Shown: piece by piece, positions 1 through 64,000 of the stretch | How the letters are laid out: each line of letters begins with the position of its first letter | Numbering within the stretch: the first letter of the stretch is position 1 | Made by a program: the position numbers and the translations under genes | The notes under the pieces: model-generated | The model's input: the letters and a program-made list of their open reading frames with translations, nothing else | Told to the model about the DNA's origin: nothing | Database searches by the model: none | Assembly: GCA_017457155.1 (NCBI GenBank) | Contig: JAFTHZ010000004.1 | Location: forward strand, 7,798-71,797 | From: Ruminococcus sp. | Lineage (GTDB): Bacteria; Bacillota; Clostridia; Oscillospirales; Acutalibacteraceae | Direction of reading: 5' to 3' | DNA length: 64,000 bases

Positions 1-332
1 ATATTCCTGCGGCAGTTGTATTTATTTCTCTGGGGCTTTTGTTCGGATCAGTCCTCAACGAGAAAGCTGTCGGAGGTGTGTGCGGAGCCTTGCTCACCAA
101 TCTTTCTGCGTGGTTTTCCGATATCTGGTTTGACACAGCGCTTGTGGGCGGATGGTTCGAGAAAATCGCAAATATATTACCTTTTTCTCATGCTGTTTCT
201 GCGGTACGATATGCAGTGTCGGGGGATTTCTCGCAGATTATGTCCCATCTGTGGATAGTTATGGTATATGCAGTTGTACTGCTTGCGCTGTCCGTTGGGA
301 TTTTCTATCTGAAAACAAGAGACAACAGCTGA
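1..332 (+). CDS. ABC-2 type transporter permease, C-terminal part (5' truncated by window edge)
   Basis: Frame open from base 3 to the stop at 332; hydrophobic helices and a LPFSHAVSAVR motif typical of ABC-2 permease C-termini. Confidence 0.7.
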   Translation, partial: IPAAVVFISLGLLFGSVLNEKAVGGVCGALLTNLSAWFSDIWFDTALVGGWFEKIANILPFSHAVSAVRYAVSGDFSQIMSHLWIVMVYAVVLLALSVGIFYLKTRDNS

Positions 333-343
333 TTTGATGTGTT

Positions 344-376
344 AACCTGTGGCCTTTTCGGGCCACAGGTTTTTTG
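344..376 (+). terminator. Rho-independent terminator
   Basis: AACCTGTGGCC-ttttcg-GGCCACAGGTT hairpin followed by a T-run. Confidence 0.85.
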
Positions 377-455
377 TTTTTTCGGGGGATAGACAGCAGG
401 GTGTGAGAATTCATCAATTAAGGTAAATGTGAGGAGGGTTTTGAGTAAATATTTG

Positions 456-484
456 TTTACACAAGGAATGATTTGTGTTAATAT
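456..484 (+). promoter_or_regulatory. Putative SigA promoter of cluster A
   Basis: TTTACA-17 nt-TAATAT with an extended -10 TG, in an AT-rich intergenic region. Confidence 0.4.
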
Positions 485-603
485 ATCATAGGGTATTAGT
501 GTCTTTATATAAGTATTATTTTATTAGATACCCTGATAGTGAATTATCAAAGCACAGAAACATAAAAAACCGCTTATAATACAGATCTACAACAAAGCTT
601 AAC

Positions 604-3258
604 ATGGAGAGAGTTATGACAAACACAGAGAAGAGAGTATACGAAATAAAGCAGCCCTCATCAGACGGAAAAAGAAAGGTGTATCCCATAGTGAAAAGAT
701 GCCTGGATGTTTTCTTTTCGGGATTATTGACCCTTGTTCTGTTTCCTGTTTTTGTGATTATTGCTTTGCTTATTTCCTGCACAAGCAAGGGATCCCCATT
801 TTTCGTTCAGCAGAGAGTGGGCAAGGATAAAAAGCTGTTCCCGATAATTAAGTTCCGCACTATGTACAAAGATACGGACAGGGATGTTCCTACTCATCTT
901 CTGGACGACCCAGCTCGTTTCCTCACTCCTGTAGGCAAGGTGCTCAGAAAGCTGAGTCTTGACGAGCTGCCTCAGCTGCTTAACATTTTTGCAGGTCAGA
1001 TGTCCTTCATCGGTCCCCGTCCTGCGCTCTGGAATCAGGACGACCTGGTGGCTCTGCGCGACAAGTGGAACGCAAACTCCGTTCGTCCCGGCCTGTCGGG
1101 TTGGGCACAGGTCAACGGCAGAGATGAACTGGCGCTTCCTGTCAAGGCAAGGTTCGACGGAGAGTATGTAGAAAATATGAGCTTTGGCTTTGACTTTATG
1201 TGCCTTGTGAGGACCTTCACCTCTGTTCTCTCTGCCAAGGGAGTCAAGGAGGGTGGCACAGGCTCCGACAAAAACACTCCCAAAAAAATCTGTATGGTGA
1301 CTACCATCTCAAAAGCCTTCCAGTGGTTTGTGTCCGACTCAGCAAAGAACTTCTCTGAGAAGGGATTTGACGTAACCGTTATGTGCGGAGAGATGGACGA
1401 AGAATTCATCAGAAAGCACGAGAAGTTTGCAAAATGCAGACCTCTGTCTATAAAGAGAGGCACAGACATAAAATCAATCACTGCCACTATCAGGGAGATG
1501 AAACAGATCTTCAAGGAAGAGCAGTTCGATATTATTCAGTATTCAACTCCCAATGCAGCACTCTGTTGTACGCTGGCAGGTGGGTTCAGAAAGATTCCCA
1601 TCCGTGTTTACGGCCAGTGGGGAGTGCGCTACGTTGGATTCAAGGGGCTGAAGCGATTTGTTTTCAAGCTGATTGAGAAGTTCACCTGCTCGGGTGCTAC
1701 TCACATCTGTTCCACAAGTCCAAAAAATATGGCTTTTGCTATCTCCGAGAAGCTGTGCAGAAAGAACAAGATTTCTGTTATCGGCAAGGGCGGCACCATC
1801 GGAGTTGATTTCTCTGTGTATGATATAACAAAAAAAGCAGAGAACAGAGAGAAAATAAGATCCAGATACAAAATTGATGACAGCACCTTTGTGTTCAGCT
1901 ATATCGGCCGACTCAATGCAGACAAAGGTGTAGGAGAGCTCCTCAGCGCATACAGAGCCCTTCTTGCGGAGTATCCCGACACAAGGCTGTTCCTTGTGGG
2001 AATGGACGACAGCACAAATCCCCCTGACCCCGAGCTCCTTCAGTGGGCGAGAGGATGCGATAAGGTTATCTTCACAGGTGGAGTTGCTCCCGAGCTTGTG
2101 CCCGAGTATATGGCTGCTACGGATATTCTGGTCCATCCTACATACAGAGAAGGTTTTTCTATGGTGCTTCAGGAGGCAATGGCAATGGCGCTTCCCATAA
2201 TCACCACCGATGTACCCGGACCCAGTGAGGTTATCCTCAATGGTGAGACGGGAATCCTTGTTCAGGACCACAGCGACAAGGCTCTCTATGATGAGATGAA
2301 GGCTCTGATGAGCGATCCTGTTCGTCGGGAGCGCTATGCATCAAATGGCAGAAGAAGAGTCGAGCTTTTCTTTGCACGTCCTGTTATGCTCCAGAATATA
2401 TACACTCACTATTGCAGGCTGCTGGGTGTTGAGAACCAGCACATTAAGCTGATGTACCTTACCTCTAATCCTGAGGCGGCGGTTCAGGCAGAGAACGCAG
2501 GCGCAGACAGAATCTTCCTCGACCTGGAGATTATGGGCAAGGAAGAACGTCAGGGTCATCTGGATACAGTTGTGTCCCACTCAAGCATTGAGGATGTGGC
2601 AAAGCTTCGGGCGGCTGTGCATAAAGCAGAGCTTCTTGTCAGATGTAATCCTGTCCATCCCGCGCTTGGCAAAGAGATTGACCGCATGATCCGCGATGGT
2701 GCTGATATTATAATGCTGCCATACTTCAAGACTGTCGAGGAGGTTCAGACCTTCCTGGAGCTTGTGGGAGGCAGAGTCCGCACGGTTCTGCTTTTTGAGA
2801 CAGCAGAGTCTGTGGAGCTTGTGGATAAGATACTTGAACTTCCTGATATTGACGAGGTCTATATCGGTCTCAACGACCTGCATCTGAGCTACGGTATGAC
2901 CTTTATGTTTGAGCTTCTGGCAGACGGAACCGTTGAGAGACTGTGCGATAAGTTCAGAAAGCGCGGTATACCCTACGGATTCGGCGGAATTGCAAAGATC
3001 GGAGAAGGTCTGCTCAAGAGCGACGATGTTATCGGTGAGCACAAGCGTCTGGGTTCCACCTGCGCAATACTCTCCAGAACCTTCCGCAACGAGGTGGACC
3101 AGAGCCGTCCCATAGACGACTTCAGAGGAGAACTGATTCTTCTGCGTCGCAGAGAGAATCAGGTTTCCCAGTGGACAGAAGAGCAGTTTGAAGAGAACAG
3201 ACTGCGCGTATGCTCAGCGGTGAAGAGTATCGTTGATATGAAGAAAGTAGCGAGGTAA
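604..3258 (+). CDS. Trifunctional fusion: priming phosphoglycosyltransferase (CapM-like) + GT4 glycosyltransferase + HpcH/HpaI aldolase/citrate-lyase-family domain
   Basis: N-term KFRTM..SLDELPQLLNI..GPRPALWNQ..PGLSGWAQVNGRD (sugar transferase); middle YIGRLNADKG..HPTYREGFSMVLQEAMA (GT4); C-term KLMYLT..GADRIFLDLE..LLFET..YIGLNDLHLS (aldolase TIM barrel); one uninterrupted frame; start may be ATG 616. Confidence 0.85.
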   Translation: MERVMTNTEKRVYEIKQPSSDGKRKVYPIVKRCLDVFFSGLLTLVLFPVFVIIALLISCTSKGSPFFVQQRVGKDKKLFPIIKFRTMYKDTDRDVPTHLLDDPARFLTPVGKVLRKLSLDELPQLLNIFAGQMSFIGPRPALWNQDDLVALRDKWNANSVRPGLSGWAQVNGRDELALPVKARFDGEYVENMSFGFDFMCLVRTFTSVLSAKGVKEGGTGSDKNTPKKICMVTTISKAFQWFVSDSAKNFSEKGFDVTVMCGEMDEEFIRKHEKFAKCRPLSIKRGTDIKSITATIREMKQIFKEEQFDIIQYSTPNAALCCTLAGGFRKIPIRVYGQWGVRYVGFKGLKRFVFKLIEKFTCSGATHICSTSPKNMAFAISEKLCRKNKISVIGKGGTIGVDFSVYDITKKAENREKIRSRYKIDDSTFVFSYIGRLNADKGVGELLSAYRALLAEYPDTRLFLVGMDDSTNPPDPELLQWARGCDKVIFTGGVAPELVPEYMAATDILVHPTYREGFSMVLQEAMAMALPIITTDVPGPSEVILNGETGILVQDHSDKALYDEMKALMSDPVRRERYASNGRRRVELFFARPVMLQNIYTHYCRLLGVENQHIKLMYLTSNPEAAVQAENAGADRIFLDLEIMGKEERQGHLDTVVSHSSIEDVAKLRAAVHKAELLVRCNPVHPALGKEIDRMIRDGADIIMLPYFKTVEEVQTFLELVGGRVRTVLLFETAESVELVDKILELPDIDEVYIGLNDLHLSYGMTFMFELLADGTVERLCDKFRKRGIPYGFGGIAKIGEGLLKSDDVIGEHKRLGSTCAILSRTFRNEVDQSRPIDDFRGELILLRRRENQVSQWTEEQFEENRLRVCSAVKSIVDMKKVAR

Positions 3259-3266
3259 ATCCCCTT

Positions 3267-4253
3267 ATGTTCTTTAGCATAATAATCCCTATGTACAACG
3301 TGGAGCGTTATGTAGGCAAGTGTCTCGAAAGTCTCCTGTCACAGAGTATGGAAGACTTTGAGATAATTGCTGTTGATGACGGCTCAACAGACAATACCCT
3401 GCAGACAGTGAAGGACACCGCTCAGGGAGACACCAGAGTCAAGGTTTTCAGCAAGGAGAACGGCGGCCAGTCTACTGCCCGCAACTACGGTCTGAGACAA
3501 AGCAGCGGTGACTATGTAATATTTATCGACAGCGATGATTTTGTGCTGTATGAGGATTTTCTGGCAACAATCCGCACAGAGATCGAGAAGACCCGTGCAG
3601 ATGTGGTTATGTACAGATATCATAAGTACTTTGAGAATCGCTCTCCTCAGCTTGAGAAATGCGGTTACTCCTTTGCTGCTGTCCAGTCGGTGACAGATGT
3701 GGCACAGCTGATTCCTGTACTTGCGGCAGAGGATGCCTACTACGGGTCTGCATGGACAAAGGCTGTGCGCCGCAGTCTGCTGATTGATAATAACATTGAA
3801 TTTGACGAGAACCTCCGCTGTGAGGATATTGACTGGAGCTATCGGATAATTGAGAAAGCACAGAAGATATCCTGCGTTGACAGAGAGTTCCTTGCATACA
3901 GACAGAGGGAGGGCTCTGTGACTCATCAGGGGTCTCTGAGAAATGCCGAAGACTTTCTCAGTACGGTGGAGATATACAAGCGCAGGTACGAGTCCCCTGA
4001 CCTTCCCCTTGACAAGGAGCTTGTGGAGGGACTTCTTGCTACCCTGGCAAAATACTACTCCAATCTGCTCATAAACTACGGCAGAATCAAGGGCAAGGAC
4101 AGAAAGAAACTCAGAAAGCGTCTCAAGTCGCTTTCGCCCTTGCTGGAGTATTCATCCAGCTCAAGACCCAGGACGGTCCGCAAATTTTATCGGTTGTTCG
4201 GATTCAACCTGACAGTGATAGCAATAGGCTTGTTGGATAAGATAAGAGGCTGA
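3267..4253 (+). CDS. GT2 glycosyltransferase
   Basis: SIIIPMYNVE, VDDGSTD, NGGQSTARN, FIDSDD motifs. Confidence 0.92.
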   Translation: MFFSIIIPMYNVERYVGKCLESLLSQSMEDFEIIAVDDGSTDNTLQTVKDTAQGDTRVKVFSKENGGQSTARNYGLRQSSGDYVIFIDSDDFVLYEDFLATIRTEIEKTRADVVMYRYHKYFENRSPQLEKCGYSFAAVQSVTDVAQLIPVLAAEDAYYGSAWTKAVRRSLLIDNNIEFDENLRCEDIDWSYRIIEKAQKISCVDREFLAYRQREGSVTHQGSLRNAEDFLSTVEIYKRRYESPDLPLDKELVEGLLATLAKYYSNLLINYGRIKGKDRKKLRKRLKSLSPLLEYSSSSRPRTVRKFYRLFGFNLTVIAIGLLDKIRG

Positions 4254-4276
4254 CAGGCGATTTTTTGGAGATATAT

Positions 4277-5581
4277 ATGGACAGACTTCCAAGGGTATTG
4301 ATACCCTCAATCAACGTCTGGCAGGACACAGGCTCTGTCCGTACCCTGCCCGAGATATTTTCCTGTTGGGACAAGGACAAGGTTGCACAGATATATACTA
4401 AAGCAGGCTTGCCCGACACCTGCGTGTGCGACAGGTTCTTCCGCATTAATGAGAATGCCGTTATTAAGAGCATCTTCAAGAGGAAGATACAGACCTCCTC
4501 TGTGGTGTACAACACCCACGATACATACAGCGAGGCTGAACAGCAGGAGATAGACTCACAAAAGAAAAGATACAGCTCCGCATCCAAAAAGCAGAGCTGG
4601 CTCATGAGCTTGTGTCGGGAGCTGGTGTGGCTTGTGGGAAAATGGAAGACCCCCGAGCTTGATCGTTTTGTGGATGAGTTTGACCCCGAGATACTGTTTG
4701 TTCCCGTATACCCTGTGGTGTACATGTCCAGACTCCAGCTGCATATTATCAAGCGCACAAAGAAGCCTGTGGTGTGCTATCTGTCAGATGACAACTATTC
4801 CTACAAGGCCTGTGGAAAGAACCCTTTGGCATATATCCATCGGTTCTGGCTGCGCAGGGGTGTACGGAAGATTATGAGGCACTGTGATCAACTCTTTGTT
4901 ATTGCTCCCAAGCAGAAGGAGGAGTATGACAGGATCTTCGGCACAAACAGTGAGCTTCTGACCCGCTCCATAGATTACAGCAAGACTAACTGTGACGAGC
5001 ATGAGGTGCACACACCTTTGCAGATGATATATACCGGAAAACTGGGAATCGGAAGAGACATCACCATAGCCCGCGTGGCGCAGGCGGTGGAGGCTATTAA
5101 CTCTCAGGGTGAGCGTATCCGATTCAGCGTGTACTCGGGAGACACTCCCGGTAATGAGCTTATGAATCAGCTGAGCAGGGGAGGAAACCAATTCTGCGGA
5201 AGCGTCACCTCTGACAAGATAGAGAAGCTCCAGAGAGAGTCTGATATAACTCTCTTTGCAGAGTCACTGGATAAGAAATACCGCAACGCTGCCAGACTAT
5301 CTTTTTCCACAAAGCTCACCGACTATTTCAGTAGCGGTCGCTGTGTGTTTGCTGTGGGCAGCGAGGACATCGCCCCTATGGACTATCTTATCCGAGAGGA
5401 TGCAGCGATTACGGTGACGGATTACGCGCAGATCGAGGGGAAACTCAGACAGCTGTGCGACAATCCCGAGATAGTTAAAGAATACGGCAAAAAAGCCTTT
5501 GAGTGCGGCAAGCGCAATCATAACAAAGAACAGGTCCTGAGTAACTTCAAAGAAGTTATGCTTCAGCTTGTGAAGGACTGA
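4277..5581 (+). CDS. Putative GT-B fold glycosyltransferase
   Basis: YTGKLG and SFSTKLTDYF motifs of divergent GT4-like enzymes; operon context; GGAG RBS before ATG 4277. Confidence 0.7.
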   Translation: MDRLPRVLIPSINVWQDTGSVRTLPEIFSCWDKDKVAQIYTKAGLPDTCVCDRFFRINENAVIKSIFKRKIQTSSVVYNTHDTYSEAEQQEIDSQKKRYSSASKKQSWLMSLCRELVWLVGKWKTPELDRFVDEFDPEILFVPVYPVVYMSRLQLHIIKRTKKPVVCYLSDDNYSYKACGKNPLAYIHRFWLRRGVRKIMRHCDQLFVIAPKQKEEYDRIFGTNSELLTRSIDYSKTNCDEHEVHTPLQMIYTGKLGIGRDITIARVAQAVEAINSQGERIRFSVYSGDTPGNELMNQLSRGGNQFCGSVTSDKIEKLQRESDITLFAESLDKKYRNAARLSFSTKLTDYFSSGRCVFAVGSEDIAPMDYLIREDAAITVTDYAQIEGKLRQLCDNPEIVKEYGKKAFECGKRNHNKEQVLSNFKEVMLQLVKD

Positions 5582-5613
5582 TAAACCCAATTGATGAAAG
5601 GAGGAGAGAAGCT

Positions 5614-6801
5614 ATGAAGGTTCTGCAGATAAACTCTGTATACGGAGTTAAGAGTACAGGCAGAATAGCCTACGACCTGGTTCAGCTTCAGGAGAAAAAC
5701 AATATGGAAGCTTTTGTTGTCTCAGGTGAGGGTAGCTTTGATTCTCCCAATGTGTACGTGATGAGCGGAAAGCTGTACCAGAAGTTAAACATACTTCTCA
5801 CGCGACTTTTCGGCAGACACGGTTTTTACAACAAGTTTGCTACCAGAAGGCTTATCAGATATATGGACAAGGTGTCCCCTGATGTGATACATCTGCATAA
5901 TATCCACGGACACTATATCAACATAAAGCTTCTGTTTGAATATATACAGAGGAAGAATATCCCTGTGGTATGGACCCTGCACGATTGTTGGGCGTTTACA
6001 GGTCATTGTCCTCACTTTGATTATGTGGGGTGTGAAAGATGGCGGGAGGGCTGCGGCAACTGCCCCCAGCAGAAGGGCTATCCCATCTCCTTGTTCTTTG
6101 ACCGCTCCAAAAGGAACTTTGCAGACAAAAAGCAACTCTTCACAGGGGTAGAGAAGATGCATATTGTGACTCCCTCAAGGTGGTTGGCAGAGCTGGCCGA
6201 GCAGTCCTTCCTGGGCAAATATCCTGTGAGCGTTGTCAACAATGGTATCGATACAGATGTGTTCTCTCCTTCTGTGTCCGATATGAGAGAAAGACTAGGG
6301 CTTTCTGACAAGTTTGTCATACTGGGAATTGTCAGCAACCTGAACAGTACCAAGGGTGGACAATATTTTCTCAAAATGTCAGAAAAACTCAGGGAGGATG
6401 AGCAGATCGTTCTGCTCTCTCTGGAAGAGACAGAGAATCTTCCGAAGAATATCACAGCACTCCCTCGTACTGAGAGTGCACATGAGCTGGCACAGATTTA
6501 CTCTATGGCAGACGTTTTTGTGAATCCTACTCTTCAGGATACTTTTTCTATGATAAACCTGGAGGCTTTGTCCTGCGGACTTCCTGTTGTTACCTTCAGA
6601 ACCGGCGGCTGCTGTGAAGCGGTGACGGAGGAGTGCGGAGTGCTGGTAGAAAAGGGAGATGAAAATGCCCTGTACGAGGCTGTCTCCAGAGTCAGACAAG
6701 GAGAGTTTTCGTCATCTATCTCTCGTCAAAGGGGACTTGAGTTTGACAGGGAGATATGCTTCAGCAAGTATATTGATATATACAAAGATATCGTAAAATG
6801 A
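5614..6801 (+). CDS. GT4 glycosyltransferase (WcaC-like)
   Basis: IHLHNIHG, WTLHDCWAFTGHC, NPTLQDTFSMINLEALSCG. Confidence 0.9.
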   Translation: MKVLQINSVYGVKSTGRIAYDLVQLQEKNNMEAFVVSGEGSFDSPNVYVMSGKLYQKLNILLTRLFGRHGFYNKFATRRLIRYMDKVSPDVIHLHNIHGHYINIKLLFEYIQRKNIPVVWTLHDCWAFTGHCPHFDYVGCERWREGCGNCPQQKGYPISLFFDRSKRNFADKKQLFTGVEKMHIVTPSRWLAELAEQSFLGKYPVSVVNNGIDTDVFSPSVSDMRERLGLSDKFVILGIVSNLNSTKGGQYFLKMSEKLREDEQIVLLSLEETENLPKNITALPRTESAHELAQIYSMADVFVNPTLQDTFSMINLEALSCGLPVVTFRTGGCCEAVTEECGVLVEKGDENALYEAVSRVRQGEFSSSISRQRGLEFDREICFSKYIDIYKDIVK

Positions 6802-6819
6802 TTTTTTTGGGAGAAACGG

Positions 6820-7896
6820 ATGTTAGTTTGGGTTCTTATGCTCTTCGGCATCATACTGGTCAGGTTCCTGATTCCTGACAGTATCGGAGAGAAAAAGAAA
6901 AACTTAATATTCCTGAGCATAAGCTTTTGCATCGTGGTGTTTGTTATGGGCAGCAGAAGCCCGCATTTGCTGGGCAGTAATGACCTGATGAGCTACTTCA
7001 GATGCTATGGAAATTCCATGAACTACTCTCTTGCGCAAATGATGGAATTCTCTACACTGGAGACGGGATACCTGGTGCTCAACCAGATACTTGCATGGCT
7101 CGTACCCTGGAACTACTTTATCCTGTATTTTGAGGCGGCGTTCTGTACTTTTGTTATGTTCTGGTATATTTATCGCAATGCCAACAGTGTGTTCCTTGCG
7201 GTGATTGTATATCTGTGTCTTGGTCCTTGGCAGTTCTTCCTGACAGGATTCAGGCAGACTATCGCTATATGTATCTGTTTTATTGCCTTTGAGTTTATGA
7301 AGAAGCATAAGACCCTGTGGGATCTGGGCGCCTTGGTGCTGATTGCTCTTGCAGCAGCTATCCACACGACCGCATGGATATTCTTGCTTACCTTCCTCAT
7401 CAGAAAGGTAAAGATCACCAAAAAGGTTATTATCTATTCTGTCATGCTGACTCTGCTGATGCTTGTTTTCATCGACGAGATCGTAGATTACGGAAATCAG
7501 GTTCTGGAGAAGAACTACGTAATGGCATATCACGGCAACGAGTTCGGAGGACTTATCCCGATTCTCATTTATGTGGCGGCCCTCATTCTGTGTTATCTCA
7601 TCTGGGGATGGAACCATGCCTATGTGGAAGAGAACGCCTTTGAGATTGCCATGCTGCTGTTTGGTCTTTGTGTGTATCTGACGAGATACACATCCCTGAT
7701 TATGGAGCGCATAAGCTTCTATTTTACACCTGTAATTACTATCGTGCTGTCAAATGCTATTACCCGCCAGAGGACAAACACGGTGCGCAATATTATTTAT
7801 GTAATCTGTATTGTACTGTGTATACTGCTGTATCTTTACAGAGCAGATGTGCAGTATGGTGAATACCATTTTTACTGGGAGTATATGGGAGGATAA
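6820..7896 (+). CDS. EpsG-family polysaccharide polymerase (Wzy)
   Basis: About 10 TM segments; ETGY, RQTIAI and IHTTA motifs typical of the EpsG family. Confidence 0.82.
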   Translation: MLVWVLMLFGIILVRFLIPDSIGEKKKNLIFLSISFCIVVFVMGSRSPHLLGSNDLMSYFRCYGNSMNYSLAQMMEFSTLETGYLVLNQILAWLVPWNYFILYFEAAFCTFVMFWYIYRNANSVFLAVIVYLCLGPWQFFLTGFRQTIAICICFIAFEFMKKHKTLWDLGALVLIALAAAIHTTAWIFLLTFLIRKVKITKKVIIYSVMLTLLMLVFIDEIVDYGNQVLEKNYVMAYHGNEFGGLIPILIYVAALILCYLIWGWNHAYVEENAFEIAMLLFGLCVYLTRYTSLIMERISFYFTPVITIVLSNAITRQRTNTVRNIIYVICIVLCILLYLYRADVQYGEYHFYWEYMGG

Positions 7897-7902
7897 GGAA
7901 AA

Positions 7903-9054
7903 ATGAAAGTAACTTTTATTTCCTGTTATCTCAATCACCACCAGACCGACCTTTGTCTGGAGCTTCAGAAGTGTTGTGACGAGTTTTACTTTGTTGCCAC
8001 AGACCCTATGCCTGAGTATCGGGCACAGCTTGGATATGATGAGGACACTGACAGCAAGCACGACTTCATTGTGAAGGCCTACAATGGCGAGAACGAGGAT
8101 GTGGTCAGACAGCTTCTGACAGACAGCGACGTAGTGATATTCGGTTCCTGTCCCGATGAGTATATAGACTACAGAGCGGGACTGGGAAAGTTGTCATTTA
8201 TATATACAGAGCGTTTCTTCAAGAAAGGAACCTGGCGCAGGTTTATTCCTCGCACACGCAAGAAGGTTGTCAACAGAGTCATCAGGTACTCAGATTTCCC
8301 TGTGTATATTCTGTGTGCAGGTGCTTTTGTGGCATATGACCTGAAGTTGTGCGGATTCGATACAGACAAGTGCTTTCGCTGGGGATATTTCCCTCAGGTT
8401 AATCACTATACCCACCGTCCCAAGCGGGATAACAAGCCTGTGAAACTTTTGTGGGCAGGCAGAATGCTCGATTGGAAGCACCCTTGCGAGGCGCTGTATG
8501 CCGCAAAGGAACTTGCAAAGGCGGGGGTTGACTTTGTTCTGGATATTATCGGCACAGGGGAGGAAGAGCAAAAGCTCAAAGAGCTTGCCCGTAAGCTGAA
8601 TCTAAGCGACAAGGTGAACTTCACCGGAGCTATGTCTCCTGATGAGGTTAAGGCGCATATGGAAAATGCCGATGTTTTTCTGATGACCAGCGACTGTTAC
8701 GAAGGTTGGGGTGCAGTTGTCAATGAGGCCATGAGCACTGGTTGCTGTGTTCTTGCCAGCAGTGTTGCAGGCTGTGTGCCCTACCTGATAGATGACGGAA
8801 AAAGCGGTGTCATTTACCAATACGGCAACAGAAAAGATATGGTACAAAAGCTCCTTCTGCTTGTAAAGGACAAGAAGCTGAGAGATGAAATCGGCCTTGC
8901 TGCCATGAGGACAGTACAGGACGAGTACAGCGCACAGACAGCCGCCCGAAGGCTGACAGAGTTCGTAAACTCAGAGGACAAAACAAAGGTTCTGTATGAA
9001 TCGGGACCTATGTCCAAAGCAGAGGTTGTAAAGAATAATTGGTACAAGGCCTGA
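7903..9054 (+). CDS. GT4 glycosyltransferase
   Basis: WAGRMLDWKHP, EGWGAVVNEAMSTG. Confidence 0.9.
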   Translation: MKVTFISCYLNHHQTDLCLELQKCCDEFYFVATDPMPEYRAQLGYDEDTDSKHDFIVKAYNGENEDVVRQLLTDSDVVIFGSCPDEYIDYRAGLGKLSFIYTERFFKKGTWRRFIPRTRKKVVNRVIRYSDFPVYILCAGAFVAYDLKLCGFDTDKCFRWGYFPQVNHYTHRPKRDNKPVKLLWAGRMLDWKHPCEALYAAKELAKAGVDFVLDIIGTGEEEQKLKELARKLNLSDKVNFTGAMSPDEVKAHMENADVFLMTSDCYEGWGAVVNEAMSTGCCVLASSVAGCVPYLIDDGKSGVIYQYGNRKDMVQKLLLLVKDKKLRDEIGLAAMRTVQDEYSAQTAARRLTEFVNSEDKTKVLYESGPMSKAEVVKNNWYKA

Positions 9055-9088
9055 GAGCAATCGGGCAGACCTTTTAGGTTTATTTGGA

Positions 9089-10615
9089 GTGAAGATGGAA
9101 AAATCACAACGTAAAATAGGAATGATACTGACCTATACAGGAACCTTGCTTCTTGTGGCAGTTAATATTTTTCTCACACCATTTCTGATCAAATCTCTGG
9201 GTGATGCAGAGTATGGTGTGTATCAGATGATGGCGTCTTTTGCAGGCTATCTGGTGCTGATGAATTTCGGCACGGGCACCGTCATGACCAGATATGTTTC
9301 CATGTATCTGGGCAAAGGAGACAAGAAGGGCGAGCGCAACTTTATCGCTATGGGTCTCATCATTACGGGAGTACTGCTGGCGGCGATTTTTGTTGTGTCC
9401 GTTGTGCTTTATATATTCATTGATGAGATATATGCCTCATCATTCACCCCTGCTCACCTTGTAAAGGCGAAGCAACTGTATATAATTATTGTTCTCAATC
9501 TTCTGGTCACTCTGGTGATTCAGGCTTTTCAGGGAATTATCAATGCCTATGAGAAGTTTCTGGTTTCCAATGTATGGAACCTTATCAAGATAGTTCTCAA
9601 GGCCGTTCTTATCGTAACCCTCTTTCAGTTCAAGGCGGATTCTCTGGTTATTGTTTCTGTCGACCTGTTTCTGTCGGTGTGCTTTATGCTCATCTGTATC
9701 GGCTACTCGGTCTTTGTGCTGAAGGCCACCCCAAAGCTGACCAAATTTGACAAAAGCGTATTCACCTCCACAGCAGTATTCTCTCTGGCTATTATGCTGC
9801 AGGCGGTGGTCAATCAGGTCAACACCCGAGTGGATACAACCATTCTGGGCATAATGATAAATCCCGAGAGCGTGACCATGTATTCCATAGCCATGCAGGT
9901 GTTCCAGATATTCTCGGCTATGTCAACGGCGGCAATCGCCCTCTATCTGCCTAAGTTTACCAAGATGGTGGCTGCAGGTGCCAACTCGGGGGACCAGCTG
10001 ACTAATGCCATGATCCCTCCCAGCCGTATCCAGACGGTGATCTCGGGAGCCATAATGTTTGGTTTCTTTGTGTGTGGCAGAGACTTCGTACAGGTGTGGA
10101 TGGGTTCAGGCTATGAGCAGGCATACATAATCGCTCTTATCGTTATGGTCCCTATGTTTCTTGTGTATACCAACGGAGTTGTGGAGTCGGTGCTGGATGC
10201 AATGCAGAAGCGACTGGTGAGGTCTGTGGTGCTTGTATGCAGTGCGGCGGCCAATATAGTAATCAGTATTGTCCTTGTGCATTATTTCGGTGCATTGGGT
10301 GCCCCCGTGGGTACGGCGCTGACTACTCTGATCGGATCTCTGATTATACTGAATCTGTATTATAAGAAGGCGCTGGGCATAGGGCTGAGGAAGCTGTTCT
10401 TCGGAATTTTCAGAGGGATTCTCCCTTCGCTGCTAATTGCAACCATTGTTACCTTGCCTGTGGCGGTGCTGATGCCTGTTGGGTTTGCAGGACTTCTGGC
10501 CAAGGGCGGATTATTCGTGGCGGTACTTGTTGCCTGTCTGCTGATCTTTGGCTTTAACAAGGATGAGAAGAATATGATTTTTGATATGCTCCGAAGAAAG
10601 AAGAAATCAAACTGA
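9089..10615 (+). CDS. Oligosaccharide flippase (Wzx, MOP family)
   Basis: About 12-14 TM segments; LTPFLIKSLGDAEYGVY, VDTTILG motifs; start may be ATG 9095. Confidence 0.88.
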   Translation: MKMEKSQRKIGMILTYTGTLLLVAVNIFLTPFLIKSLGDAEYGVYQMMASFAGYLVLMNFGTGTVMTRYVSMYLGKGDKKGERNFIAMGLIITGVLLAAIFVVSVVLYIFIDEIYASSFTPAHLVKAKQLYIIIVLNLLVTLVIQAFQGIINAYEKFLVSNVWNLIKIVLKAVLIVTLFQFKADSLVIVSVDLFLSVCFMLICIGYSVFVLKATPKLTKFDKSVFTSTAVFSLAIMLQAVVNQVNTRVDTTILGIMINPESVTMYSIAMQVFQIFSAMSTAAIALYLPKFTKMVAAGANSGDQLTNAMIPPSRIQTVISGAIMFGFFVCGRDFVQVWMGSGYEQAYIIALIVMVPMFLVYTNGVVESVLDAMQKRLVRSVVLVCSAAANIVISIVLVHYFGALGAPVGTALTTLIGSLIILNLYYKKALGIGLRKLFFGIFRGILPSLLIATIVTLPVAVLMPVGFAGLLAKGGLFVAVLVACLLIFGFNKDEKNMIFDMLRRKKKSN

Positions 10616-10647
10616 TTACAAATATATTGCACTAAAGGTGAATAGAT

Positions 10648-11829
10648 TTGAATTATACAGAAAAATATTTCATTGAGTTGCTCCGCGGCTTTGTGACGGA
10701 CAGCATACCAAAACTGAATAATGACAATGTTGATGAGCAGGAGCTTCTGGAGCTTTCCCGCAGACACAATATACGTGCCATAGTAGCGTATATGACAGAG
10801 AAGTCAGAGCACACATTCTCTGACGATACGGAAAAAATCCTGCAGAAGTCTTATGACAACACGGTTATGCAGATGATAAACCGTGAAGCCTGCGCTTTGC
10901 TTCTGTGCAGACGTCTCAGCTCGGAGAAAATACCCCATATTCTGTTCAAGGGTATCACCGTCAGCGAGACCTACCCTGTGAAGGAACTGCGTACCTTTGG
11001 CGATGTGGATATCATCGTCAGGGCTGAGGACGACGATCGCATCCGCAAGATGATGGCTGATCAGGGCTACAGTCGGTCTGTTACAGACGGAGGTACTGTC
11101 ACCGTATATGACAGAGGCAGAGAGCATTACGAGCTCCATACCGCACTGAATGTTTCTATTCTGGAGAATCAGACGTACTTTGCGGATATATGGAACAATG
11201 TTCAGCTCCGTTCAGGGACTACATACGCTTTTGAGCATAACTTTCATCTGAGTTACCTGATATCACATATCGAGAAGCACGTCAAGGGTGGCGGAGCAGG
11301 TATCAAGATGTATCTGGATATCGCTCTGTATATAAGAAAATACAAAGATCAGATAGACCTTGACCGCGTCAGAGAGATAATGGTCGGATGCAATCTTGGA
11401 GGTTTTCTGAGTACTGTTCTGTATCTTTGCAACCGATGGTTCTCTCTTGAGATTCCTCAGTGGGTAGAGCCTATAGAGGAAGATGTATATGAAAAGATGT
11501 GCGACTTCACTCTTGCAGGCGGAATCTTCGGCGCAGAGGGCGAGAAAAACAACCTGAAGTCTGCTTTGAACGCTCAGGTCCAATCGGGACGGCGAGGTGC
11601 AAGGTTCAGACTTCTCCTTGGCAGGGTGTTTCCTCCGTTTCGTGAGTTGAGCCGACTTTATCCTGCCTATGAAGGCAAACCACTGCTGGCACCTGTTGCG
11701 TGGAGTCAGCATATCTTCTGTGTTGTGAGAGGCGGAAAGCTCTCAAGAATCAGAGAGATTGCCACAGCGGATGTGGCTTCTGCACAGGAAAAAGCAGATT
11801 TCCTGGAGAGCATCGGCTCAGGAAAATAA
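10648..11829 (+). CDS. Nucleotidyltransferase family protein (NTP_transf_5-like)
   Basis: LFKG..YP..LRTFGDVDI..ELH and GAGIKMYLDI motifs; TTG start. Confidence 0.8.
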   Translation: MNYTEKYFIELLRGFVTDSIPKLNNDNVDEQELLELSRRHNIRAIVAYMTEKSEHTFSDDTEKILQKSYDNTVMQMINREACALLLCRRLSSEKIPHILFKGITVSETYPVKELRTFGDVDIIVRAEDDDRIRKMMADQGYSRSVTDGGTVTVYDRGREHYELHTALNVSILENQTYFADIWNNVQLRSGTTYAFEHNFHLSYLISHIEKHVKGGGAGIKMYLDIALYIRKYKDQIDLDRVREIMVGCNLGGFLSTVLYLCNRWFSLEIPQWVEPIEEDVYEKMCDFTLAGGIFGAEGEKNNLKSALNAQVQSGRRGARFRLLLGRVFPPFRELSRLYPAYEGKPLLAPVAWSQHIFCVVRGGKLSRIREIATADVASAQEKADFLESIGSGK

Positions 11830-11842
11830 AAGAGAGAAAAAT

Positions 11843-11874
11843 AAATCTCCCCGATATGTTCGGGGAGATTTTTT
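11843..11874. terminator. Bidirectional terminator between convergent clusters A and B
   Basis: AAATCTCCCCGA-tatgt-TCGGGGAGATTT flanked by A and T runs. Confidence 0.85.
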
Positions 11875-12409
11875 ATGTTTGCTGCAAATCTTCTGTGATG
11901 ATTTCTTTTGATAATGCGCTGTTGCGATATCTGGGGTCATGAGTCACATTTTTGATGACTTTGATGAATTGAGGGATAGGGGGGACAACCTCCTCAGAGT
12001 CTACTTCCACCTCCAGAAACCCTCTGTCATCCCAGAATGGAAAGATATCTACCTCGTAGGTGAACCCATCAAGGACGAAGCTGTGACGGGTTTTCTCGAT
12101 GGGAGAGCGACCCTCTGAGGAGTACCTCATAAGCTCTCTGAATTCCTCCGCGGTAATCTCGCTTTCTACCTCAATCCTTGTGAGATGAGTTACATTCTGC
12201 TTGATGGTTTTTACATAGCGGACACCGTCCGGACCTTCGTGCCTACGTATGCGACAGCGCTGTCCGTTTGGGTTCTGTTCGTCAGCGGGCAGGGTCAGAT
12301 AAATCTGGAGCAGCTCCTCGGATTTGTACTTTGGTTGCTGTCTGAGGATTTCTGTATCAGGGATTCTGATGAGGAATTTGTGTTCTATTTCAAGGGGGAG
12401 ATTATTCAT
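11873..12409 (-). CDS. CYTH-domain (triphosphate tunnel) protein
   Basis: EIEHKFLI, RIR, IEKTR, EVD, LEVEV and YRNSAL motifs. Confidence 0.85.
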   Translation of the reverse strand: MNNLPLEIEHKFLIRIPDTEILRQQPKYKSEELLQIYLTLPADEQNPNGQRCRIRRHEGPDGVRYVKTIKQNVTHLTRIEVESEITAEEFRELMRYSSEGRSPIEKTRHSFVLDGFTYEVDIFPFWDDRGFLEVEVDSEEVVPPIPQFIKVIKNVTHDPRYRNSALSKEIITEDLQQT

Positions 12410-13291
12410 TCAGTTCACATCAATTATCATTATTTCGGGTCGGTTGTTAAACCTTGGCACAAAGGATGGAGAAGACCCCAGTCCTGTGGTTATTGCCAGC
12501 TTGCCTCCACAGGTTGTATCGTACAGTCCAGCGTCATACTCAGGGAAAAGTCCCTGGTCAGGAGCAATCAATCCTCCCACAAAGGGCAGACGGATCATAC
12601 CGCCGTGGGTGTGTCCGCTGACCATAAGGTCCACAGGGAAGTTTTCGATTCCCCATTCGTAGTACTCGGGGAAGTGACACAAGAGCAGAGTGAATCTGTC
12701 GTCTGAGACTTCAGAGAATTCATAAAGGAACTGAATGGTCGAGCTATCCCAGTCCCGATAGTAGCTGAGTCCTCCGATGCGCAGGGGGGTGTCATTTATG
12801 GTTATGTCCGTATAATCTTTGTCAAGAAGTGTAGCTCCGCTTGCTGTGATGGCGGACCTGATATCCTCGAGCATAGGACTGTCAAGCTCGTGATTTCCCA
12901 AAGAGGAGTATACGGGAGCAATCTGTGAAAGCTTCATGAGGACTTCCTGCAGATATTCTATGTCCTCCTCTTCCGTGTGGTTTCTTCCCAGCATATCCCC
13001 CACAGTGAGGATAATGTGGGGTTCCTGTGTGCGAAGATTATCATACAGGGATTGGTTGGAGTTTCTGAACTTTTTGTTGTGCAGGTCAGAGACTACGCCT
13101 ATTCTGACGGTGGAATTCACCTTGGAATTATCCACAGAAAGGTTGTTGACCTTGATAAGGCTGTTGCTTATGTACAGGTCCGCGCACAGATAAATAAGGA
13201 AGAGACCCAGCAGGATAAGGATGATGATTCTGAGCCTTTGATTTTTTCGACCTGGAGCGGATTCGCAGATGTCAGATGGGAGAGAGCTCAT
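12410..13291 (-). CDS. Membrane-anchored metallophosphoesterase (YkuE-like)
   Basis: N-terminal TM; SDLH, GD, GNHE, LLCH, SGHTHGG motifs. Confidence 0.88.
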   Translation of the reverse strand: MSSLPSDICESAPGRKNQRLRIIILILLGLFLIYLCADLYISNSLIKVNNLSVDNSKVNSTVRIGVVSDLHNKKFRNSNQSLYDNLRTQEPHIILTVGDMLGRNHTEEEDIEYLQEVLMKLSQIAPVYSSLGNHELDSPMLEDIRSAITASGATLLDKDYTDITINDTPLRIGGLSYYRDWDSSTIQFLYEFSEVSDDRFTLLLCHFPEYYEWGIENFPVDLMVSGHTHGGMIRLPFVGGLIAPDQGLFPEYDAGLYDTTCGGKLAITTGLGSSPSFVPRFNNRPEIMIIDVN

Positions 13292-14421
13292 CGTGTAACA
13301 AACTCGATTACTGCGTCAATTACAGTCTGTACATCCTCGTCTGTGAGTCTTAGGTGGAGAGGCAGTGAGAGAATATGCTCGCTGTAATACTCGGAATTGG
13401 GGCAGGTACCCTGTGCGTAGGAGTACATACGATAGTTGGTGTTGTCGATATAGTGAACACCGGGGAAGATATCCTTGGAGTTGAGGAAGGTCAGCAGTTC
13501 GTCTCTGTCCTCAACAATAATCTGGAAGAGATGACGGCTGGTCTGGCAATCTTCGGGAATTGTGACAAGTCGGATCTTGTCGGCATAAGGTGCAAAGCCC
13601 TCGGTGTACATCTGTGCCACTCTGTTTCTGAAGGCGTTGTCTTCGTCCAGATGCTGAAGCTGTACGAGTCCGATGGATGCAATAACAGAGTTGCCGTGAT
13701 ACTTGTGGCCTACGTACTCTACGTCGTACTTCCATTTGTAGTTGCCGCCCGCGCTTGTTCTGGCGTAGGTATCTTTGTTGATGCCCAGCCATGCGAACTT
13801 TCTTGCGATATCGTCAAATTTTTTGTCCTTGAAGCAGATCATGCCGCTGTCTGCTGTGGGCAGATTTTTGACAGCCTGGAAGGAGTAAACAACAACATCA
13901 GCTTCATTGCCGGGAATCACGCCGTTCAGTCTGGTGCCTGCCATGTGGGCAGCGTCCAGAATCAGCACAAGATTATGCTCCTTGCAGATTTTTACAATCT
14001 CTGAGTATTTGCCTGTGTTGCCGCCCATACCAACGAACATAACAGCCTTTGTCTTGTCGGTGATTCTCTCACGTACAGACTGAGGGTCGAGGCACAGGGT
14101 GTCGTCTACATCAGCAAAAACAGGTTTGAGTCCTGCCTGCATGATAGCGTGGTTGGTTGTGATGAAGGTGAGGGGAGTGGTGATGACCTCTGCGTCATCG
14201 TCCCAGCCCAGCTCCATCTTGAACAGGTCGCATGCCATATAGAGTCCGGAAGTAGATGAGTTGAGGTAGTATGCGTTGGGAAGTCCTGTGTATTCCTTCC
14301 ATTTTTCCTCCAGCTCAAGGGTCTTGAACCCCATACCTGTCCAGCCCTTGTCCAGACATTCTCTGATCTGTTCAAGGCAGGCTTCAGTGTCGAATTTGGG
14401 CATAAATAACTGTATTCCCAT
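13288..14421 (-). CDS. DegT/DnrJ/EryC1/StrS sugar aminotransferase
   Basis: TTPLTF, DAAH, SFQAVKNL (PLP lysine), ILSLPLH. Confidence 0.92.
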   Translation of the reverse strand: MGIQLFMPKFDTEACLEQIRECLDKGWTGMGFKTLELEEKWKEYTGLPNAYYLNSSTSGLYMACDLFKMELGWDDDAEVITTPLTFITTNHAIMQAGLKPVFADVDDTLCLDPQSVRERITDKTKAVMFVGMGGNTGKYSEIVKICKEHNLVLILDAAHMAGTRLNGVIPGNEADVVVYSFQAVKNLPTADSGMICFKDKKFDDIARKFAWLGINKDTYARTSAGGNYKWKYDVEYVGHKYHGNSVIASIGLVQLQHLDEDNAFRNRVAQMYTEGFAPYADKIRLVTIPEDCQTSRHLFQIIVEDRDELLTFLNSKDIFPGVHYIDNTNYRMYSYAQGTCPNSEYYSEHILSLPLHLRLTDEDVQTVIDAVIEFVTR

Positions 14422-14454
14422 AATATGTTTCCTCCAGTTTATATGAGTAAAAAA

Positions 14455-15474
14455 TTATCTGTCTTTGTACATTCTTTCATAGTAGCTCTGGTAGTCACCC
14501 TCAAGGATGTTTTTCCACCAGGATTCATTATCGAGATACCACTGTATGGTACGCTTTATACCCTCGTCAAAGGTGGTACGGGGGAGCCATCCCAGCTCAT
14601 TGTGGATTTTTGTGGGGTCAATGGCGTAGCGCATATCATGACCGGGTCGGTCAGTAACATAGGTTATCAGGTCCTCGCTCTTATCAAGGAGGTTCAGAAT
14701 AGTTTTTACAACCTGAAGATTTGTGCGCTCATTGTGGCCGCCGATGTTGTAGACCTCACCCTCTCTGCCTTTGCGGATAACCAGGTCAATGGCAGCACAG
14801 TGGTCCTCAACATACAGCCAGTCGCGGACATTCTCGCCCTTGCCGTATACAGGCAGACTTTCCTCGGCCAGAGCACGGGATATCATCAGGGGAATGAGCT
14901 TCTCGGGGAAGTGGTAGGGGCCGTAGTTGTTGGAGCAGCGGGTGATGGATACGGGCAGCTTGAAGGTGCGGGCATAGGCCAGCACCAGCAGGTCGGCAGA
15001 CGCCTTGGATGCGCTATAGGGAGAGGAGGTGTGAATGGGGGTCTCCTCTGTAAAGAACAGGTCAGGTCGGTCCAGAGGAAGGTCTCCGTATACCTCATCG
15101 GTAGAAACCTGATGGTATCGCTTTATTCCGTATTTGCGACAGGCATCCATAAGCACCTGAGTGCCCAGAATGTTTGTCTTGAGGAAGATCTCGGGGTTTT
15201 CTACGGAGCGGTCAACGTGGCTTTCTGCGGCGAAGTTGACAACAATGTCAAACTTCTCTTCCTCAAAGAGAGGGAACACACAGTCTCTGTCAGCGATATC
15301 GCCCTTGACAAAACGGAAATTCGGGTTAGTCATAGCTTTGTCCAGAGTCTGGAGGTTGCCTGCATAGGTGAGCTTATCAAGGCATACTATGCGGTCATCG
15401 GGGTGATTTTCAAGTTCATAATAAACAAAGTTTGCTCCGATAAATCCGGCACCGCCGGTTACTAATATATTCAT
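14455..15474 (-). CDS. rfbB: dTDP-glucose 4,6-dehydratase
   Basis: [43 protein letters not shown]. Confidence 0.97.
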
Positions 15475-15498
15475 GTTTTTTCCTCCGAATCCTGAGAA

Positions 15499-16050
15499 TT
15501 AAAATGAAAAACCGAGGTCTTTCAATGTGGGGAAGTTCTTGTCCTTTTCGCTCAAGAGGATATCCTCTGTGCAGGGCCACTGAATATTTACATCTTTATC
15601 GTTATAGATAAGTCCGCCTTCGTCCTCAGGATGATACAGATCATCACACTTGTAGACGAATTCTGCCTCATCAGACAGGACAAGGAAGCCATGAGCAAAT
15701 CCTCTGGGGACATAGAATTGCTTTTTGTTTTCTTCTGACAGGATAACACCTACGTATTGTCCGAAGGTGGGACTGTCTTTTCTCAGGTCTACGGCTACGT
15801 CGTAAACCTCGCCCTTGATTACCCGCACAAGCTTTGCCTGGGGGTGGGTCTTCTGAAAGTGGAGTCCGCGCAGGACACCCTTCTTGGATTTGGATTGGTT
15901 GTCCTGAATAAAAACGCTGTCGATGCCTGCTTCTTCAAAATCGGACTGCTTGTATGTTTCCATAAAGTAGCCTCTATGGTCTCCGTAGACCTTGGGGGTG
16001 ATGATGACAACACCTTCGATAGAGGTTTTTTCAAAAGTAAAATTTCCCAT
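15499..16050 (-). CDS. rfbC: dTDP-4-dehydrorhamnose 3,5-epimerase
   Basis: DHRGYF, QDNQSKS, LRGLHFQ, DVAVDLR, GFAHGF. Confidence 0.97.
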   Translation of the reverse strand: MGNFTFEKTSIEGVVIITPKVYGDHRGYFMETYKQSDFEEAGIDSVFIQDNQSKSKKGVLRGLHFQKTHPQAKLVRVIKGEVYDVAVDLRKDSPTFGQYVGVILSEENKKQFYVPRGFAHGFLVLSDEAEFVYKCDDLYHPEDEGGLIYNDKDVNIQWPCTEDILLSEKDKNFPTLKDLGFSF

Positions 16051-16072
16051 ACTTACCTCGATATGCTGAACC

Positions 16073-16957
16073 TTAATATCTGTATTTGTGCTCGGCTACT
16101 CTCTTCAGATAATCTCCGTAGGGACTTTTGCCGTATTTTTCTGCTGCTTTGAGCAGTTCTTCTCTTGTGATCCATCCGTTTACATGGGCGATCTCTTCGG
16201 GGACTGATATCATCAGGGACTGTCTTGTCTCTGTGATCTGTACGAAGTTTGATGCGTCAATGAGAGAATCCATGGTGCCTGTGTCCAGCCAGGCGTAACC
16301 TCTGCCCATAACCTTAACTGTCAGGTCATCCTGCTGCAGATATAGTCTGTTCAGGTCAGTTATCTCCAGCTCTCCTCTTGCGGAGGGTTTGATCTGCTTT
16401 GCCATTTCTACTACGCGGTTATCATAGAAGTAAAGTCCTGTGATGCAGTAGTTTGACTTTGGGTTTTCCGGCTTTTCTTCCACAGACAGGACCTTTCCGT
16501 ATTCGTCAAATTCTACTATGCCAAAGCGCTCGGGATCGTTGACATAATAGCCGAAGATGGTAGCCTTGCCATTCTCGGCGGATTCCTTTGCTTCCTTGAG
16601 CATCTTTGACAGGCCATTGCCGTAGAAGATGTTGTCTCCCAGTATCATGGCACAGGAGTCGTCTGCGATGAACTCCTCGCCCAGTAGGAATGCCTGAGCA
16701 AGTCCGTCGGGGGAGGGCTGAACCTTGTATGAAAGGTTGATTCCGTAACGTGATCCGTCTCCCAGAAGTCTCTCGAAATTCGGAGTGTCCTGGGGCGTGG
16801 AGATAATGAGTATATCCCTGATACCGGCCAGCATCAGTGTAGAAAGGGGATAGAAAATCATAGGCTTATCATAAACAGGCAGAAGCTGTTTAGATGTGAC
16901 CTGTGTCAGAGGATAGAGTCGGGTACCGGCACCGCCGGCGAGAATTATACCTTTCAT
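16073..16957 (-). CDS. rfbA: Glucose-1-phosphate thymidylyltransferase
   Basis: [43 protein letters not shown]. Confidence 0.97.
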
Positions 16958-16986
16958 TATCGTCACTCCTTATTGTTCAGAGGATT

Positions 16987-17964
16987 TTAAATCACCTTTT
17001 TGAGGGCTTTGTAGATAACTTTTATGAGCTTGTTCTTTGCAGCACAGGCTGCAAAGTGGTCTCTAAATCGTGCTGTCCTGATTTCTTTGAGTATGGCAAG
17101 CTGCTCATTGGCAAGTTTTTTGTCAGAAATATCTACGGACAGATACAGCTTCTTTCGGGCGTATATGTTAAGCACCTTGTTCATATATGAGGTGCGTTCT
17201 TTTTCTGTCATAGGAATGCTGTGAAGAGTATGCGAGAGTATCTCGATATAACCGTTTGCTCTGTCAATGGCTTTCTCTGTGGACAGCTTGGAGTGGGAAT
17301 GGCTGTTGGGAGAGATTACATAGCTGCACAGAGGTTCGTTCATAAAGTATCTCTTGCTTATATAGTAGACAGGGAGCATCAGCTGCCAGTTCTGCTCTCT
17401 TCTGCCGGTGAAGATATCTCTGTGGGGAACAGCCTTGTCAAATACGCTGGTGCGTACCATAAAGCAGTGGCAGCATATATAGGCATTTCCCAGCAGACAA
17501 TGCTCAAATTGATTTTCTTCTGCTGAATGAGGAAAGTTTTCTGAGATCCTTCTGATGGGCTTGTCCGGGGCATCTTCGGACACAATATAGGCGTCGGACT
17601 GGACACAGCCGTACTGAGGGTTGCTTTCCAGGAAGTTTACCCTCTTCTCAACTGATTCAGGCATAAGTATATCATCCGAATCGGTCCAGCAAAGGTATTC
17701 TCCGTTGAACAGCTTGAGGCCTCGGTTTATGGCAGTGGACTGTCCTGCATTTTCCTGGTATTGGTAGATTGCCTTGATGCCTTTTTTCTCAAATTCAGGC
17801 AGATAGGAGCGAAACAACTCCTCTGTGCCGTCGGTAGAGCCGTCGTTGATGAATATGTACTCAATGGGAGAGTAGGTCTGGTTGAGGACAGACTCTATCA
17901 TTCGGTGAGCGGTCTTCTCTCCGTTGTAGCAGGGAGTGATTATGCTGACCAGAGGGTTTGACAT
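16987..17964 (-). CDS. GT2 glycosyltransferase
   Basis: SIITPCYNGE, INDGSTD, WTDSDD. Confidence 0.9.
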   Translation of the reverse strand: MSNPLVSIITPCYNGEKTAHRMIESVLNQTYSPIEYIFINDGSTDGTEELFRSYLPEFEKKGIKAIYQYQENAGQSTAINRGLKLFNGEYLCWTDSDDILMPESVEKRVNFLESNPQYGCVQSDAYIVSEDAPDKPIRRISENFPHSAEENQFEHCLLGNAYICCHCFMVRTSVFDKAVPHRDIFTGRREQNWQLMLPVYYISKRYFMNEPLCSYVISPNSHSHSKLSTEKAIDRANGYIEILSHTLHSIPMTEKERTSYMNKVLNIYARKKLYLSVDISDKKLANEQLAILKEIRTARFRDHFAACAAKNKLIKVIYKALKKVI

Positions 17965-17991
17965 ATGCGGTTCCTCCGTGGTATGAGTGAA

Positions 17992-19104
17992 TTATTTTAA
18001 TATAATTTTGCAGATGCGATCAACATCTTCCATACTCAGGTCTGCATACAGGGGCAGGGTCAGCACTCGATTGGCAACATACTGTGCCACGGGGGTGGAG
18101 TCTGAGTTGTATTTATCCTTGTAGCAATCATAGTCCTGAACCAGAGGATAGAAGTATTTTCTTGCAAAAATGTTTTCCTGTGCAAGATCGGCGAAGATGG
18201 TGTCTCTTGTCTTGTTGAGGACATTCTCGTCAAAGACCACAGGCAGGTATGCGTAGTTGTGGGTTACATCATCGGGGATATTGCAAAGGGTAATTCCGGG
18301 GATATTGCGAAGATGGGACATATATCGTTCATAGAGGGCTTTGCGCTTTCCTATCTCCTCTTCAATATGCCTTAAGTTGCAAATTCCCATTGCTGCCTGA
18401 AACTCGTTCATCTTGGCGTTTGCACCTACATCAGAGACGGTCTCCTGATCAAGAATGCCGAAGTTACGCAGGCGATATAGCTTCTCTCCGATTTTATCGT
18501 CGCTGTAGCAGATTGCACCGCCCTCAATGGTGTTGAAAACCTTTGTGGCGTGGAAGCTGAACATAGAAGCATCGCCAAAGCTACCTGCGCCCTTGCCGGC
18601 TTTACAGACGCCGAAGGCATGGGCTGCGTCATAGATAACCTTCAGTCCGTGCTTCTTTGCGATTTCCTCGATAGCGTCTGTGTCACACAGGTTTCCGTAC
18701 ACATGCACAGGAACGATGGCACAGGTTTTGTCGGTGATGAGGGCCTCTATTTTGCTTGGGTCCATGGTATATGTAACAGGGTCTATATCACAGAACACAG
18801 GGGTGAGCCCCGAGCGCACAATAGCGTGAGCGGTGGAAGCGAAGGTGAAGGGAGTGGTAATGACCTCGCCCTCCAGTCCGAAAGCCTGAAGACACAGCTC
18901 AAGAGCCATATGTCCGTTTGAGAACAGAGAAACATTGTCTACCTTCAGGTATCGGGTGAGCTCGTTGCTGAGGGTGTGATGTTTGGGACCCATATTTGTC
19001 AGCAGGTGACTGTCAAATATTGAGGATATCTCTTCGATGTATTCCTCCATGGGAGGGATAGAGGAGCGTGTTACGTATATATTGTTGTCACTCACGATTG
19101 ACAC
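17992..19104 (-). CDS. Sugar aminotransferase, VioA-like (dTDP-4-amino-4,6-dideoxyglucose transaminase)
   Basis: IYVTR, LTNMGP, IYDAAHAFG, SFHATKVFNTIEGG, NAKMNEFQAAMG, ARKYFYP typical of the VioA clade. Confidence 0.8.
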   Translation of the reverse strand: MSIVSDNNIYVTRSSIPPMEEYIEEISSIFDSHLLTNMGPKHHTLSNELTRYLKVDNVSLFSNGHMALELCLQAFGLEGEVITTPFTFASTAHAIVRSGLTPVFCDIDPVTYTMDPSKIEALITDKTCAIVPVHVYGNLCDTDAIEEIAKKHGLKVIYDAAHAFGVCKAGKGAGSFGDASMFSFHATKVFNTIEGGAICYSDDKIGEKLYRLRNFGILDQETVSDVGANAKMNEFQAAMGICNLRHIEEEIGKRKALYERYMSHLRNIPGITLCNIPDDVTHNYAYLPVVFDENVLNKTRDTIFADLAQENIFARKYFYPLVQDYDCYKDKYNSDSTPVAQYVANRVLTLPLYADLSMEDVDRICKIILK

Positions 19105-19110
19105 CTCTCT

Positions 19111-20127
19111 TTAGTCATTGGAGAACAGGCTGATTACAAGCTCTTTCTGTGCACAGGTGCCTACCTTTGCACAGAGCAGGTCGGGGGATACTTCCTCACC
19201 GCGGAGCCACTTGACGATGGCAAGGGGAACATTGACTCCTGCTACATGAGAGAAGGGGTATCCTCCTCCAAAGCGGGCATTGAGCTCCAGCAGATAGGGG
19301 GTATCATCCACAAGAAAGATATCTGCATCCAGATTTGCCGGGTGCCTGAGGGCACTGCTGATTTTTTCGCCTATGGCACGGATGCGAGGATTCTCTGCGA
19401 TAATCGCTGCGTCGGTCTCTCCTGACCGCATTGCAAATTTTTGTCTGATGACGGTGTTTTGATAATTTCCGTTCAGGTCATTTATTACATCTATTCCATA
19501 CTCCTGACCCTGCAGAGACTGCTGAATCAGGACGCATTTTTCGGTGTCGATGGCGGACTCGTATCTGAGGTAGCTTTGTGCGATTTCTCTCTGAGCCTTT
19601 TTGTAGAGCACCACAAGCTCCTCTTCGTTGTCTGCTTTGTACACTGCGATGGAGCCCATACCCCATCGGGGCTTGATGTATAAGGGATAGGATACCTCCC
19701 GGCTGTTTATGGCAGCCAGTGCATCCGAGAGGGTGATGTAGGTCTTTGCGGTGGGGATTGACTCTCTCAGGCAGAACTGATATGTGTTCAACTTGTCGTT
19801 ACAGATGTCAATGCTGCTCTCGTCTGCGACTATGACCTTCACTCCCATAGCCTCAAATTTTGCTTTGTTGCGGGCAAGTATCATAAGGTCAATATCAAAC
19901 AGGCTTATGATGGCGTGGATGTTGTTCTCTTTGCAGTATTCCATCAGAAAGGGAATGTAGCTGTCATCATAAATGAGAGGAGTAACAACGGTCTTGTCTG
20001 CATATAGAAAAGCTGTGGAAAGGGCAGAGGAGTTTGCTGCGTGAACAAGGCCTTCTCCGTCGAGGGCTTCCTTAAAATATTTGACAAGGTAGCTGCGTCT
20101 GCCTGCAGATGTAAGTAAAATGTTCAT
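19111..20127 (-). CDS. ATP-grasp ligase (carbamoyl-phosphate-synthase-like family)
   Basis: MNILLTSAGRR, CNDK, IKPRWGMGS, QEYGID, ELNARFGGGYP; GGAG RBS before ATG 20127. Confidence 0.85.
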   Translation of the reverse strand: MNILLTSAGRRSYLVKYFKEALDGEGLVHAANSSALSTAFLYADKTVVTPLIYDDSYIPFLMEYCKENNIHAIISLFDIDLMILARNKAKFEAMGVKVIVADESSIDICNDKLNTYQFCLRESIPTAKTYITLSDALAAINSREVSYPLYIKPRWGMGSIAVYKADNEEELVVLYKKAQREIAQSYLRYESAIDTEKCVLIQQSLQGQEYGIDVINDLNGNYQNTVIRQKFAMRSGETDAAIIAENPRIRAIGEKISSALRHPANLDADIFLVDDTPYLLELNARFGGGYPFSHVAGVNVPLAIVKWLRGEEVSPDLLCAKVGTCAQKELVISLFSND

Positions 20128-20143
20128 AAGATTTGTCTCCATA

Positions 20144-21064
20144 TCAGAGCAAGATGTTTTTGTAATCACAGAACAGGGGGTATCCGCCTGTATGAATGAA
20201 AAGGATGTTTTTATCCTTAATGTTTGTTTTTTCGATGGTTTTCTTCATACCGTACCAGGCTTTGCCTGTGTAGGTCGGGTCAAGAGGAAGGTTGTACCGA
20301 GCATAAATATGGTCGATTTCTTCCAGCTGTTCGGGGGTGTGCTGTCCGTATCCGCCCTGGAGATACTCATCTGTAACCTTGACAGGGGCGTCGGATTCAG
20401 TGCCGAGATAGAGCTTCAGGTTCTCACGGATAATTTCCTCGCATCTGTCCTGAGGTCTTGCCACGGAAATGCCAAGGATGTTTCTGTTATGAGAGAGCTC
20501 CTGTGCTCTGCACAGAAGACCCGAGTAGGAGGCTGCGGTGCCGACTGCAAGAAAAATGTAATCAAAGTGTAGTTGCTGCTCTGTCTCGAACTTTACTATT
20601 TCGTCATATACCTTTGTGTATGCTGTGACAGGGGTAAGCTCGTTACCTTTGCCGTATCTGTCGCCATAAATATAGTAGGGGTCGTAACCCTCAGCCCGAA
20701 GGTCGGCCATGGCCTTGTCCACGGTTTGAGCCACCGAGGATTTGTCGCAGGCATACTCTCTGACTCCCAGAGAAGACACGATCTCGGAGTTGTTGGTGCG
20801 AGTGGGATGGTCTTCGCTGAATACTACGGCACAAGGGATGTTTTCCTGCTTGCACAGCTGTGCCAGTACCCTGCATAGGTTGGAGCTTTTTGATCCATAA
20901 GCCACGAGTGCAGTTTTGTCCAGTTGTCTCATATGAGCAACGAAAGCCTGAGAGAACCTCACCTTGTTTCCGCCATAGGATAAGGGGAGTTTGTCCTCTC
21001 GCTTTGTGTATATTCTGTTTTTGTAGAGCTCATCGACAAATTCGATGGGGGACTGACAAAGCAT
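20144..21064 (-). CDS. PLP-dependent D-cysteine desulfhydrase/ACC deaminase-family protein
   Basis: KRED..GGNKVR (PLP lysine), SN, LDPTYTGKAW, LFIHTGG. Confidence 0.85.
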   Translation of the reverse strand: MLCQSPIEFVDELYKNRIYTKREDKLPLSYGGNKVRFSQAFVAHMRQLDKTALVAYGSKSSNLCRVLAQLCKQENIPCAVVFSEDHPTRTNNSEIVSSLGVREYACDKSSVAQTVDKAMADLRAEGYDPYYIYGDRYGKGNELTPVTAYTKVYDEIVKFETEQQLHFDYIFLAVGTAASYSGLLCRAQELSHNRNILGISVARPQDRCEEIIRENLKLYLGTESDAPVKVTDEYLQGGYGQHTPEQLEEIDHIYARYNLPLDPTYTGKAWYGMKKTIEKTNIKDKNILFIHTGGYPLFCDYKNILL

Positions 21065-21076
21065 AGGAAGCTCCTT

Positions 21077-22666
21077 TTATTGCTTAGCGAGTTTTTTTGA
21101 TTTCTTTTTCTTTTTGAAATCCTTTAAGGTAGAGAGGATGTACTTAAAGCTCTCCACACGGAAAACAACGGACAGGAGCATATAGCTTCCGATTCCGAGA
21201 ATAACTTTGATGATAAGCTCAATCACGGTGTAGAGAACCTTGGAGTCAATGATAATGTGGAAAGGAATAAGGTCCACGCTGAATACAACTGCACCCATAA
21301 TGAGGCTCATGAGAAATGCGGGCATCAGGTCACGAAGCTGCTCAAAAAGTCCGTATCCCAGGATCTTTGCGTTGGGGCGAGCGTTGATGAATACGCAGAC
21401 GATCTCAGCAATAATGCTGGACATGGCGATAACAATAACCGAATCGGTGGTGCTCTCAAAGGAGAGGAGAACAGCGATAGCTATACCTGCGCCCAGAAAA
21501 GCCAGGTTGGAGATCTTCTTGATAATCTCGGCTACGAGGAAGGTTCCGCTTTTTCCCATAGCTTGTATGGCCTGCAGATTTGATGTATGTATTGGCCACA
21601 TAGCATAGTTGAAGCAGGCAATCCACATAAAGGGTACTGCAGGCATCCATGCTTCTCCCAGCAGCAGATAGATGAACTGGTCTGCCACCGCAGCAAATCC
21701 CATCATAGCAGGGAATACAAGATACGAGCTGGTTTTCATTGCCCGACGGGTCATGCTCTTGACCTTGGGTATGTTGTCCTGATGGCTTGCAAGAGCAGGA
21801 AAAAGCACATGCTGAATGGTTTTATTCAGGTTGTTCATCAGGATTTTCGGGTATGTACTTCCCTTGCTGTAGTAAGCAAGGTCCTTGCTTGTGTACATTT
21901 TTCCGATGATAAGTGTACGGATATCGTGGTACAGAGTATCGATGAAGGAAGATACGAGAATCTTCCATCCGTAAGAATAAAGAGACTTGAGTCTTGTGAA
22001 TGAGAACTGAAGCTTGGGGCGCCATTTGACGGTTGCCCAAAGAAAGATCGTGTCAACAATGTGGTCTGTCAACTTCTGTGTGACCAGTGCCCATGCACCG
22101 AGAACAGGGTTGTTTGTATGGGCGGTGATAACAAATGCAACCACAACACCTGCCACACCTGACAGGATGGTGCCTGTAAAAGATGCGAAAAAGTATTTTT
22201 TGAACTGCATGGTCTTGGAGACGTATGCGTGTTGGATGTTGTTTACGGCACCAATGATGAGTGTCAGGGACAGGATCCTTACCATGGGGGTCAGGTCAGG
22301 ATTTTTATAGAAGGCTGCAATATAAGGAGCAGCAAATACTATGCCGATAAAGAAGATGGTGGCAAGACCTAACTGAAAGATGAATACGGTAGAAAAGTCC
22401 TTTTCATCTGCATCTTTTTTCTGTACAAGAGCTGAGCCGAAGCCGCTCTGTACCAGAACTCCCAGCAGAGAGGTGAATACCGTAATGAGAGGGATCACAC
22501 CATAAGCGCTGGGTCCCAGCAAGCGTGCCAGGACTACGGATACAACCAGCGATACAGCCTCTCCGCCCAGTTTTTCCAGGTATTCCCAGAAAAGACCCGT
22601 TACGGTTTTTTCTTTTGTGTTGACCGCAGCAGACTGCAGCTCCTTGTTATGATTTGTTTCACTCAT
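21077..22666 (-). CDS. Polysaccharide flippase (WzxC-like)
   Basis: LARLLGPSAYG, GFGSALVQKK, multiple TM segments; probable ATG at 22666. Confidence 0.9.
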   Translation of the reverse strand: MSETNHNKELQSAAVNTKEKTVTGLFWEYLEKLGGEAVSLVVSVVLARLLGPSAYGVIPLITVFTSLLGVLVQSGFGSALVQKKDADEKDFSTVFIFQLGLATIFFIGIVFAAPYIAAFYKNPDLTPMVRILSLTLIIGAVNNIQHAYVSKTMQFKKYFFASFTGTILSGVAGVVVAFVITAHTNNPVLGAWALVTQKLTDHIVDTIFLWATVKWRPKLQFSFTRLKSLYSYGWKILVSSFIDTLYHDIRTLIIGKMYTSKDLAYYSKGSTYPKILMNNLNKTIQHVLFPALASHQDNIPKVKSMTRRAMKTSSYLVFPAMMGFAAVADQFIYLLLGEAWMPAVPFMWIACFNYAMWPIHTSNLQAIQAMGKSGTFLVAEIIKKISNLAFLGAGIAIAVLLSFESTTDSVIVIAMSSIIAEIVCVFINARPNAKILGYGLFEQLRDLMPAFLMSLIMGAVVFSVDLIPFHIIIDSKVLYTVIELIIKVILGIGSYMLLSVVFRVESFKYILSTLKDFKKKKKSKKLAKQ

Positions 22667-22695
22667 GATTTCATTACCTTCCGATTTGTACGCCC

Positions 22696-23709
22696 TTACT
22701 TTGAAAGAAATCTCTTTGACCATGGGAAGATGGACAGTATCCGCAGATACAGGATTTCCTTCTTGCTTGATTTGCTCAGAAACAGGGGAGCAACTTCTTT
22801 GTACTTTTTGCTGAACAGATGTCTGTATTCACCCTTCATAAGCATCAGATGATACTCGTTCTTCCGTATGCAGAAGGTGACCGAGCTGTCGTACTTGTAC
22901 TGTGTGTACTCGTTGTAGGCATTTATGCTCTTCAGATGTTCTGTATAGTGCTTTATTTTTTTCTCGTTTTTCTTATCACTGTTCTTCTGCTTTGTCAGGT
23001 CGCTCATAATGCTGGTGGTGCTGTTCACACGGTAGCAGGACATTTCCTTGTCTATATGATAGAAGTTGCCCTTGGAGGCAAAGTACAGCATATACAGCAC
23101 GTCCATTGAGGATGAATACTCAAAGAACTCGGGAGTGCGGTTGAGCATTTCGTCCAGAAGCTCTGAGCGGAAGAAGTAGGAAGAGGTCTGGAATATATAG
23201 GGAAGACGACAGATGCTGTCGATGGCATCCGCAGAATTTATGATTCCTGATGGAATGGTATCTTTGTTCGGGATGACATCGTTGGTGGGGTTTCCCGGCT
23301 CGTCTGTACAACGTACAATATGAGAGCAGAAGGTACAGTCGGGATTTTGCTCCAGTGCGTCAAACTGCTGCTGAAGCTTTGTCTCGTCTGTCCAGAAGTC
23401 GTCACCCTCACACAGAGCCACGTATTTTCCCTTTACTCGAGGGAAGTTGAAGGTGATGGACATCATATTTCCCAGCTTGTAGCTTTTTGAGTACTGGTTT
23501 TCTGAGTGGTACAGAGGCTTGATAATATCGGGATATTTGCGTTCGTACTCTCTGATGATCTCGGTGGTGCCGTCAGTAGAGCAGTCGTCATTTATGAGAA
23601 TCTCGTATCTGAAGTTGGTTTTTTGCATCAGAAAGCTGTCAAGTGCTTTTCTGATATATTCCTTGTGATTATATACAAGGCAACATATGCTGACAGCAAT
23701 ATCACTCAT
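22696..23709 (-). CDS. GT2 glycosyltransferase
   Basis: SICCLVYNH, INDDCSTDGT, ALCEGDDFW..KLQQQ. Confidence 0.9.
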   Translation of the reverse strand: MSDIAVSICCLVYNHKEYIRKALDSFLMQKTNFRYEILINDDCSTDGTTEIIREYERKYPDIIKPLYHSENQYSKSYKLGNMMSITFNFPRVKGKYVALCEGDDFWTDETKLQQQFDALEQNPDCTFCSHIVRCTDEPGNPTNDVIPNKDTIPSGIINSADAIDSICRLPYIFQTSSYFFRSELLDEMLNRTPEFFEYSSSMDVLYMLYFASKGNFYHIDKEMSCYRVNSTTSIMSDLTKQKNSDKKNEKKIKHYTEHLKSINAYNEYTQYKYDSSVTFCIRKNEYHLMLMKGEYRHLFSKKYKEVAPLFLSKSSKKEILYLRILSIFPWSKRFLSK

Positions 23710-23735
23710 GGTGTCATCTCCTTTCAGCAGTTTTT

Positions 23736-24749
23736 TTATCTGAATTTTTTCAGAAGCATAATCAGGTTGTAGTTTCCGAGCCTGAGGGCCTTAAGGTACA
23801 TGGAGTTGTATCCTCTCGTGTCCGTACCCTTCAGAGCTGTTTTGAAGCGGTCGCTTCGGATAAGCTGCGTGCAGTAGCGGACCTTCTCTTTTTTTGACGC
23901 GGGATTGGCAGGAGAGAAGGTGTTGTTGATTGCTCTGTGAGAATCATCAAACACCATAGTGCACCATACCTTGTGGGCGCCTGCCTTGTCCTTTGCGTTT
24001 CGAAGGATTACCTGCTGGACCCTGTCCTCCTTGACACGGAACATATTGATAATATCCTTGAAATACCTTTTGCAGAGACTACCGGGGGCATCCAGATAGT
24101 AGTTGTATATGGATCTGTTGTACAGGATAACCTTGTCTGTTTTCTCAAGATAATCAAGGTTAAATATAAAGTCTTCGTTATAGTGGATGTCGGTGTTGTA
24201 TCTGATGTGATTTTCTTCGATAACTCTGCGGGAGAAAAGCTTGTTGTAGGGCATATTCATCAGAGTGAAGGCGGCGCCCTGATTCAGCTCTACATACAAA
24301 TCGCAGAACTCATCCTTGGAAAAATGCACAACCTCACCCTCTTTGTATTTTGGACAAAGAGCGTCTGAGTTTTTTCCTGAATCAAGGATTTTTGTGATAC
24401 CTGCCAGCACAAGCATATCGTCGCCATTGTGTGCAGCATCGTAGAGGGCCTGACAGAAGTGAGGATAAACATAGTCATCACTGTCACAGAACATAATATA
24501 TCTGCCCTGTGCGTTATCAAGGCCCAGATTGCGAGCAGAGGATACTCCGCCGTTGTCTTTGTGTATGACCTTGATCCGGCGGTCTTTGGCGGCATAATCG
24601 TCACAGATGCTGCCGCTGTTGTCCTTTGATCCGTCATTGACAAGAATAAGCTCAAAATCCTCAAAGGTCTGAGAAAGAAGAGAATCAATACATTTATTAA
24701 GATAGTTTGCTGCGTTGTAAACAGGCACAATAATGCTTATGGCTGCCAT
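23736..24749 (-). CDS. GT2 glycosyltransferase
   Basis: SIIVPVYN, VNDGSKD, NGGVSSARN, FCDSDD, EDFIFN. Confidence 0.92.
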   Translation of the reverse strand: MAAISIIVPVYNAANYLNKCIDSLLSQTFEDFELILVNDGSKDNSGSICDDYAAKDRRIKVIHKDNGGVSSARNLGLDNAQGRYIMFCDSDDYVYPHFCQALYDAAHNGDDMLVLAGITKILDSGKNSDALCPKYKEGEVVHFSKDEFCDLYVELNQGAAFTLMNMPYNKLFSRRVIEENHIRYNTDIHYNEDFIFNLDYLEKTDKVILYNRSIYNYYLDAPGSLCKRYFKDIINMFRVKEDRVQQVILRNAKDKAGAHKVWCTMVFDDSHRAINNTFSPANPASKKEKVRYCTQLIRSDRFKTALKGTDTRGYNSMYLKALRLGNYNLIMLLKKFR

Positions 24750-24758
24750 AAAAACACC

Positions 24759-25931
24759 TTATCCGTAGATTGATTTCTTGAGGAAGTTGAGAGCGGTTTC
24801 TCTTTCCCTCGCAATAATGTCATCGCTGCGACCGAAGTCCACAGGGGAAAAGTCTTTTTTTGAGATTTCGTTGTACATACGGTCGGATAGTGAGAATGTA
24901 CCAAGCAGGGTCTTGAGTCTGGAGCCCATGGAGCGACCGTCCTCAATGCGGTCAAAGACCACGAAATCTCTCTTGAATATTATGGAGAATACTGCGGCAT
25001 GAAAAGAATCCGTGAAAACAGCCTCTGCATGATGTATAAGATAGAGAAACTCCGCAGGCCCTGCGCTGAAGTACTTGCTGTCTCTTATATCAAAGAGGTT
25101 AATTACAGTAAGGTTCTTTTCTTTTGCCACAGAGGATATGTATCTGCGGTACTTGTTGCTTTCGTTTCCCAGGAAATATGTGAGAGCGTAGGGTTTGTCT
25201 GTGGAAAAATCAGGTTTTTTCTCTATGCTTTCCCACACGTCCCTTGTAACGGTGAAGGTAGGGTCACAGATAACCTGTGCCTGCCTGCCGGTAAGCTCCT
25301 TGATGATTTCGGCACCTTGTTCTTCTCTGACTGAAAGATTTGGAATTTCTTTGAGCCATTTTGAATAGGGCTCCTTGGCAAAGGAGGGAAGCTGAGAAAT
25401 TCCGAAGGAAGGGGCAAAGGTGAGCTTCTTTGAGTTTTCCGCAAAGGTGAGGAATTTGACCTCTGAGGTATGGGGATAGGTGGGGTTCCATATCTGATCC
25501 GAGCCTGCAGAGAAAAAGTCAAATTCACTGAGCTTTTCTTCTGGGATGTTGTTTTTGCTTATGGTGAAATCCGTATGTCCCACAAGATTGTCATAAAAAT
25601 CCCTGAATGCCTCGGACCGCTTTTTCTTTGCAAGAGCATACTCGGAGGCGTTCTTCTTTTTTCTGATGATTGAGGGGAGGAGATGATCCCGCTGGTTCTT
25701 CATAAGGTACTTTTGTTTTGTACGTACTCTCATGACAGCGGCGATATATGAGGGCTTGAGTTTGGCTTTTTTGCTGACCTTGTTGTAGATGGTCTTGACC
25801 CCGTTTTTTGTCTCATCAGGGATGGTAACAGCCTGAAGTCCAAGACTTTCGTATGCCTTTGTTACGGCGAAGTTCTGGAGCTGTCCGCCGTAGTTTTCGC
25901 CACCTGCAAGGGTTATTATTCCAACTTTCAT
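24759..25931 (-). CDS. Polysaccharide pyruvyl transferase family protein
   Basis: NYGGQLQ, GSDQIWNP, APSFG, LSVRE, CDPT, TDSFH. Confidence 0.88.
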   Translation of the reverse strand: MKVGIITLAGGENYGGQLQNFAVTKAYESLGLQAVTIPDETKNGVKTIYNKVSKKAKLKPSYIAAVMRVRTKQKYLMKNQRDHLLPSIIRKKKNASEYALAKKKRSEAFRDFYDNLVGHTDFTISKNNIPEEKLSEFDFFSAGSDQIWNPTYPHTSEVKFLTFAENSKKLTFAPSFGISQLPSFAKEPYSKWLKEIPNLSVREEQGAEIIKELTGRQAQVICDPTFTVTRDVWESIEKKPDFSTDKPYALTYFLGNESNKYRRYISSVAKEKNLTVINLFDIRDSKYFSAGPAEFLYLIHHAEAVFTDSFHAAVFSIIFKRDFVVFDRIEDGRSMGSRLKTLLGTFSLSDRMYNEISKKDFSPVDFGRSDDIIARERETALNFLKKSIYG

Positions 25932-25951
25932 ATCAGCACTCCTGTGTAGAG

Positions 25952-27076
25952 TTAGTATTCATATCCGTATTTGTTGAAGAATTCTTCGCCTCGCTCAAAT
26001 ACCCAGCTCCATTCCACTCCTACTGCGTCAATATATATCCATACTATAGCGTACAGAATCAGTATGACGCTCTTTAACAGCAACTGCTGAGACTTATCAA
26101 ATTTGTTGACAAGGTGATACAGGGACAAGGGAATGAAAGGTCTGAAGTAAATACCTGCTCGGTTCAGATAGGCACTGTTTGCCGTTCCGAAAATAACAGC
26201 GGCATTTACAAACATAAAGCAGATGTAAAAGTTTTCTTCTCCGGAGAATTCCTTGTTCTGTATTGACATGAAGAGATACAGCAAAATTGGCGCAAAAGCA
26301 ATGGCAATTCTCAGGGGATGGATTTCGTTCTGAGCATAGGTGGTATCTGCACTTGTGGATGTGGGATCATCCTGCAGAACTCCCATGAAACTGAAGAGTG
26401 TGTCATAAGAGAATACCAGCACAATACCAAAAACAATAATAAAGAATATCTTTTTGTAGTTCAGATGCTGGCTGATGATAAAGTACATAGGCAGCATGAT
26501 CAGTGCCGTTATATGGAAGGATGCCGCCAAAAATACAAGTATGCAGTATCTGATGAATTTTCGTTCGTAAAGCAATCGGTGTCCGGCAAAGAAAACAGCT
26601 GCAGCCATGTACTGGCGTACACCATTGAAAGCTCCGCTCCAGCAAGATGTAAATACGTAGAGCATTACAACGAAGAAGAAGTCCTCGGAGTACTTTGCCA
26701 TGGGGAAAACAAACATGAAGACCGTGAGAACGGAGGTGAGAAGAATAAAGTAGGCTCCGTCATCTGTAAAGATGTACAGAATCTTGGCCAGAACAGACAG
26801 TCCGGGCTCGCTCCAGTTTCTGATGCTTTCGTCAAATCGACCGAGCCATTTCAGATAACCCCAGTAATATCCTCCGAAGTCAGCGCCTACATAGAATCGC
26901 AATCCGGCAACACCGGCCAGAATGGCGGCGCATATAAAAACAAACAGGTAGTATGATGTCAGCTTTGGTTTTTCTCCATCTGATAAATGGGCAATTGCGG
27001 TTGCTCGTTTATACTGTGAATTTGCAAGAAGTGCAAAGACGGCTACTGCAATTACGGTGACGATCATTACGGTCAT
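25952..27076 (-). CDS. EpsG-family polysaccharide polymerase (Wzy)
   Basis: GLRFYVGAD..Y, EPG, NGVRQYMA, SFHITA; multiple TM segments. Confidence 0.88.
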   Translation of the reverse strand: MTVMIVTVIAVAVFALLANSQYKRATAIAHLSDGEKPKLTSYYLFVFICAAILAGVAGLRFYVGADFGGYYWGYLKWLGRFDESIRNWSEPGLSVLAKILYIFTDDGAYFILLTSVLTVFMFVFPMAKYSEDFFFVVMLYVFTSCWSGAFNGVRQYMAAAVFFAGHRLLYERKFIRYCILVFLAASFHITALIMLPMYFIISQHLNYKKIFFIIVFGIVLVFSYDTLFSFMGVLQDDPTSTSADTTYAQNEIHPLRIAIAFAPILLYLFMSIQNKEFSGEENFYICFMFVNAAVIFGTANSAYLNRAGIYFRPFIPLSLYHLVNKFDKSQQLLLKSVILILYAIVWIYIDAVGVEWSWVFERGEEFFNKYGYEY

Positions 27077-27124
27077 ATACGCGCCTCCTTTCTAAAAAAA
27101 GTGAAATATATACATCGGATCAGA

Positions 27125-28096
27125 TCAGGCAGTTTCTTCCTGAATCTTTTTGTACAGTTCAAGGTTGTGGTTAGGCTCGGGCAGAGTGAGTTCCTGGCCG
27201 AGAATATAGTCGTAGTCCACAGGGACAGGATACTGGAGGCCTCCTCCGGGGAAGAAGGTAAGCTCACCAAAGATGATTCTGCCCTCAAAGTTAAAGAAGT
27301 CAACTCTGACATAGGGGAATTCCTGAGCAAGAGCAGTAGCGATTTCTTTCATCTCTTCGAACTGCTCGGGCTTGGGGACCAGCACGTCAGACATCTTATA
27401 GTTTTTGTAGGTGAAGCCCTGCTTCTCCCAGTCTATATTCAGGAAGTCCACATAGTGCTTTCCATCTATATCGTGGTTGATCTGCATGTACTTGGGAACG
27501 CCGTTGAAGCACATGAACTTGTAATCTACAAGAGGGCTGTGATCCAGAAAATCCTCAACGATGATCTTGGGCTCAATGTGTTTATAGTTCCATTCTCTGC
27601 CGAAGGTATAGAGGTTTCTCTTGAGCCAGCAGTTGAAGATGCGCTTCCACCAGAACCAGTTGACCTTGCTTTTGTCGGTGCAGATAAGGTTCCAGCTGGA
27701 GCCGTGGTTTGCCTTCATGGCAAATCTGTCGGGCAGCTCCTCAGGCTTGATATCCTTGCCGTTATCATATACAGCGATCAGGTTGTTCAGAAGGTGACCG
27801 TAGCCCTTGGCTTCAATATATTCTCTCACACGATATTTGTCAGAGCAGATGGGCATATTCTCATTTCTATAGAAGAGCTTCAGCCACTGGAGCTTTTCTG
27901 AGTAACGCTTGGGGTCCTTCAGGTTTATTTTCTCTCCGGTACGCAGAGGGTATTCTTTGATTATGTACTCATAGTCGGTGAGTCTTCTTTCGTTGCTTTT
28001 TCCCATGTAGATTCGGACCCAGTTGAAAAACCATTTGCCTGCATCACTTTTCTGAATGGTTGCAGCAATCTTTTTCTTGAATTTACTTGTTGCCAT
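27125..28096 (-). CDS. TupA-like ATP-grasp amidoligase
   Basis: YSEKLQWLKL, DKYRVREY, KANHGS, REWNY, DYKFMCFNG, VRVDF, FGELTFFP. Confidence 0.88.
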   Translation of the reverse strand: MATSKFKKKIAATIQKSDAGKWFFNWVRIYMGKSNERRLTDYEYIIKEYPLRTGEKINLKDPKRYSEKLQWLKLFYRNENMPICSDKYRVREYIEAKGYGHLLNNLIAVYDNGKDIKPEELPDRFAMKANHGSSWNLICTDKSKVNWFWWKRIFNCWLKRNLYTFGREWNYKHIEPKIIVEDFLDHSPLVDYKFMCFNGVPKYMQINHDIDGKHYVDFLNIDWEKQGFTYKNYKMSDVLVPKPEQFEEMKEIATALAQEFPYVRVDFFNFEGRIIFGELTFFPGGGLQYPVPVDYDYILGQELTLPEPNHNLELYKKIQEETA

Positions 28097-28111
28097 ATTG
28101 TCACCCTCCTG

Positions 28112-28924
28112 TTATGAGTGCTTCTTTAGTTTTGTGATTCTTGCCTTTAGCTTGCGGAACTCGTTGTAGAACAAAGCGCCCAGGGGAATCAGGACTCTCC
28201 AATAGTACTTGAGGGGGAATCGGAGGAGTCTGAAACCCTTGAATCGGGTGACGGTTGCCCAGAGATAAAGCTTGGGTTTTCTGCGAAGATAGGCATTTGC
28301 ATCTTCGCGGTAAAAGTACAGTGCTTCCTGAAGATTGGCGCCTCTGAAGCCCTTTGCGTAGAATCTGAACCACAAATCATAGTCCTGAGTTCTCATTGTA
28401 CGGGCAGAGACGGTGTAGCCGCCTGTCTCTTTGTATACATGGGTGTATGTCATGATGGAAGCATGAGCAAAGCAAGGGCCGAAGCGCAGGTCGGTCTTCT
28501 GAGGAAACTCCTTGTAGCTGATGATTCTGCCCTCTGTGCTTCCGCCGAAAGCGCGCATAAAGGTTCCCACAAGATGAATGTCAGGGTGCTCACGAAGGAA
28601 TTTCACCTGCTTTTCAAATCTGTCGGGAGAGACGTAGTCGTCTCCGTCCATTCTGGCACAGAACTCGCCCTGTGCATACTCAAGGCAGTGATTGAGAGAA
28701 AAGGCCAGTCGGGAGTTTTTCTCGTTCCTGATAATGACAAATTTGTCGGGATATTTGTCTTTGTATTCATTGATTACCTGCAGGGTGTTGTCGGTGGAAC
28801 AGTCATCACAGATGATGAACTGCCAGTTGGTGTATGTCTGAGCAAGGATGGAGTCGATGCTCTGATGGACTGTGTCAGCACAGTTATATACTGACATTAT
28901 TACTGATATCTGGCCCTGGTTCAT
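28112..28924 (-). CDS. GT2 glycosyltransferase
   Basis: SVIMSVYN, CDDCSTD, ARMDGDD, QDYDLW. Confidence 0.92.
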   Translation of the reverse strand: MNQGQISVIMSVYNCADTVHQSIDSILAQTYTNWQFIICDDCSTDNTLQVINEYKDKYPDKFVIIRNEKNSRLAFSLNHCLEYAQGEFCARMDGDDYVSPDRFEKQVKFLREHPDIHLVGTFMRAFGGSTEGRIISYKEFPQKTDLRFGPCFAHASIMTYTHVYKETGGYTVSARTMRTQDYDLWFRFYAKGFRGANLQEALYFYREDANAYLRRKPKLYLWATVTRFKGFRLLRFPLKYYWRVLIPLGALFYNEFRKLKARITKLKKHS

Positions 28925-28941
28925 GGCTTTTCACTTCCTGA

Positions 28942-30021
28942 TTAAAGATATTTGCTGAAGGTTTTTCGGTATTCTTTTGCGTGGAGCTTTCCGTTGATAT
29001 AGGCTCCTGCATATTTATAGTTCATTCTGTTGAGATAGAATTTAAGGCCGCTCTTTTTTCTGGTTGACTTTTTGCTGCGGTTGATGAGGGTTTCTTTTCT
29101 GATGGCAACAATCTCGGAATCTTCCTTCGTAAGATCATCAGAATACTGATTGACAGAGGAGAGGACTTCCTCGCTAAGGTGCTGGATGCCATCGGGTAAA
29201 TCTGTCAATGCAATGATCTTGCTGTCAGTGCAGGTGTTGCCTTCAACCGTAATAATTGCAATGTAGCTTTGGCGTGTTGCGTCAGCCTGTCTGGCGGTGA
29301 CCTTTATTGAGGTTACGAGCGCATCGTCAAAGCACAGGTCTCCGCATGCGTAGAACAGCATGGAGTTGTTGTATTTTTCATATCCCTGAATTCTGTGGGG
29401 ATGGTTACCATGGAGAACATAGTCATCTTTTTCGGCCAGAGCTCTGAAGAATTTTCTGTGCTCAGGAGAAGGATGATATACTCCTTCGATTCCGTAGTGA
29501 GCGGATACGATGGGCAGTGCGTTTTCTTTTTTTGCTTTTTCGAGCAGCGCTACAACTGTATCTTCGCTCATGAGCTTTGTGTGCATTTTTTTGGTGCCGT
29601 AATGAACACCGTTTGCAGAGTAGCAACAGAATCCGTCCAGCAGAGCCTTGTCGTTTCCTTTTTCAAGCAAAACGGGATCGTCTCCCAGACCTACGTATTT
29701 TATACCGGCTTCGCTTAGGATGCGGACAGTATCTTTGACGCCTTTTACTCCATAATCAAAGGTGTGATTGTTTGCAAGTGTAACATGGGTGATTCCCAGG
29801 TCTGTAAGGGTTTTGACGTTTTCTGTGTCAGATTTAAGGTATACTCCCTTGCAGATATGAGTGTGTTTTTTGTTTGTCAGGGGACTTTCCAGATTAGCGA
29901 TGGCATAGTCACAGTCTTTTATTGCATCAGCAACAACAGCCAATCTGGACATTACCTTGCTGTCTGATGTGAGGCTGTATCTGCCGAGAAGTGCCATGTC
30001 GCCAAGCAGTGCAATTTTCAT
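28942..30021 (-). CDS. CapA family (poly-gamma-glutamate-associated) metallophosphoesterase-fold protein
   Basis: LLGD, NLESP, TLANNHTFDYG, HYGIE, GNHPH. Confidence 0.85.
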   Translation of the reverse strand: MKIALLGDMALLGRYSLTSDSKVMSRLAVVADAIKDCDYAIANLESPLTNKKHTHICKGVYLKSDTENVKTLTDLGITHVTLANNHTFDYGVKGVKDTVRILSEAGIKYVGLGDDPVLLEKGNDKALLDGFCCYSANGVHYGTKKMHTKLMSEDTVVALLEKAKKENALPIVSAHYGIEGVYHPSPEHRKFFRALAEKDDYVLHGNHPHRIQGYEKYNNSMLFYACGDLCFDDALVTSIKVTARQADATRQSYIAIITVEGNTCTDSKIIALTDLPDGIQHLSEEVLSSVNQYSDDLTKEDSEIVAIRKETLINRSKKSTRKKSGLKFYLNRMNYKYAGAYINGKLHAKEYRKTFSKYL

Positions 30022-30035
30022 ATTTGATCCTCGTG

Positions 30036-31391
30036 TTATTTAAGATTGTTTATAATGAATCTGAATTTTCCGCTGGGGTCTTTTCTGAGGGTATCTATAT
30101 GATGAAGGTTCAGCTTCATCTCTTCGCCCAGAGAGTAGTGGAGCTTTCCTATTATAATATCGTCCATATCAGCGGTGTACTTGTCTGTTGCAACGATGTA
30201 GATGTCCACGCTGTCCTCTGTGTTCTGGATAAACTGCATATTCTGTACACAGTTGTTGAAATCCTGGCTCACAAGGGACAAGTAAACAGATGTGAACTTT
30301 CCGTTTTGGGGTGAGTATATGTAGTCCAGAGAACGGCCCTGGATGCTTTTGATAATAGGCAGTGCACTGCCGCAATCGCAGGTTTTGTCTGCTTCGTCAA
30401 AGATAACGGAGTCGCCTATCTTGTAGCGGATGAGAGGTGTGCCGTGAGTCTCAAAGCAGGTTACTGCCATCTCGCCGTCCTCGTCAATTTCGATGACGCC
30501 TGTGTCAAGACAGTAGTGGAGCTTGCCGAGGGTACATTCTGTGATGAAGGGTGCGCCCTCACTGGATGCATACTGGTCATAAACCCTGCAGCCGAAAGCT
30601 TTTTCGATGGCTTCCTTGTAGTGAGGGAGAAGGGTCTCCGCAGTAGGGAAGATGGCTACAGGAGTAAAGCTTAGTTTGATATTATTGTCCAGAATGTATT
30701 TTGCTACCTCATACATGGCCGAGGGATATCCGTCCATAGAATGGGGCTTGTATTTGTTGAGTCCCTTGACATAGTATGGGAGGTTGTCGCCTTTGCAGTG
30801 AAATCCTGAGAAGATGCGCTGTTTCATAGCCAGGTTGTCACGCCAGAAGACTTTTCTCTTCTGAGTGGGTGGGACGATTTTTGAGGAGTTGAAACTGGCT
30901 CTTCTCATCTTCAGGTGCTCGAATCCCAGAGCACTCTTGAAGTGGTCCAGATATGCCAGACGGCGCTGATGGTCCTCTCTTGTATACACAAAAGTCATGG
31001 AGGTGCCTGTGGTGCCGCTGGTGTTTGATACAGTTCCCTCGGACATGGGGATGGTGTACATTTTCTCAATGTTCGCCCTGACCAATTCCTTGGGGAGTAT
31101 GGGGAGTTTCTTCAGGTCCTCAACGGTGTTAATGGCTGAAATATCTACGTCCTTGTAGAATTCCCTGTAGAAGGGGCTGTTTTCATAGGCATACTTTACA
31201 AGCTCCCGAACCCTGCTGTTCTGATACTCTGTGAGAAAACTCTTGTCAGAATAGTCTCTTTTTTTCAGTTCGGCCAGGTATTCGGCATAAGCTGTTCCGA
31301 AACGGCGTTTTTTGAGCTTGTATCCCTGCATTGTTGTCAGGATGTTCTGAACAAAAATGGGGGAGTGGTTGTAGATTTTCATAGGATCCAT
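30036..31391 (-). CDS. CapK-type adenylate-forming enzyme (phenylacetate-CoA ligase family)
   Basis: SPFY, LPILPK, TSGTTG P-loop, GYPS, AETL, DQYASSE, PLIRYKIGD, GR, SGKFR. Confidence 0.85.
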   Translation of the reverse strand: MDPMKIYNHSPIFVQNILTTMQGYKLKKRRFGTAYAEYLAELKKRDYSDKSFLTEYQNSRVRELVKYAYENSPFYREFYKDVDISAINTVEDLKKLPILPKELVRANIEKMYTIPMSEGTVSNTSGTTGTSMTFVYTREDHQRRLAYLDHFKSALGFEHLKMRRASFNSSKIVPPTQKRKVFWRDNLAMKQRIFSGFHCKGDNLPYYVKGLNKYKPHSMDGYPSAMYEVAKYILDNNIKLSFTPVAIFPTAETLLPHYKEAIEKAFGCRVYDQYASSEGAPFITECTLGKLHYCLDTGVIEIDEDGEMAVTCFETHGTPLIRYKIGDSVIFDEADKTCDCGSALPIIKSIQGRSLDYIYSPQNGKFTSVYLSLVSQDFNNCVQNMQFIQNTEDSVDIYIVATDKYTADMDDIIIGKLHYSLGEEMKLNLHHIDTLRKDPSGKFRFIINNLK

Positions 31392-31441
31392 AAGAAAACT
31401 CCTTATATATATAGAAAAGAAAGTAGAGGAACTTATCCTTG

Positions 31442-32506
31442 TTACTGTTTTGAGTTGTTCAGGATTTGGGTTATGTTTTCATATCCGAGAGTTGATACGG
31501 TTCTTCCGCTTTTTCTGAAATCTGTCTGCAGAGATGCGCAGGCAAGATTGATAAGTCCTGAGCATACCGGGACGTCTATATCCAGCACGGATGCAAGAGA
31601 TTCCAGCAGAACCAGTCCCTGAGGAACATCCTCGGTGATGTATCTTGAGTCGGGAGTGGTGGGACCGGAGGGGGAGTGGTTGTTGGCATAGTCAAAGAAT
31701 GCGTCCAGAGCATTCTCGTCCTTATCGGTGGAGTTTCTCAGTTTGCATGCTTCCACATAGGGGAGTCTTTCGCAGCCGAGCTTCTCCAGAACGTCCATCT
31801 TCTCTTTGTCCAAAGCCTTCACAATATTCCATACATGGGGAGTAAATACCTCCCTGTACATCCAGTAATCGCCCTTGGAGTATTCGATTCTGGGAATACT
31901 CATAATTGCGCCTACGGTGTGAACTATAAGGTTAGGATTGTGCAGGGCTGCCTCAATAACAGAGTTGGTTATGGTGAAGGGATACTCCAGCTCGGAGAGA
32001 ATCTTTTCTGCATGCTCTCTTTTCTCTACGGGATATACACCGAAGGGATTGAGGACGTTTTTGAACAGAACGGTTACCTCTCCCGGAGCAGTGATTCTGC
32101 AGTCGATGGAGGAACTCTCGGCTTCGATGACTGTTATATCCGCTTTGCATTCTGAGAGCAAAAAGCAAGTGGAAAGATATCCCGGCTCCAGAAGTACCGT
32201 CTGACCTGATCTGAGATAGGGGCTTATTCTGGAGATAATATCTTTGTGGTAGTTTGTCTGCACAAAAACAATTATCAGCTCGGCAGACTGTACTGCGGAT
32301 TTGATATCGTCTGTAAAGTTGATTTTTGCTTCATAGGTCTTGTCCAGATCAAACACCTTGACCGTGTTTGTCTGAGACAATCTGATATGATGCTCGTTAT
32401 GTAAGCTGTTGGAAGTTTTTACTAATGTGACACAGTGGCCTTTGTTGGATAAGTCAGCAGAAATGGTTGTTCCTGCGTTTCCGGCGCCGATAACTGTAAT
32501 TTTCAT
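31442..32506 (-). CDS. NAD/NADP opine (octopine/nopaline) dehydrogenase family protein
   Basis: Rossmann GAGNAG, LHNPNLIVH, SRYITEDVPQGL, DFRKSGRT. Confidence 0.87.
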   Translation of the reverse strand: MKITVIGAGNAGTTISADLSNKGHCVTLVKTSNSLHNEHHIRLSQTNTVKVFDLDKTYEAKINFTDDIKSAVQSAELIIVFVQTNYHKDIISRISPYLRSGQTVLLEPGYLSTCFLLSECKADITVIEAESSSIDCRITAPGEVTVLFKNVLNPFGVYPVEKREHAEKILSELEYPFTITNSVIEAALHNPNLIVHTVGAIMSIPRIEYSKGDYWMYREVFTPHVWNIVKALDKEKMDVLEKLGCERLPYVEACKLRNSTDKDENALDAFFDYANNHSPSGPTTPDSRYITEDVPQGLVLLESLASVLDIDVPVCSGLINLACASLQTDFRKSGRTVSTLGYENITQILNNSKQ

Positions 32507-32520
32507 AGCAAATTTCCCTC

Positions 32521-33498
32521 TCAAAGGTTATTTTTGTACCACTCAATTGCAAGTTCTATGCCACGCTCAAAGCTGTAGTCGGGGTCATAGCCCAGCAGCT
32601 CCTTTGCCTTGCTGATATCGGCATTGGAGTGCTTGATGTCACCTGCGCGGTCGGGGCCGAAGTTAGGCTCAACACCCTCTTTGCCCAGAGCCTTTGTCAG
32701 GCCGTAGTATATGTCGATAAGATATTCTCTGCCGCCGTAGGCAACGTTGAAAGCTTCTCCTGCAGCATCGCTCGATGCAAGGCAGGCCTTCAGGTTAGCC
32801 TCGATGACATTCTCTACATAGGTGAAGTCGCGGGACTGCTTTCCGTCGCCGTTGATGGTGGGGACCTCACCTCTGAGGAGCTGTTTGATGAATTTGGGAA
32901 TAACTGCAGCGTATGCTCCGTCGGGGTCCTGACGGCGACCGAAAACGTTGAAGTATCTCATGCCGTAGGTATCAAGGCCGTAGAGCTTTTTGTAGAGCTT
33001 GCCATACTCCTCGTCCACTCTCTTTGTGAGAGCATAGGGAGAGAGAAGGTTACCCTCTCTGCCTTCCTTTTTGGGGAGGTTGGGTTCGTCTCCGTATACG
33101 GAAGAAGAGGATGCATATACAAATTTCTTTACGCCGCATCTTCTGGCTGCTTCCATCATATTGAGGGTGCCTCCGATGTTGATGTCCTCATACAGCAAAG
33201 GCATCTCGATGGAGCGGGGAACAGAGCCCCATGCTGCCTGATTGAGCACATAGTCCACGCCCTCGCAGGCCTTCACACAGGTATCAAGGTCGCGGATATC
33301 TCCCTCGATAAAGGTGAAGTTAGGATCGTCAATGAACTCGTCCATGTTGGACTTTTTGCCTGTGGAAAGGTTGTCCAGACAGCGGACGGTATATCCCATC
33401 TCAAGGATGGTCTGGCACAGGTTTGAGCCGATGAAGCCTGCTCCGCCTGTGACCAGAAAAACGGAATTTTCGGGGAATTCAAGATGTCTGTAGCCCAT
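32521..33498 (-). CDS. UDP-GlcNAc(A) 4-epimerase (TviC/WbpP-like SDR)
   Basis: [54 protein letters not shown]. Confidence 0.9.
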   Translation of the reverse strand: MGYRHLEFPENSVFLVTGGAGFIGSNLCQTILEMGYTVRCLDNLSTGKKSNMDEFIDDPNFTFIEGDIRDLDTCVKACEGVDYVLNQAAWGSVPRSIEMPLLYEDINIGGTLNMMEAARRCGVKKFVYASSSSVYGDEPNLPKKEGREGNLLSPYALTKRVDEEYGKLYKKLYGLDTYGMRYFNVFGRRQDPDGAYAAVIPKFIKQLLRGEVPTINGDGKQSRDFTYVENVIEANLKACLASSDAAGEAFNVAYGGREYLIDIYYGLTKALGKEGVEPNFGPDRAGDIKHSNADISKAKELLGYDPDYSFERGIELAIEWYKNNL

Positions 33499-33500
33499 AA

Positions 33501-34814
33501 TCAAAGCCTCCAGTAAATATAGCCTGCGGTTTCAAATTCCTTACGGCTTAGCAGTCCCTTGATGTCAAGGAGGACAGGTGTGTGCTCTCCTGAGTAGAAC
33601 TTCTGCATATCCTCGATGGTGAGGGAGGAGAACTCCTTGTGAGAAACTGCAAGGATGACAGCATCCATGTTGTTGATGGTGCTGATATCAACGAACTCAA
33701 TTCCGTACTCGTGACGTGCCTCGTCTGCATCAGCAACAGGGTCTGCGATAACGGGAGTAATGCCGTATTCCTTCAGCTCGTTTACTATATCAATGATACG
33801 AGTGTTTCTTGTGTCGGGGCAATTCTCCTTGAAGGTAAAGCCCAAAATGGCAACCTTGGCGGACTTTACGGGGATATCTGCCTGGATCAGCTTCTTCACC
33901 ATAGACTCAACAACATATTTGCCCATGTCGTCGTTGATACGTCTGCCTGAGAGGATAATCTGTGAGTGATATCCCATCTGCTCTGCCTTGTAGGTCAGAT
34001 AGTAGGGATCAACACCGATGCAGTGACCGCCAACAAGTCCGGGGAAGAACTTCAGGAAGTTCCACTTGGTGCCTGCTGCCTCGAGGACAGCCTTTGTATC
34101 AATGTTCATCTTGTTGAAGATGATGGAAAGCTCGTTCATAAATGCGATGTTGATATCGCGCTGGGAGTTCTCGATAACCTTTGCGGCCTCGGCAACCTTG
34201 ATGCTCTCTGCTCTGTGAACACCTGCCTCAACAACCAGCTCGTATACCTTTGCAACCTCGTCCAGGGTCTCCTCGTCCATACCTGAGACGATCTTGACGA
34301 TAGTCTCTAGGCGGTGCACCTTGTCACCGGGGTTGATTCTCTCGGGAGAGTAGCCTATCTTGAAATCTGTGCCGCACTTAAGTCCTGACTCTTCCTCCAG
34401 AATGGGAATACACACATCCTCTGTAACGCCGGGATAAACGGTGGATTCGTATACAACGATGGAACCCTTTGTCAGGTACTTGCCCAGAATATGGGATGCA
34501 CCCTCTACGGGGGTCAGGTCAGGGGTGTGGTCGGCGTTTACGGGAGTGGGAACTGCAACAATGTGGAACTTGGCTTCTCTGAGTCTCTCAGGGTCGCTGG
34601 TAAAGTCAACTGCACAGTTTTTGATGGCCTCGTCACCAACCTCTTTTGTGGGGTCGATGCCTTTTTTGTACAGGTCGATTTTTGCTTTGTTAACATCAAA
34701 GCCGATAACATCCACCTTCTTTGAGAAGGAGACTGCAATAGGCATACCAACGTAGCCCAGACCGACCAGGGAGATTTTTTCTTCTTTGTTTACGATTTTC
34801 TGATAAAGTGACAT
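33501..34814 (-). CDS. UDP-HexNAc 6-dehydrogenase (TviB/WbpO/CapL-like)
   Basis: GLGYVG, VAVPTP, YESTVYPG, YSPERINPGD, KVIENSQRD, PGLVGGHCIGVDPYY, FKENCPD. Confidence 0.93.
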   Translation of the reverse strand: MSLYQKIVNKEEKISLVGLGYVGMPIAVSFSKKVDVIGFDVNKAKIDLYKKGIDPTKEVGDEAIKNCAVDFTSDPERLREAKFHIVAVPTPVNADHTPDLTPVEGASHILGKYLTKGSIVVYESTVYPGVTEDVCIPILEEESGLKCGTDFKIGYSPERINPGDKVHRLETIVKIVSGMDEETLDEVAKVYELVVEAGVHRAESIKVAEAAKVIENSQRDINIAFMNELSIIFNKMNIDTKAVLEAAGTKWNFLKFFPGLVGGHCIGVDPYYLTYKAEQMGYHSQIILSGRRINDDMGKYVVESMVKKLIQADIPVKSAKVAILGFTFKENCPDTRNTRIIDIVNELKEYGITPVIADPVADADEARHEYGIEFVDISTINNMDAVILAVSHKEFSSLTIEDMQKFYSGEHTPVLLDIKGLLSRKEFETAGYIYWRL

Positions 34815-34816
34815 TG

Positions 34817-35935
34817 TTATTCCTCCGTATTCTGTATATCCAGATGATTGAGCAAAGTTTCGTTTACTTTTCGGACGTCAAATCTTTCCTTGCAATACTC
34901 GTAGCTTGCATCTCCGAGCTTTTGGATGAGGGTTGGGTCCTCGATGAATCGACACATGGTATCAGCCAGCGCCTGAACATCCCCTACGGGAACCAGGAAA
35001 CCTGTCTGCCCATCGATGACCGTCTCGCGACATCCGGGGGCATCGGTGACAATTGCTGCGCGTCCCATGGACATTGCCTCTTGCACGGTTCTTGGGATTC
35101 CCTCCCGGTAGGAGGGCAGAACAAAGACTGAGCATTGTCGGTAATATATTCTTACATCAGGGTGCTCGGGGTAGTACTCGATGGCACCGCTGTCGATGTA
35201 CCTGCGAACTTCCTCTTTACTAAGAGAGTCCTGCATGGTTTCGTCTATTTCGCCCAGATACATTATCCTGACGTGGGGGTATCTGTCGTGGACTATCTGT
35301 GCCGCCTGCAGGTATTCGCCCACACCCTTGCAGCGCAGCGCTCTGGACAGCATAAAGAACACAGGTTCCTTGGGTAGTTCTGTCCGTTCGAATCGTTCCA
35401 TATTGACACCCGAACCGCTGACCATACAGCACTTGCTCTCTTTGAGGAGCTTCATACCGGTGAAGTCATTTCTGTCATCAGGATTCATAAAGACCACCTT
35501 ATGTGCACAGGCAAAGCCCATGCGGTACAGCATCTTCACGATTATTCTGATGATTTTGGCTTTTGTTGTAGCTGCGGCAAATACATATCCCGCTCCTGCT
35601 ATCATGGAGTAGCGATGGGGTACCCCCGCCAGCTTTGCGGCGATGGCTCCGTAGATGACGGGTTTGATGGTATAGCCAAAGGTCACGTCGGGTTTTTCTT
35701 TTCTGAAGAGTTTTCTCAGGGCGAGAATGTATTTCAGGTCAGAGACAGCGTTGACACCTGTTTTGTCCATGGGAATACGCACGAATCTTGCGCCCAGGGC
35801 CTCGATTTTGTCAACGTCAATTTCGTTGGGGCCTGTGACTATTACCTCATAGCCACGGCTGACAATGTCTTTGATAAGGTCTCCTCTGAAATTCCACGCC
35901 GTTCTGTTCTTCGGCGAAATCAGTACGAATTTCAA
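34817..35935 (-). CDS. GT4 glycosyltransferase (PglA-like)
   Basis: NFRG.LI, YTIKPVIYG, GSGVN, KGVGEY, PSYREGIP..EAM, TDAPGCRE. Confidence 0.9.
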   Translation of the reverse strand: MKFVLISPKNRTAWNFRGDLIKDIVSRGYEVIVTGPNEIDVDKIEALGARFVRIPMDKTGVNAVSDLKYILALRKLFRKEKPDVTFGYTIKPVIYGAIAAKLAGVPHRYSMIAGAGYVFAAATTKAKIIRIIVKMLYRMGFACAHKVVFMNPDDRNDFTGMKLLKESKCCMVSGSGVNMERFERTELPKEPVFFMLSRALRCKGVGEYLQAAQIVHDRYPHVRIMYLGEIDETMQDSLSKEEVRRYIDSGAIEYYPEHPDVRIYYRQCSVFVLPSYREGIPRTVQEAMSMGRAAIVTDAPGCRETVIDGQTGFLVPVGDVQALADTMCRFIEDPTLIQKLGDASYEYCKERFDVRKVNETLLNHLDIQNTEE

Positions 35936-35955
35936 TTTGAGTTCCTGCTTTCCTT

Positions 35956-37014
35956 TTATCTGTTACAGTCTGCAGAATCGATGAGACTGTCCATAAGCTT
36001 TTGGATGGGATAGCCTACCTCTGCCATCATCATGGGATACATACTGATCTCGGTGAAGCCGGGCAGGGTGTTTATCTCGTTGAAGATAACTTTGTTTGTG
36101 TCCTTCTCAAGGAAGAAGTCAACTCGTGAGAGTCCGTTGCAACCCAGAGCGGTGAAGATTCTGGCGGCATAATCCTGCACGGTGGCATCTGTGCCCTCGG
36201 GGAGGGAGGGGGAGGTGAATGTCTGGGAGGAGGAGTTGTTGTATTTTGCCTCGTAACTGTAGAAGGTGTCGCCTGCTACTGCCTCTCCTGCACCGGAGGT
36301 CCTGAGTCCCTCTTTGGTCTCAAGCACTGCGCACTCCAGTTCTCTGCCTGTGATTGCTTCTTCGATGAGTACCTTGGTGTCGTGTCTGAGTGCCAGCTCA
36401 ACTGCACTGATAAGCTGGTCTCTGTCTTCTGCTTTGGACACACCCTGTGAGGAGCCTGACTTGCAGGGTTTGACAAACATGGGGTATCCCAGCTTTTCTT
36501 CTGCCTTCTGTATGTAGCTCTGATCATCGCCCAGTCTTACCAGAACAAAGTCTGCCTGAGGAATATCTCCGATACTGTCAACGATAATCTTTGTGTATGC
36601 TTTGTCCATGGACATACCCGAGGAGACCACTCCGCATCCCACATAGGGGATACCGCAAAGCTCGAAGAGTCCCTGAATGGTTCCGTCCTCGCCGTTCTTT
36701 CCATGGAGAACAGGGATGATAACGTCGATATTGACGAGGGTGTTCTTTCCGTCCAGAAGGATCAGACCCTTGGCGGATGTGTTGGGAGAGAGAACGCAGG
36801 AGACATTGGAGCTTTCCTGTGTCCATCTGCCGTCGGGAATGAGAGATGTGTCGCCTGTGTAGTAGATCCAGTCTCCGTTTTTCTTGATTCCAACATAATG
36901 CTTTTGGTATTTATCTTCAGAGATGTTGTTTACAAAGCTCATTACAGATTTACATGAGACTTCGTGTTCTGTGGAGTTACCTCCAAATATGATGAGAATG
37001 CTTTTCTTTGACAC
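35956..37014 (-). CDS. ddl: D-alanine--D-alanine ligase family protein
   Basis: FGGNSTEHEVS, PVLHGKNGEDGTIQG, MDK, KP..SGSS.G, FYSYEAKY omega loop, RVDFF, NEINTLPGFT..SMYP. Confidence 0.9.
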   Translation of the reverse strand: MSKKSILIIFGGNSTEHEVSCKSVMSFVNNISEDKYQKHYVGIKKNGDWIYYTGDTSLIPDGRWTQESSNVSCVLSPNTSAKGLILLDGKNTLVNIDVIIPVLHGKNGEDGTIQGLFELCGIPYVGCGVVSSGMSMDKAYTKIIVDSIGDIPQADFVLVRLGDDQSYIQKAEEKLGYPMFVKPCKSGSSQGVSKAEDRDQLISAVELALRHDTKVLIEEAITGRELECAVLETKEGLRTSGAGEAVAGDTFYSYEAKYNNSSSQTFTSPSLPEGTDATVQDYAARIFTALGCNGLSRVDFFLEKDTNKVIFNEINTLPGFTEISMYPMMMAEVGYPIQKLMDSLIDSADCNR

Positions 37015-37070
37015 AAAAACAGACCTTTCTGTAGAAGATGTAATGATTGATGTGATTTGAATGTGTATAT

Positions 37071-37991
37071 TTACAGTTCGGATTTTCCGAAGTTGAATTC
37101 TGTGAGGTTTTTATAGATAAGGCGGAACATACGGGTTCCGGTTTCATCTGAGGCATAGCTGTTGTGAGGGGTGATGATGACCCTGGGGTTGGTCCACAGG
37201 GGGCTGTTCTCGCTGAGGGGTTCCTCCTCAAAAACATCCAGGGCAACTCCAAGGAATTTCCCTTCGGAGAGGAGATTATGCAGAGCCTCTTCGTCCAGAA
37301 CCTTGCCGCGGGCAACGTTGATGAGAATGCTGTCGTCCTTCATGGCACTCAGATATTTGTGAGAGAAGAGACCTTTTGTGGAGTCGTTGAGAGGTAGGGT
37401 CAGTACAACTGCATCCACGGTGGGCAACAGCTCCGGCAACCTTTCCATATAGTAAAAGTCATCGATGAATTCTGACTTACTGTCGTATATATCAGCTCCC
37501 AGAACCTGCGCTCCGAAAGCCTGCAGGCGTCTGGCACACTCAAGTCCTACGGAACCTGTGCCTACAATGAGGATCCTCTTGTCGGTTATCTCACGCAGGT
37601 TGCGGTGTTTTTGCCATGTTTTCTTTTTTTGTTGAGAGTAGAATCTGTGGGATTCTTTGTATATTTCCAGAAGCTTCAGCACTACCCACTCTGCCATAGG
37701 GATGCTGTAGACCCCTCTGGCATTGAACAAGGATACTCCGTTGGCAGCAAAATATCCCACGGGAGCCCTGTCAAATCCTGCGCTGGTGAGCTGTACGACC
37801 TTCAGGTTGCTGAATCTCTCGGGAGAGTTGTATCTGAAGAGGTCGTTGCAAACTACTGCGTCAAATACCGAGCAGTCCAGGGTGAGTTCTTCCAGCTCGT
37901 TTTGGACGAAGGTGATTTCAAAGCCGCTGTTTTTCAGTTTGGTTAGTTGTTCCTCGGTGTATGAGAACGCTCCTGTCAGAAGTAGTTTCAT
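37071..37991 (-). CDS. D-isomer-specific 2-hydroxyacid dehydrogenase
   Basis: SAGFD, NARGVYS.PMAE, GTGSVG, LPL, INVARG, LDVFEEEPL, ITPH; true start most likely ATG 37991. Confidence 0.88.
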   Translation of the reverse strand: MKLLLTGAFSYTEEQLTKLKNSGFEITFVQNELEELTLDCSVFDAVVCNDLFRYNSPERFSNLKVVQLTSAGFDRAPVGYFAANGVSLFNARGVYSIPMAEWVVLKLLEIYKESHRFYSQQKKKTWQKHRNLREITDKRILIVGTGSVGLECARRLQAFGAQVLGADIYDSKSEFIDDFYYMERLPELLPTVDAVVLTLPLNDSTKGLFSHKYLSAMKDDSILINVARGKVLDEEALHNLLSEGKFLGVALDVFEEEPLSENSPLWTNPRVIITPHNSYASDETGTRMFRLIYKNLTEFNFGKSEL

Positions 37992-38037
37992 AGCTTTCCC
38001 TTTCTTTTTCGGGAGACCTTGACCGAAGAAGGCATTT

Positions 38038-38676
38038 TTATCTGTCGGCCAACGCCTCTTGCTTCTGAGACTGTGCTTTGGCTGCTGTCTCGGTTGTGTT
38101 TTCGTTGTCTGCATTGGTGAAAACCTTGAACACAGTCATGAAGAGAATCTTGATGTCCAGCCATAGGGACATATTCCTTGTGTACCATACGTTGAGCTGG
38201 ATGCGCTTGTTCCATTCAACTTCTTTTCTACCGTTCACCTGAGCCCAGCCTGTGATTCCGGGACGAACGTCAAACATATGAAGCTGCTCCTCTGAGTAGT
38301 CGTCGATAGGCCAGGGGTGATATGTAAGGGGAGGTCTGGGGCCTATGAGACTCATATCTCCTTTTAGGATGTTAACAAGCTGAGGCAACTCATCAATGCT
38401 GGTGGCACGGATGATACGGCCTGTCTTTGTTACGCGGGTATCGTTCTTTCCGGAGTATACTCCGGAGCCTGTATGCTCAGCACCCACGCACATACTGCGA
38501 AACTTGTAGATGTGGAAAGGCTTTCCACCTTTTCCCAGTCGTTCCTGCTTGAATATAACAGGGCCCTTGGACTCAATCTTGATGGCAATTGCAGTCAGGA
38601 GCATTATGGGTGAGAGAATAATTATGCCAAGTAATGAAAGGACAAAATCCATTGTTCTTTTGAAGAATCGATACAT
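38038..38676 (-). CDS. Priming phosphoglycosyltransferase (sugar transferase) of cluster B
   Basis: KR..D, KFRSM, SIDELPQL.N..GDMSLIGPRP, PGITGWAQVNGR. Confidence 0.93.
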   Translation of the reverse strand: MYRFFKRTMDFVLSLLGIIILSPIMLLTAIAIKIESKGPVIFKQERLGKGGKPFHIYKFRSMCVGAEHTGSGVYSGKNDTRVTKTGRIIRATSIDELPQLVNILKGDMSLIGPRPPLTYHPWPIDDYSEEQLHMFDVRPGITGWAQVNGRKEVEWNKRIQLNVWYTRNMSLWLDIKILFMTVFKVFTNADNENTTETAAKAQSQKQEALADR

Positions 38677-38742
38677 GGCGACCTCCTAAAAAAAGATGTA
38701 TTAATAATCTTGTGAGCATACTAAACGCATTATAACAGATTA

Positions 38743-38770
38743 ATTATATCATATATTGATAAAAAATCAA
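38743..38770 (-). promoter_or_regulatory. Putative SigA promoter of cluster B
   Basis: Minus-strand TTGATT-16 nt-TATAAT with extended TG. Confidence 0.55.
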
Positions 38771-38882
38771 TTATAATGTAATAAAATTTCGAAAAAACAT
38801 GCATTTATCGCAATGTGTGAATAATGATTACTTTTTTTGAATTAAATGTATTATTATGCGTTCATTTTAAAGGGGATTATTG

Positions 38883-38911
38883 TTGACTTTGGGACAATTC
38901 TGTATTATAAT
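38883..38911 (+). promoter_or_regulatory. Putative SigA promoter of capD-glmS
   Basis: TTGACT-17 nt-TATAAT. Confidence 0.7.
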
Positions 38912-38972
38912 TTCAATGAGTTATTGCGTAAAATAGGCTTAATATATAAAATTTAGCGTATGGTGTAATCTT

Positions 38973-40877
38973 ATGAAAGAATTTAACGCGAAAAAAATTG
39001 TTCTGATGATAGCTGATGCTCTCATTCTGGCGGCAACAGGATTTCTATCAAATCTGTTGCTTATGTGGATAGACATCGCAAACGATGCCACAGGGGCAAA
39101 GATGCTCCAGCTGGAGTGGTCTTCTATGACACTTGTGGTGGGTATGACAGTCGTGTTCTCCTTTTTTACTCTCTATGTTGCGGGAGCCTATAACTTCTAC
39201 TGGAGGCTTCTGGGAAAGCATGAATATCTTTCCTGCATACTGGGTACCACCGCGGGTATGGCTCTGACGGCTCTGCTCACGTACTACTTTGGCGTTTTGG
39301 ACAGCGGCAAGCCCTGGGTTTTGCTGTCAATGCAGTATGTGCTGTCGCTGGTTGCTATGTGCGGATTCAGGGATTTTGCAAAGCATACGGTTGTGAAGCT
39401 TACCGAGGTGGGTCGCTCTGAGAACTATGAGCGTACCCTGATAGTAGGCGCGGGTCGTGCAGCACATATGATTCTTGTGGATATTGAAAATGCAAAGAAG
39501 GATCCCAACAATCCCTCTCGTAATATCTTGCCTGTGGGACTTGTGGATGATGACAGAACAAAGTACGGAACCAAGCTACTGGGAGTGCCCGTGCTGGGCA
39601 ACACCGATGATATTCCCGAACTTTGCAAGAAGAATGGAGTATCACTTATTGTTTTTGCGATTCCCTCATGCACCGAGGATGAGCGCCAGCGCATACTCTC
39701 TCTGTGCTCCAAGACCGAGTGCAAAATCAAGATGTTGCCTTATCTGAGTCAGTTACTCTTTGATGATAACAAACCTCAGCTTCTCAATCAGGTGAAGGAT
39801 ATCCAGATTGAGGACCTGCTGGGCAGAGACCCCATAACCTTTGACAAGCAAAAGACACAGGATTTTATCAAGGATAAGGTTCTGATGGTTACAGGTGGCG
39901 GCGGTTCTATCGGCAGCGAGCTTGTGAGACAGATAGCAAAGTATTCTCCCAAAAAGATCATCATCATTGATATTTATGAGAATAACGCATACGATATACA
40001 ACAGGAACTTCTTCTTGAGAGCGATGTACATCTGGATGTTGTGACGCTGATTGCATCTGTCAGAGATTATGACAAGATGGACAGGATATTCGATCAATAC
40101 CGTCCCGATGTGGTGTTCCACGCAGCAGCCCACAAGCACGTTCCACTTATGGAGACCAGCCCTGAAGAAGCGGTAAAGAACAATATTTTCGGCACCTTTA
40201 ATATTGCAACATTGGCAGAAAAGTACGATGTCAGCAAGTTTATTATGATATCCACGGACAAGGCGGTAAATCCCACCAACGTTATGGGTGCAACCAAGAG
40301 ATGCTGTGAGATGATAGTCCAGTACAAGGCACAGCACTCAAGCAAAACCGAGTTCGTTACCACCAGATTCGGAAATGTTCTGGGATCTAACGGCTCTGTT
40401 ATTCCCTTGTTCAGAAGACAGATCGAGAACGGAAAACCCGTTACAGTGACTCACCCTGATATCATCAGGTATTTTATGACTATTCCCGAGGCTGTGTCCC
40501 TTGTTCTTCAGGCAGGAGCTATGGCTAACGGCGGAGAGATATTTGTTCTTGATATGGGTGATCCCGTCAAGATCACAACCCTGGCAGAAAACCTCATCAG
40601 AATGTACGGCAAGGTTCCCTACAAGGATGTTGAGATTCGGTTTACGGGCCTGCGGCCCGGCGAGAAGCTTTTTGAGGAGCTTCTTATGAACGAAGAAGGC
40701 CTCAAATCCACCGAGAACAAGAAGATTTTTATTGGTAACCAGATACCCATTGACGAGGATGACCTGCTGAAGAAGCTGGAGGTTCTCAGGACCTATGCAG
40801 AGAATAACGACAGTGACAAGACCGTCGAGATGCTCAGCGAGATTGTACCTACCTTTAAGCATAAGACTAACGCTTAA
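38973..40877 (+). CDS. Membrane-bound UDP-GlcNAc 4,6-dehydratase (CapD/PglF family)
   Basis: Four N-terminal TMs, GAG, IEDLLGR, TGGGGSIGSEL, HAAAHKHVP, STDKAVNPTNVMGATK, RFGNVLGS, GLRPGEKL. Confidence 0.94.
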   Translation: MKEFNAKKIVLMIADALILAATGFLSNLLLMWIDIANDATGAKMLQLEWSSMTLVVGMTVVFSFFTLYVAGAYNFYWRLLGKHEYLSCILGTTAGMALTALLTYYFGVLDSGKPWVLLSMQYVLSLVAMCGFRDFAKHTVVKLTEVGRSENYERTLIVGAGRAAHMILVDIENAKKDPNNPSRNILPVGLVDDDRTKYGTKLLGVPVLGNTDDIPELCKKNGVSLIVFAIPSCTEDERQRILSLCSKTECKIKMLPYLSQLLFDDNKPQLLNQVKDIQIEDLLGRDPITFDKQKTQDFIKDKVLMVTGGGGSIGSELVRQIAKYSPKKIIIIDIYENNAYDIQQELLLESDVHLDVVTLIASVRDYDKMDRIFDQYRPDVVFHAAAHKHVPLMETSPEEAVKNNIFGTFNIATLAEKYDVSKFIMISTDKAVNPTNVMGATKRCCEMIVQYKAQHSSKTEFVTTRFGNVLGSNGSVIPLFRRQIENGKPVTVTHPDIIRYFMTIPEAVSLVLQAGAMANGGEIFVLDMGDPVKITTLAENLIRMYGKVPYKDVEIRFTGLRPGEKLFEELLMNEEGLKSTENKKIFIGNQIPIDEDDLLKKLEVLRTYAENNDSDKTVEMLSEIVPTFKHKTNA

Positions 40878-40953
40878 ACTATGTTTTTATCCGTCTGCGG
40901 ATGATGTTTTTATCTGCGGAGTTTGATCTATATTTATTTAAAGGAGCATTTTT

Positions 40954-42780
40954 ATGTGCGGAATTGTTGGCTATGTTGGAGCAAAAGATTGCAGCGAGGT
41001 GCTGGTTTCAGCACTGAGAAAGCTGGAGTATCGAGGATACGACTCAGCGGGAATTGCAGTTTTTGAGAATGATAAAATCCGTATAGCAAAGGAGAAAGGA
41101 AGACTGGATGACCTGCAGAAGAGGATGGACGCCGAGGGCGTTCCCTGCGGTCATATCGGAGTTGGTCACACACGCTGGGCGACCCACGGTGTTCCCTCTG
41201 CAGTTAACTCGCATCCTCATCGTGGAGGAAAGAACGTTACACTGGTACATAACGGAATCATTGAAAATTACAAGGAGCTTAAAGAGACTCTGAAGGATCT
41301 GGGCAGAACTTTTGTCAGCGAAACTGACACAGAGGTTGTTGCTCAGCTGATGGACTTCAACTACATGGGCGATCCTGTGCAGGCTATTGCAAGGACCCTC
41401 TCTGTGGTAGAAGGTTCCTTTGCGCTGGGAATTCTTTTTGCAGACAGACCCGGAGAGCTCTATGCTGTCAGAAGAGAGAGTCCTCTCATTGTAGGAGTTG
41501 CTGAGGGCGAGAGTTTCATCGCATCCGATGTTCCTGCAATCATCAAGTACACAACACAGTACTATCTTCTGGAGCATGACGAGATTGCAAAGCTCACCTT
41601 TGATGGTGTCAGCTTCTGTGATCTTGAGGGAAACAGCATCGAGAAAGAGCTGAAGGTAGCCGACTGGGATCAGGAGGCAGCAGAGAAGGGCGGATACGAG
41701 CACTACATGCTCAAGGAAATTCACGAGCAGCCCACTGCAGTCAAGACCACAATCACTCCCAGAATATCCGACGGAGTCCCCAACCTTGAGGAGTGCTCAA
41801 TCACTCCTGAGAGACTGAGTGACATTAACCAGATCTATATAGTTGCCTGCGGTACCGCCATGCATGCGGGAATGATAGGAAAGTACGTTATCGAGAAGTT
41901 GTGCAAGGTTCCCGTTATTGTGGATATTGCTTCCGAGTTCCGTTATCGTGATCCTCTCATCAAAGAGGGGGATCTGGTCGTTATTATCTCTCAGTCAGGC
42001 GAGACCGCAGACAGCCTGGCAGCTATGAGACTTGCAAAGAAGATGGGCGCACAGACTCTGGCTATTGTCAATGCAAAGGGCAGCTCTATCGCCCGTGAAG
42101 CAGATATGCTAATATATACTCACGCAGGTCCCGAGATTGCAGTTGCTTCTACAAAGGCATACATGGTGCAGATTTCTGTTATGTATCTGCTGGCTTTTGA
42201 GATGGCATACTCAAAGGGACTGATTTCTGAGGAGGAGTGTCGCAGACTCACCTCGGAACTGGTTGGAACATCAGACAAAATCGAGATGACCATCGGACTG
42301 GTTGAGCCTGCCTGCAAGGTGTTTGCACAGGAACTCACAGAGGCAGAGAATCTGCTGTATATTGGCAGAGGTCTTGACTATGCCCTGTCTATGGAGGGTT
42401 CTCTGAAGCTGAAGGAAATCTCATATATTCACTCAGAGGCTTATGCTGCAGGCGAGCTTAAGCACGGCACTATCTCCCTCATAACAGAGGGGATGCCCGT
42501 TATCGCTGTTGCTACCCAGAACAGCCTTCTGGATAAGACAATCAGCAACATCAAGGAGGTCAAGGCAAGAGGTGCAAAGGTACTTATTGTGTGTGACGAT
42601 GAGGCTCAGATCAGCGACGATGTAGCAGATGCTGTTATCCGTGTGCCCAAGATCGAGGAGTGCCTCATGCCCATGCTTGCTGCAGTTCCTCTCCAGCTTC
42701 TGGCATATTACGCATCTGTTCTCAGAGGTAACGACGTTGATAAGCCCAGAAACCTTGCCAAGTCTGTTACTGTAGAGTAA
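40954..42780 (+). CDS. glmS: Glutamine--fructose-6-phosphate aminotransferase
   Basis: MCGIVG, EYRGYDSAG, GHTRWATHG, SQSGETAD, DKPRNLAKSVTVE. Confidence 0.98.
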   Translation: MCGIVGYVGAKDCSEVLVSALRKLEYRGYDSAGIAVFENDKIRIAKEKGRLDDLQKRMDAEGVPCGHIGVGHTRWATHGVPSAVNSHPHRGGKNVTLVHNGIIENYKELKETLKDLGRTFVSETDTEVVAQLMDFNYMGDPVQAIARTLSVVEGSFALGILFADRPGELYAVRRESPLIVGVAEGESFIASDVPAIIKYTTQYYLLEHDEIAKLTFDGVSFCDLEGNSIEKELKVADWDQEAAEKGGYEHYMLKEIHEQPTAVKTTITPRISDGVPNLEECSITPERLSDINQIYIVACGTAMHAGMIGKYVIEKLCKVPVIVDIASEFRYRDPLIKEGDLVVIISQSGETADSLAAMRLAKKMGAQTLAIVNAKGSSIAREADMLIYTHAGPEIAVASTKAYMVQISVMYLLAFEMAYSKGLISEEECRRLTSELVGTSDKIEMTIGLVEPACKVFAQELTEAENLLYIGRGLDYALSMEGSLKLKEISYIHSEAYAAGELKHGTISLITEGMPVIAVATQNSLLDKTISNIKEVKARGAKVLIVCDDEAQISDDVADAVIRVPKIEECLMPMLAAVPLQLLAYYASVLRGNDVDKPRNLAKSVTVE

Positions 42781-42791
42781 TTCTGAAACAT

Positions 42792-42822
42792 CTCCGCCTG
42801 CGGTCTCCGTCGGCGGAGTTTT
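42792..42822 (+). terminator. Probable terminator after glmS
   Basis: CTCCGCC...GGCGGAG hairpin followed by TTTT. Confidence 0.6.
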
Positions 42823-42893
42823 GTGTTTTCTTTTTGATTAACACAGAAAATACAGGTGTATGAAAAATACTGAAAAAAACAAGAAAGGAGGCG

Positions 42894-44582
42894 GTGGATT
42901 TGACTCAATTTCTGGCAGATGTTGCAGTTGTGGGACTGAGAATACTGATGGCATTTTTTGCTGTGTTCATCATCTACGAGTGCTTTGCATCCATGCGCAG
43001 ACAGCGTCGTCACGAAACCCCTCTTGTAATGCTGTATAACGAAACCGCAAGAACAAAGATTCCTGTTCTCTGCTGGGAGAATGCGGTGGGGCGCAGCAGA
43101 GGAAACGATATTGTCATCAAGGACCCTACCGTGTCCCGCAGCCACTTTGTGCTTTTGCGCAGAGAAGAGGGATGGTTTGTGTCTGATTCGGACTCCAAGG
43201 CGGGCACCTATGTCAACGGAAAAAAAGCCTCCTTCAGGACTCCTGTGTATATAGACGACAAGATTCAGGTAGGACACACCACCCTCCAGCTTCGCAGAGG
43301 TGAGGAGTTTACCGAGCAGGTCCGTCACAACTGGTTTTTCTCCAAGGCATCGGGCAGACCCAGCGTGTCTTCGCCCTGGCTTGTTTTTCTTGTCAATCTG
43401 TTCCATCTTTTTATGGCGGTGGAGATTTGCATAACCTTCGGAGAACTGAGGGTCGGTGCCTTTGAGATATGGGGTGCCATGACAGCCTTCTCGTGGCTGC
43501 TATATGCGGTTTCGGCGGGAGGCTTCGGCAGGTCGAATTTTGAGATCGAGGCCATAGCTCTGTTTCTGACGGGGCTGGGAGCCTTGCTGCTTGTGGAGCA
43601 GAATATGCGGGACGCATGGATACAGGTTGCGGCGGCGGTTGCAGGCTCTGTGATTTATATGATTATCCTTGCGTTTATCAGGAATCCCGATCGAATAATA
43701 CGCTGGCGCATGGTGATAATGCTCCTGTCGCTGGGATTTCTGCTTATCAACCTTATCTTCGGTGTTGCGGAGCTGGGAGCCACAAACAGAATCTATGTGG
43801 CAGGTATTTCCATACAGCCCTCGGAACTTGTAAAGATAGCCTATATCTTTGTTGGAGCTTCGGCTCTTGATCATCTGCAGACCAAAAGAAATCTCTTTGA
43901 GTTTGTTGTGTTCTCGGCGCTTTGTGTAGGTGCACTGGCACTGATGAGCGACTTCGGTACAGCGCTCATATTCTTTGTGACATTTCTGATTATTTCCATC
44001 ACCCGTTCGGGAGACTACAAGACTGTTATCCTGGCAGTTGCAGCGGTGATTTTCGCAGGAATACTGGTGCTCCAGTTCAAGCCCTATATAGCCGACCGAT
44101 TTGCAATATGGGGACATGCTCTGGAGGATCCGTCCAATGCGGGTTTCCAGCAGGCAAGAGTTCTCACCAATATTGCAGCAGGCGGATTCTTCGGCACAGG
44201 TGTAGGCGGCGGAGTGCTCAAGTGCTACGGCGCATCTGAGACGGATCTGGTGTTCGGAATCGTTTCGGAGGAGATGGGTCTTGTGGTGGCGCTGACCATC
44301 GCCATGACCATCTTCGGATTTGTTATCAACTCCCGTGCCACAGCATCCAGAAGCCGCAGTACCTTCTACTCGATTTCTGCTATCTGTGCTGCGTGTATGA
44401 TGCTTACCCAGACAGCACTTAATATCTTTGGATGTACCGATATCCTGCCGCTGACAGGTGTTACTCTGCCCTTTATCAGCGCAGGCGGTTCCAGTATGCT
44501 GTCCTGCTGGGGTCTGATTGCTTTTATCAAGGCTGCAGACGAGAGAACATACTCTGTGGGCAGACTCAATGGAGAAGAGTAA
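42894..44582 (+). CDS. FHA domain-FtsW/RodA (SEDS) fusion protein
   Basis: FHA: GRS..NDI..VSRSH..DSDSKAGTYVNG; SEDS: SIQPSELVK, DFGTA, SETDLVF, LPLTGVTLPFISAGGSS. Confidence 0.9.
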   Translation: MDLTQFLADVAVVGLRILMAFFAVFIIYECFASMRRQRRHETPLVMLYNETARTKIPVLCWENAVGRSRGNDIVIKDPTVSRSHFVLLRREEGWFVSDSDSKAGTYVNGKKASFRTPVYIDDKIQVGHTTLQLRRGEEFTEQVRHNWFFSKASGRPSVSSPWLVFLVNLFHLFMAVEICITFGELRVGAFEIWGAMTAFSWLLYAVSAGGFGRSNFEIEAIALFLTGLGALLLVEQNMRDAWIQVAAAVAGSVIYMIILAFIRNPDRIIRWRMVIMLLSLGFLLINLIFGVAELGATNRIYVAGISIQPSELVKIAYIFVGASALDHLQTKRNLFEFVVFSALCVGALALMSDFGTALIFFVTFLIISITRSGDYKTVILAVAAVIFAGILVLQFKPYIADRFAIWGHALEDPSNAGFQQARVLTNIAAGGFFGTGVGGGVLKCYGASETDLVFGIVSEEMGLVVALTIAMTIFGFVINSRATASRSRSTFYSISAICAACMMLTQTALNIFGCTDILPLTGVTLPFISAGGSSMLSCWGLIAFIKAADERTYSVGRLNGEE

Positions 44583-44648
44583 TCGGTTGAAGAACAGCTT
44601 ATTTGCAGGACACTCTGTTCTGTAATAATATGAAAAAAGGTTTTGACT

Positions 44649-45992
44649 ATGAAGAAAACTATGTCACGAAGCATAGCCGCATTTATACTGGCTCTGGCGT
44701 TTCTTGCAGGGCTTGGATATCTGTGCTTTCGCTTCTTTACTGAAAATGACCTGTGGGCAAGCCAGACCTATAACCTGTATCTTTCTACAGGTGGAGGCCT
44801 GACCAATGCAGGCACAATATATGACAGGAACGGCGAGGTGCTGGCAGAGTCGGACGACGGTGAGCGGTTCTATCATGAGGATATGAGCATCCGACTGGGA
44901 ACTCTCCACACTGTGGGAGATGATTCCTATAACATCTCCACCGCGGTGCAGACACGATTTCGCTCACAGCTGGTGGGTCACAGCCTTGTGTTTGGCTACG
45001 GACTTCCTGACAGTCTCACCGCTCTGAACAAAATGACAGTAACCCTGGACGCGGATGCCTGCGGAAAGGTTTACGATGCCTTTGGGGGCAAGGAGGGCGC
45101 CTGCTTTGTGTATAACTATAAGACGGGTGAAATACTGTGTATGGTCAGTACCCCTGCCTTTGACCCTCAGAACGTACCCGAAACCCTGCCTGACGGCTCA
45201 TACCTTAACAACTGTGTATCGGGCACATACACTCCCGGCTCCGTCTACAAGATTGTGACCGCCATCGCAGCCTTGGAGTATATCGATGATATTGAGAATA
45301 TGACCTTCACCTGTGAGGGAGAGAAGGATTTCGGCGGAAATGTGGTTACCTGTATGGATACTCACGGAGAGCTGAGTCTGGACGATGCCTTCTCCTACTC
45401 CTGCAATATTGCCTTTGCAGATATGGCTACCCTTGTGGGTGCTGACAAAATGCAGAAGGTGGCAGACAGACTGGGTGTTACCGAGAGTTTTGACATCAAC
45501 GGAGTGGACAGCGCCAAGGGTCACTATGACGTGTCCGATGCGGATGCAAACCAGCTTGCATGGTCGGGTGTAGGTCAGTATACAAATATGACCAATCCTG
45601 CCCAGATGGCTATACTCTGTGGTGCAATTGCAAACGGCGGAGATGCAGCCTTGCCTGTGTATATGGAGGGCGCTGAGGCAGCCGAGACCCACAGCCTGCT
45701 TGACGAGGATATCGCCGAGCGTATGAACGAGATTATGCGCTACACAGTATCAGGCCACTATGGTGAGACAATGTTTGGCGGACTCACTGTGGGCGCCAAG
45801 ACAGGCACTGCCGAGGTGGGAGATGACATTGAACCCAACGCATGGATGGTGGGTTACAGCACAGATGAGGACTATCCCCTTGCCTTTGCAGTTGTTGTGG
45901 AGGAAGGCGGATTCGGCTTCTACAGCGCAGGCCCCATTGCCAGAATCGCTATGATAGAAAGCGCAGAGGCGCTGGGATTTGAAGCAGAATAA
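44649..45992 (+). CDS. Class B penicillin-binding transpeptidase (PbpA-like)
   Basis: N-terminal TM, GTIYDRNG, PGSVYK (SxxK), YSCN (SxN), KTGT. Confidence 0.9.
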   Translation: MKKTMSRSIAAFILALAFLAGLGYLCFRFFTENDLWASQTYNLYLSTGGGLTNAGTIYDRNGEVLAESDDGERFYHEDMSIRLGTLHTVGDDSYNISTAVQTRFRSQLVGHSLVFGYGLPDSLTALNKMTVTLDADACGKVYDAFGGKEGACFVYNYKTGEILCMVSTPAFDPQNVPETLPDGSYLNNCVSGTYTPGSVYKIVTAIAALEYIDDIENMTFTCEGEKDFGGNVVTCMDTHGELSLDDAFSYSCNIAFADMATLVGADKMQKVADRLGVTESFDINGVDSAKGHYDVSDADANQLAWSGVGQYTNMTNPAQMAILCGAIANGGDAALPVYMEGAEAAETHSLLDEDIAERMNEIMRYTVSGHYGETMFGGLTVGAKTGTAEVGDDIEPNAWMVGYSTDEDYPLAFAVVVEEGGFGFYSAGPIARIAMIESAEALGFEAE

Positions 45993-46008
45993 ACTCTGAT
46001 AAAGACAA

Positions 46009-46041
46009 CGGAGAGCGTACAGTAATGTCCGCTCTCCTTTT
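46009..46041 (+). terminator. Probable terminator after the PBP gene
   Basis: GGAGAGCG...CGCTCTCC hairpin followed by TTTT. Confidence 0.65.
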
Positions 46042-46187
46042 GTTTCCTGTTTGTAAATTTTGAGGAGATTCGTGGCTATTTGCAAAATACACTTTATTTT
46101 TCGGCTCAGGTGTGGTATTATATATTAAATATAAATTAAATTATAATGGGAATTTATGTGATAATCATAGATTGAAAGGAAGATATT

Positions 46188-49052
46188 ATGGGATTACTGA
46201 AAACACTCTTTGGTAATTACAGCAAAAAAGAGATAAAGAGAATCAATCCTCTGTGCGAGAAAACCCTTGCGCTGGAGGAGACATACAGCGCCATGACCGA
46301 CGCACAGCTTAAGGAGCAGACCACAATACTCAAGGGAAGACTCGCTGCAGGAGAGACCACCGACGATATCCTGCCCGAGGCCTTTGCTGTTTGCCGAGAG
46401 GCAAGCTGGCGTGTGCTGGGTATGAAGCATTTCCCCGTACAGATTTTGGGTGGTATCATTCTCCATCAGGGCCGAATCGCTGAGATGAAGACAGGTGAAG
46501 GTAAGACTCTGGTTGCAACTCTGCCTGCGTACCTTAACGGACTCACAGGCAAGGGTGTACATATCGTTACTGTTAATGACTATCTGGCACGCCGTGACTC
46601 CGAGTGGATGGGCAAGCTGTACCGATTCCTGGGACTTACCGTGGGACTTATCGTTCACGATATGACTCCTGACGAGAAGAAGATCGCCTACAATGCAGAT
46701 ATTACCTATGCTACCAACAACGAGCTGGGATTTGACTACCTTCGTGACAACATGGTAGTGTACAAGGAAAACAGAGTTCAGCGCGGTCACGTGTTTGCCA
46801 TTGTGGATGAGGTTGACTCAATCCTCATTGACGAGGCAAGAACTCCTCTGATTATCTCCGGCAAGGGCGACAAGTCCACCGATATGTATCAGAAGGCGGA
46901 TTCCTTTGCCAGAAGACTGAAGAAGCACGTGTTCACCGAGGTGGACAGCAAAGAAAACATGGATGACTTCTTTGAGGAGAACTCCATCGACTATATTATC
47001 GACGAGAAGGCACGCTCTGCCACACTAACCCAGCTGGGTGTCAAGAAGGCCGAGGAGTACTTCTCCGTTGAGTGTCTCACAGACCCCGAGAACCTTGGTA
47101 TTCAGCACCATATCAATCAGGCTATCAAGGCTCACGGTATAATGCATCTGGACATTGATTACGTAAATAAGGACGGCGAGATCGTCATTGTTGATGAATT
47201 TACAGGCCGTCTTATGTACGGCAGACGCTTCAACGAGGGTCTGCATCAGGCTATCGAAGCAAAGGAAGGCGTGAAGATTCAGAACGAAAGCAAGACTCTG
47301 GCTTCTATTACCTTCCAGAACTACTTCCGTTTGTATAAAAAACTGTCAGGTATGACAGGTACTGCCCTCACAGAGGAGGAGGAGTTCCGCAAGATTTACA
47401 CTTTGGATGTTGTTGAAATTCCTACTAACAGACCTCTCGCCCGTGTGGACAGAAACGACCTTATCTTTGCCACAGAGAAAGCAAAGTATGAGGCAGTCAT
47501 CGAGGCTATCATCGAGTGCCACAAGAAGGGCCAGCCTGTGCTGGTGGGTACCATCTCCATCGAGAAGTCCGAGGTCCTCTCAAAAATGCTGAAAAAACGC
47601 GGAGTTGAGCACAACGTCCTCAATGCAAAACAGCACGAGAAAGAAGCCGAGATCGTTGCTCAGGCAGGTAAGTTCGGCGCAGTTACCATCGCTACAAATA
47701 TGGCGGGACGAGGCACCGATATTATTCTGGGCGGTAATGCAGAGTTTATGGCAAAAGCAAAGATGCGTAAGCAGGGCTTTGATGATGAGCTGATTGCTGA
47801 GGCAACAGGCTTTGCAGAGACCGATGATCAGGAGATTCTGGAGGCAAGAGAGACCTTCTCTGAGCTTCATGCACAGTACAAAGAAGAGCTCAAGGATGAG
47901 GTTACCAAGGTGCGTGAGGCAGGCGGTCTGTTTATTATCGGCACAGAGCGTCACGAGTCACGTCGAATCGACAACCAGCTGAGAGGTCGTTCAGGCCGTC
48001 AGGGAGACCCCGGCGTGAGTCAGTTCTATCTCTCAACAGAGGATGATCTGATGCGTATCTTCGGCGGAGACCGTATGAAGATGATCATGGACAGACTCAA
48101 TCCCGACGAGTCTGCACCCATCGAAAACAAGATGCTCTCTAATATGATTGAGACCTCACAGCAGAGAGTCGAGCAGCGTAACTTCGGTATCCGAGAGAAT
48201 GTCCTGAAGTATGACGATGTTATGAATAAGCAGAGAGAGATTGTATATACACAGCGTAATCAGGTGCTGGATGGTGAGGATATTCATGACAAGGTTATGA
48301 CCATGATGAACCAGACCATCGCTGACAACGTAGCACTCTATATGCCCGGTACATCAGATACATGGAACTTGGCAAGTCTCAGAGAATACTACAACGGCTG
48401 GCTTGCAGACAGCAAATGTCCCCTCACATTCAGCGAGGATGAGCTGAAGAGCCTCACCGCTCAGGATGTGACCGAGATGCTCCAGAGCCGTGCTAATGAG
48501 CTGTATAAAGAGTACGAGGAGCTTGTAAGCTCAGAGACTATGAGAGAGATCGAGCGAGTATATCTGCTGCGCTCTGTTGATACCTACTGGATGGAGCATA
48601 TCGACGCTATGGAAGACCTGAAGCAGGGTATCCGTATGCGTGCATATGCACAGCATGATCCTGTTGTTGAGTACACCCACGAGGGCTTTGAGATGTTCGA
48701 CCAGATGAACGAGTCCATCAAGCAGGACACCGTCAAGCTGATGCTTACCGTACCCAGACGTGTGTACGAAATTCAGAAGAGACAGCAGGAGGAGGAGAGA
48801 CTCCGCCGTGAGGCTGAGAAGGCCGCCGCTGCTGCACATCAGGTGATTCTCAACAAGGAACAGGCACCCAAGGTCAACCCTGTCACCTTCGCCGTAAAGC
48901 GCGAGCAGATTGCAAAGCCCATCGAGTTCTCAGGAGACGGAACAATGTCCACCAACAGAACTGTCGTCAAGAAGAAAAAGGTAGGCAGAAACGACCCCTG
49001 TCCCTGCGGCTCAGGCAAGAAGTACAAGAAGTGCTGCGGAATGGACGAGTGA
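46188..49052 (+). CDS. secA: Preprotein translocase ATPase SecA
   Basis: [47 protein letters not shown]-terminal [18 protein letters not shown]. Confidence 0.98.
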
Positions 49053-49115
49053 TTTTTGTCACTTTTCTTTGCTTCGGTCAGACAGATTGAAGAATAAGTA
49101 AATATTTATTAAAAC

Positions 49116-49150
49116 AAAGGACTGAGTTTTTATGAGCTCAGTCCTTTTTT
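49116..49150. terminator. Bidirectional terminator between secA and the XRE regulator
   Basis: AAAGGACTGAG...CTCAGTCCTTT followed by a T-run. Confidence 0.8.
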
Positions 49151-49159
49151 ATATTTAAC

Positions 49160-49474
49160 TTACATTTGTTTTTTGTGTTTTAGAAAGTTTATATAGTTTT
49201 CAATTTCAATAAAATCTTCGTTGTTAAAATTGTGTGGGAGACAGATGATTCTGTGCTCTCGGTCATAGGATACAGGGTCATCAATAAGCCCCAAAAGGTA
49301 ATCAACGGAAACATTAAACAGTTTTGCTATTATAATTTTTGATTTATCGTCAGGGTCCGAGCGGTTACACTCGTATGAGGAGATGGTGTAATGAGATACT
49401 CCTAAGATACCTGCTAATTCCTCCTGAGACATACCATAGTCTTTCCTCAATTCCTGCAGTCGCTCTCCTATCAT
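49160..49474 (-). CDS. XRE-family helix-turn-helix regulator
   Basis: RLQELR..MSQEELA..LGVS..TIS.YE...P....IAKLFNVSVDYLLG. Confidence 0.9.
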   Translation of the reverse strand: MIGERLQELRKDYGMSQEELAGILGVSHYTISSYECNRSDPDDKSKIIIAKLFNVSVDYLLGLIDDPVSYDREHRIICLPHNFNNEDFIEIENYINFLKHKKQM

Positions 49475-49571
49475 AAAATCACATCCTGTTTCTGGTTTCG
49501 GAAATTCTTATTTTTATTATAGGAATTTTGCGAATGAGAATGCAAAAATATGGGAAATATTAGAATGTTCG

Positions 49572-49600
49572 TTGACAAGTGTGAAAAATCGCAGTATTAT
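49572..49600 (+). promoter_or_regulatory. Putative SigA promoter of the AT-rich islet genes
   Basis: TTGACA-17 nt-TATTAT. Confidence 0.65.
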
Positions 49601-49644
49601 ATTGTCGTAATATGCACTTTCTGCAAAAAGGAGAAGAATAAAGC

Positions 49645-50607
49645 ATGAGTTCTGAAAAGGTGAAGGAATACTTAGGAATGGCTTTGGATATGGAAAAGAA
49701 TATCTATATTCAGGAAAAAATGCTATCCAATTTGGAACAAGAAATAGAGTCTTTGGGACGAAATCGAAAAATATCTTCTCCGGAAAAAGAGCGCGCAGAG
49801 GTTGGATTTGCCAAGTATATATTTGCGACTGCATTAATTATGTGTTTTATTGGGTATATGGTTGAGATGGTAAATGGAGTTGAGTCAAGTGAAGGTATTT
49901 TTTCGGGTTTTTTTGCTATTTTTGAAGCAATAAATTTGAACCTGTTGTGGTGGACAATATCTGGTGCAATAATAGGACTATTATTATCGTTATTTGTTTT
50001 TGCTATGAAACAAGGAGTGTATAATGACGAGTATAAAGCAGAGTTAAATGAGTACAGAAAAGAAGTCGAAAAGGATGATAGTAGGGTTAGAGAGGAAAAT
50101 ATAAGAAAAAAAGCATTGATAAAAGAATACGATTGTTTGTATGAAAAGTATGAAGAATCCTACGATAACCTAGAGAAGTTTTACGGATATAATATAATAA
50201 ATGAAGAATATAGGAACCTTGTCGCGATTGCTACAATTTATCAGTATTTTTGTGATAAGCGTACATACAGCTTAGGATTTGACCCTAAAACCGGGGACGA
50301 GGGTGCTTATAATAAGTACAACCATGAGAGAAGACAGGATATAATCATTGATAAACTTGATGATATTGCAGAAAAACTTGATACGATAATAGACAATCAG
50401 AGGATTGTTGTTAATACACTACGTGATGCTAACAATCGAATAGAAAGGCTCTCTTCCGGTATTAAGAGCGGAATGCGAAGAATAGAGGGAGCTGTTAATA
50501 ATCAGACTGCTGTTTTGAGCTATAATGACGAAAGAAAGATAGCAGAACAAAAGTATTTATCCAGGATAGCCAGTATGGCATATCTTGACAGTCAGATGAG
50601 TAATTAA
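49645..50607 (+). CDS. Hypothetical two-TM coiled-coil membrane protein
   Basis: 320 aa ORF with AGGAG RBS, two hydrophobic segments and charged heptad-rich flanks; AT-rich. Confidence 0.7.
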   Translation: MSSEKVKEYLGMALDMEKNIYIQEKMLSNLEQEIESLGRNRKISSPEKERAEVGFAKYIFATALIMCFIGYMVEMVNGVESSEGIFSGFFAIFEAINLNLLWWTISGAIIGLLLSLFVFAMKQGVYNDEYKAELNEYRKEVEKDDSRVREENIRKKALIKEYDCLYEKYEESYDNLEKFYGYNIINEEYRNLVAIATIYQYFCDKRTYSLGFDPKTGDEGAYNKYNHERRQDIIIDKLDDIAEKLDTIIDNQRIVVNTLRDANNRIERLSSGIKSGMRRIEGAVNNQTAVLSYNDERKIAEQKYLSRIASMAYLDSQMSN

Positions 50608-50624
50608 AAAAGAGGATGTGACTT

Positions 50625-50912
50625 GTGATACGAAAAAGATTAGTAAAAAAGTTTTTTAAGAACGATAGCGTAGATTTTTCCGAGAAGGGCCCCTGCAAGG
50701 TTACTTTGGTTAGAGCGGGAAAAAACACAATAGATGTAATTAAAGCTGTTAGGGAGTATGGACGACTAGACCTTATAGAAGCTAAAAGAATAGTTGACAA
50801 CTGTCCCCGTATGATAAAGTGTATGATAACCGAACAGGAAGCCCTACTTATAAAGTCAAACGTAGAAATGTATGGCGCTGTAGTTCAAATAGATACAGAA
50901 GCTGAGAACTAA
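50625..50912 (+). CDS. Stand-alone ribosomal L7/L12 C-terminal-like domain protein
   Basis: KVTLVRAGKNTIDVIKAVREY..LDLIEAKRIVD..P..IK...EA..IK..E..GAVV; lacks the rplL N-terminal dimerisation domain. Confidence 0.72.
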   Translation: MIRKRLVKKFFKNDSVDFSEKGPCKVTLVRAGKNTIDVIKAVREYGRLDLIEAKRIVDNCPRMIKCMITEQEALLIKSNVEMYGAVVQIDTEAEN

Positions 50913-50930
50913 ATGTTATTCTAAGAATTT

Positions 50931-50963
50931 GCAGGAGTGATTTGAGTCGCTCCTGCTTTTTTT
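50931..50963 (+). terminator. Rho-independent terminator
   Basis: GCAGGAGTGA-tttgag-TCGCTCCTGC followed by T7. Confidence 0.8.
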
Positions 50964-51089
50964 GTAAAGACACTTATGAAAAATTCTTCTTCTGATTGTT
51001 GTAATATTCTTTTATTTGTGATAAAATATATAATTAATAATATCATAATGGATAAATGTTTGAAAAATTCCGAAAGGATGGTTTTTGAT

Positions 51090-52538
51090 ATGACAGTACG
51101 TACACGATATGCACCCAGTCCCACAGGTTTTATGCATGTGGGAAATCTGAGAACTGCGCTCTATGAGTACCTTATTGCAAAGAGCCAAGGCGGCAAGTTC
51201 ATCCTCCGTATTGAGGATACCGACAGAGAGCGCCTTGTGGAGGGTGCTGTGGATGTTATCTACAATACCCTGAAGGTTGCGGGACTTCGACACGATGAGG
51301 GTCCCGATGTGGGCGGAGAGTTCGGCCCCTATGTTCAGTCTGAGAGAAGGGATATGTATCTGCCCTATGCTGAGCAGCTCATCCGAGAAGACAAGGCATA
51401 TCGTTGCTTCTGTACCAAGGAGCGTCTGGAGAAGCTGTCTGAGGAGTCTGTTGGCGGTGGTTACGACGGCCACTGCAGAGATCTGCCTCAGGAGGAGATT
51501 GACAGACTTCTTGCGCAGGGTGTGCCCTATGTTATCCGTCAGAAGATGCCCCGTGAGGGTTCAACCACCTTCTCTGATGCGGTGTTCGGAGACATCACAG
51601 TGGAGAACACCGAGCTGACAGACCAGATTCTTATCAAGAGCGACGGCTATCCCACATATAACTTTGCAAACGTTATTGACGACCACACAATGGGGATCAC
51701 CCATGTTGTAAGAGGCTGTGAGTATTTAAGCTCTACACCCAAATATAATCTCCTTTACGAAGCATTCGGCTGGGAGATTCCCACCTACGTCCACCTGCCC
51801 CTGATTATGGGCAAGAACGAGGACGGCTCTGTGTCAAAGCTCTCAAAGCGTCACGGAGCAACAGGCTTTGAGGACCTTGTAGCAGACGGCTACCTGCCCG
51901 AGGCAATCATCAACTATATAGCTCTTCTGGGATGGTGTCCCAAGAGCAACCAGGAGATATTCTCTCTTTCTGAGCTTGCAGAGAATTTCCATGTGGACGA
52001 GATCTCCAAGTCTCCCTCGGTTTTCGACTACGACAAGCTCAGCTGGATGAACTCCGAGTATCTGCGTGGCATGACAGACGAGGAGTTTGCACAGGTTGCA
52101 AAGCCTTATTTTGAGCAGGTCTTCGGGGATGCTCCCTACGATGATATGAAGCTCACCGCTATACTCAAGCAACGTACCGTAAAGCTTACGGACATTCCTC
52201 CCATGATTGATTTCTTCAGGGAGCTGCCCGAGTACAGCACAGAGCTGTTCATAAACAAGAAGAGCAAGACCAACCTTGAGAACACTCCCGCAATCCTTCA
52301 GGCTGTGTATGATGAGCTGGGTGCTCTCAATGACTGGAACTGTGACAGTATCAAAGAGTGTCTCATCGGACTGGCAGAGAAGATGGAGCTTAAGAACGGC
52401 ACAGTTATGTGGCCTGCAAGAATCTCTGTTGCAGGCAAGACGGTTACTCCCGGCGGTGCAGTGGAGATACTGGATATTCTGGGCAAGGACGAGGCCCTGA
52501 GCCGAATGGAGCAGGGACTTGAGAAGCTCAAAGCATAA
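51090..52538 (+). CDS. gltX: Glutamate--tRNA ligase
   Basis: RYAPSPTGFMHVGN (HIGH), RIEDTD, KLSKR (KMSKS); start ATG 51090. Confidence 0.97.
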   Translation: MTVRTRYAPSPTGFMHVGNLRTALYEYLIAKSQGGKFILRIEDTDRERLVEGAVDVIYNTLKVAGLRHDEGPDVGGEFGPYVQSERRDMYLPYAEQLIREDKAYRCFCTKERLEKLSEESVGGGYDGHCRDLPQEEIDRLLAQGVPYVIRQKMPREGSTTFSDAVFGDITVENTELTDQILIKSDGYPTYNFANVIDDHTMGITHVVRGCEYLSSTPKYNLLYEAFGWEIPTYVHLPLIMGKNEDGSVSKLSKRHGATGFEDLVADGYLPEAIINYIALLGWCPKSNQEIFSLSELAENFHVDEISKSPSVFDYDKLSWMNSEYLRGMTDEEFAQVAKPYFEQVFGDAPYDDMKLTAILKQRTVKLTDIPPMIDFFRELPEYSTELFINKKSKTNLENTPAILQAVYDELGALNDWNCDSIKECLIGLAEKMELKNGTVMWPARISVAGKTVTPGGAVEILDILGKDEALSRMEQGLEKLKA

Positions 52539-52562
52539 TAACCCACAGGAAGGTGAATATAA

Positions 52563-54263
52563 ATGGCAGACGAGATTAAGAATGTTGAAATGAACGAGGA
52601 GAACACAATGCCCTCCAACTTTATCCATGACTTTATTGACGAGGATATCGCAAAGGGCGGTCAGTACGAGGGTATGACCGTACACACACGTTTTCCTCCC
52701 GAGCCTAACGGCTACCTGCATATCGGCCATGCCAAGGCTATATGCATTGACTTTGGAACAGCACAGAAGTACGGCGGAATGTGCAATCTGCGTATGGACG
52801 ACACCAACCCCACCAAGGAGGACGTGGAGTATGTAGACGCAATTCAGGAGGATATCAAGTGGCTGGGCTTTGATTGGGACGACCGCTTCTACTATGCTTC
52901 TGATTATTTTGATGATATGTACCGCTTTGCGGTGGAGCTTATCGAGAAGGGTCTTGCCTATGTATGCGAGCTGAGCGCTGAGCAGATGCGCGAGTACAGA
53001 GGAGACCTGAACACCCCCGCTCAGAGCCCCTACAGAGACAGACCCATCGAGGAGAGTCTGGAGCTTTTTGAGCGTATGAAGAACGGAGAGTTCGAGGAGG
53101 GTACCATGACCCTGCGTGCAAAGATTGACCTTGCAAGCGGCAACTTCAATATGCGCGATCCCGTTATCTACCGAATCAACAAGCTTCGCCACCACAGAAC
53201 AGGTGACAAGTGGGTCATCTATCCTATGTACGATTTTGCTCATCCCATCGAGGATGCTATGGAGGGTATCACCCACAGCCTCTGCTCTCTGGAGTTTGAA
53301 GATCACAGACCCCTGTATGACTGGGTAATAGCAAACGTTTCCGTACCCGCTAAGCCTCGCCAGATCGAGTTTGCAAGACTTGGTATCAACAATACCGTAA
53401 TGTCAAAGCGCAAGCTCCGCACACTGGTGGATGATGGCTATGTCAGCGGTTGGGACGATCCCCGTATGCCTACTCTGTGCGGACTCAGAAGACGCGGATA
53501 CACTCCTCGTTCCATCCGTAACTTCACAGAGAGAAACGGAGTTTCCAAGGTTAACTCTGTTGTTGAGTACAGCTTCCTTGAGCATTGTCTCAGAGAGGAC
53601 CTGAACGAGAGAGCACAGCGTGTGATGGCAGTTATCAATCCTGTGAAGCTTATCATCGAGAACTATCCCGAGGACCTTACTGAGGAGTTTGAGGTTGAGA
53701 ACAACCCCAATCGTGAGGAGGACGGCAAGAGAACGCTCACCTTCTCAAGAGAGTGCTACATCGAGGCAGAGGACTTTATGGAGGAACCCATCAAGGGTTA
53801 TCAGAGACTCTATCCCGGCAACGAGGTGCGTCTCAAGTCTACCTACATCGTAAAGTGCACAGGTTGCAAGAAGGATGACGAGGGTAATGTTGTTGAGGTA
53901 TATGCTACCTACGACCCCGAGACCCGCGGCGGCAATACTCCCGACGGCAGAAAGGTCAGAGGTACTATCCATTGGGTCAATGCAAAGGATTGTGCTGAGG
54001 CAGAGGTCAGACTCTATGACAACCTCTTCACTGTTCCTGATCCTGACTCAGGTGACAGAAACTTCTTGGATTTCCTGAATCCTGACTCACTCAAGGTGCT
54101 CACAGGATGCAAGGTTGAGCGCTCTCTGGAGAATTCCAGATTGGGCGATGGATACCAGTTTATGAGACTGGGATATTTCTGTGCAGACAAGGACAGCACC
54201 GCCGAGAAGCTTATCTTCAACCGCAGTGTGTCCCTCAAGGACGGATTCAAAAAGAAAAAATAA
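52563..54263 (+). CDS. glnS: Glutamine--tRNA ligase
   Basis: TRFPPEPNGYLHIGH, DDTNP, IYPMYDF, SLEFE, MSKRK, GWDDPRMPT. Confidence 0.96.
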   Translation: MADEIKNVEMNEENTMPSNFIHDFIDEDIAKGGQYEGMTVHTRFPPEPNGYLHIGHAKAICIDFGTAQKYGGMCNLRMDDTNPTKEDVEYVDAIQEDIKWLGFDWDDRFYYASDYFDDMYRFAVELIEKGLAYVCELSAEQMREYRGDLNTPAQSPYRDRPIEESLELFERMKNGEFEEGTMTLRAKIDLASGNFNMRDPVIYRINKLRHHRTGDKWVIYPMYDFAHPIEDAMEGITHSLCSLEFEDHRPLYDWVIANVSVPAKPRQIEFARLGINNTVMSKRKLRTLVDDGYVSGWDDPRMPTLCGLRRRGYTPRSIRNFTERNGVSKVNSVVEYSFLEHCLREDLNERAQRVMAVINPVKLIIENYPEDLTEEFEVENNPNREEDGKRTLTFSRECYIEAEDFMEEPIKGYQRLYPGNEVRLKSTYIVKCTGCKKDDEGNVVEVYATYDPETRGGNTPDGRKVRGTIHWVNAKDCAEAEVRLYDNLFTVPDPDSGDRNFLDFLNPDSLKVLTGCKVERSLENSRLGDGYQFMRLGYFCADKDSTAEKLIFNRSVSLKDGFKKKK

Positions 54264-54300
54264 GCCTTATAGGAGTTGATTTCCTATGCAGGAGATATAT

Positions 54301-55038
54301 ATGAAGACCGCAGTGGTGACAGGTGCATCCCGAGGAATCGGTGCCGCATGCGCCATAGCCCTTGCGAAGAACGGCTACAACATTGTGCTGGGATATAAGC
54401 AAAACCGACAGCGAGCAGAACAGCTGTGTCAGGTTATTATCAGCAGCTACGGTGTAGGAGCCAAGGCGGTGTGTGCGGATGTGGCCTGCTCTGCTGATGC
54501 AGACGCTCTTGTGGAGGCAGCAGCAAGGGACTTCGGATGCACTGTGGATGTGCTTGTGAACAACGCAGGCATTGCCCAGCAGAAGCTGTTTACGGATATT
54601 ACCGACGAGGACTGGAACGCTATGATTGGCACAGATCTGACAGGTGCGTTCAACTGCAGCAGGGCTGCGGCAAGGTATATGATAAAACAGAAAAGCGGAA
54701 TAATCATTAACATCAGCTCTATGTGGGGGCAGGTGGGTGCATCCTGTGAGGTGCACTACAGTGCTGCGAAAGCGGGACTTATCGGTATGACCAAAGCCCT
54801 GGCAAAGGAGCTGGCCCCTTCGGGGATTCGGGTCAACTGTGTGTGTCCCGGAGTTGTGATGACAGATATGATGTCGGATTTTGACGATGATACTATGAGA
54901 GAGCTTGCGGATGAGACCCCTCTGGGCAGAATCGGAAAGCCTAAGGATATTGCTGATATGGTTGGGTTTCTCTGCAGCGACAGAGGTGAGTTTATCACAG
55001 GTCAGGTCATCGGTGTCAACGGCGGATTTGTTATATGA
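54301..55038 (+). CDS. SDR oxidoreductase, FabG/YmfI-like (possible EF-P 5-aminopentanone reductase)
   Basis: TGASRGIG, NNAG, SSMWGQVGASCEVHYSAAK, which resembles the YmfI subfamily. Confidence 0.75.
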   Translation: MKTAVVTGASRGIGAACAIALAKNGYNIVLGYKQNRQRAEQLCQVIISSYGVGAKAVCADVACSADADALVEAAARDFGCTVDVLVNNAGIAQQKLFTDITDEDWNAMIGTDLTGAFNCSRAAARYMIKQKSGIIINISSMWGQVGASCEVHYSAAKAGLIGMTKALAKELAPSGIRVNCVCPGVVMTDMMSDFDDDTMRELADETPLGRIGKPKDIADMVGFLCSDRGEFITGQVIGVNGGFVI

Positions 55039-55874
55039 CGTCGGCTTTTTCGCTCAGAGTGACAGCACTGACTTGTGTGTTGCTTGTGGTGCTGAGTTTG
55101 TTGTCTATTGCTATAGTGTCTGCCGACGGAGTAGAATTTGTTCTCTCGGATGTGTATACTCTGAGGGGCAGACTCTTCGAGACAGAGTTGACAGCACAGG
55201 AGGATTTTTCTGTGTCTGCCTTCGTCGCAAGGCTGGAGTATGACCCTGAGCTGATAGAGTACAGGAATGTTTCTGTATATGACGATGGTGCCAATTTCAG
55301 CGTGAGTACGTTGTCGCCGGGCGTGATATCGGTGGCGGTTGTGTATGATGAGCCATCCGGATGCAGTGCAACCTCAGGGATTATGAGCGTTGGATTCAAG
55401 GCTTTGGCAGCTGAGACCTCACAGATACTTCTGACTGTGGAGGATGTTCTGGACCCTCAGGGACAGGACGCAGAGGCCCCTGTTTGCACAGGTGCCACAG
55501 TATCGGTCACCTGTTCTGCGGCAGGATCGGATACAGACAGCGCAAATCCCGACCATCCTGATCTGACATCTTATGATGCAGATGAACTTGTGTTTATTGA
55601 AGGCGCAATGGTTGACAGAAGCCTGTCCTCGGGCAAGAAGGAGGGAGCGTCCCTTATTCCGAGGATTTCTGCAGATAGGGCAGTTTCGATAGCGGCTGCG
55701 CTGCTTGTGCTTGGAGCTGTTTGTATAGCAGGATACACAGGCTACAAGCTGGGTTTCAGAGGAGCAATAAATAAGAAGAAAGGCTCCGTTCCCCTTGAAA
55801 TGGGAGACCCCGATGCATATATGTCTGATTATTTATCAGAGGAAGAGAGGTTAACGAATGAAGAAAACACTTAA
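55035..55874 (+). CDS. Membrane-anchored cohesin-like beta-sandwich protein
   Basis: Signal peptide; beta-rich domain with LEYDPELIEY and GFKAL motifs; acidic linker; C-terminal TM followed by a basic stretch. Confidence 0.55.
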   Translation: MTSAFSLRVTALTCVLLVVLSLLSIAIVSADGVEFVLSDVYTLRGRLFETELTAQEDFSVSAFVARLEYDPELIEYRNVSVYDDGANFSVSTLSPGVISVAVVYDEPSGCSATSGIMSVGFKALAAETSQILLTVEDVLDPQGQDAEAPVCTGATVSVTCSAAGSDTDSANPDHPDLTSYDADELVFIEGAMVDRSLSSGKKEGASLIPRISADRAVSIAAALLVLGAVCIAGYTGYKLGFRGAINKKKGSVPLEMGDPDAYMSDYLSEEERLTNEENT

Positions 55875-56397
55875 TATTTTTTGGATAATCTCTGCTATTT
55901 TTCTGGCAGTTGGTGCTCTGTGGGGTGTGATATCAGGCCTTGCGGATGTTATGGGTCAGGATACTATCTGTGGAATTGCACTGATAATTTTCGGTGTCAT
56001 CAGTGTGCTGGCGTTTTTTACCATAGGGGCAAAGTCCTCGGGCAGCGGATGGATCCTCTTTGACGGATTCACATCCTTTTTCTGCGGACTGGCATTTGTG
56101 TTCTGGTATGTGGACGCAACCCTGTTCAACGTGAATCTGGTATACATAGTATCCCTTTGGCTGATGTTCCTGGGTGTGTCCCAGATAGCCCGCTCATCAG
56201 GAGGTAGCAAATCCTTCGGCAAGGTTGCCACAACAGGTACAGGTGTTCTGGCAATATGCGGAGGTCTTGCTCTGTATGTAAAGCCGGTGTCCGATATGCT
56301 GCTTATTTCCGAGGCTATGAAGTTGTGCGGATACAGAGTGACCTTTATGCTTCTCCTTGCAGCAGTGCTGGTTATCAGTCGTTGTCTGGATAAGTAA
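55858..56397 (+). CDS. DUF308/HdeD-like membrane protein
   Basis: Six short hydrophobic helices with repeated G-rich patterns. Confidence 0.6.
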   Translation: MKKTLNIFWIISAIFLAVGALWGVISGLADVMGQDTICGIALIIFGVISVLAFFTIGAKSSGSGWILFDGFTSFFCGLAFVFWYVDATLFNVNLVYIVSLWLMFLGVSQIARSSGGSKSFGKVATTGTGVLAICGGLALYVKPVSDMLLISEAMKLCGYRVTFMLLLAAVLVISRCLDK

Positions 56398-56421
56398 TTG
56401 GTACAAAAAAAGATAATAAAC

Positions 56422-56464
56422 AAAACAGCTCCCGAAGGGTCAGACCTTTCGGAAGCTGTTTTTT
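56422..56464. terminator. Bidirectional terminator
   Basis: AAAACAGCTCCCGAAGGGTC/GACCTTTCGGAAGCTGTTTT imperfect hairpin between convergent genes. Confidence 0.8.
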
Positions 56465-56470
56465 GTTTTG

Positions 56471-56977
56471 TTATTTTGTGTAGGCTTTGAGGATTTCTCC
56501 TACATAGAAGGTGTGGTACGGCTCGTTTTCGCCGTAGTGACTTGTTACTCCCTGAGCTGTGACAAACTGTTTATCCATAGGTTGTGAGTACAGCTTTCTG
56601 CAGATGATCACCAGGCTCGCTTGTTCAAAGCAGGGGACACCGTCCACAAATGTGGGAGTAAGTCCTGCTTCGGATACCTTGTCACAGTCTCTGCCTGATT
56701 TTCTTCCGCAGAGGGTGAGGGCGTCCTTGTACTCCTCAGGAAAGAAGCAAAGGGAGAAGAGCTCCTCTTTCTCGGTGAATTCGTAGGTGTATCGGCTGGG
56801 TCTGATGAAGGTGAAAGCCACGTCCTTGTTCCACAGCACTCCCAGTCCGCCCCAGCTGGCAGTCATGGTGTTGAAGCTGTCCTCGTTGCCTGCTGTAATC
56901 AGCATCCATTCTTTTCCGATTTTCAGGAAAGGGTTGAGGTTAAGATCCTTGGTTGATATTTCCTTGAAGCTGTTCAT
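56471..56977 (-). CDS. Flavin reductase family protein (flavoredoxin-like)
   Basis: WMLITAG..FNTMTASWGG, IRPSRYT, GRKSGRD.DK, YH..Y.GEI. Confidence 0.85.
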   Translation of the reverse strand: MNSFKEISTKDLNLNPFLKIGKEWMLITAGNEDSFNTMTASWGGLGVLWNKDVAFTFIRPSRYTYEFTEKEELFSLCFFPEEYKDALTLCGRKSGRDCDKVSEAGLTPTFVDGVPCFEQASLVIICRKLYSQPMDKQFVTAQGVTSHYGENEPYHTFYVGEILKAYTK

Positions 56978-56997
56978 AGCATCCTCCTGTAAATTAA

Positions 56998-57711
56998 TTA
57001 GTATATGTCGGTGATGGTTACTTCACCAAAGCTGATTTTTTCTTCTTTATCTGCGAAGCTGACTACAAGGGATCCGTCGGGGTCGATATCTGTGGCAACA
57101 CCTGACTTTTCCTGCCAGACTACTTTTCTGCCAATATTTGCGCACAGGTTGCGGTACAGCCTGAGTGTCGATTCGTCGGCCTTCCCGTGATGAGCTTCCA
57201 GTATCTCAAACACAGAGCATGCAACTTTCTCTGCTGTTTCCTCCAAAGAGAAGGCGTCTCCTGTCAGCAGATGCAGAGAGGTAGCCTTGTGAGCAATGTC
57301 TGAGGGAAAAACCTTGTTATTTATGTTTATTCCTATGCCGATGACTGCGTAGCCGTTTACACCCTCCGTGAGTATTCCGCAGAGTTTCCTGTTATGGGCA
57401 ATAATATCGTTGGGCCACTTTATCTCAAGAGGAGTATGACAGAAGTGTTGGAGTGCCTTGTGTACACCCAGAGCACACAGCAGGGTGATTGATGGGCTCC
57501 CCTCAAACGGAACGCACAGACTCATACAGAGGCTGTTCTGTTTCTCTGTGTGCCATGCTCTCTGTTGTCTGCCTCTGCCGGCAGTCTGTTCTCTGGCACA
57601 GACAACTGTATATGGCTTCAAAGGCTCTCCCGATTTCAGGAGAGCCTTCATATAATTGTTGGTTGAATCTATTGTGTCAAGTTGTATTATGTTCAGTGGG
57701 AATTGTGTCAT
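56998..57711 (-). CDS. birA: Biotin--[acetyl-CoA-carboxylase] ligase (no HTH domain)
   Basis: DSTN, QTAGRGR, KWPND, KLCGIL.E, IGIGIN. Confidence 0.93.
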   Translation of the reverse strand: MTQFPLNIIQLDTIDSTNNYMKALLKSGEPLKPYTVVCAREQTAGRGRQQRAWHTEKQNSLCMSLCVPFEGSPSITLLCALGVHKALQHFCHTPLEIKWPNDIIAHNRKLCGILTEGVNGYAVIGIGININNKVFPSDIAHKATSLHLLTGDAFSLEETAEKVACSVFEILEAHHGKADESTLRLYRNLCANIGRKVVWQEKSGVATDIDPDGSLVVSFADKEEKISFGEVTITDIY

Positions 57712-58328
57712 ATAAATCTTTTGCTTGCCTGAATGAGAGGCTTACAGATAGCAGTACCAATAACGATGTTTACTGCGATTTCGATGAGACCGTTTGTACC
57801 TGCAAAGAGTGCAAACAGAGCAAAAATGTTGTCGATGGGAAGTCCCACAACATCGGTGAGGCTGCCTCCAAAGAAAATCCACATAGAGCTGAGGAACAGC
57901 AGAGTGTTAATGATTGCAACACTTGCTGCTGCAACAGGGATAGCAAGCATGACTCGCTTGGTTCCGTTTGCGCTGATTGCTTTGTAAATAAGAGCGGGCA
58001 GATAACCGCACAGAACTCTGGGAACAACACACATCACAAAGGTAAGGAAGGGGTTGATAGCCATAAGTCCTACTCCCACAAGGTCCAGACCAAAGCAGGT
58101 ATAAAAGCTTGTCAGTCCGAAAACTGTGCCGAGAATAAGTCCGCTGCGCCAACCCAGCACAATGCTGCCAACTGCAACAGGCAGAGTGAGCAAGGTCATT
58201 TTTACAGGGCCCAGAGGAATATATCCGATGGGAGTGAATGTCATCAGAATAATCAACGCCGCAAGAAAAGCAGTCATTGTCATTTCGATAACAAGTGGGT
58301 TGATGGTCGAGTTTCTTCTTTTTGTCAT
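57708..58328 (-). CDS. ECF transporter S component, probably pantothenate-specific (PanT-like)
   Basis: FTPIGYIP, T...PV..G, G..FGLTS, PRVL, NTLLFL motifs; adjacent to coaX; AGGAGG RBS before ATG 58328. Confidence 0.8.
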   Translation of the reverse strand: MTKRRNSTINPLVIEMTMTAFLAALIILMTFTPIGYIPLGPVKMTLLTLPVAVGSIVLGWRSGLILGTVFGLTSFYTCFGLDLVGVGLMAINPFLTFVMCVVPRVLCGYLPALIYKAISANGTKRVMLAIPVAAASVAIINTLLFLSSMWIFFGGSLTDVVGLPIDNIFALFALFAGTNGLIEIAVNIVIGTAICKPLIQASKRFI

Positions 58329-58341
58329 AAAAAATCCTCCT

Positions 58342-58367
58342 GCTGTCTCCCCGTATGGGTGAGACGC
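58342..58367 (-). ncRNA. pan-RNA-motif-like hairpin (candidate cis-regulatory element)
   Basis: Minus strand GC-GUCUC-A-CCC-auac-GGG-GAGAC-A-GC: a stem with one bulged A per strand, abutting the RBS of a pantothenate-type S component. Confidence 0.65.
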
Positions 58368-58469
58368 TTTTTTATATTTACGGTTTGGCTTGTTAAGCAA
58401 ACCGCAGAAAACAAATCGAAAAATATGCAGGCAACGTAATGCCCGTTTTGTAAGGTGGTGAGATATGCT

Positions 58470-59234
58470 TTAGTTGTTTTTTTCGTAAATAATGCGCAAA
58501 CCTTGCAGCATCAGGTCATCACGAAGGATGATGTCATGAGTGCAACTGGGAATTATCTCTGCGGCGATACCGCCTGTGGCGATGACGGTGCATTCTTCTC
58601 CGATCTCCTTGTTGATCCGGTCGATCATTCCGTCAATCATGCAGGCATTGCCCAGGACCACGCCTGAGCGGATACACTCGTCGGTGTTTCTGCCGATGGC
58701 CTTTGAGGGGGCTTCCATGGCAACAGAGGGCAACAGGGCTGTTTTGTCAGAAAGTGCCAGCATAGAGATGCTCACACCGGGAGAGATTGCTCCTCCTATC
58801 ATTGCCCCTGACTTATCCAGAACGATAATGGTGGTTGCTGTACCCATACTGATAACGATGGAGGGAGAACCATAAAGATGAAGTGCCGCAACACATCCTG
58901 TCACCAGGTCCGCACCTGTAGAAGAGGGATTGTCGATTTTGATGTTGAGGCCTGTTTTGATTCCCGGACCAACTACCAGAGGGTCGATGCCTACGGTGGT
59001 CTTCACAGCAGCCTTGACTGTGCGCAGGACCTGAGGCACAACGCTTGATATAATACATCCGTGAATGTCACTTGTGCTGTATCCGTAAACTCCGAAGACC
59101 GCGTGGATCTCTCCGGCAAACTCGTCGGAGGTCTTGGTTCTGTCGGTGGAGACACGGGCCAGCATTACAAGCTCCTTGTCTTTGAATAAGCCGAATTTAA
59201 TATTGGTATTGCCTATATCTATTACCAAAAGCAT
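58470..59234 (-). CDS. coaX: Type III pantothenate kinase
   Basis: DIGNTN, ISSVVP, GAD, MGTATT, GGAI.PG, ATGG. Confidence 0.93.
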   Translation of the reverse strand: MLLVIDIGNTNIKFGLFKDKELVMLARVSTDRTKTSDEFAGEIHAVFGVYGYSTSDIHGCIISSVVPQVLRTVKAAVKTTVGIDPLVVGPGIKTGLNIKIDNPSSTGADLVTGCVAALHLYGSPSIVISMGTATTIIVLDKSGAMIGGAISPGVSISMLALSDKTALLPSVAMEAPSKAIGRNTDECIRSGVVLGNACMIDGMIDRINKEIGEECTVIATGGIAAEIIPSCTHDIILRDDLMLQGLRIIYEKNN

Positions 59235-59250
59235 AAATATCACCATTTAT

Positions 59251-59279
59251 ATTATATGAGAAATTTTGGCAGATTGCAA
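59251..59279 (-). promoter_or_regulatory. Putative SigA promoter of coaX
   Basis: Minus-strand TTGCAA-17 nt-TATAAT. Confidence 0.6.
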
Positions 59280-59447
59280 TTGGATAAAACTTATTATGTG
59301 ATGATATTTACGAAGTTAAGGGGTTGGTTTTTGTTCAAATTTACAAAAAAGAAAAAATCGCCGTCTTTTTTTCATAAAGTAAATATACATCTCTTGTGGT
59401 GTGATAATATAGTATCGTAATTAGCTTTATATAAAGGGGTAGTTGCT

Positions 59448-60296
59448 ATGAATAACACTGAAAAGCGTCAGCTCAAAGCTCTTGCTGCCAAAGCAAGACT
59501 GGGAGCTATCATCGGCACATTCAATGCCAAGTCAGGTCATCCCGGCGGATCACTGTCTGCTGCAGATATTATGACCTACCTTTACTTCAAAGAGATGAAC
59601 GTGGATCCCGCAAATCCCAAGATGGCAGACAGGGATCGATTTGTATTATCAAAGGGCCATTGCTGTCCCAGCCTCTATGCTGTGCTGGCAATGAAAGGCT
59701 TCTTCGATTGGGAGGAGCTCACTCGCCTTCGTCATGTAGGCGCAATGCTTCAGGGTCATCCTGATATGAAGGGTACTCCCGGAATCGATATGAGCACAGG
59801 CTCGCTGGGTCAGGGTGTATCTACTGCTTGCGGCATGGCTCTGGCTGCAAAGTACGACAACAAGGACTATCGTGTATATACAATCCTCGGCGACGGCGAG
59901 TGCGAGGAGGGTCAGGTATGGGAGTCTGCTATGTTTGCAGCTCACAACAAGCTTGATAACCTGACTGTTATAGTTGACCAGAACGGCCTGCAGATCGATG
60001 GACCTGTGTGTGAGGTCTGCGGCATCGAGCCTCTGGACAAGAAGTTCGAGAGCTTTGGCTTCCATGTTATTAAGATCAACGGACATTGCTTTGACGAGAT
60101 CGAGGCGGCATTCGAGGAGGCAAAGACCATCAAGGGTCAGCCTACCGCTATCCTTGCAAAGACCGTCAAGGGCAAGGGTGTTTCCTTCATGGAGAACCAG
60201 GTCGACTGGCATGGCAAGGGTCCCAACAAGGACGAGTATGAGAAGGCCTGTGCAGAGCTTCAGGCTACTATCGCAGAACTGGAGGTTGAGTGCTGA
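59448..60296 (+). CDS. Transketolase, N-terminal (TPP-binding) subunit
   Basis: SGHPGGSLS, DRFVLSKGH, STGSLGQG, GDGECEEG, KGKG, WHG. Confidence 0.93.
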   Translation: MNNTEKRQLKALAAKARLGAIIGTFNAKSGHPGGSLSAADIMTYLYFKEMNVDPANPKMADRDRFVLSKGHCCPSLYAVLAMKGFFDWEELTRLRHVGAMLQGHPDMKGTPGIDMSTGSLGQGVSTACGMALAAKYDNKDYRVYTILGDGECEEGQVWESAMFAAHNKLDNLTVIVDQNGLQIDGPVCEVCGIEPLDKKFESFGFHVIKINGHCFDEIEAAFEEAKTIKGQPTAILAKTVKGKGVSFMENQVDWHGKGPNKDEYEKACAELQATIAELEVEC

Positions 60297-61243
60297 TGGC
60301 TGATATTGTAACAAAGGCAACCAGAGAGAGCTTCGGTGAGGCTCTGTGTGAGCTTGCAAAGGATAACGAGAATATTATTGTTCTGGACGCTGACCTGGCA
60401 GGTGCAACAAAGACTTCCATCTTCCAGAAGGCATACCCCGACAGATTCTTTGACTGCGGAATCGCAGAAGGAAATATGATGTGTATTGCAGCAGGTCTTG
60501 CATCCTGCGGCAAAGTTCCCGTGGCAGCATCTTTCGCTATGTTTGCTACAGGCAGAGCATACGAGCAAATCAGAAACTCTATCGGCTATCCCCATCTGAA
60601 TGTTAAGATTGCAGGTAGCCACGCAGGTATCTCTACAGGTGAGGACGGTGCAACACACCAGTGTCTGGAGGATGTGGCTCTGATGCGCACAATCCCCGGC
60701 ATGACTGTTCTGTGTCCTGCTGATCACTACGAGATGAAGGCTGCCACCAAGGCTGCTATTGAGCTGGATGGTCCTGTCTACATTCGTCTGGGCAGACTTG
60801 CTATCGACAGCTTCAACGATCCCGATAACTACGAGTTTGAGCTTGGCAAGGGTATCACTCTCCACGAGGGCAGCGATATCACTGTTATTGCAACAGGTCT
60901 TGTTGTTAACGAGGCAAGAAAGGCTTGTGAGGAGCTGGAGAAGGAGGGCATCTCTGCTCGTCTTATCAACATCCACACCATCAAGCCCATCGACCGCGAG
61001 ATCATTCTCAAGGCTGCAAAGGAGACAGGCAGAATCATCACCGTAGAAGAGCACAACGTTATCGGTGGTCTTGGTGATGCTGTATGTGATGTTATCACAT
61101 CCGAGTATCCTGTACCTGTTCGCAAGGTTGGCGTTTATGACCGTTACGGATATTCAGGTCCCGCTTGGGAGCTGCTGGAGAAGTTTGGCCTCACAAAGGA
61201 CGGCATCGCTGATGTTATCCGTGAGGAGATTGCAAAAAAGTAA
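60296..61243 (+). CDS. Transketolase, C-terminal subunit
   Basis: ATRESFG, DADL, GIAE, RAYEQIR, GEDGATHQ, EEH; ATG overlaps the upstream TGA. Confidence 0.93.
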   Translation: MADIVTKATRESFGEALCELAKDNENIIVLDADLAGATKTSIFQKAYPDRFFDCGIAEGNMMCIAAGLASCGKVPVAASFAMFATGRAYEQIRNSIGYPHLNVKIAGSHAGISTGEDGATHQCLEDVALMRTIPGMTVLCPADHYEMKAATKAAIELDGPVYIRLGRLAIDSFNDPDNYEFELGKGITLHEGSDITVIATGLVVNEARKACEELEKEGISARLINIHTIKPIDREIILKAAKETGRIITVEEHNVIGGLGDAVCDVITSEYPVPVRKVGVYDRYGYSGPAWELLEKFGLTKDGIADVIREEIAKK

Positions 61244-61269
61244 TTTCTCGAAAAAATACAATAAGTCTT

Positions 61270-61303
61270 ATCCTCCGACGGAAATGTCTGTCGGAGGATT
61301 TTT
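61270..61303 (+). terminator. Rho-independent terminator
   Basis: ATCCTCCGAC...GTCGGAGGAT followed by TTTT. Confidence 0.8.
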
Positions 61304-61356
61304 GTTTATCTGCTTGTCCTGTGCATATACTAATCCTGAGAAATGGAGGTATATGT

Positions 61357-61683
61357 ATGATAGAAATATGCACTGAAAACTTTGAGGATGAGATTATCCG
61401 AAGTCAGGGGATGGTGCTCCTTGAGTTCACGGCACAATGGTGCGGAGTGTGCAGGAGTGTTGAGCGGCTGGTAGATACCGTGGGACACGAGATCCCCGAT
61501 GTGAAGTTCTGTTTTGCGGATGTGGACAAGAATCCCGAGCTTGCCCGCAAATTCTCTGTCAGAGGGGTGCCTACCTTCATAGTGTTTGATGAGGGGGAGC
61601 TTCGCTCCCGAAAGGCAGGTGCCCTGACCAAAAGGGACCTGTACGAAATGCTGGGCAGAAAGCCCCACGGTATAAGGGTATAA
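61357..61683 (+). CDS. Thioredoxin family protein
   Basis: FTAQWCGVC active site and VRGVPT; GGAGG RBS. Confidence 0.88.
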   Translation: MIEICTENFEDEIIRSQGMVLLEFTAQWCGVCRSVERLVDTVGHEIPDVKFCFADVDKNPELARKFSVRGVPTFIVFDEGELRSRKAGALTKRDLYEMLGRKPHGIRV

Positions 61684-61686
61684 AAT

Positions 61687-61727
61687 ATCAAAAAAGACGG
61701 CGGATATGTTCCGTCGCCTTTTTTGAT
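61687..61727. terminator. Bidirectional terminator
   Basis: ATCAAAAAAGACGGCGGA-tatgt-TCCGTCGCCTTTTTTGAT. Confidence 0.8.
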
Positions 61728-61733
61728 GTGTGT

Positions 61734-62813
61734 TTATTTTGCAAGGAGCTCTTTGTACAGCTTATCTGTATCAGAGGGGGTCTTTGCGTTGATGACCAGC
61801 ACCTTCTCGTCAATAGTGAGAACCACTACACAGTCGCAGTCTGTGTAGGAATAGAGTGTGTAGTTGCCGAACTCATCATTACTGAAGCTTCCTGCCATCA
61901 GTCTGGGAGATCCCAGGCCTGCAGTTCGTGTGCCTCTGTCAAAATGATCTCTGTATTCTATGGAGTCTATGGCCTCGTATTCGACTGTCAGGCTGCTCCA
62001 GTAGGTTGCATCAACAGTGAAGGAATCTTCTGCCATCTCTACGTAGACGTTGCCGGTAAACGTCATTATTACACAGAAGGCAAGTATCAGGGCAACTGCC
62101 ACCAGAGAGATGATGACTGCTGTTTTGTTGTAATGGTTGTCAGGAGAATCGGATACTGTGTAGGTGCCATTTTTCATCTGATTTTTGTAGTAGAGGTAGG
62201 AGTAAAGCGTGGGGATGAGCACCATGACAAGGATAAGCACGAGCGCTGTGGGAATGAGGATTTTGTCGGGAAGCAGAGCACAGGGCAGCATCAGTAGTCC
62301 GCCCAAAAACCATACCTTGCCTGAAATGCGATGAGTAGCGTTCCAGTTTTCTTCGTTCTCCAGAGTCCACTTTAGTTTGATTCCAATGGTTTTGTTCTGT
62401 TTGCATTTGGGCAGGTAGTTTCCGATTATCATAAAAACAAGACCCATCACAAGAGGCATAATGCACATCAGGTTCAGGCCTGTGTTCATAGAGGCAGCGT
62501 ATATAATTCCACTGACAATACAGGACAGTACAGGTACAATCCAGATTACTATGTCAAATATCTTTTGATTCTGATTTCTGTTTTTGTTATCCTTCGCTGT
62601 GACGAGAATGCATATCCAGTAGAGTGCCAGAAGTATAAGCGGGATAATAAAAACAGCAAAAAGCTTTGAACTCTGACCATTGGCGGTACCGTCTGCGCCC
62701 CAGTGAGTTGCAAGGGTTGCAGGCAGTTTGTCCCACAGGATAAGCCCTGCGGGGATAGGTAGCAAGGTGACAAGTGTGCCAAGTATAAGTTTCCATTTGT
62801 TATTTCTGATCAT
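61734..62813 (-). CDS. SdpI-family immunity protein (DUF1648 + SdpI) with a C-terminal bacterial PH-like domain
   Basis: LP..LATHWG..G.ANG; GNYLPK..N..IGIK..WTL.NE.NW..TH; C-terminal RTAG.G.....GSF.N.EFG.Y.LY. Confidence 0.8.
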   Translation of the reverse strand: MIRNNKWKLILGTLVTLLPIPAGLILWDKLPATLATHWGADGTANGQSSKLFAVFIIPLILLALYWICILVTAKDNKNRNQNQKIFDIVIWIVPVLSCIVSGIIYAASMNTGLNLMCIMPLVMGLVFMIIGNYLPKCKQNKTIGIKLKWTLENEENWNATHRISGKVWFLGGLLMLPCALLPDKILIPTALVLILVMVLIPTLYSYLYYKNQMKNGTYTVSDSPDNHYNKTAVIISLVAVALILAFCVIMTFTGNVYVEMAEDSFTVDATYWSSLTVEYEAIDSIEYRDHFDRGTRTAGLGSPRLMAGSFSNDEFGNYTLYSYTDCDCVVVLTIDEKVLVINAKTPSDTDKLYKELLAK

Positions 62814-63081
62814 TATCGGGGTCTCCTTTCAGGCTTGCCATCCACAGCATAGCCTCCTCCAGAACGGAGGTGTTGATTTCGTAGAATATGTATTTTCCCT
62901 GACGGTTGTCTCGGATAAGGTCTGCGTCCTTCAGGACAGACAGATGGCGGGAGATGGATGCTCCCGTAACAGGAAACCTCTCTGTGATCTCTCCTGCAGA
63001 GAGGCTGCCTTTTCGGAGCATACTCAGAATCTCACGACGTATAGGGTCCGACAGGGCCTTGAGGGTTTGTTGAAGTCCCAT
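62800..63081 (-). CDS. sdpR: ArsR-family autorepressor, SdpR-like
   Basis: KALSDPIRREIL..L..G.LSAGEI...F..TGASISRHLSVLK.ADL....R.GK.IFYE.NTSV; overlaps the sdpI-like gene. Confidence 0.8.
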   Translation of the reverse strand: MGLQQTLKALSDPIRREILSMLRKGSLSAGEITERFPVTGASISRHLSVLKDADLIRDNRQGKYIFYEINTSVLEEAMLWMASLKGDPDNDQK

Positions 63082-63096
63082 TTTTCATTCCTCCTT

Positions 63097-63125
63097 CGTT
63101 TAACATTTAGCCTAAATGTTAAACG
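63097..63125. promoter_or_regulatory. Perfect palindromic operator (putative SdpR site)
   Basis: CGTTTAACATTTAG-C-CTAAATGTTAAACG (14-1-14) between the -10 element and the RBS. Confidence 0.8.
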
Positions 63126-63126
63126 T

Positions 63127-63155
63127 ATTGTAGCACGGAGAAATTCCATTGTCAA
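63127..63155 (-). promoter_or_regulatory. SigA promoter of sdpRI
   Basis: Minus-strand TTGACA-17 nt-TACAAT with extended TG. Confidence 0.75.
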
Positions 63156-63164
63156 GACTTTTTC

Positions 63165-63201
63165 AAAAAAATTCAGCCGCCTGATTTGTTCAGACGGCTG
63201 A
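63165..63201 (-). terminator. Terminator after the FkbM gene
   Basis: Minus-strand TCAGCCGTCTG..CAGGCGGCTGA followed by a T-run. Confidence 0.7.
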
Positions 63202-63216
63202 GTATCATATATTTGA

Positions 63217-64000
63217 TTATACACAGTAGAGGTTTGTATCCCAACAGGGGATGTAGGGATGGTGTCGCAGATGAATACGATATTGGGGATTCAGCCTGTG
63301 TATGAGCGGGATAAGTTCTGCCAGGTCACAGGTGCGGTGATAGGCAGCGATGCTGAGCTTAGGCTTTTGGTCATTGAGGAGTTTGCTCATTCCGAGCAAA
63401 GCCTCTTTCTCTACACCCTCCACATCCATTTTCACATAGGTTATTCTTTTTCTCTCAGTAATGCTGTCTGCGGATACAGCTCTGACGTTGTCTTTTCCTT
63501 CGCTATTGAGGGCGCTCTGGCGGCCACCTCCACCGCTGAAGGAAAGCTCCTTGATCTCGCTCCATACAGCATAGGGTAGAGGAGTTACACAGGGGAAGTT
63601 TTTTGCGAAGGTGCAGAGTTTCTCAAAGGTCTTTTTGTCAGGCTCCAGGGCTATTGCTGAGGAGATCCCTCCGAAGAGAGAGATCACCTCCTTGATGGTG
63701 TCTCCCCGATAGGCTCCCAGGTCCAGCATATCTTCTTTGTCTGTAAGACACAGGATATCCCGCAGGGCAGCTTCTCTTTGGCTTTCTATAGAGAAAAGAT
63801 AGGAAAGCTCACCTGTGAACTGAAATCTTATCATGTTGTCAAATACTCTTTTTGATTCCTCGTCACAGAGCAGACTGCGGGATTCTTCCAGGGTGCTGAG
63901 GTGTTCTTCCAGATATTGGCGATTAAAAATCTCATCTCCGAATACAGGGACCACAGGTACCAGTACATGGTGACGCAGAGACAGTTCTCTTATGCTTTCC
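63217..64000 (-). CDS. FkbM-family methyltransferase (5' truncated by window edge)
   Basis: LDLGAYRGDT, LEPD, VKMDVEG.E, KPKL.IAAYH; frame open to the window end. Confidence 0.85.
   Translation of the reverse strand, partial: ESIRELSLRHHVLVPVVPVFGDEIFNRQYLEEHLSTLEESRSLLCDEESKRVFDNMIRFQFTGELSYLFSIESQREAALRDILCLTDKEDMLDLGAYRGDTIKEVISLFGGISSAIALEPDKKTFEKLCTFAKNFPCVTPLPYAVWSEIKELSFSGGGGRQSALNSEGKDNVRAVSADSITERKRITYVKMDVEGVEKEALLGMSKLLNDQKPKLSIAAYHRTCDLAELIPLIHRLNPQYRIHLRHHPYIPCWDTNLYCV

Follow-up and report, generated by a model that had tools for sequence, protein, structure and literature searches.

Here, we describe two surface-polysaccharide operons, clusters A and B, in a 64,000-nucleotide stretch of Ruminococcus sp. 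DNA (the window), whose aldolase and dehydrogenase genes lie 34 kb apart. The first gene of cluster A (604..3258, forward strand) is one open frame of 884 aa, in which Pfam places Bac_transf (aa 31-209; phosphoglycosyl transferase PGT_A), GT4 (aa 235-585; GT4_A) and HpcH_HpaI (aa 620-765) domains. The aldolase had been described in the initial annotation as fused to the cluster A priming enzyme; the single frame agrees, although the direct junction is to GT4. The remainder of cluster A (3267..11829, forward strand) encodes a GT2, a GT-like protein of unknown type (4265-5581; family present in 25/80 genome loci carrying the aldolase), two GT4 proteins, Wzy, Wzx and an NTP_transf_5 protein. On the reverse strand, cluster B contains PGT_B (38038..38676), a priming phosphoglycosyl transferase with an LTYHPW motif that belongs to an aldolase-linked subfamily and is the predicted loader of a branched sugar. 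It is followed by a D-2-hydroxyacid dehydrogenase (37071..37991), whose ATG at 37991 lies 46 nt past the PGT_B stop, directly after the priming enzyme as first noted. Next come a D-Ala-D-Ala ligase gene (ddl, 35956..37014), the sole copy in the genome and a housekeeping passenger, and GT4_B (34817..35935), which stands behind the dehydrogenase in most cassettes and likely adds the second sugar. A TviB- and TviC-like pair (32521..34814; best NCBIfam matches, both under cut-off), found in 10/13 loci of the same lineage, likely supplies UDP-GalNAcA. Cluster B also has two DegT aminotransferase genes (13288-14421 and 17992-19104), which the initial annotation omitted. Divergent from PGT_B, on the forward strand, is a CapD/PglF UDP-GlcNAc 4,6-dehydratase (38973..40877); promoter-like sites in the gap between them are at chance level (5 vs 3.8 +/- 2.0 expected).

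The CapD/PglF assignment in the initial annotation is upheld: the 634-aa protein has an N-terminal membrane region, CoA_binding_3 and a Polysacc_synt_2 catalytic domain (413.8 bits), scores under the PseB and FnlA cut-offs, and has no second full-length copy in the genome; it is the predicted shared supplier of the 4-keto sugar. The dehydrogenase (PF02826, 177.9 bits; PF00389, 38.2 bits) has the two-domain fold, the GxGxxG motif and the Arg-Glu-His triad of D-2-hydroxyacid dehydrogenases, with R228 invariant and E257 and H276 conserved at >=90% in a 24-row alignment; it belongs to an aldolase-linked subfamily and is predicted to reduce the 2-oxo group of the branch.

The HpcH/HpaI-like aldolase domain (2440..3258, forward strand) belongs to a polysaccharide-specific family, and its predicted role is to attach pyruvate to the C4 ketone of a sugar. 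PF03328 matches it at 42.5 bits against a cut-off of 25, and its AF2 model (pLDDT 92.6) is a PK/HpcH barrel that aligns to 1dxe, 8adq and 3qz6 with Z about 19 and rmsd 2.3-2.4 A over 197 residues. Fold scores did not separate the classes (pyruvate kinase about 20, HpcH about 19, CitE about 17.8) and fold searches gave no identification of the donor substrate; an atlas search with a homolog returned its own family as sole result. In sequence, the family profile matches pyruvate aldolases at E 1e-9 to 1e-6 vs 1e-3 to 1e-2 for CitE-type lyases. Like the class II pyruvate aldolases (HpcH/HpaI, GarL, YfaU/RhmA, SwHKA), the domain has the barrel fold, metal-binding Glu and Asp (E120 in 149/149 and D146 in 148/149 members, in motifs that align to SwHKA) and an invariant Arg (R68, 143/144), which we take to be their enolate-stabilising Arg. 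It differs from them in its low identity (about 18-21%), its biosynthetic context, its predicted ketone acceptor, and an invariant D-x-E-x-x-G-K-x-x-R-Q loop that replaces the His motif: the family has D28-L-E30-I in place of D-x-E-H, and the missing His is presumably H45 of HpaI. The family comprises at least 7,795 proteins at E <= 1e-10 (7,993 scored) and 692 clusters at 50% identity (E <= 1e-30), and is present in 8/40 relatives and 5/300 sampled Bacteroidota genomes.

Relatives also carry GT4 fused to the aldolase, some with the PGT and others lacking it, the PGT part being found in just 5/15 closest loci at the thresholds of the neighbourhood survey. The aldolase is retained where PGT_A and GT4 are lost (L001, L003, L006, L007) and where all the rest of cluster A is lost (L004). 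GT4_A was considered as an aldolase-specific partner and rejected, since homologs of 35-44% occur in aldolase-negative genomes, one of them immediately behind a PGT. The PGT_B subfamily occurs in aldolase-positive genomes only and clusters, in the tree, with dehydrogenase-type cassettes, and GT4_B, PGT_B and the dehydrogenase are lost as a group in two genomes (G045 and G049). PGT_B is more likely than the fused PGT_A to be the working priming enzyme.

Across genomes, the dehydrogenase adjoins the aldolase in 45/80 loci and PGT_B does so in 46/80, all within the 65 loci outside the clade in which the genes are split, where about 45 have the aldolase positioned between PGT_B and the dehydrogenase; these locus and genome counts include kin and are thus non-independent. 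Within the split clade, 13/15 genomes with the cluster A aldolase carry the dehydrogenase at a separate locus, and all 13 loci retrieved hold the block of PGT_B and dehydrogenase with a divergent capD. Among 40 relatives, the dehydrogenase (3) and PGT_B (5) are confined to the 8 with the aldolase and are found in 0/32 aldolase-negative genomes. The minimal cassette is PGT-aldolase-dehydrogenase-GT4, and one contig of a viral collection carries CapD, PGT_B, aldolase and dehydrogenase. In 4/80 loci (L033, L035, L041, L050), the aldolase lies behind an FGGY kinase, away from polysaccharide genes. Three cassette types require 2 changes on the PGT tree and 11 on the aldolase tree, both from FastTree alone. 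That aldolase, dehydrogenase and PGT_B are one widespread cassette, and that this lineage conserves its division between two operons, holds strongly, as the co-occurrence and the two-operon arrangement first proposed would have it.

Other cassettes replace the dehydrogenase with Ldh_2, with a class IV aminotransferase and a decarboxylase, or with an amidotransferase. Of 25 metagenome loci flanked by 3.5 kb or more on each side, 22 have a dehydrogenase, the aminotransferase IV and decarboxylase pair, or AsnB, and the remaining 3 have an ATP-grasp ligase; the dehydrogenase and the amine pair are found together at 0/160 loci. Each of these alternative partners depends on a 2-oxo acid or carboxylate substrate, consistent with a pyruvate adduct. 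In a natural fusion (P0189; 3 members), the aldolase is joined to a CapD catalytic domain that is 49% identical to the CapD of the window vs 35% to FnlA; further fusions join the CapD N-terminus to the aldolase, the aldolase to the dehydrogenase, to Ldh_2 or to the decarboxylase, and a PGT to the aldolase. No locus in the viral collection has the aldolase-CapD fusion.

CapD lies within 10 kb of the aldolase in 7/80 genome loci (3/38 with full flanks) and in 12/25 distant loci, and is immediately beside it in six (L026, L157, L204, L210, L216, L217); one plasmid (W01) has the aldolase with CapD absent. Co-occurrence of CapD at the genome level, part of the check initially put forward, is uninformative because CapD is near-core in the genus (33/40 relatives, including 25/32 aldolase-negative ones). 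An AatB-like gene is divergent from capD in 4 aldolase-negative members of the genus, so the position of CapD beside PGT_B may merely mark an insertion site.

As first reported for the window, no CapN or PglD is recognisable: the genome (89% complete) yielded no match to PglD_N and no ortholog of a CapN-like SDR from one relative, whose CapN label we assume from its position behind a CapM-like PGT and a motif. Matches to hexapeptide models occur on three contigs of the genome (C11, C18, C23). The proposed exclusion of CapN and PglE is borne out in part: CapN-like genes are found in 0/23 aldolase-positive vs 7/32 aldolase-negative genomes, but two aldolase loci have CapN-like genes (L180, L207) and others have PglE-like (L021, L056, L212, L230, L231) or PglD-like genes (L052, L230, L231). 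The stricter statement that the aldolase never occurs with CapN was rejected, since the first SDR queries gave 0/174 loci and a better query found these two. With this one query, no CapN-like reductase that would consume the CapD product was found elsewhere in the genome. A third DegT gene, of AatB/PglE type, lies 2.2 kb before the window (G000:C3:4435-5640), and with AatB-like and AatC-like genes the genome likely already has a sink for that product. With this gene nearby, CapD near-core, and CapN-, PglE- and PglD-like genes at some aldolase loci, the argument from missing CapN/PglD is weak.

Taken together, the cassette probably makes a C4-branched, acidic nine-carbon sugar that is loaded to start a surface polysaccharide chain, its chemistry read from gene content. 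CapD would convert UDP-GlcNAc to the 4-keto-6-deoxy sugar, by chemistry already established for its family (PMC6441080). The Mg2+-dependent aldolase would then put pyruvate enolate on C4, which would become a tertiary alcohol bearing CH2-CO-COOH as its arm (+88 Da), and the dehydrogenase would reduce the arm to CH2-CH(OH)-COOH (+90 Da). PGT_B would move the sugar-1-phosphate onto undecaprenyl phosphate, after which GT4_B would add GalNAcA; CapD in this genome may be common to the cassette and an AATGal-type branch. In sister cassettes, the common aldol product would be converted to an amide (shewanellose type), undergo transamination and decarboxylation, or be coupled to an amino acid. We lean towards branching on the UDP-sugar rather than on the lipid carrier. 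The other order may have a parallel, especially for PGT_A, in WreU/WreQ of Rhizobium etli, where a 4-keto sugar is loaded on lipid first and modified later, the modification there being a simple reduction (available part of PMC11257628).

The predicted sugar resembles shewanellose, which we read as a nine-carbon sugar. Shewanellose of Shewanella putrefaciens A6 is a 2-acetamido-2,6-dideoxyhexose whose branch at C4 corresponds formally to an amidated aldol adduct of pyruvate (PMC4052302, in the part available). A distant locus (G334) has aldolase, AsnB, PGT and CapD with Neu/Leg, PtmA-like and WbuX/HisH/WbuZ-like genes, matching the polymer of shewanellose and an 8-epilegionaminic acid derivative given there, and several metagenome loci with aldolase, AsnB, PGT, CapD and nonulosonate genes also fit it. 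Unlike what is expected for shewanellose, this genome has the dehydrogenase and gave no ortholog match to the cassette amidotransferase (found in 7/13 sister loci) that would form the branch carboxamide, so a reduced free acid is predicted. C-branched bacterial sugars with established routes in the literature found are made by ThDP carboligases, among them yersiniose (YerE/F), erwiniose (ErwE/F/I/J) and caryophyllose (MMAR_2331/2332) (PMC9306805, available part). These acyl-branched routes, as described there, also extend a nucleotide 4-keto-deoxy sugar at C4 by a C-C bond and then reduce the branch with NAD(P)H, in clusters that include aldolase genes; there, however, the ThDP enzyme makes the bond in a step that releases CO2, for which the aldolase merely supplies the donor, whereas in the cassette the carboxylate would stay and the sugar would be an N-acetyl priming sugar. 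No ThDP carboligase was found in clusters A and B or among the scanned neighbours of the aldolase. CapD-CapN-CapM of S. aureus (PMC6441080) and PglF-E-D-C/AATGal share with the cassette a CapD-type dehydratase, a single tailoring step at C4 and a small monotopic PGT, and differ in that C4 is reduced or transaminated there while C-C bond formation is predicted here.

The first alternative, which we consider unlikely, is that the aldolase-like domain has a different donor (such as the acetyl-CoA of SbnG/CitE-type enzymes) or a different acceptor (such as some other keto intermediate), with the CapD product going to AATGal only or used as an unchanged 4-keto sugar. SbnG and CitE-type enzymes have the same fold, the HpaI His is absent from the family, and the AatB-like and AatC-like genes offer a use for the product; moreover, several polysaccharides incorporate the unmodified 4-keto sugar (PMC3210612) and PGTs of the Cap5M cluster transfer it (PMC11257628, available part). 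An acetyl-CoA adduct, however, would leave the dehydrogenase, Ldh_2 and aminotransferase IV with no 2-oxo group as substrate, and both the closer likeness of the aldolase sequence to pyruvate aldolases and the existence of the aldolase-CapD fusion argue against this reading. Improbable as well is that the aldolase condenses pyruvate with a small aldehyde, that the dehydrogenase then reduces what is formed, and that the free hydroxy acid (or an amino acid or amine) is attached to an ordinary first sugar as acyl, amide or ether. A free 2-oxo acid is the proposed product of the aldolases in known acyl-branched sugar clusters (PMC9306805, available part), Acyltransferase_3 genes stand between aldolase and dehydrogenase in 6/80 loci, and full PglE/PglD loci could provide an amine for acylation. 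Against it, no aldehyde-supplying enzyme, CoA ligase, ACP or ThDP carboligase recurs among the 757 ORFs that lie at most 3 kb from the aldolase (573 labelled by BLAST; 50/125 unlabelled clusters scanned in Pfam, the other 75 being singletons), the minimal cassette consists of PGT, aldolase, dehydrogenase and GT4, and such a free acid does not account for the CapD fusion or PGT specificity. Finally, although dehydrogenase and ddl are adjacent in the window and in 11/13 loci of the split lineage, a VanH/VanA-like D-Ala-D-Lac unit independent of the aldolase is very improbable, as the dehydrogenase scores 85 vs a VanH cut-off of 540, ddl scores above the D-Ala-D-Ala (Ddl) cut-offs and under every Van model, the dehydrogenase outside the lineage directly follows the aldolase with ddl absent, and ddl persists where PGT_B and the dehydrogenase are lost.

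The favoured route, pyruvate addition to the CapD ketone, is undescribed in the full-text literature searched, whose coverage excludes most subscription carbohydrate journals, so that absence from print is not established. In the same literature, no papers combine the aldolase with capsule or O-antigen terms and no shewanellose genes were found; the main text of a preprint on the PGT superfamily contains neither 'aldolase' nor 'HpcH' (PMC11257628). Some low-GC loci were considered as possible matches to published Fusobacterium O-antigens, and this was rejected, no link to the cassette appearing in the available parts of four papers (PMC12940168, PMC12413058, PMC9912281, PMC5560731).

More broadly, we put at about even chances that metal-dependent aldolases form a quaternary carbon on bacterial 4-keto-6-deoxy-GlcNAc, which would be a third use of this intermediate, after its reduction and its transamination, and would supply the route that shewanellose lacks, and that undescribed priming sugars arise in Clostridia, Bacteroidota and Proteobacteria (the last sampled by two near-identical plasmid loci only) by tailoring in modules (D- or L-reduction, amidation, amino-acid ligation, transamination with decarboxylation), every one of them paired with a PGT subfamily of its own, the pathway working from two operons in this lineage. 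If true, an aldolase that adds pyruvate to the ketone of a nucleotide sugar would be new glycan chemistry and possibly a catalyst for tertiary alcohols, shewanellose would gain a testable route, and a substrate would be assigned to an unannotated PGT subfamily. Given the size of the aldolase family, many gut commensals may display sugars that are missing from structure databases.

Here, we describe the gene context of an HpcH/HpaI-like aldolase domain (2440-3258, +), the sole PF03328 match in the window's genome (1.64 Mb, 89% complete). It ends the first gene of cluster A (604-11829, +), an 884-aa PGT-GT4-HpcH fusion (604-3258) whose PGT part is termed PGT_A. Cluster B runs from 38676 down to about 11873 (-), opening with a priming phosphoglycosyl transferase (PGT_B; 38038-38676), a D-2-hydroxyacid dehydrogenase (DH; 37071-37991), ddl, a GT4 (GT4_B; 34817-35935), TviB and TviC; the CapD/PglF dehydratase gene capD (38973-40877, +) is oriented away from it. 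All features named in the initial annotation were recovered with unchanged coordinates; it left out two DegT aminotransferases in cluster B, and a third, of the AatB type (G000:C3:4435-5640), lay outside the sequence available to it, 2.2 kb before the window's start. An AatC-like PGT lies on contig C12 (both Aat names are presumptive). The capD and AatB-type genes bracket the entire 35-kb polysaccharide region.

Several other genes were recorded. The polysaccharide operon contains the genome's only D-Ala-D-Ala ligase gene (35956-37014, -), an arrangement shared by 11 of 13 sister loci. A GT-like protein with weak GT4 matches (4265-5581, +), found in 25 of the best 80 of at least 544 aldolase loci, is a candidate transferase associated with the branched sugar. 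The segment 13288-16966 (-) encodes rmlA, rmlC and rmlB, then a DegT aminotransferase, with no rmlD within the cluster, and its product is possibly a dTDP-4-amino-4,6-dideoxy-L-hexose, not rhamnose. A D-cysteine-desulfhydrase-like PLP enzyme, PylC-like ATP-grasp and DesI-like DegT are consecutive (17992-21064, -), a candidate amino-acyl amino-sugar module, and an opine dehydrogenase and PaaK/F390-synthetase-like ligase pair in cluster B (30036-32524, -), not conserved with the aldolase cassette, is likely an N-(1-carboxyethyl)-amino acid decoration module. FnlA/B/C (L-FucNAc) genes are remote from the polysaccharide clusters (G000:C12:76051-79514) and within cluster A in relatives. Split transketolase genes (59448-61243, +), 18 kb from capD, were taken as housekeeping, outside the cluster.

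Proteins of the window served as queries to map the best 80 of at least 544 aldolase-family genome loci, of which the nearest named ones belong to Ruminococcus sp. and to MAGs of Clostridia. DH and PGT_B orthologs adjoin the aldolase in 45 and 46 of these 80, respectively, usually in the order PGT_B-aldolase-DH-GT4. Neither lies near the aldolase, among the matches listed, in the 15 closest loci (L001-L015, the split clade), where whole-genome searches place DH at another locus in 13 of 15 genomes and PGT_B in 12 of 14 (G054, the same genome as G014, being left out); all 13 fetched DH loci have capD divergent from PGT_B-DH, matching the window. The aldolase is present in 8 of 40 relatives; DH occurs in 3 and the PGT_B subfamily (at least 329 bits; remaining relatives at most 221 bits) in 5, all aldolase carriers, and each in 0 of 32 aldolase-negative relatives, although these genomes are kin and the counts non-independent trials. 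The fused PGT_A and GT4 are lost and the aldolase retained in L001, L003, L006 and L007, and the aldolase is the sole cluster A remnant in L004. In a small sample of three genomes without PGT_B and DH, two carry an aldolase that lacks one residue of the conserved K34-R37 loop, and in one the junction of the aldolase with GT4 is frameshifted. The genes and their linkage are thus observed directly: the co-occurrence of aldolase, DH and PGT and the two-operon split, both anticipated in the initial annotation, are borne out, the split being real and conserved. Because DH and PGT_B have moved yet occur, among the relatives, in aldolase carriers alone, and the aldolase outlasts its cluster A partners, it most likely serves cluster B.

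The AlphaFold model of the aldolase (pLDDT 92.6) shows a barrel of the PK/HpcH/CitE type, three families that structure scores fail to tell apart. Its profile matches to pyruvate aldolases have E-values of 1e-9 to 1e-6, versus 1e-3 to 1e-2 for acyl-CoA lyases. Among representatives, R68 is conserved in 143/144, E120 in 149/149 and D146 in 148/149, and an invariant D-x-E-x-x-G-K-x-x-R-Q loop stands at the presumed position of the HpaI His, which is absent. DH has the Arg-Glu-His triad.

Tailoring genes accompany the aldolase in 32 of 51 loci with at least 3.5 kb flanks among the best 80 of at least 544, and 14 of the 19 lacking one are the split clade; across the same best 80, an Asn-synthase-like amidotransferase is the partner in 12 and an Ldh_2 reductase in 4. 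A second set, from metagenomes, comprised 80 loci more distant than the first. The 25 of them flanked on both sides by 3.5 kb or more hold DH (11), a class IV aminotransferase with PLP decarboxylase (9), AsnB (2) or an ATP-grasp ligase (the remaining 3). DH and the amine pair share a locus in none of the 160 (80 genome, the best of at least 544, and 80 metagenome). Judged by family chemistry, all partners would act on a 2-oxo acid or carboxylate, and so fit the groups left by pyruvate addition, unlike acetyl-CoA addition. Scanning 21 representatives selected from 150 listed, we found the aldolase fused to the CapD catalytic domain, a CapD-like N-terminal region, DH, Ldh_2, decarboxylase, PGTs and GT4. 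In proteins P0139, P0133 and P0136, a CapD-like N-terminal membrane region is followed by the aldolase where the dehydratase domain would stand (clusters of 10 members for P0139 and 16 for P0133; Pfam backs the CapD-like part for P0139 alone). P0216 joins a class II aldolase to the HpcH-like aldolase, perhaps at a deletion junction. Seven loci (L161, L162, L167, L170, L175, L181, L210) have an aldolase-PGT-ATP-grasp ligase-GT cassette with nonulosonate genes, and CapD upstream in four; this type would yield an amino-acid amide of the branch.

The three cassette types require 2 changes on the PGT tree versus 11 on the aldolase tree (FastTree), which is consistent with one shared aldol product whose tailored forms are recognised by dedicated PGTs; co-inheritance would produce a similar pattern. 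Pyruvate as donor, the CapD ketone as acceptor, the product and the step order make up a reading that we regard as rather likely, in which pyruvate would be added at C4 of the 4-keto sugar, DH would reduce the adduct and PGT_B would load it. Alternatively, PGT_A, presumably CapM-like by a motif, may use the unmodified 4-keto sugar directly, and branching might take place on UndPP. This is suggested because Cap5M-cluster PGTs can load the 4-keto sugar ahead of tailoring on lipid (PMC11257628); the 4-keto sugar is also known as a glycan residue in its unmodified form (PMC3210612).

Several findings weigh against the reading with the CapD ketone as acceptor. CapD is present in 33 of 40 relatives irrespective of the aldolase, and with the AatB-type and AatC-like genes its product is already accounted for in the window's genome, so the initial argument from missing CapN and PglD carries little weight. 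Since capD and the AatB-type gene are direct divergent neighbours in four aldolase-negative genus members (G009, G013, G018, G021), the gap between them, where clusters A and B sit in the window, appears to be a hotspot at which glycan cassettes insert. CapD lies within 10 kb of the aldolase in 7 of the best 80 of at least 544 genome loci and 16 of 80 metagenome loci. The supposed exclusion of CapN/PglE holds as a tendency (CapN-like genes in 0 of 23 aldolase-positive versus 7 of 32 aldolase-negative genomes) but is not strict, with a CapN-like gene present in L180 and L207 and PglE- or PglD-like genes in at least six aldolase loci. L033, L035, L041 and L050 place the aldolase behind an FGGY kinase and away from polysaccharide genes. 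For the amidotransferase, the substrate could be GalNAcA rather than the branch, because its gene often lies between TviB and TviC, but the gene also flanks the aldolase with no TviB in view at L025, L042, L128 and L134. A ThDP route, as for erwiniose and caryophyllose (PMC9306805), was rejected since no ThDP enzyme accompanies the cassette in clusters A and B or among the aldolase-neighbouring genes scanned, and a VanH/VanA-like reading of DH and ddl was also rejected.

Shewanellose has a three-carbon branch, and its 8-epilegionaminic acid partner bears an acetamidino group. In S. putrefaciens A6 this C4-branched FucNAc-type sugar is accompanied by a derivative of 8-epilegionaminic acid (PMC4052302). 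The aldolase was found in 5 of 300 further sampled Bacteroidota-phylum genomes. Genome G334 has consecutive aldolase-AsnB-PGT-CapD, preceded by NeuB, NeuC, a cytidylyltransferase, a PtmA-like SDR and Gfo/Idh oxidoreductase, WbuX, HisH and a WbuZ-like gene, and L154 resembles it; G334, tied to no strain of known structure, has the gene set that a polymer of shewanellose with such a partner would need. At L144 (4961-6376) and L148 (5071-6489), a 471-aa Rossmann-plus-epimerase SDR follows aldolase-PGT-AsnB, at CapD's position in G334. A full-text literature search, with thin coverage of subscription journals, returned no published account of the aldolase cassette or of shewanellose biosynthesis. 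In contrast to shewanellose, an amide, the product in the window's organism, whose genome on searching has no cassette amidotransferase, is consequently predicted to be a reduced free acid, which would bear a 4-C-(2-carboxy-2-hydroxyethyl) branch.
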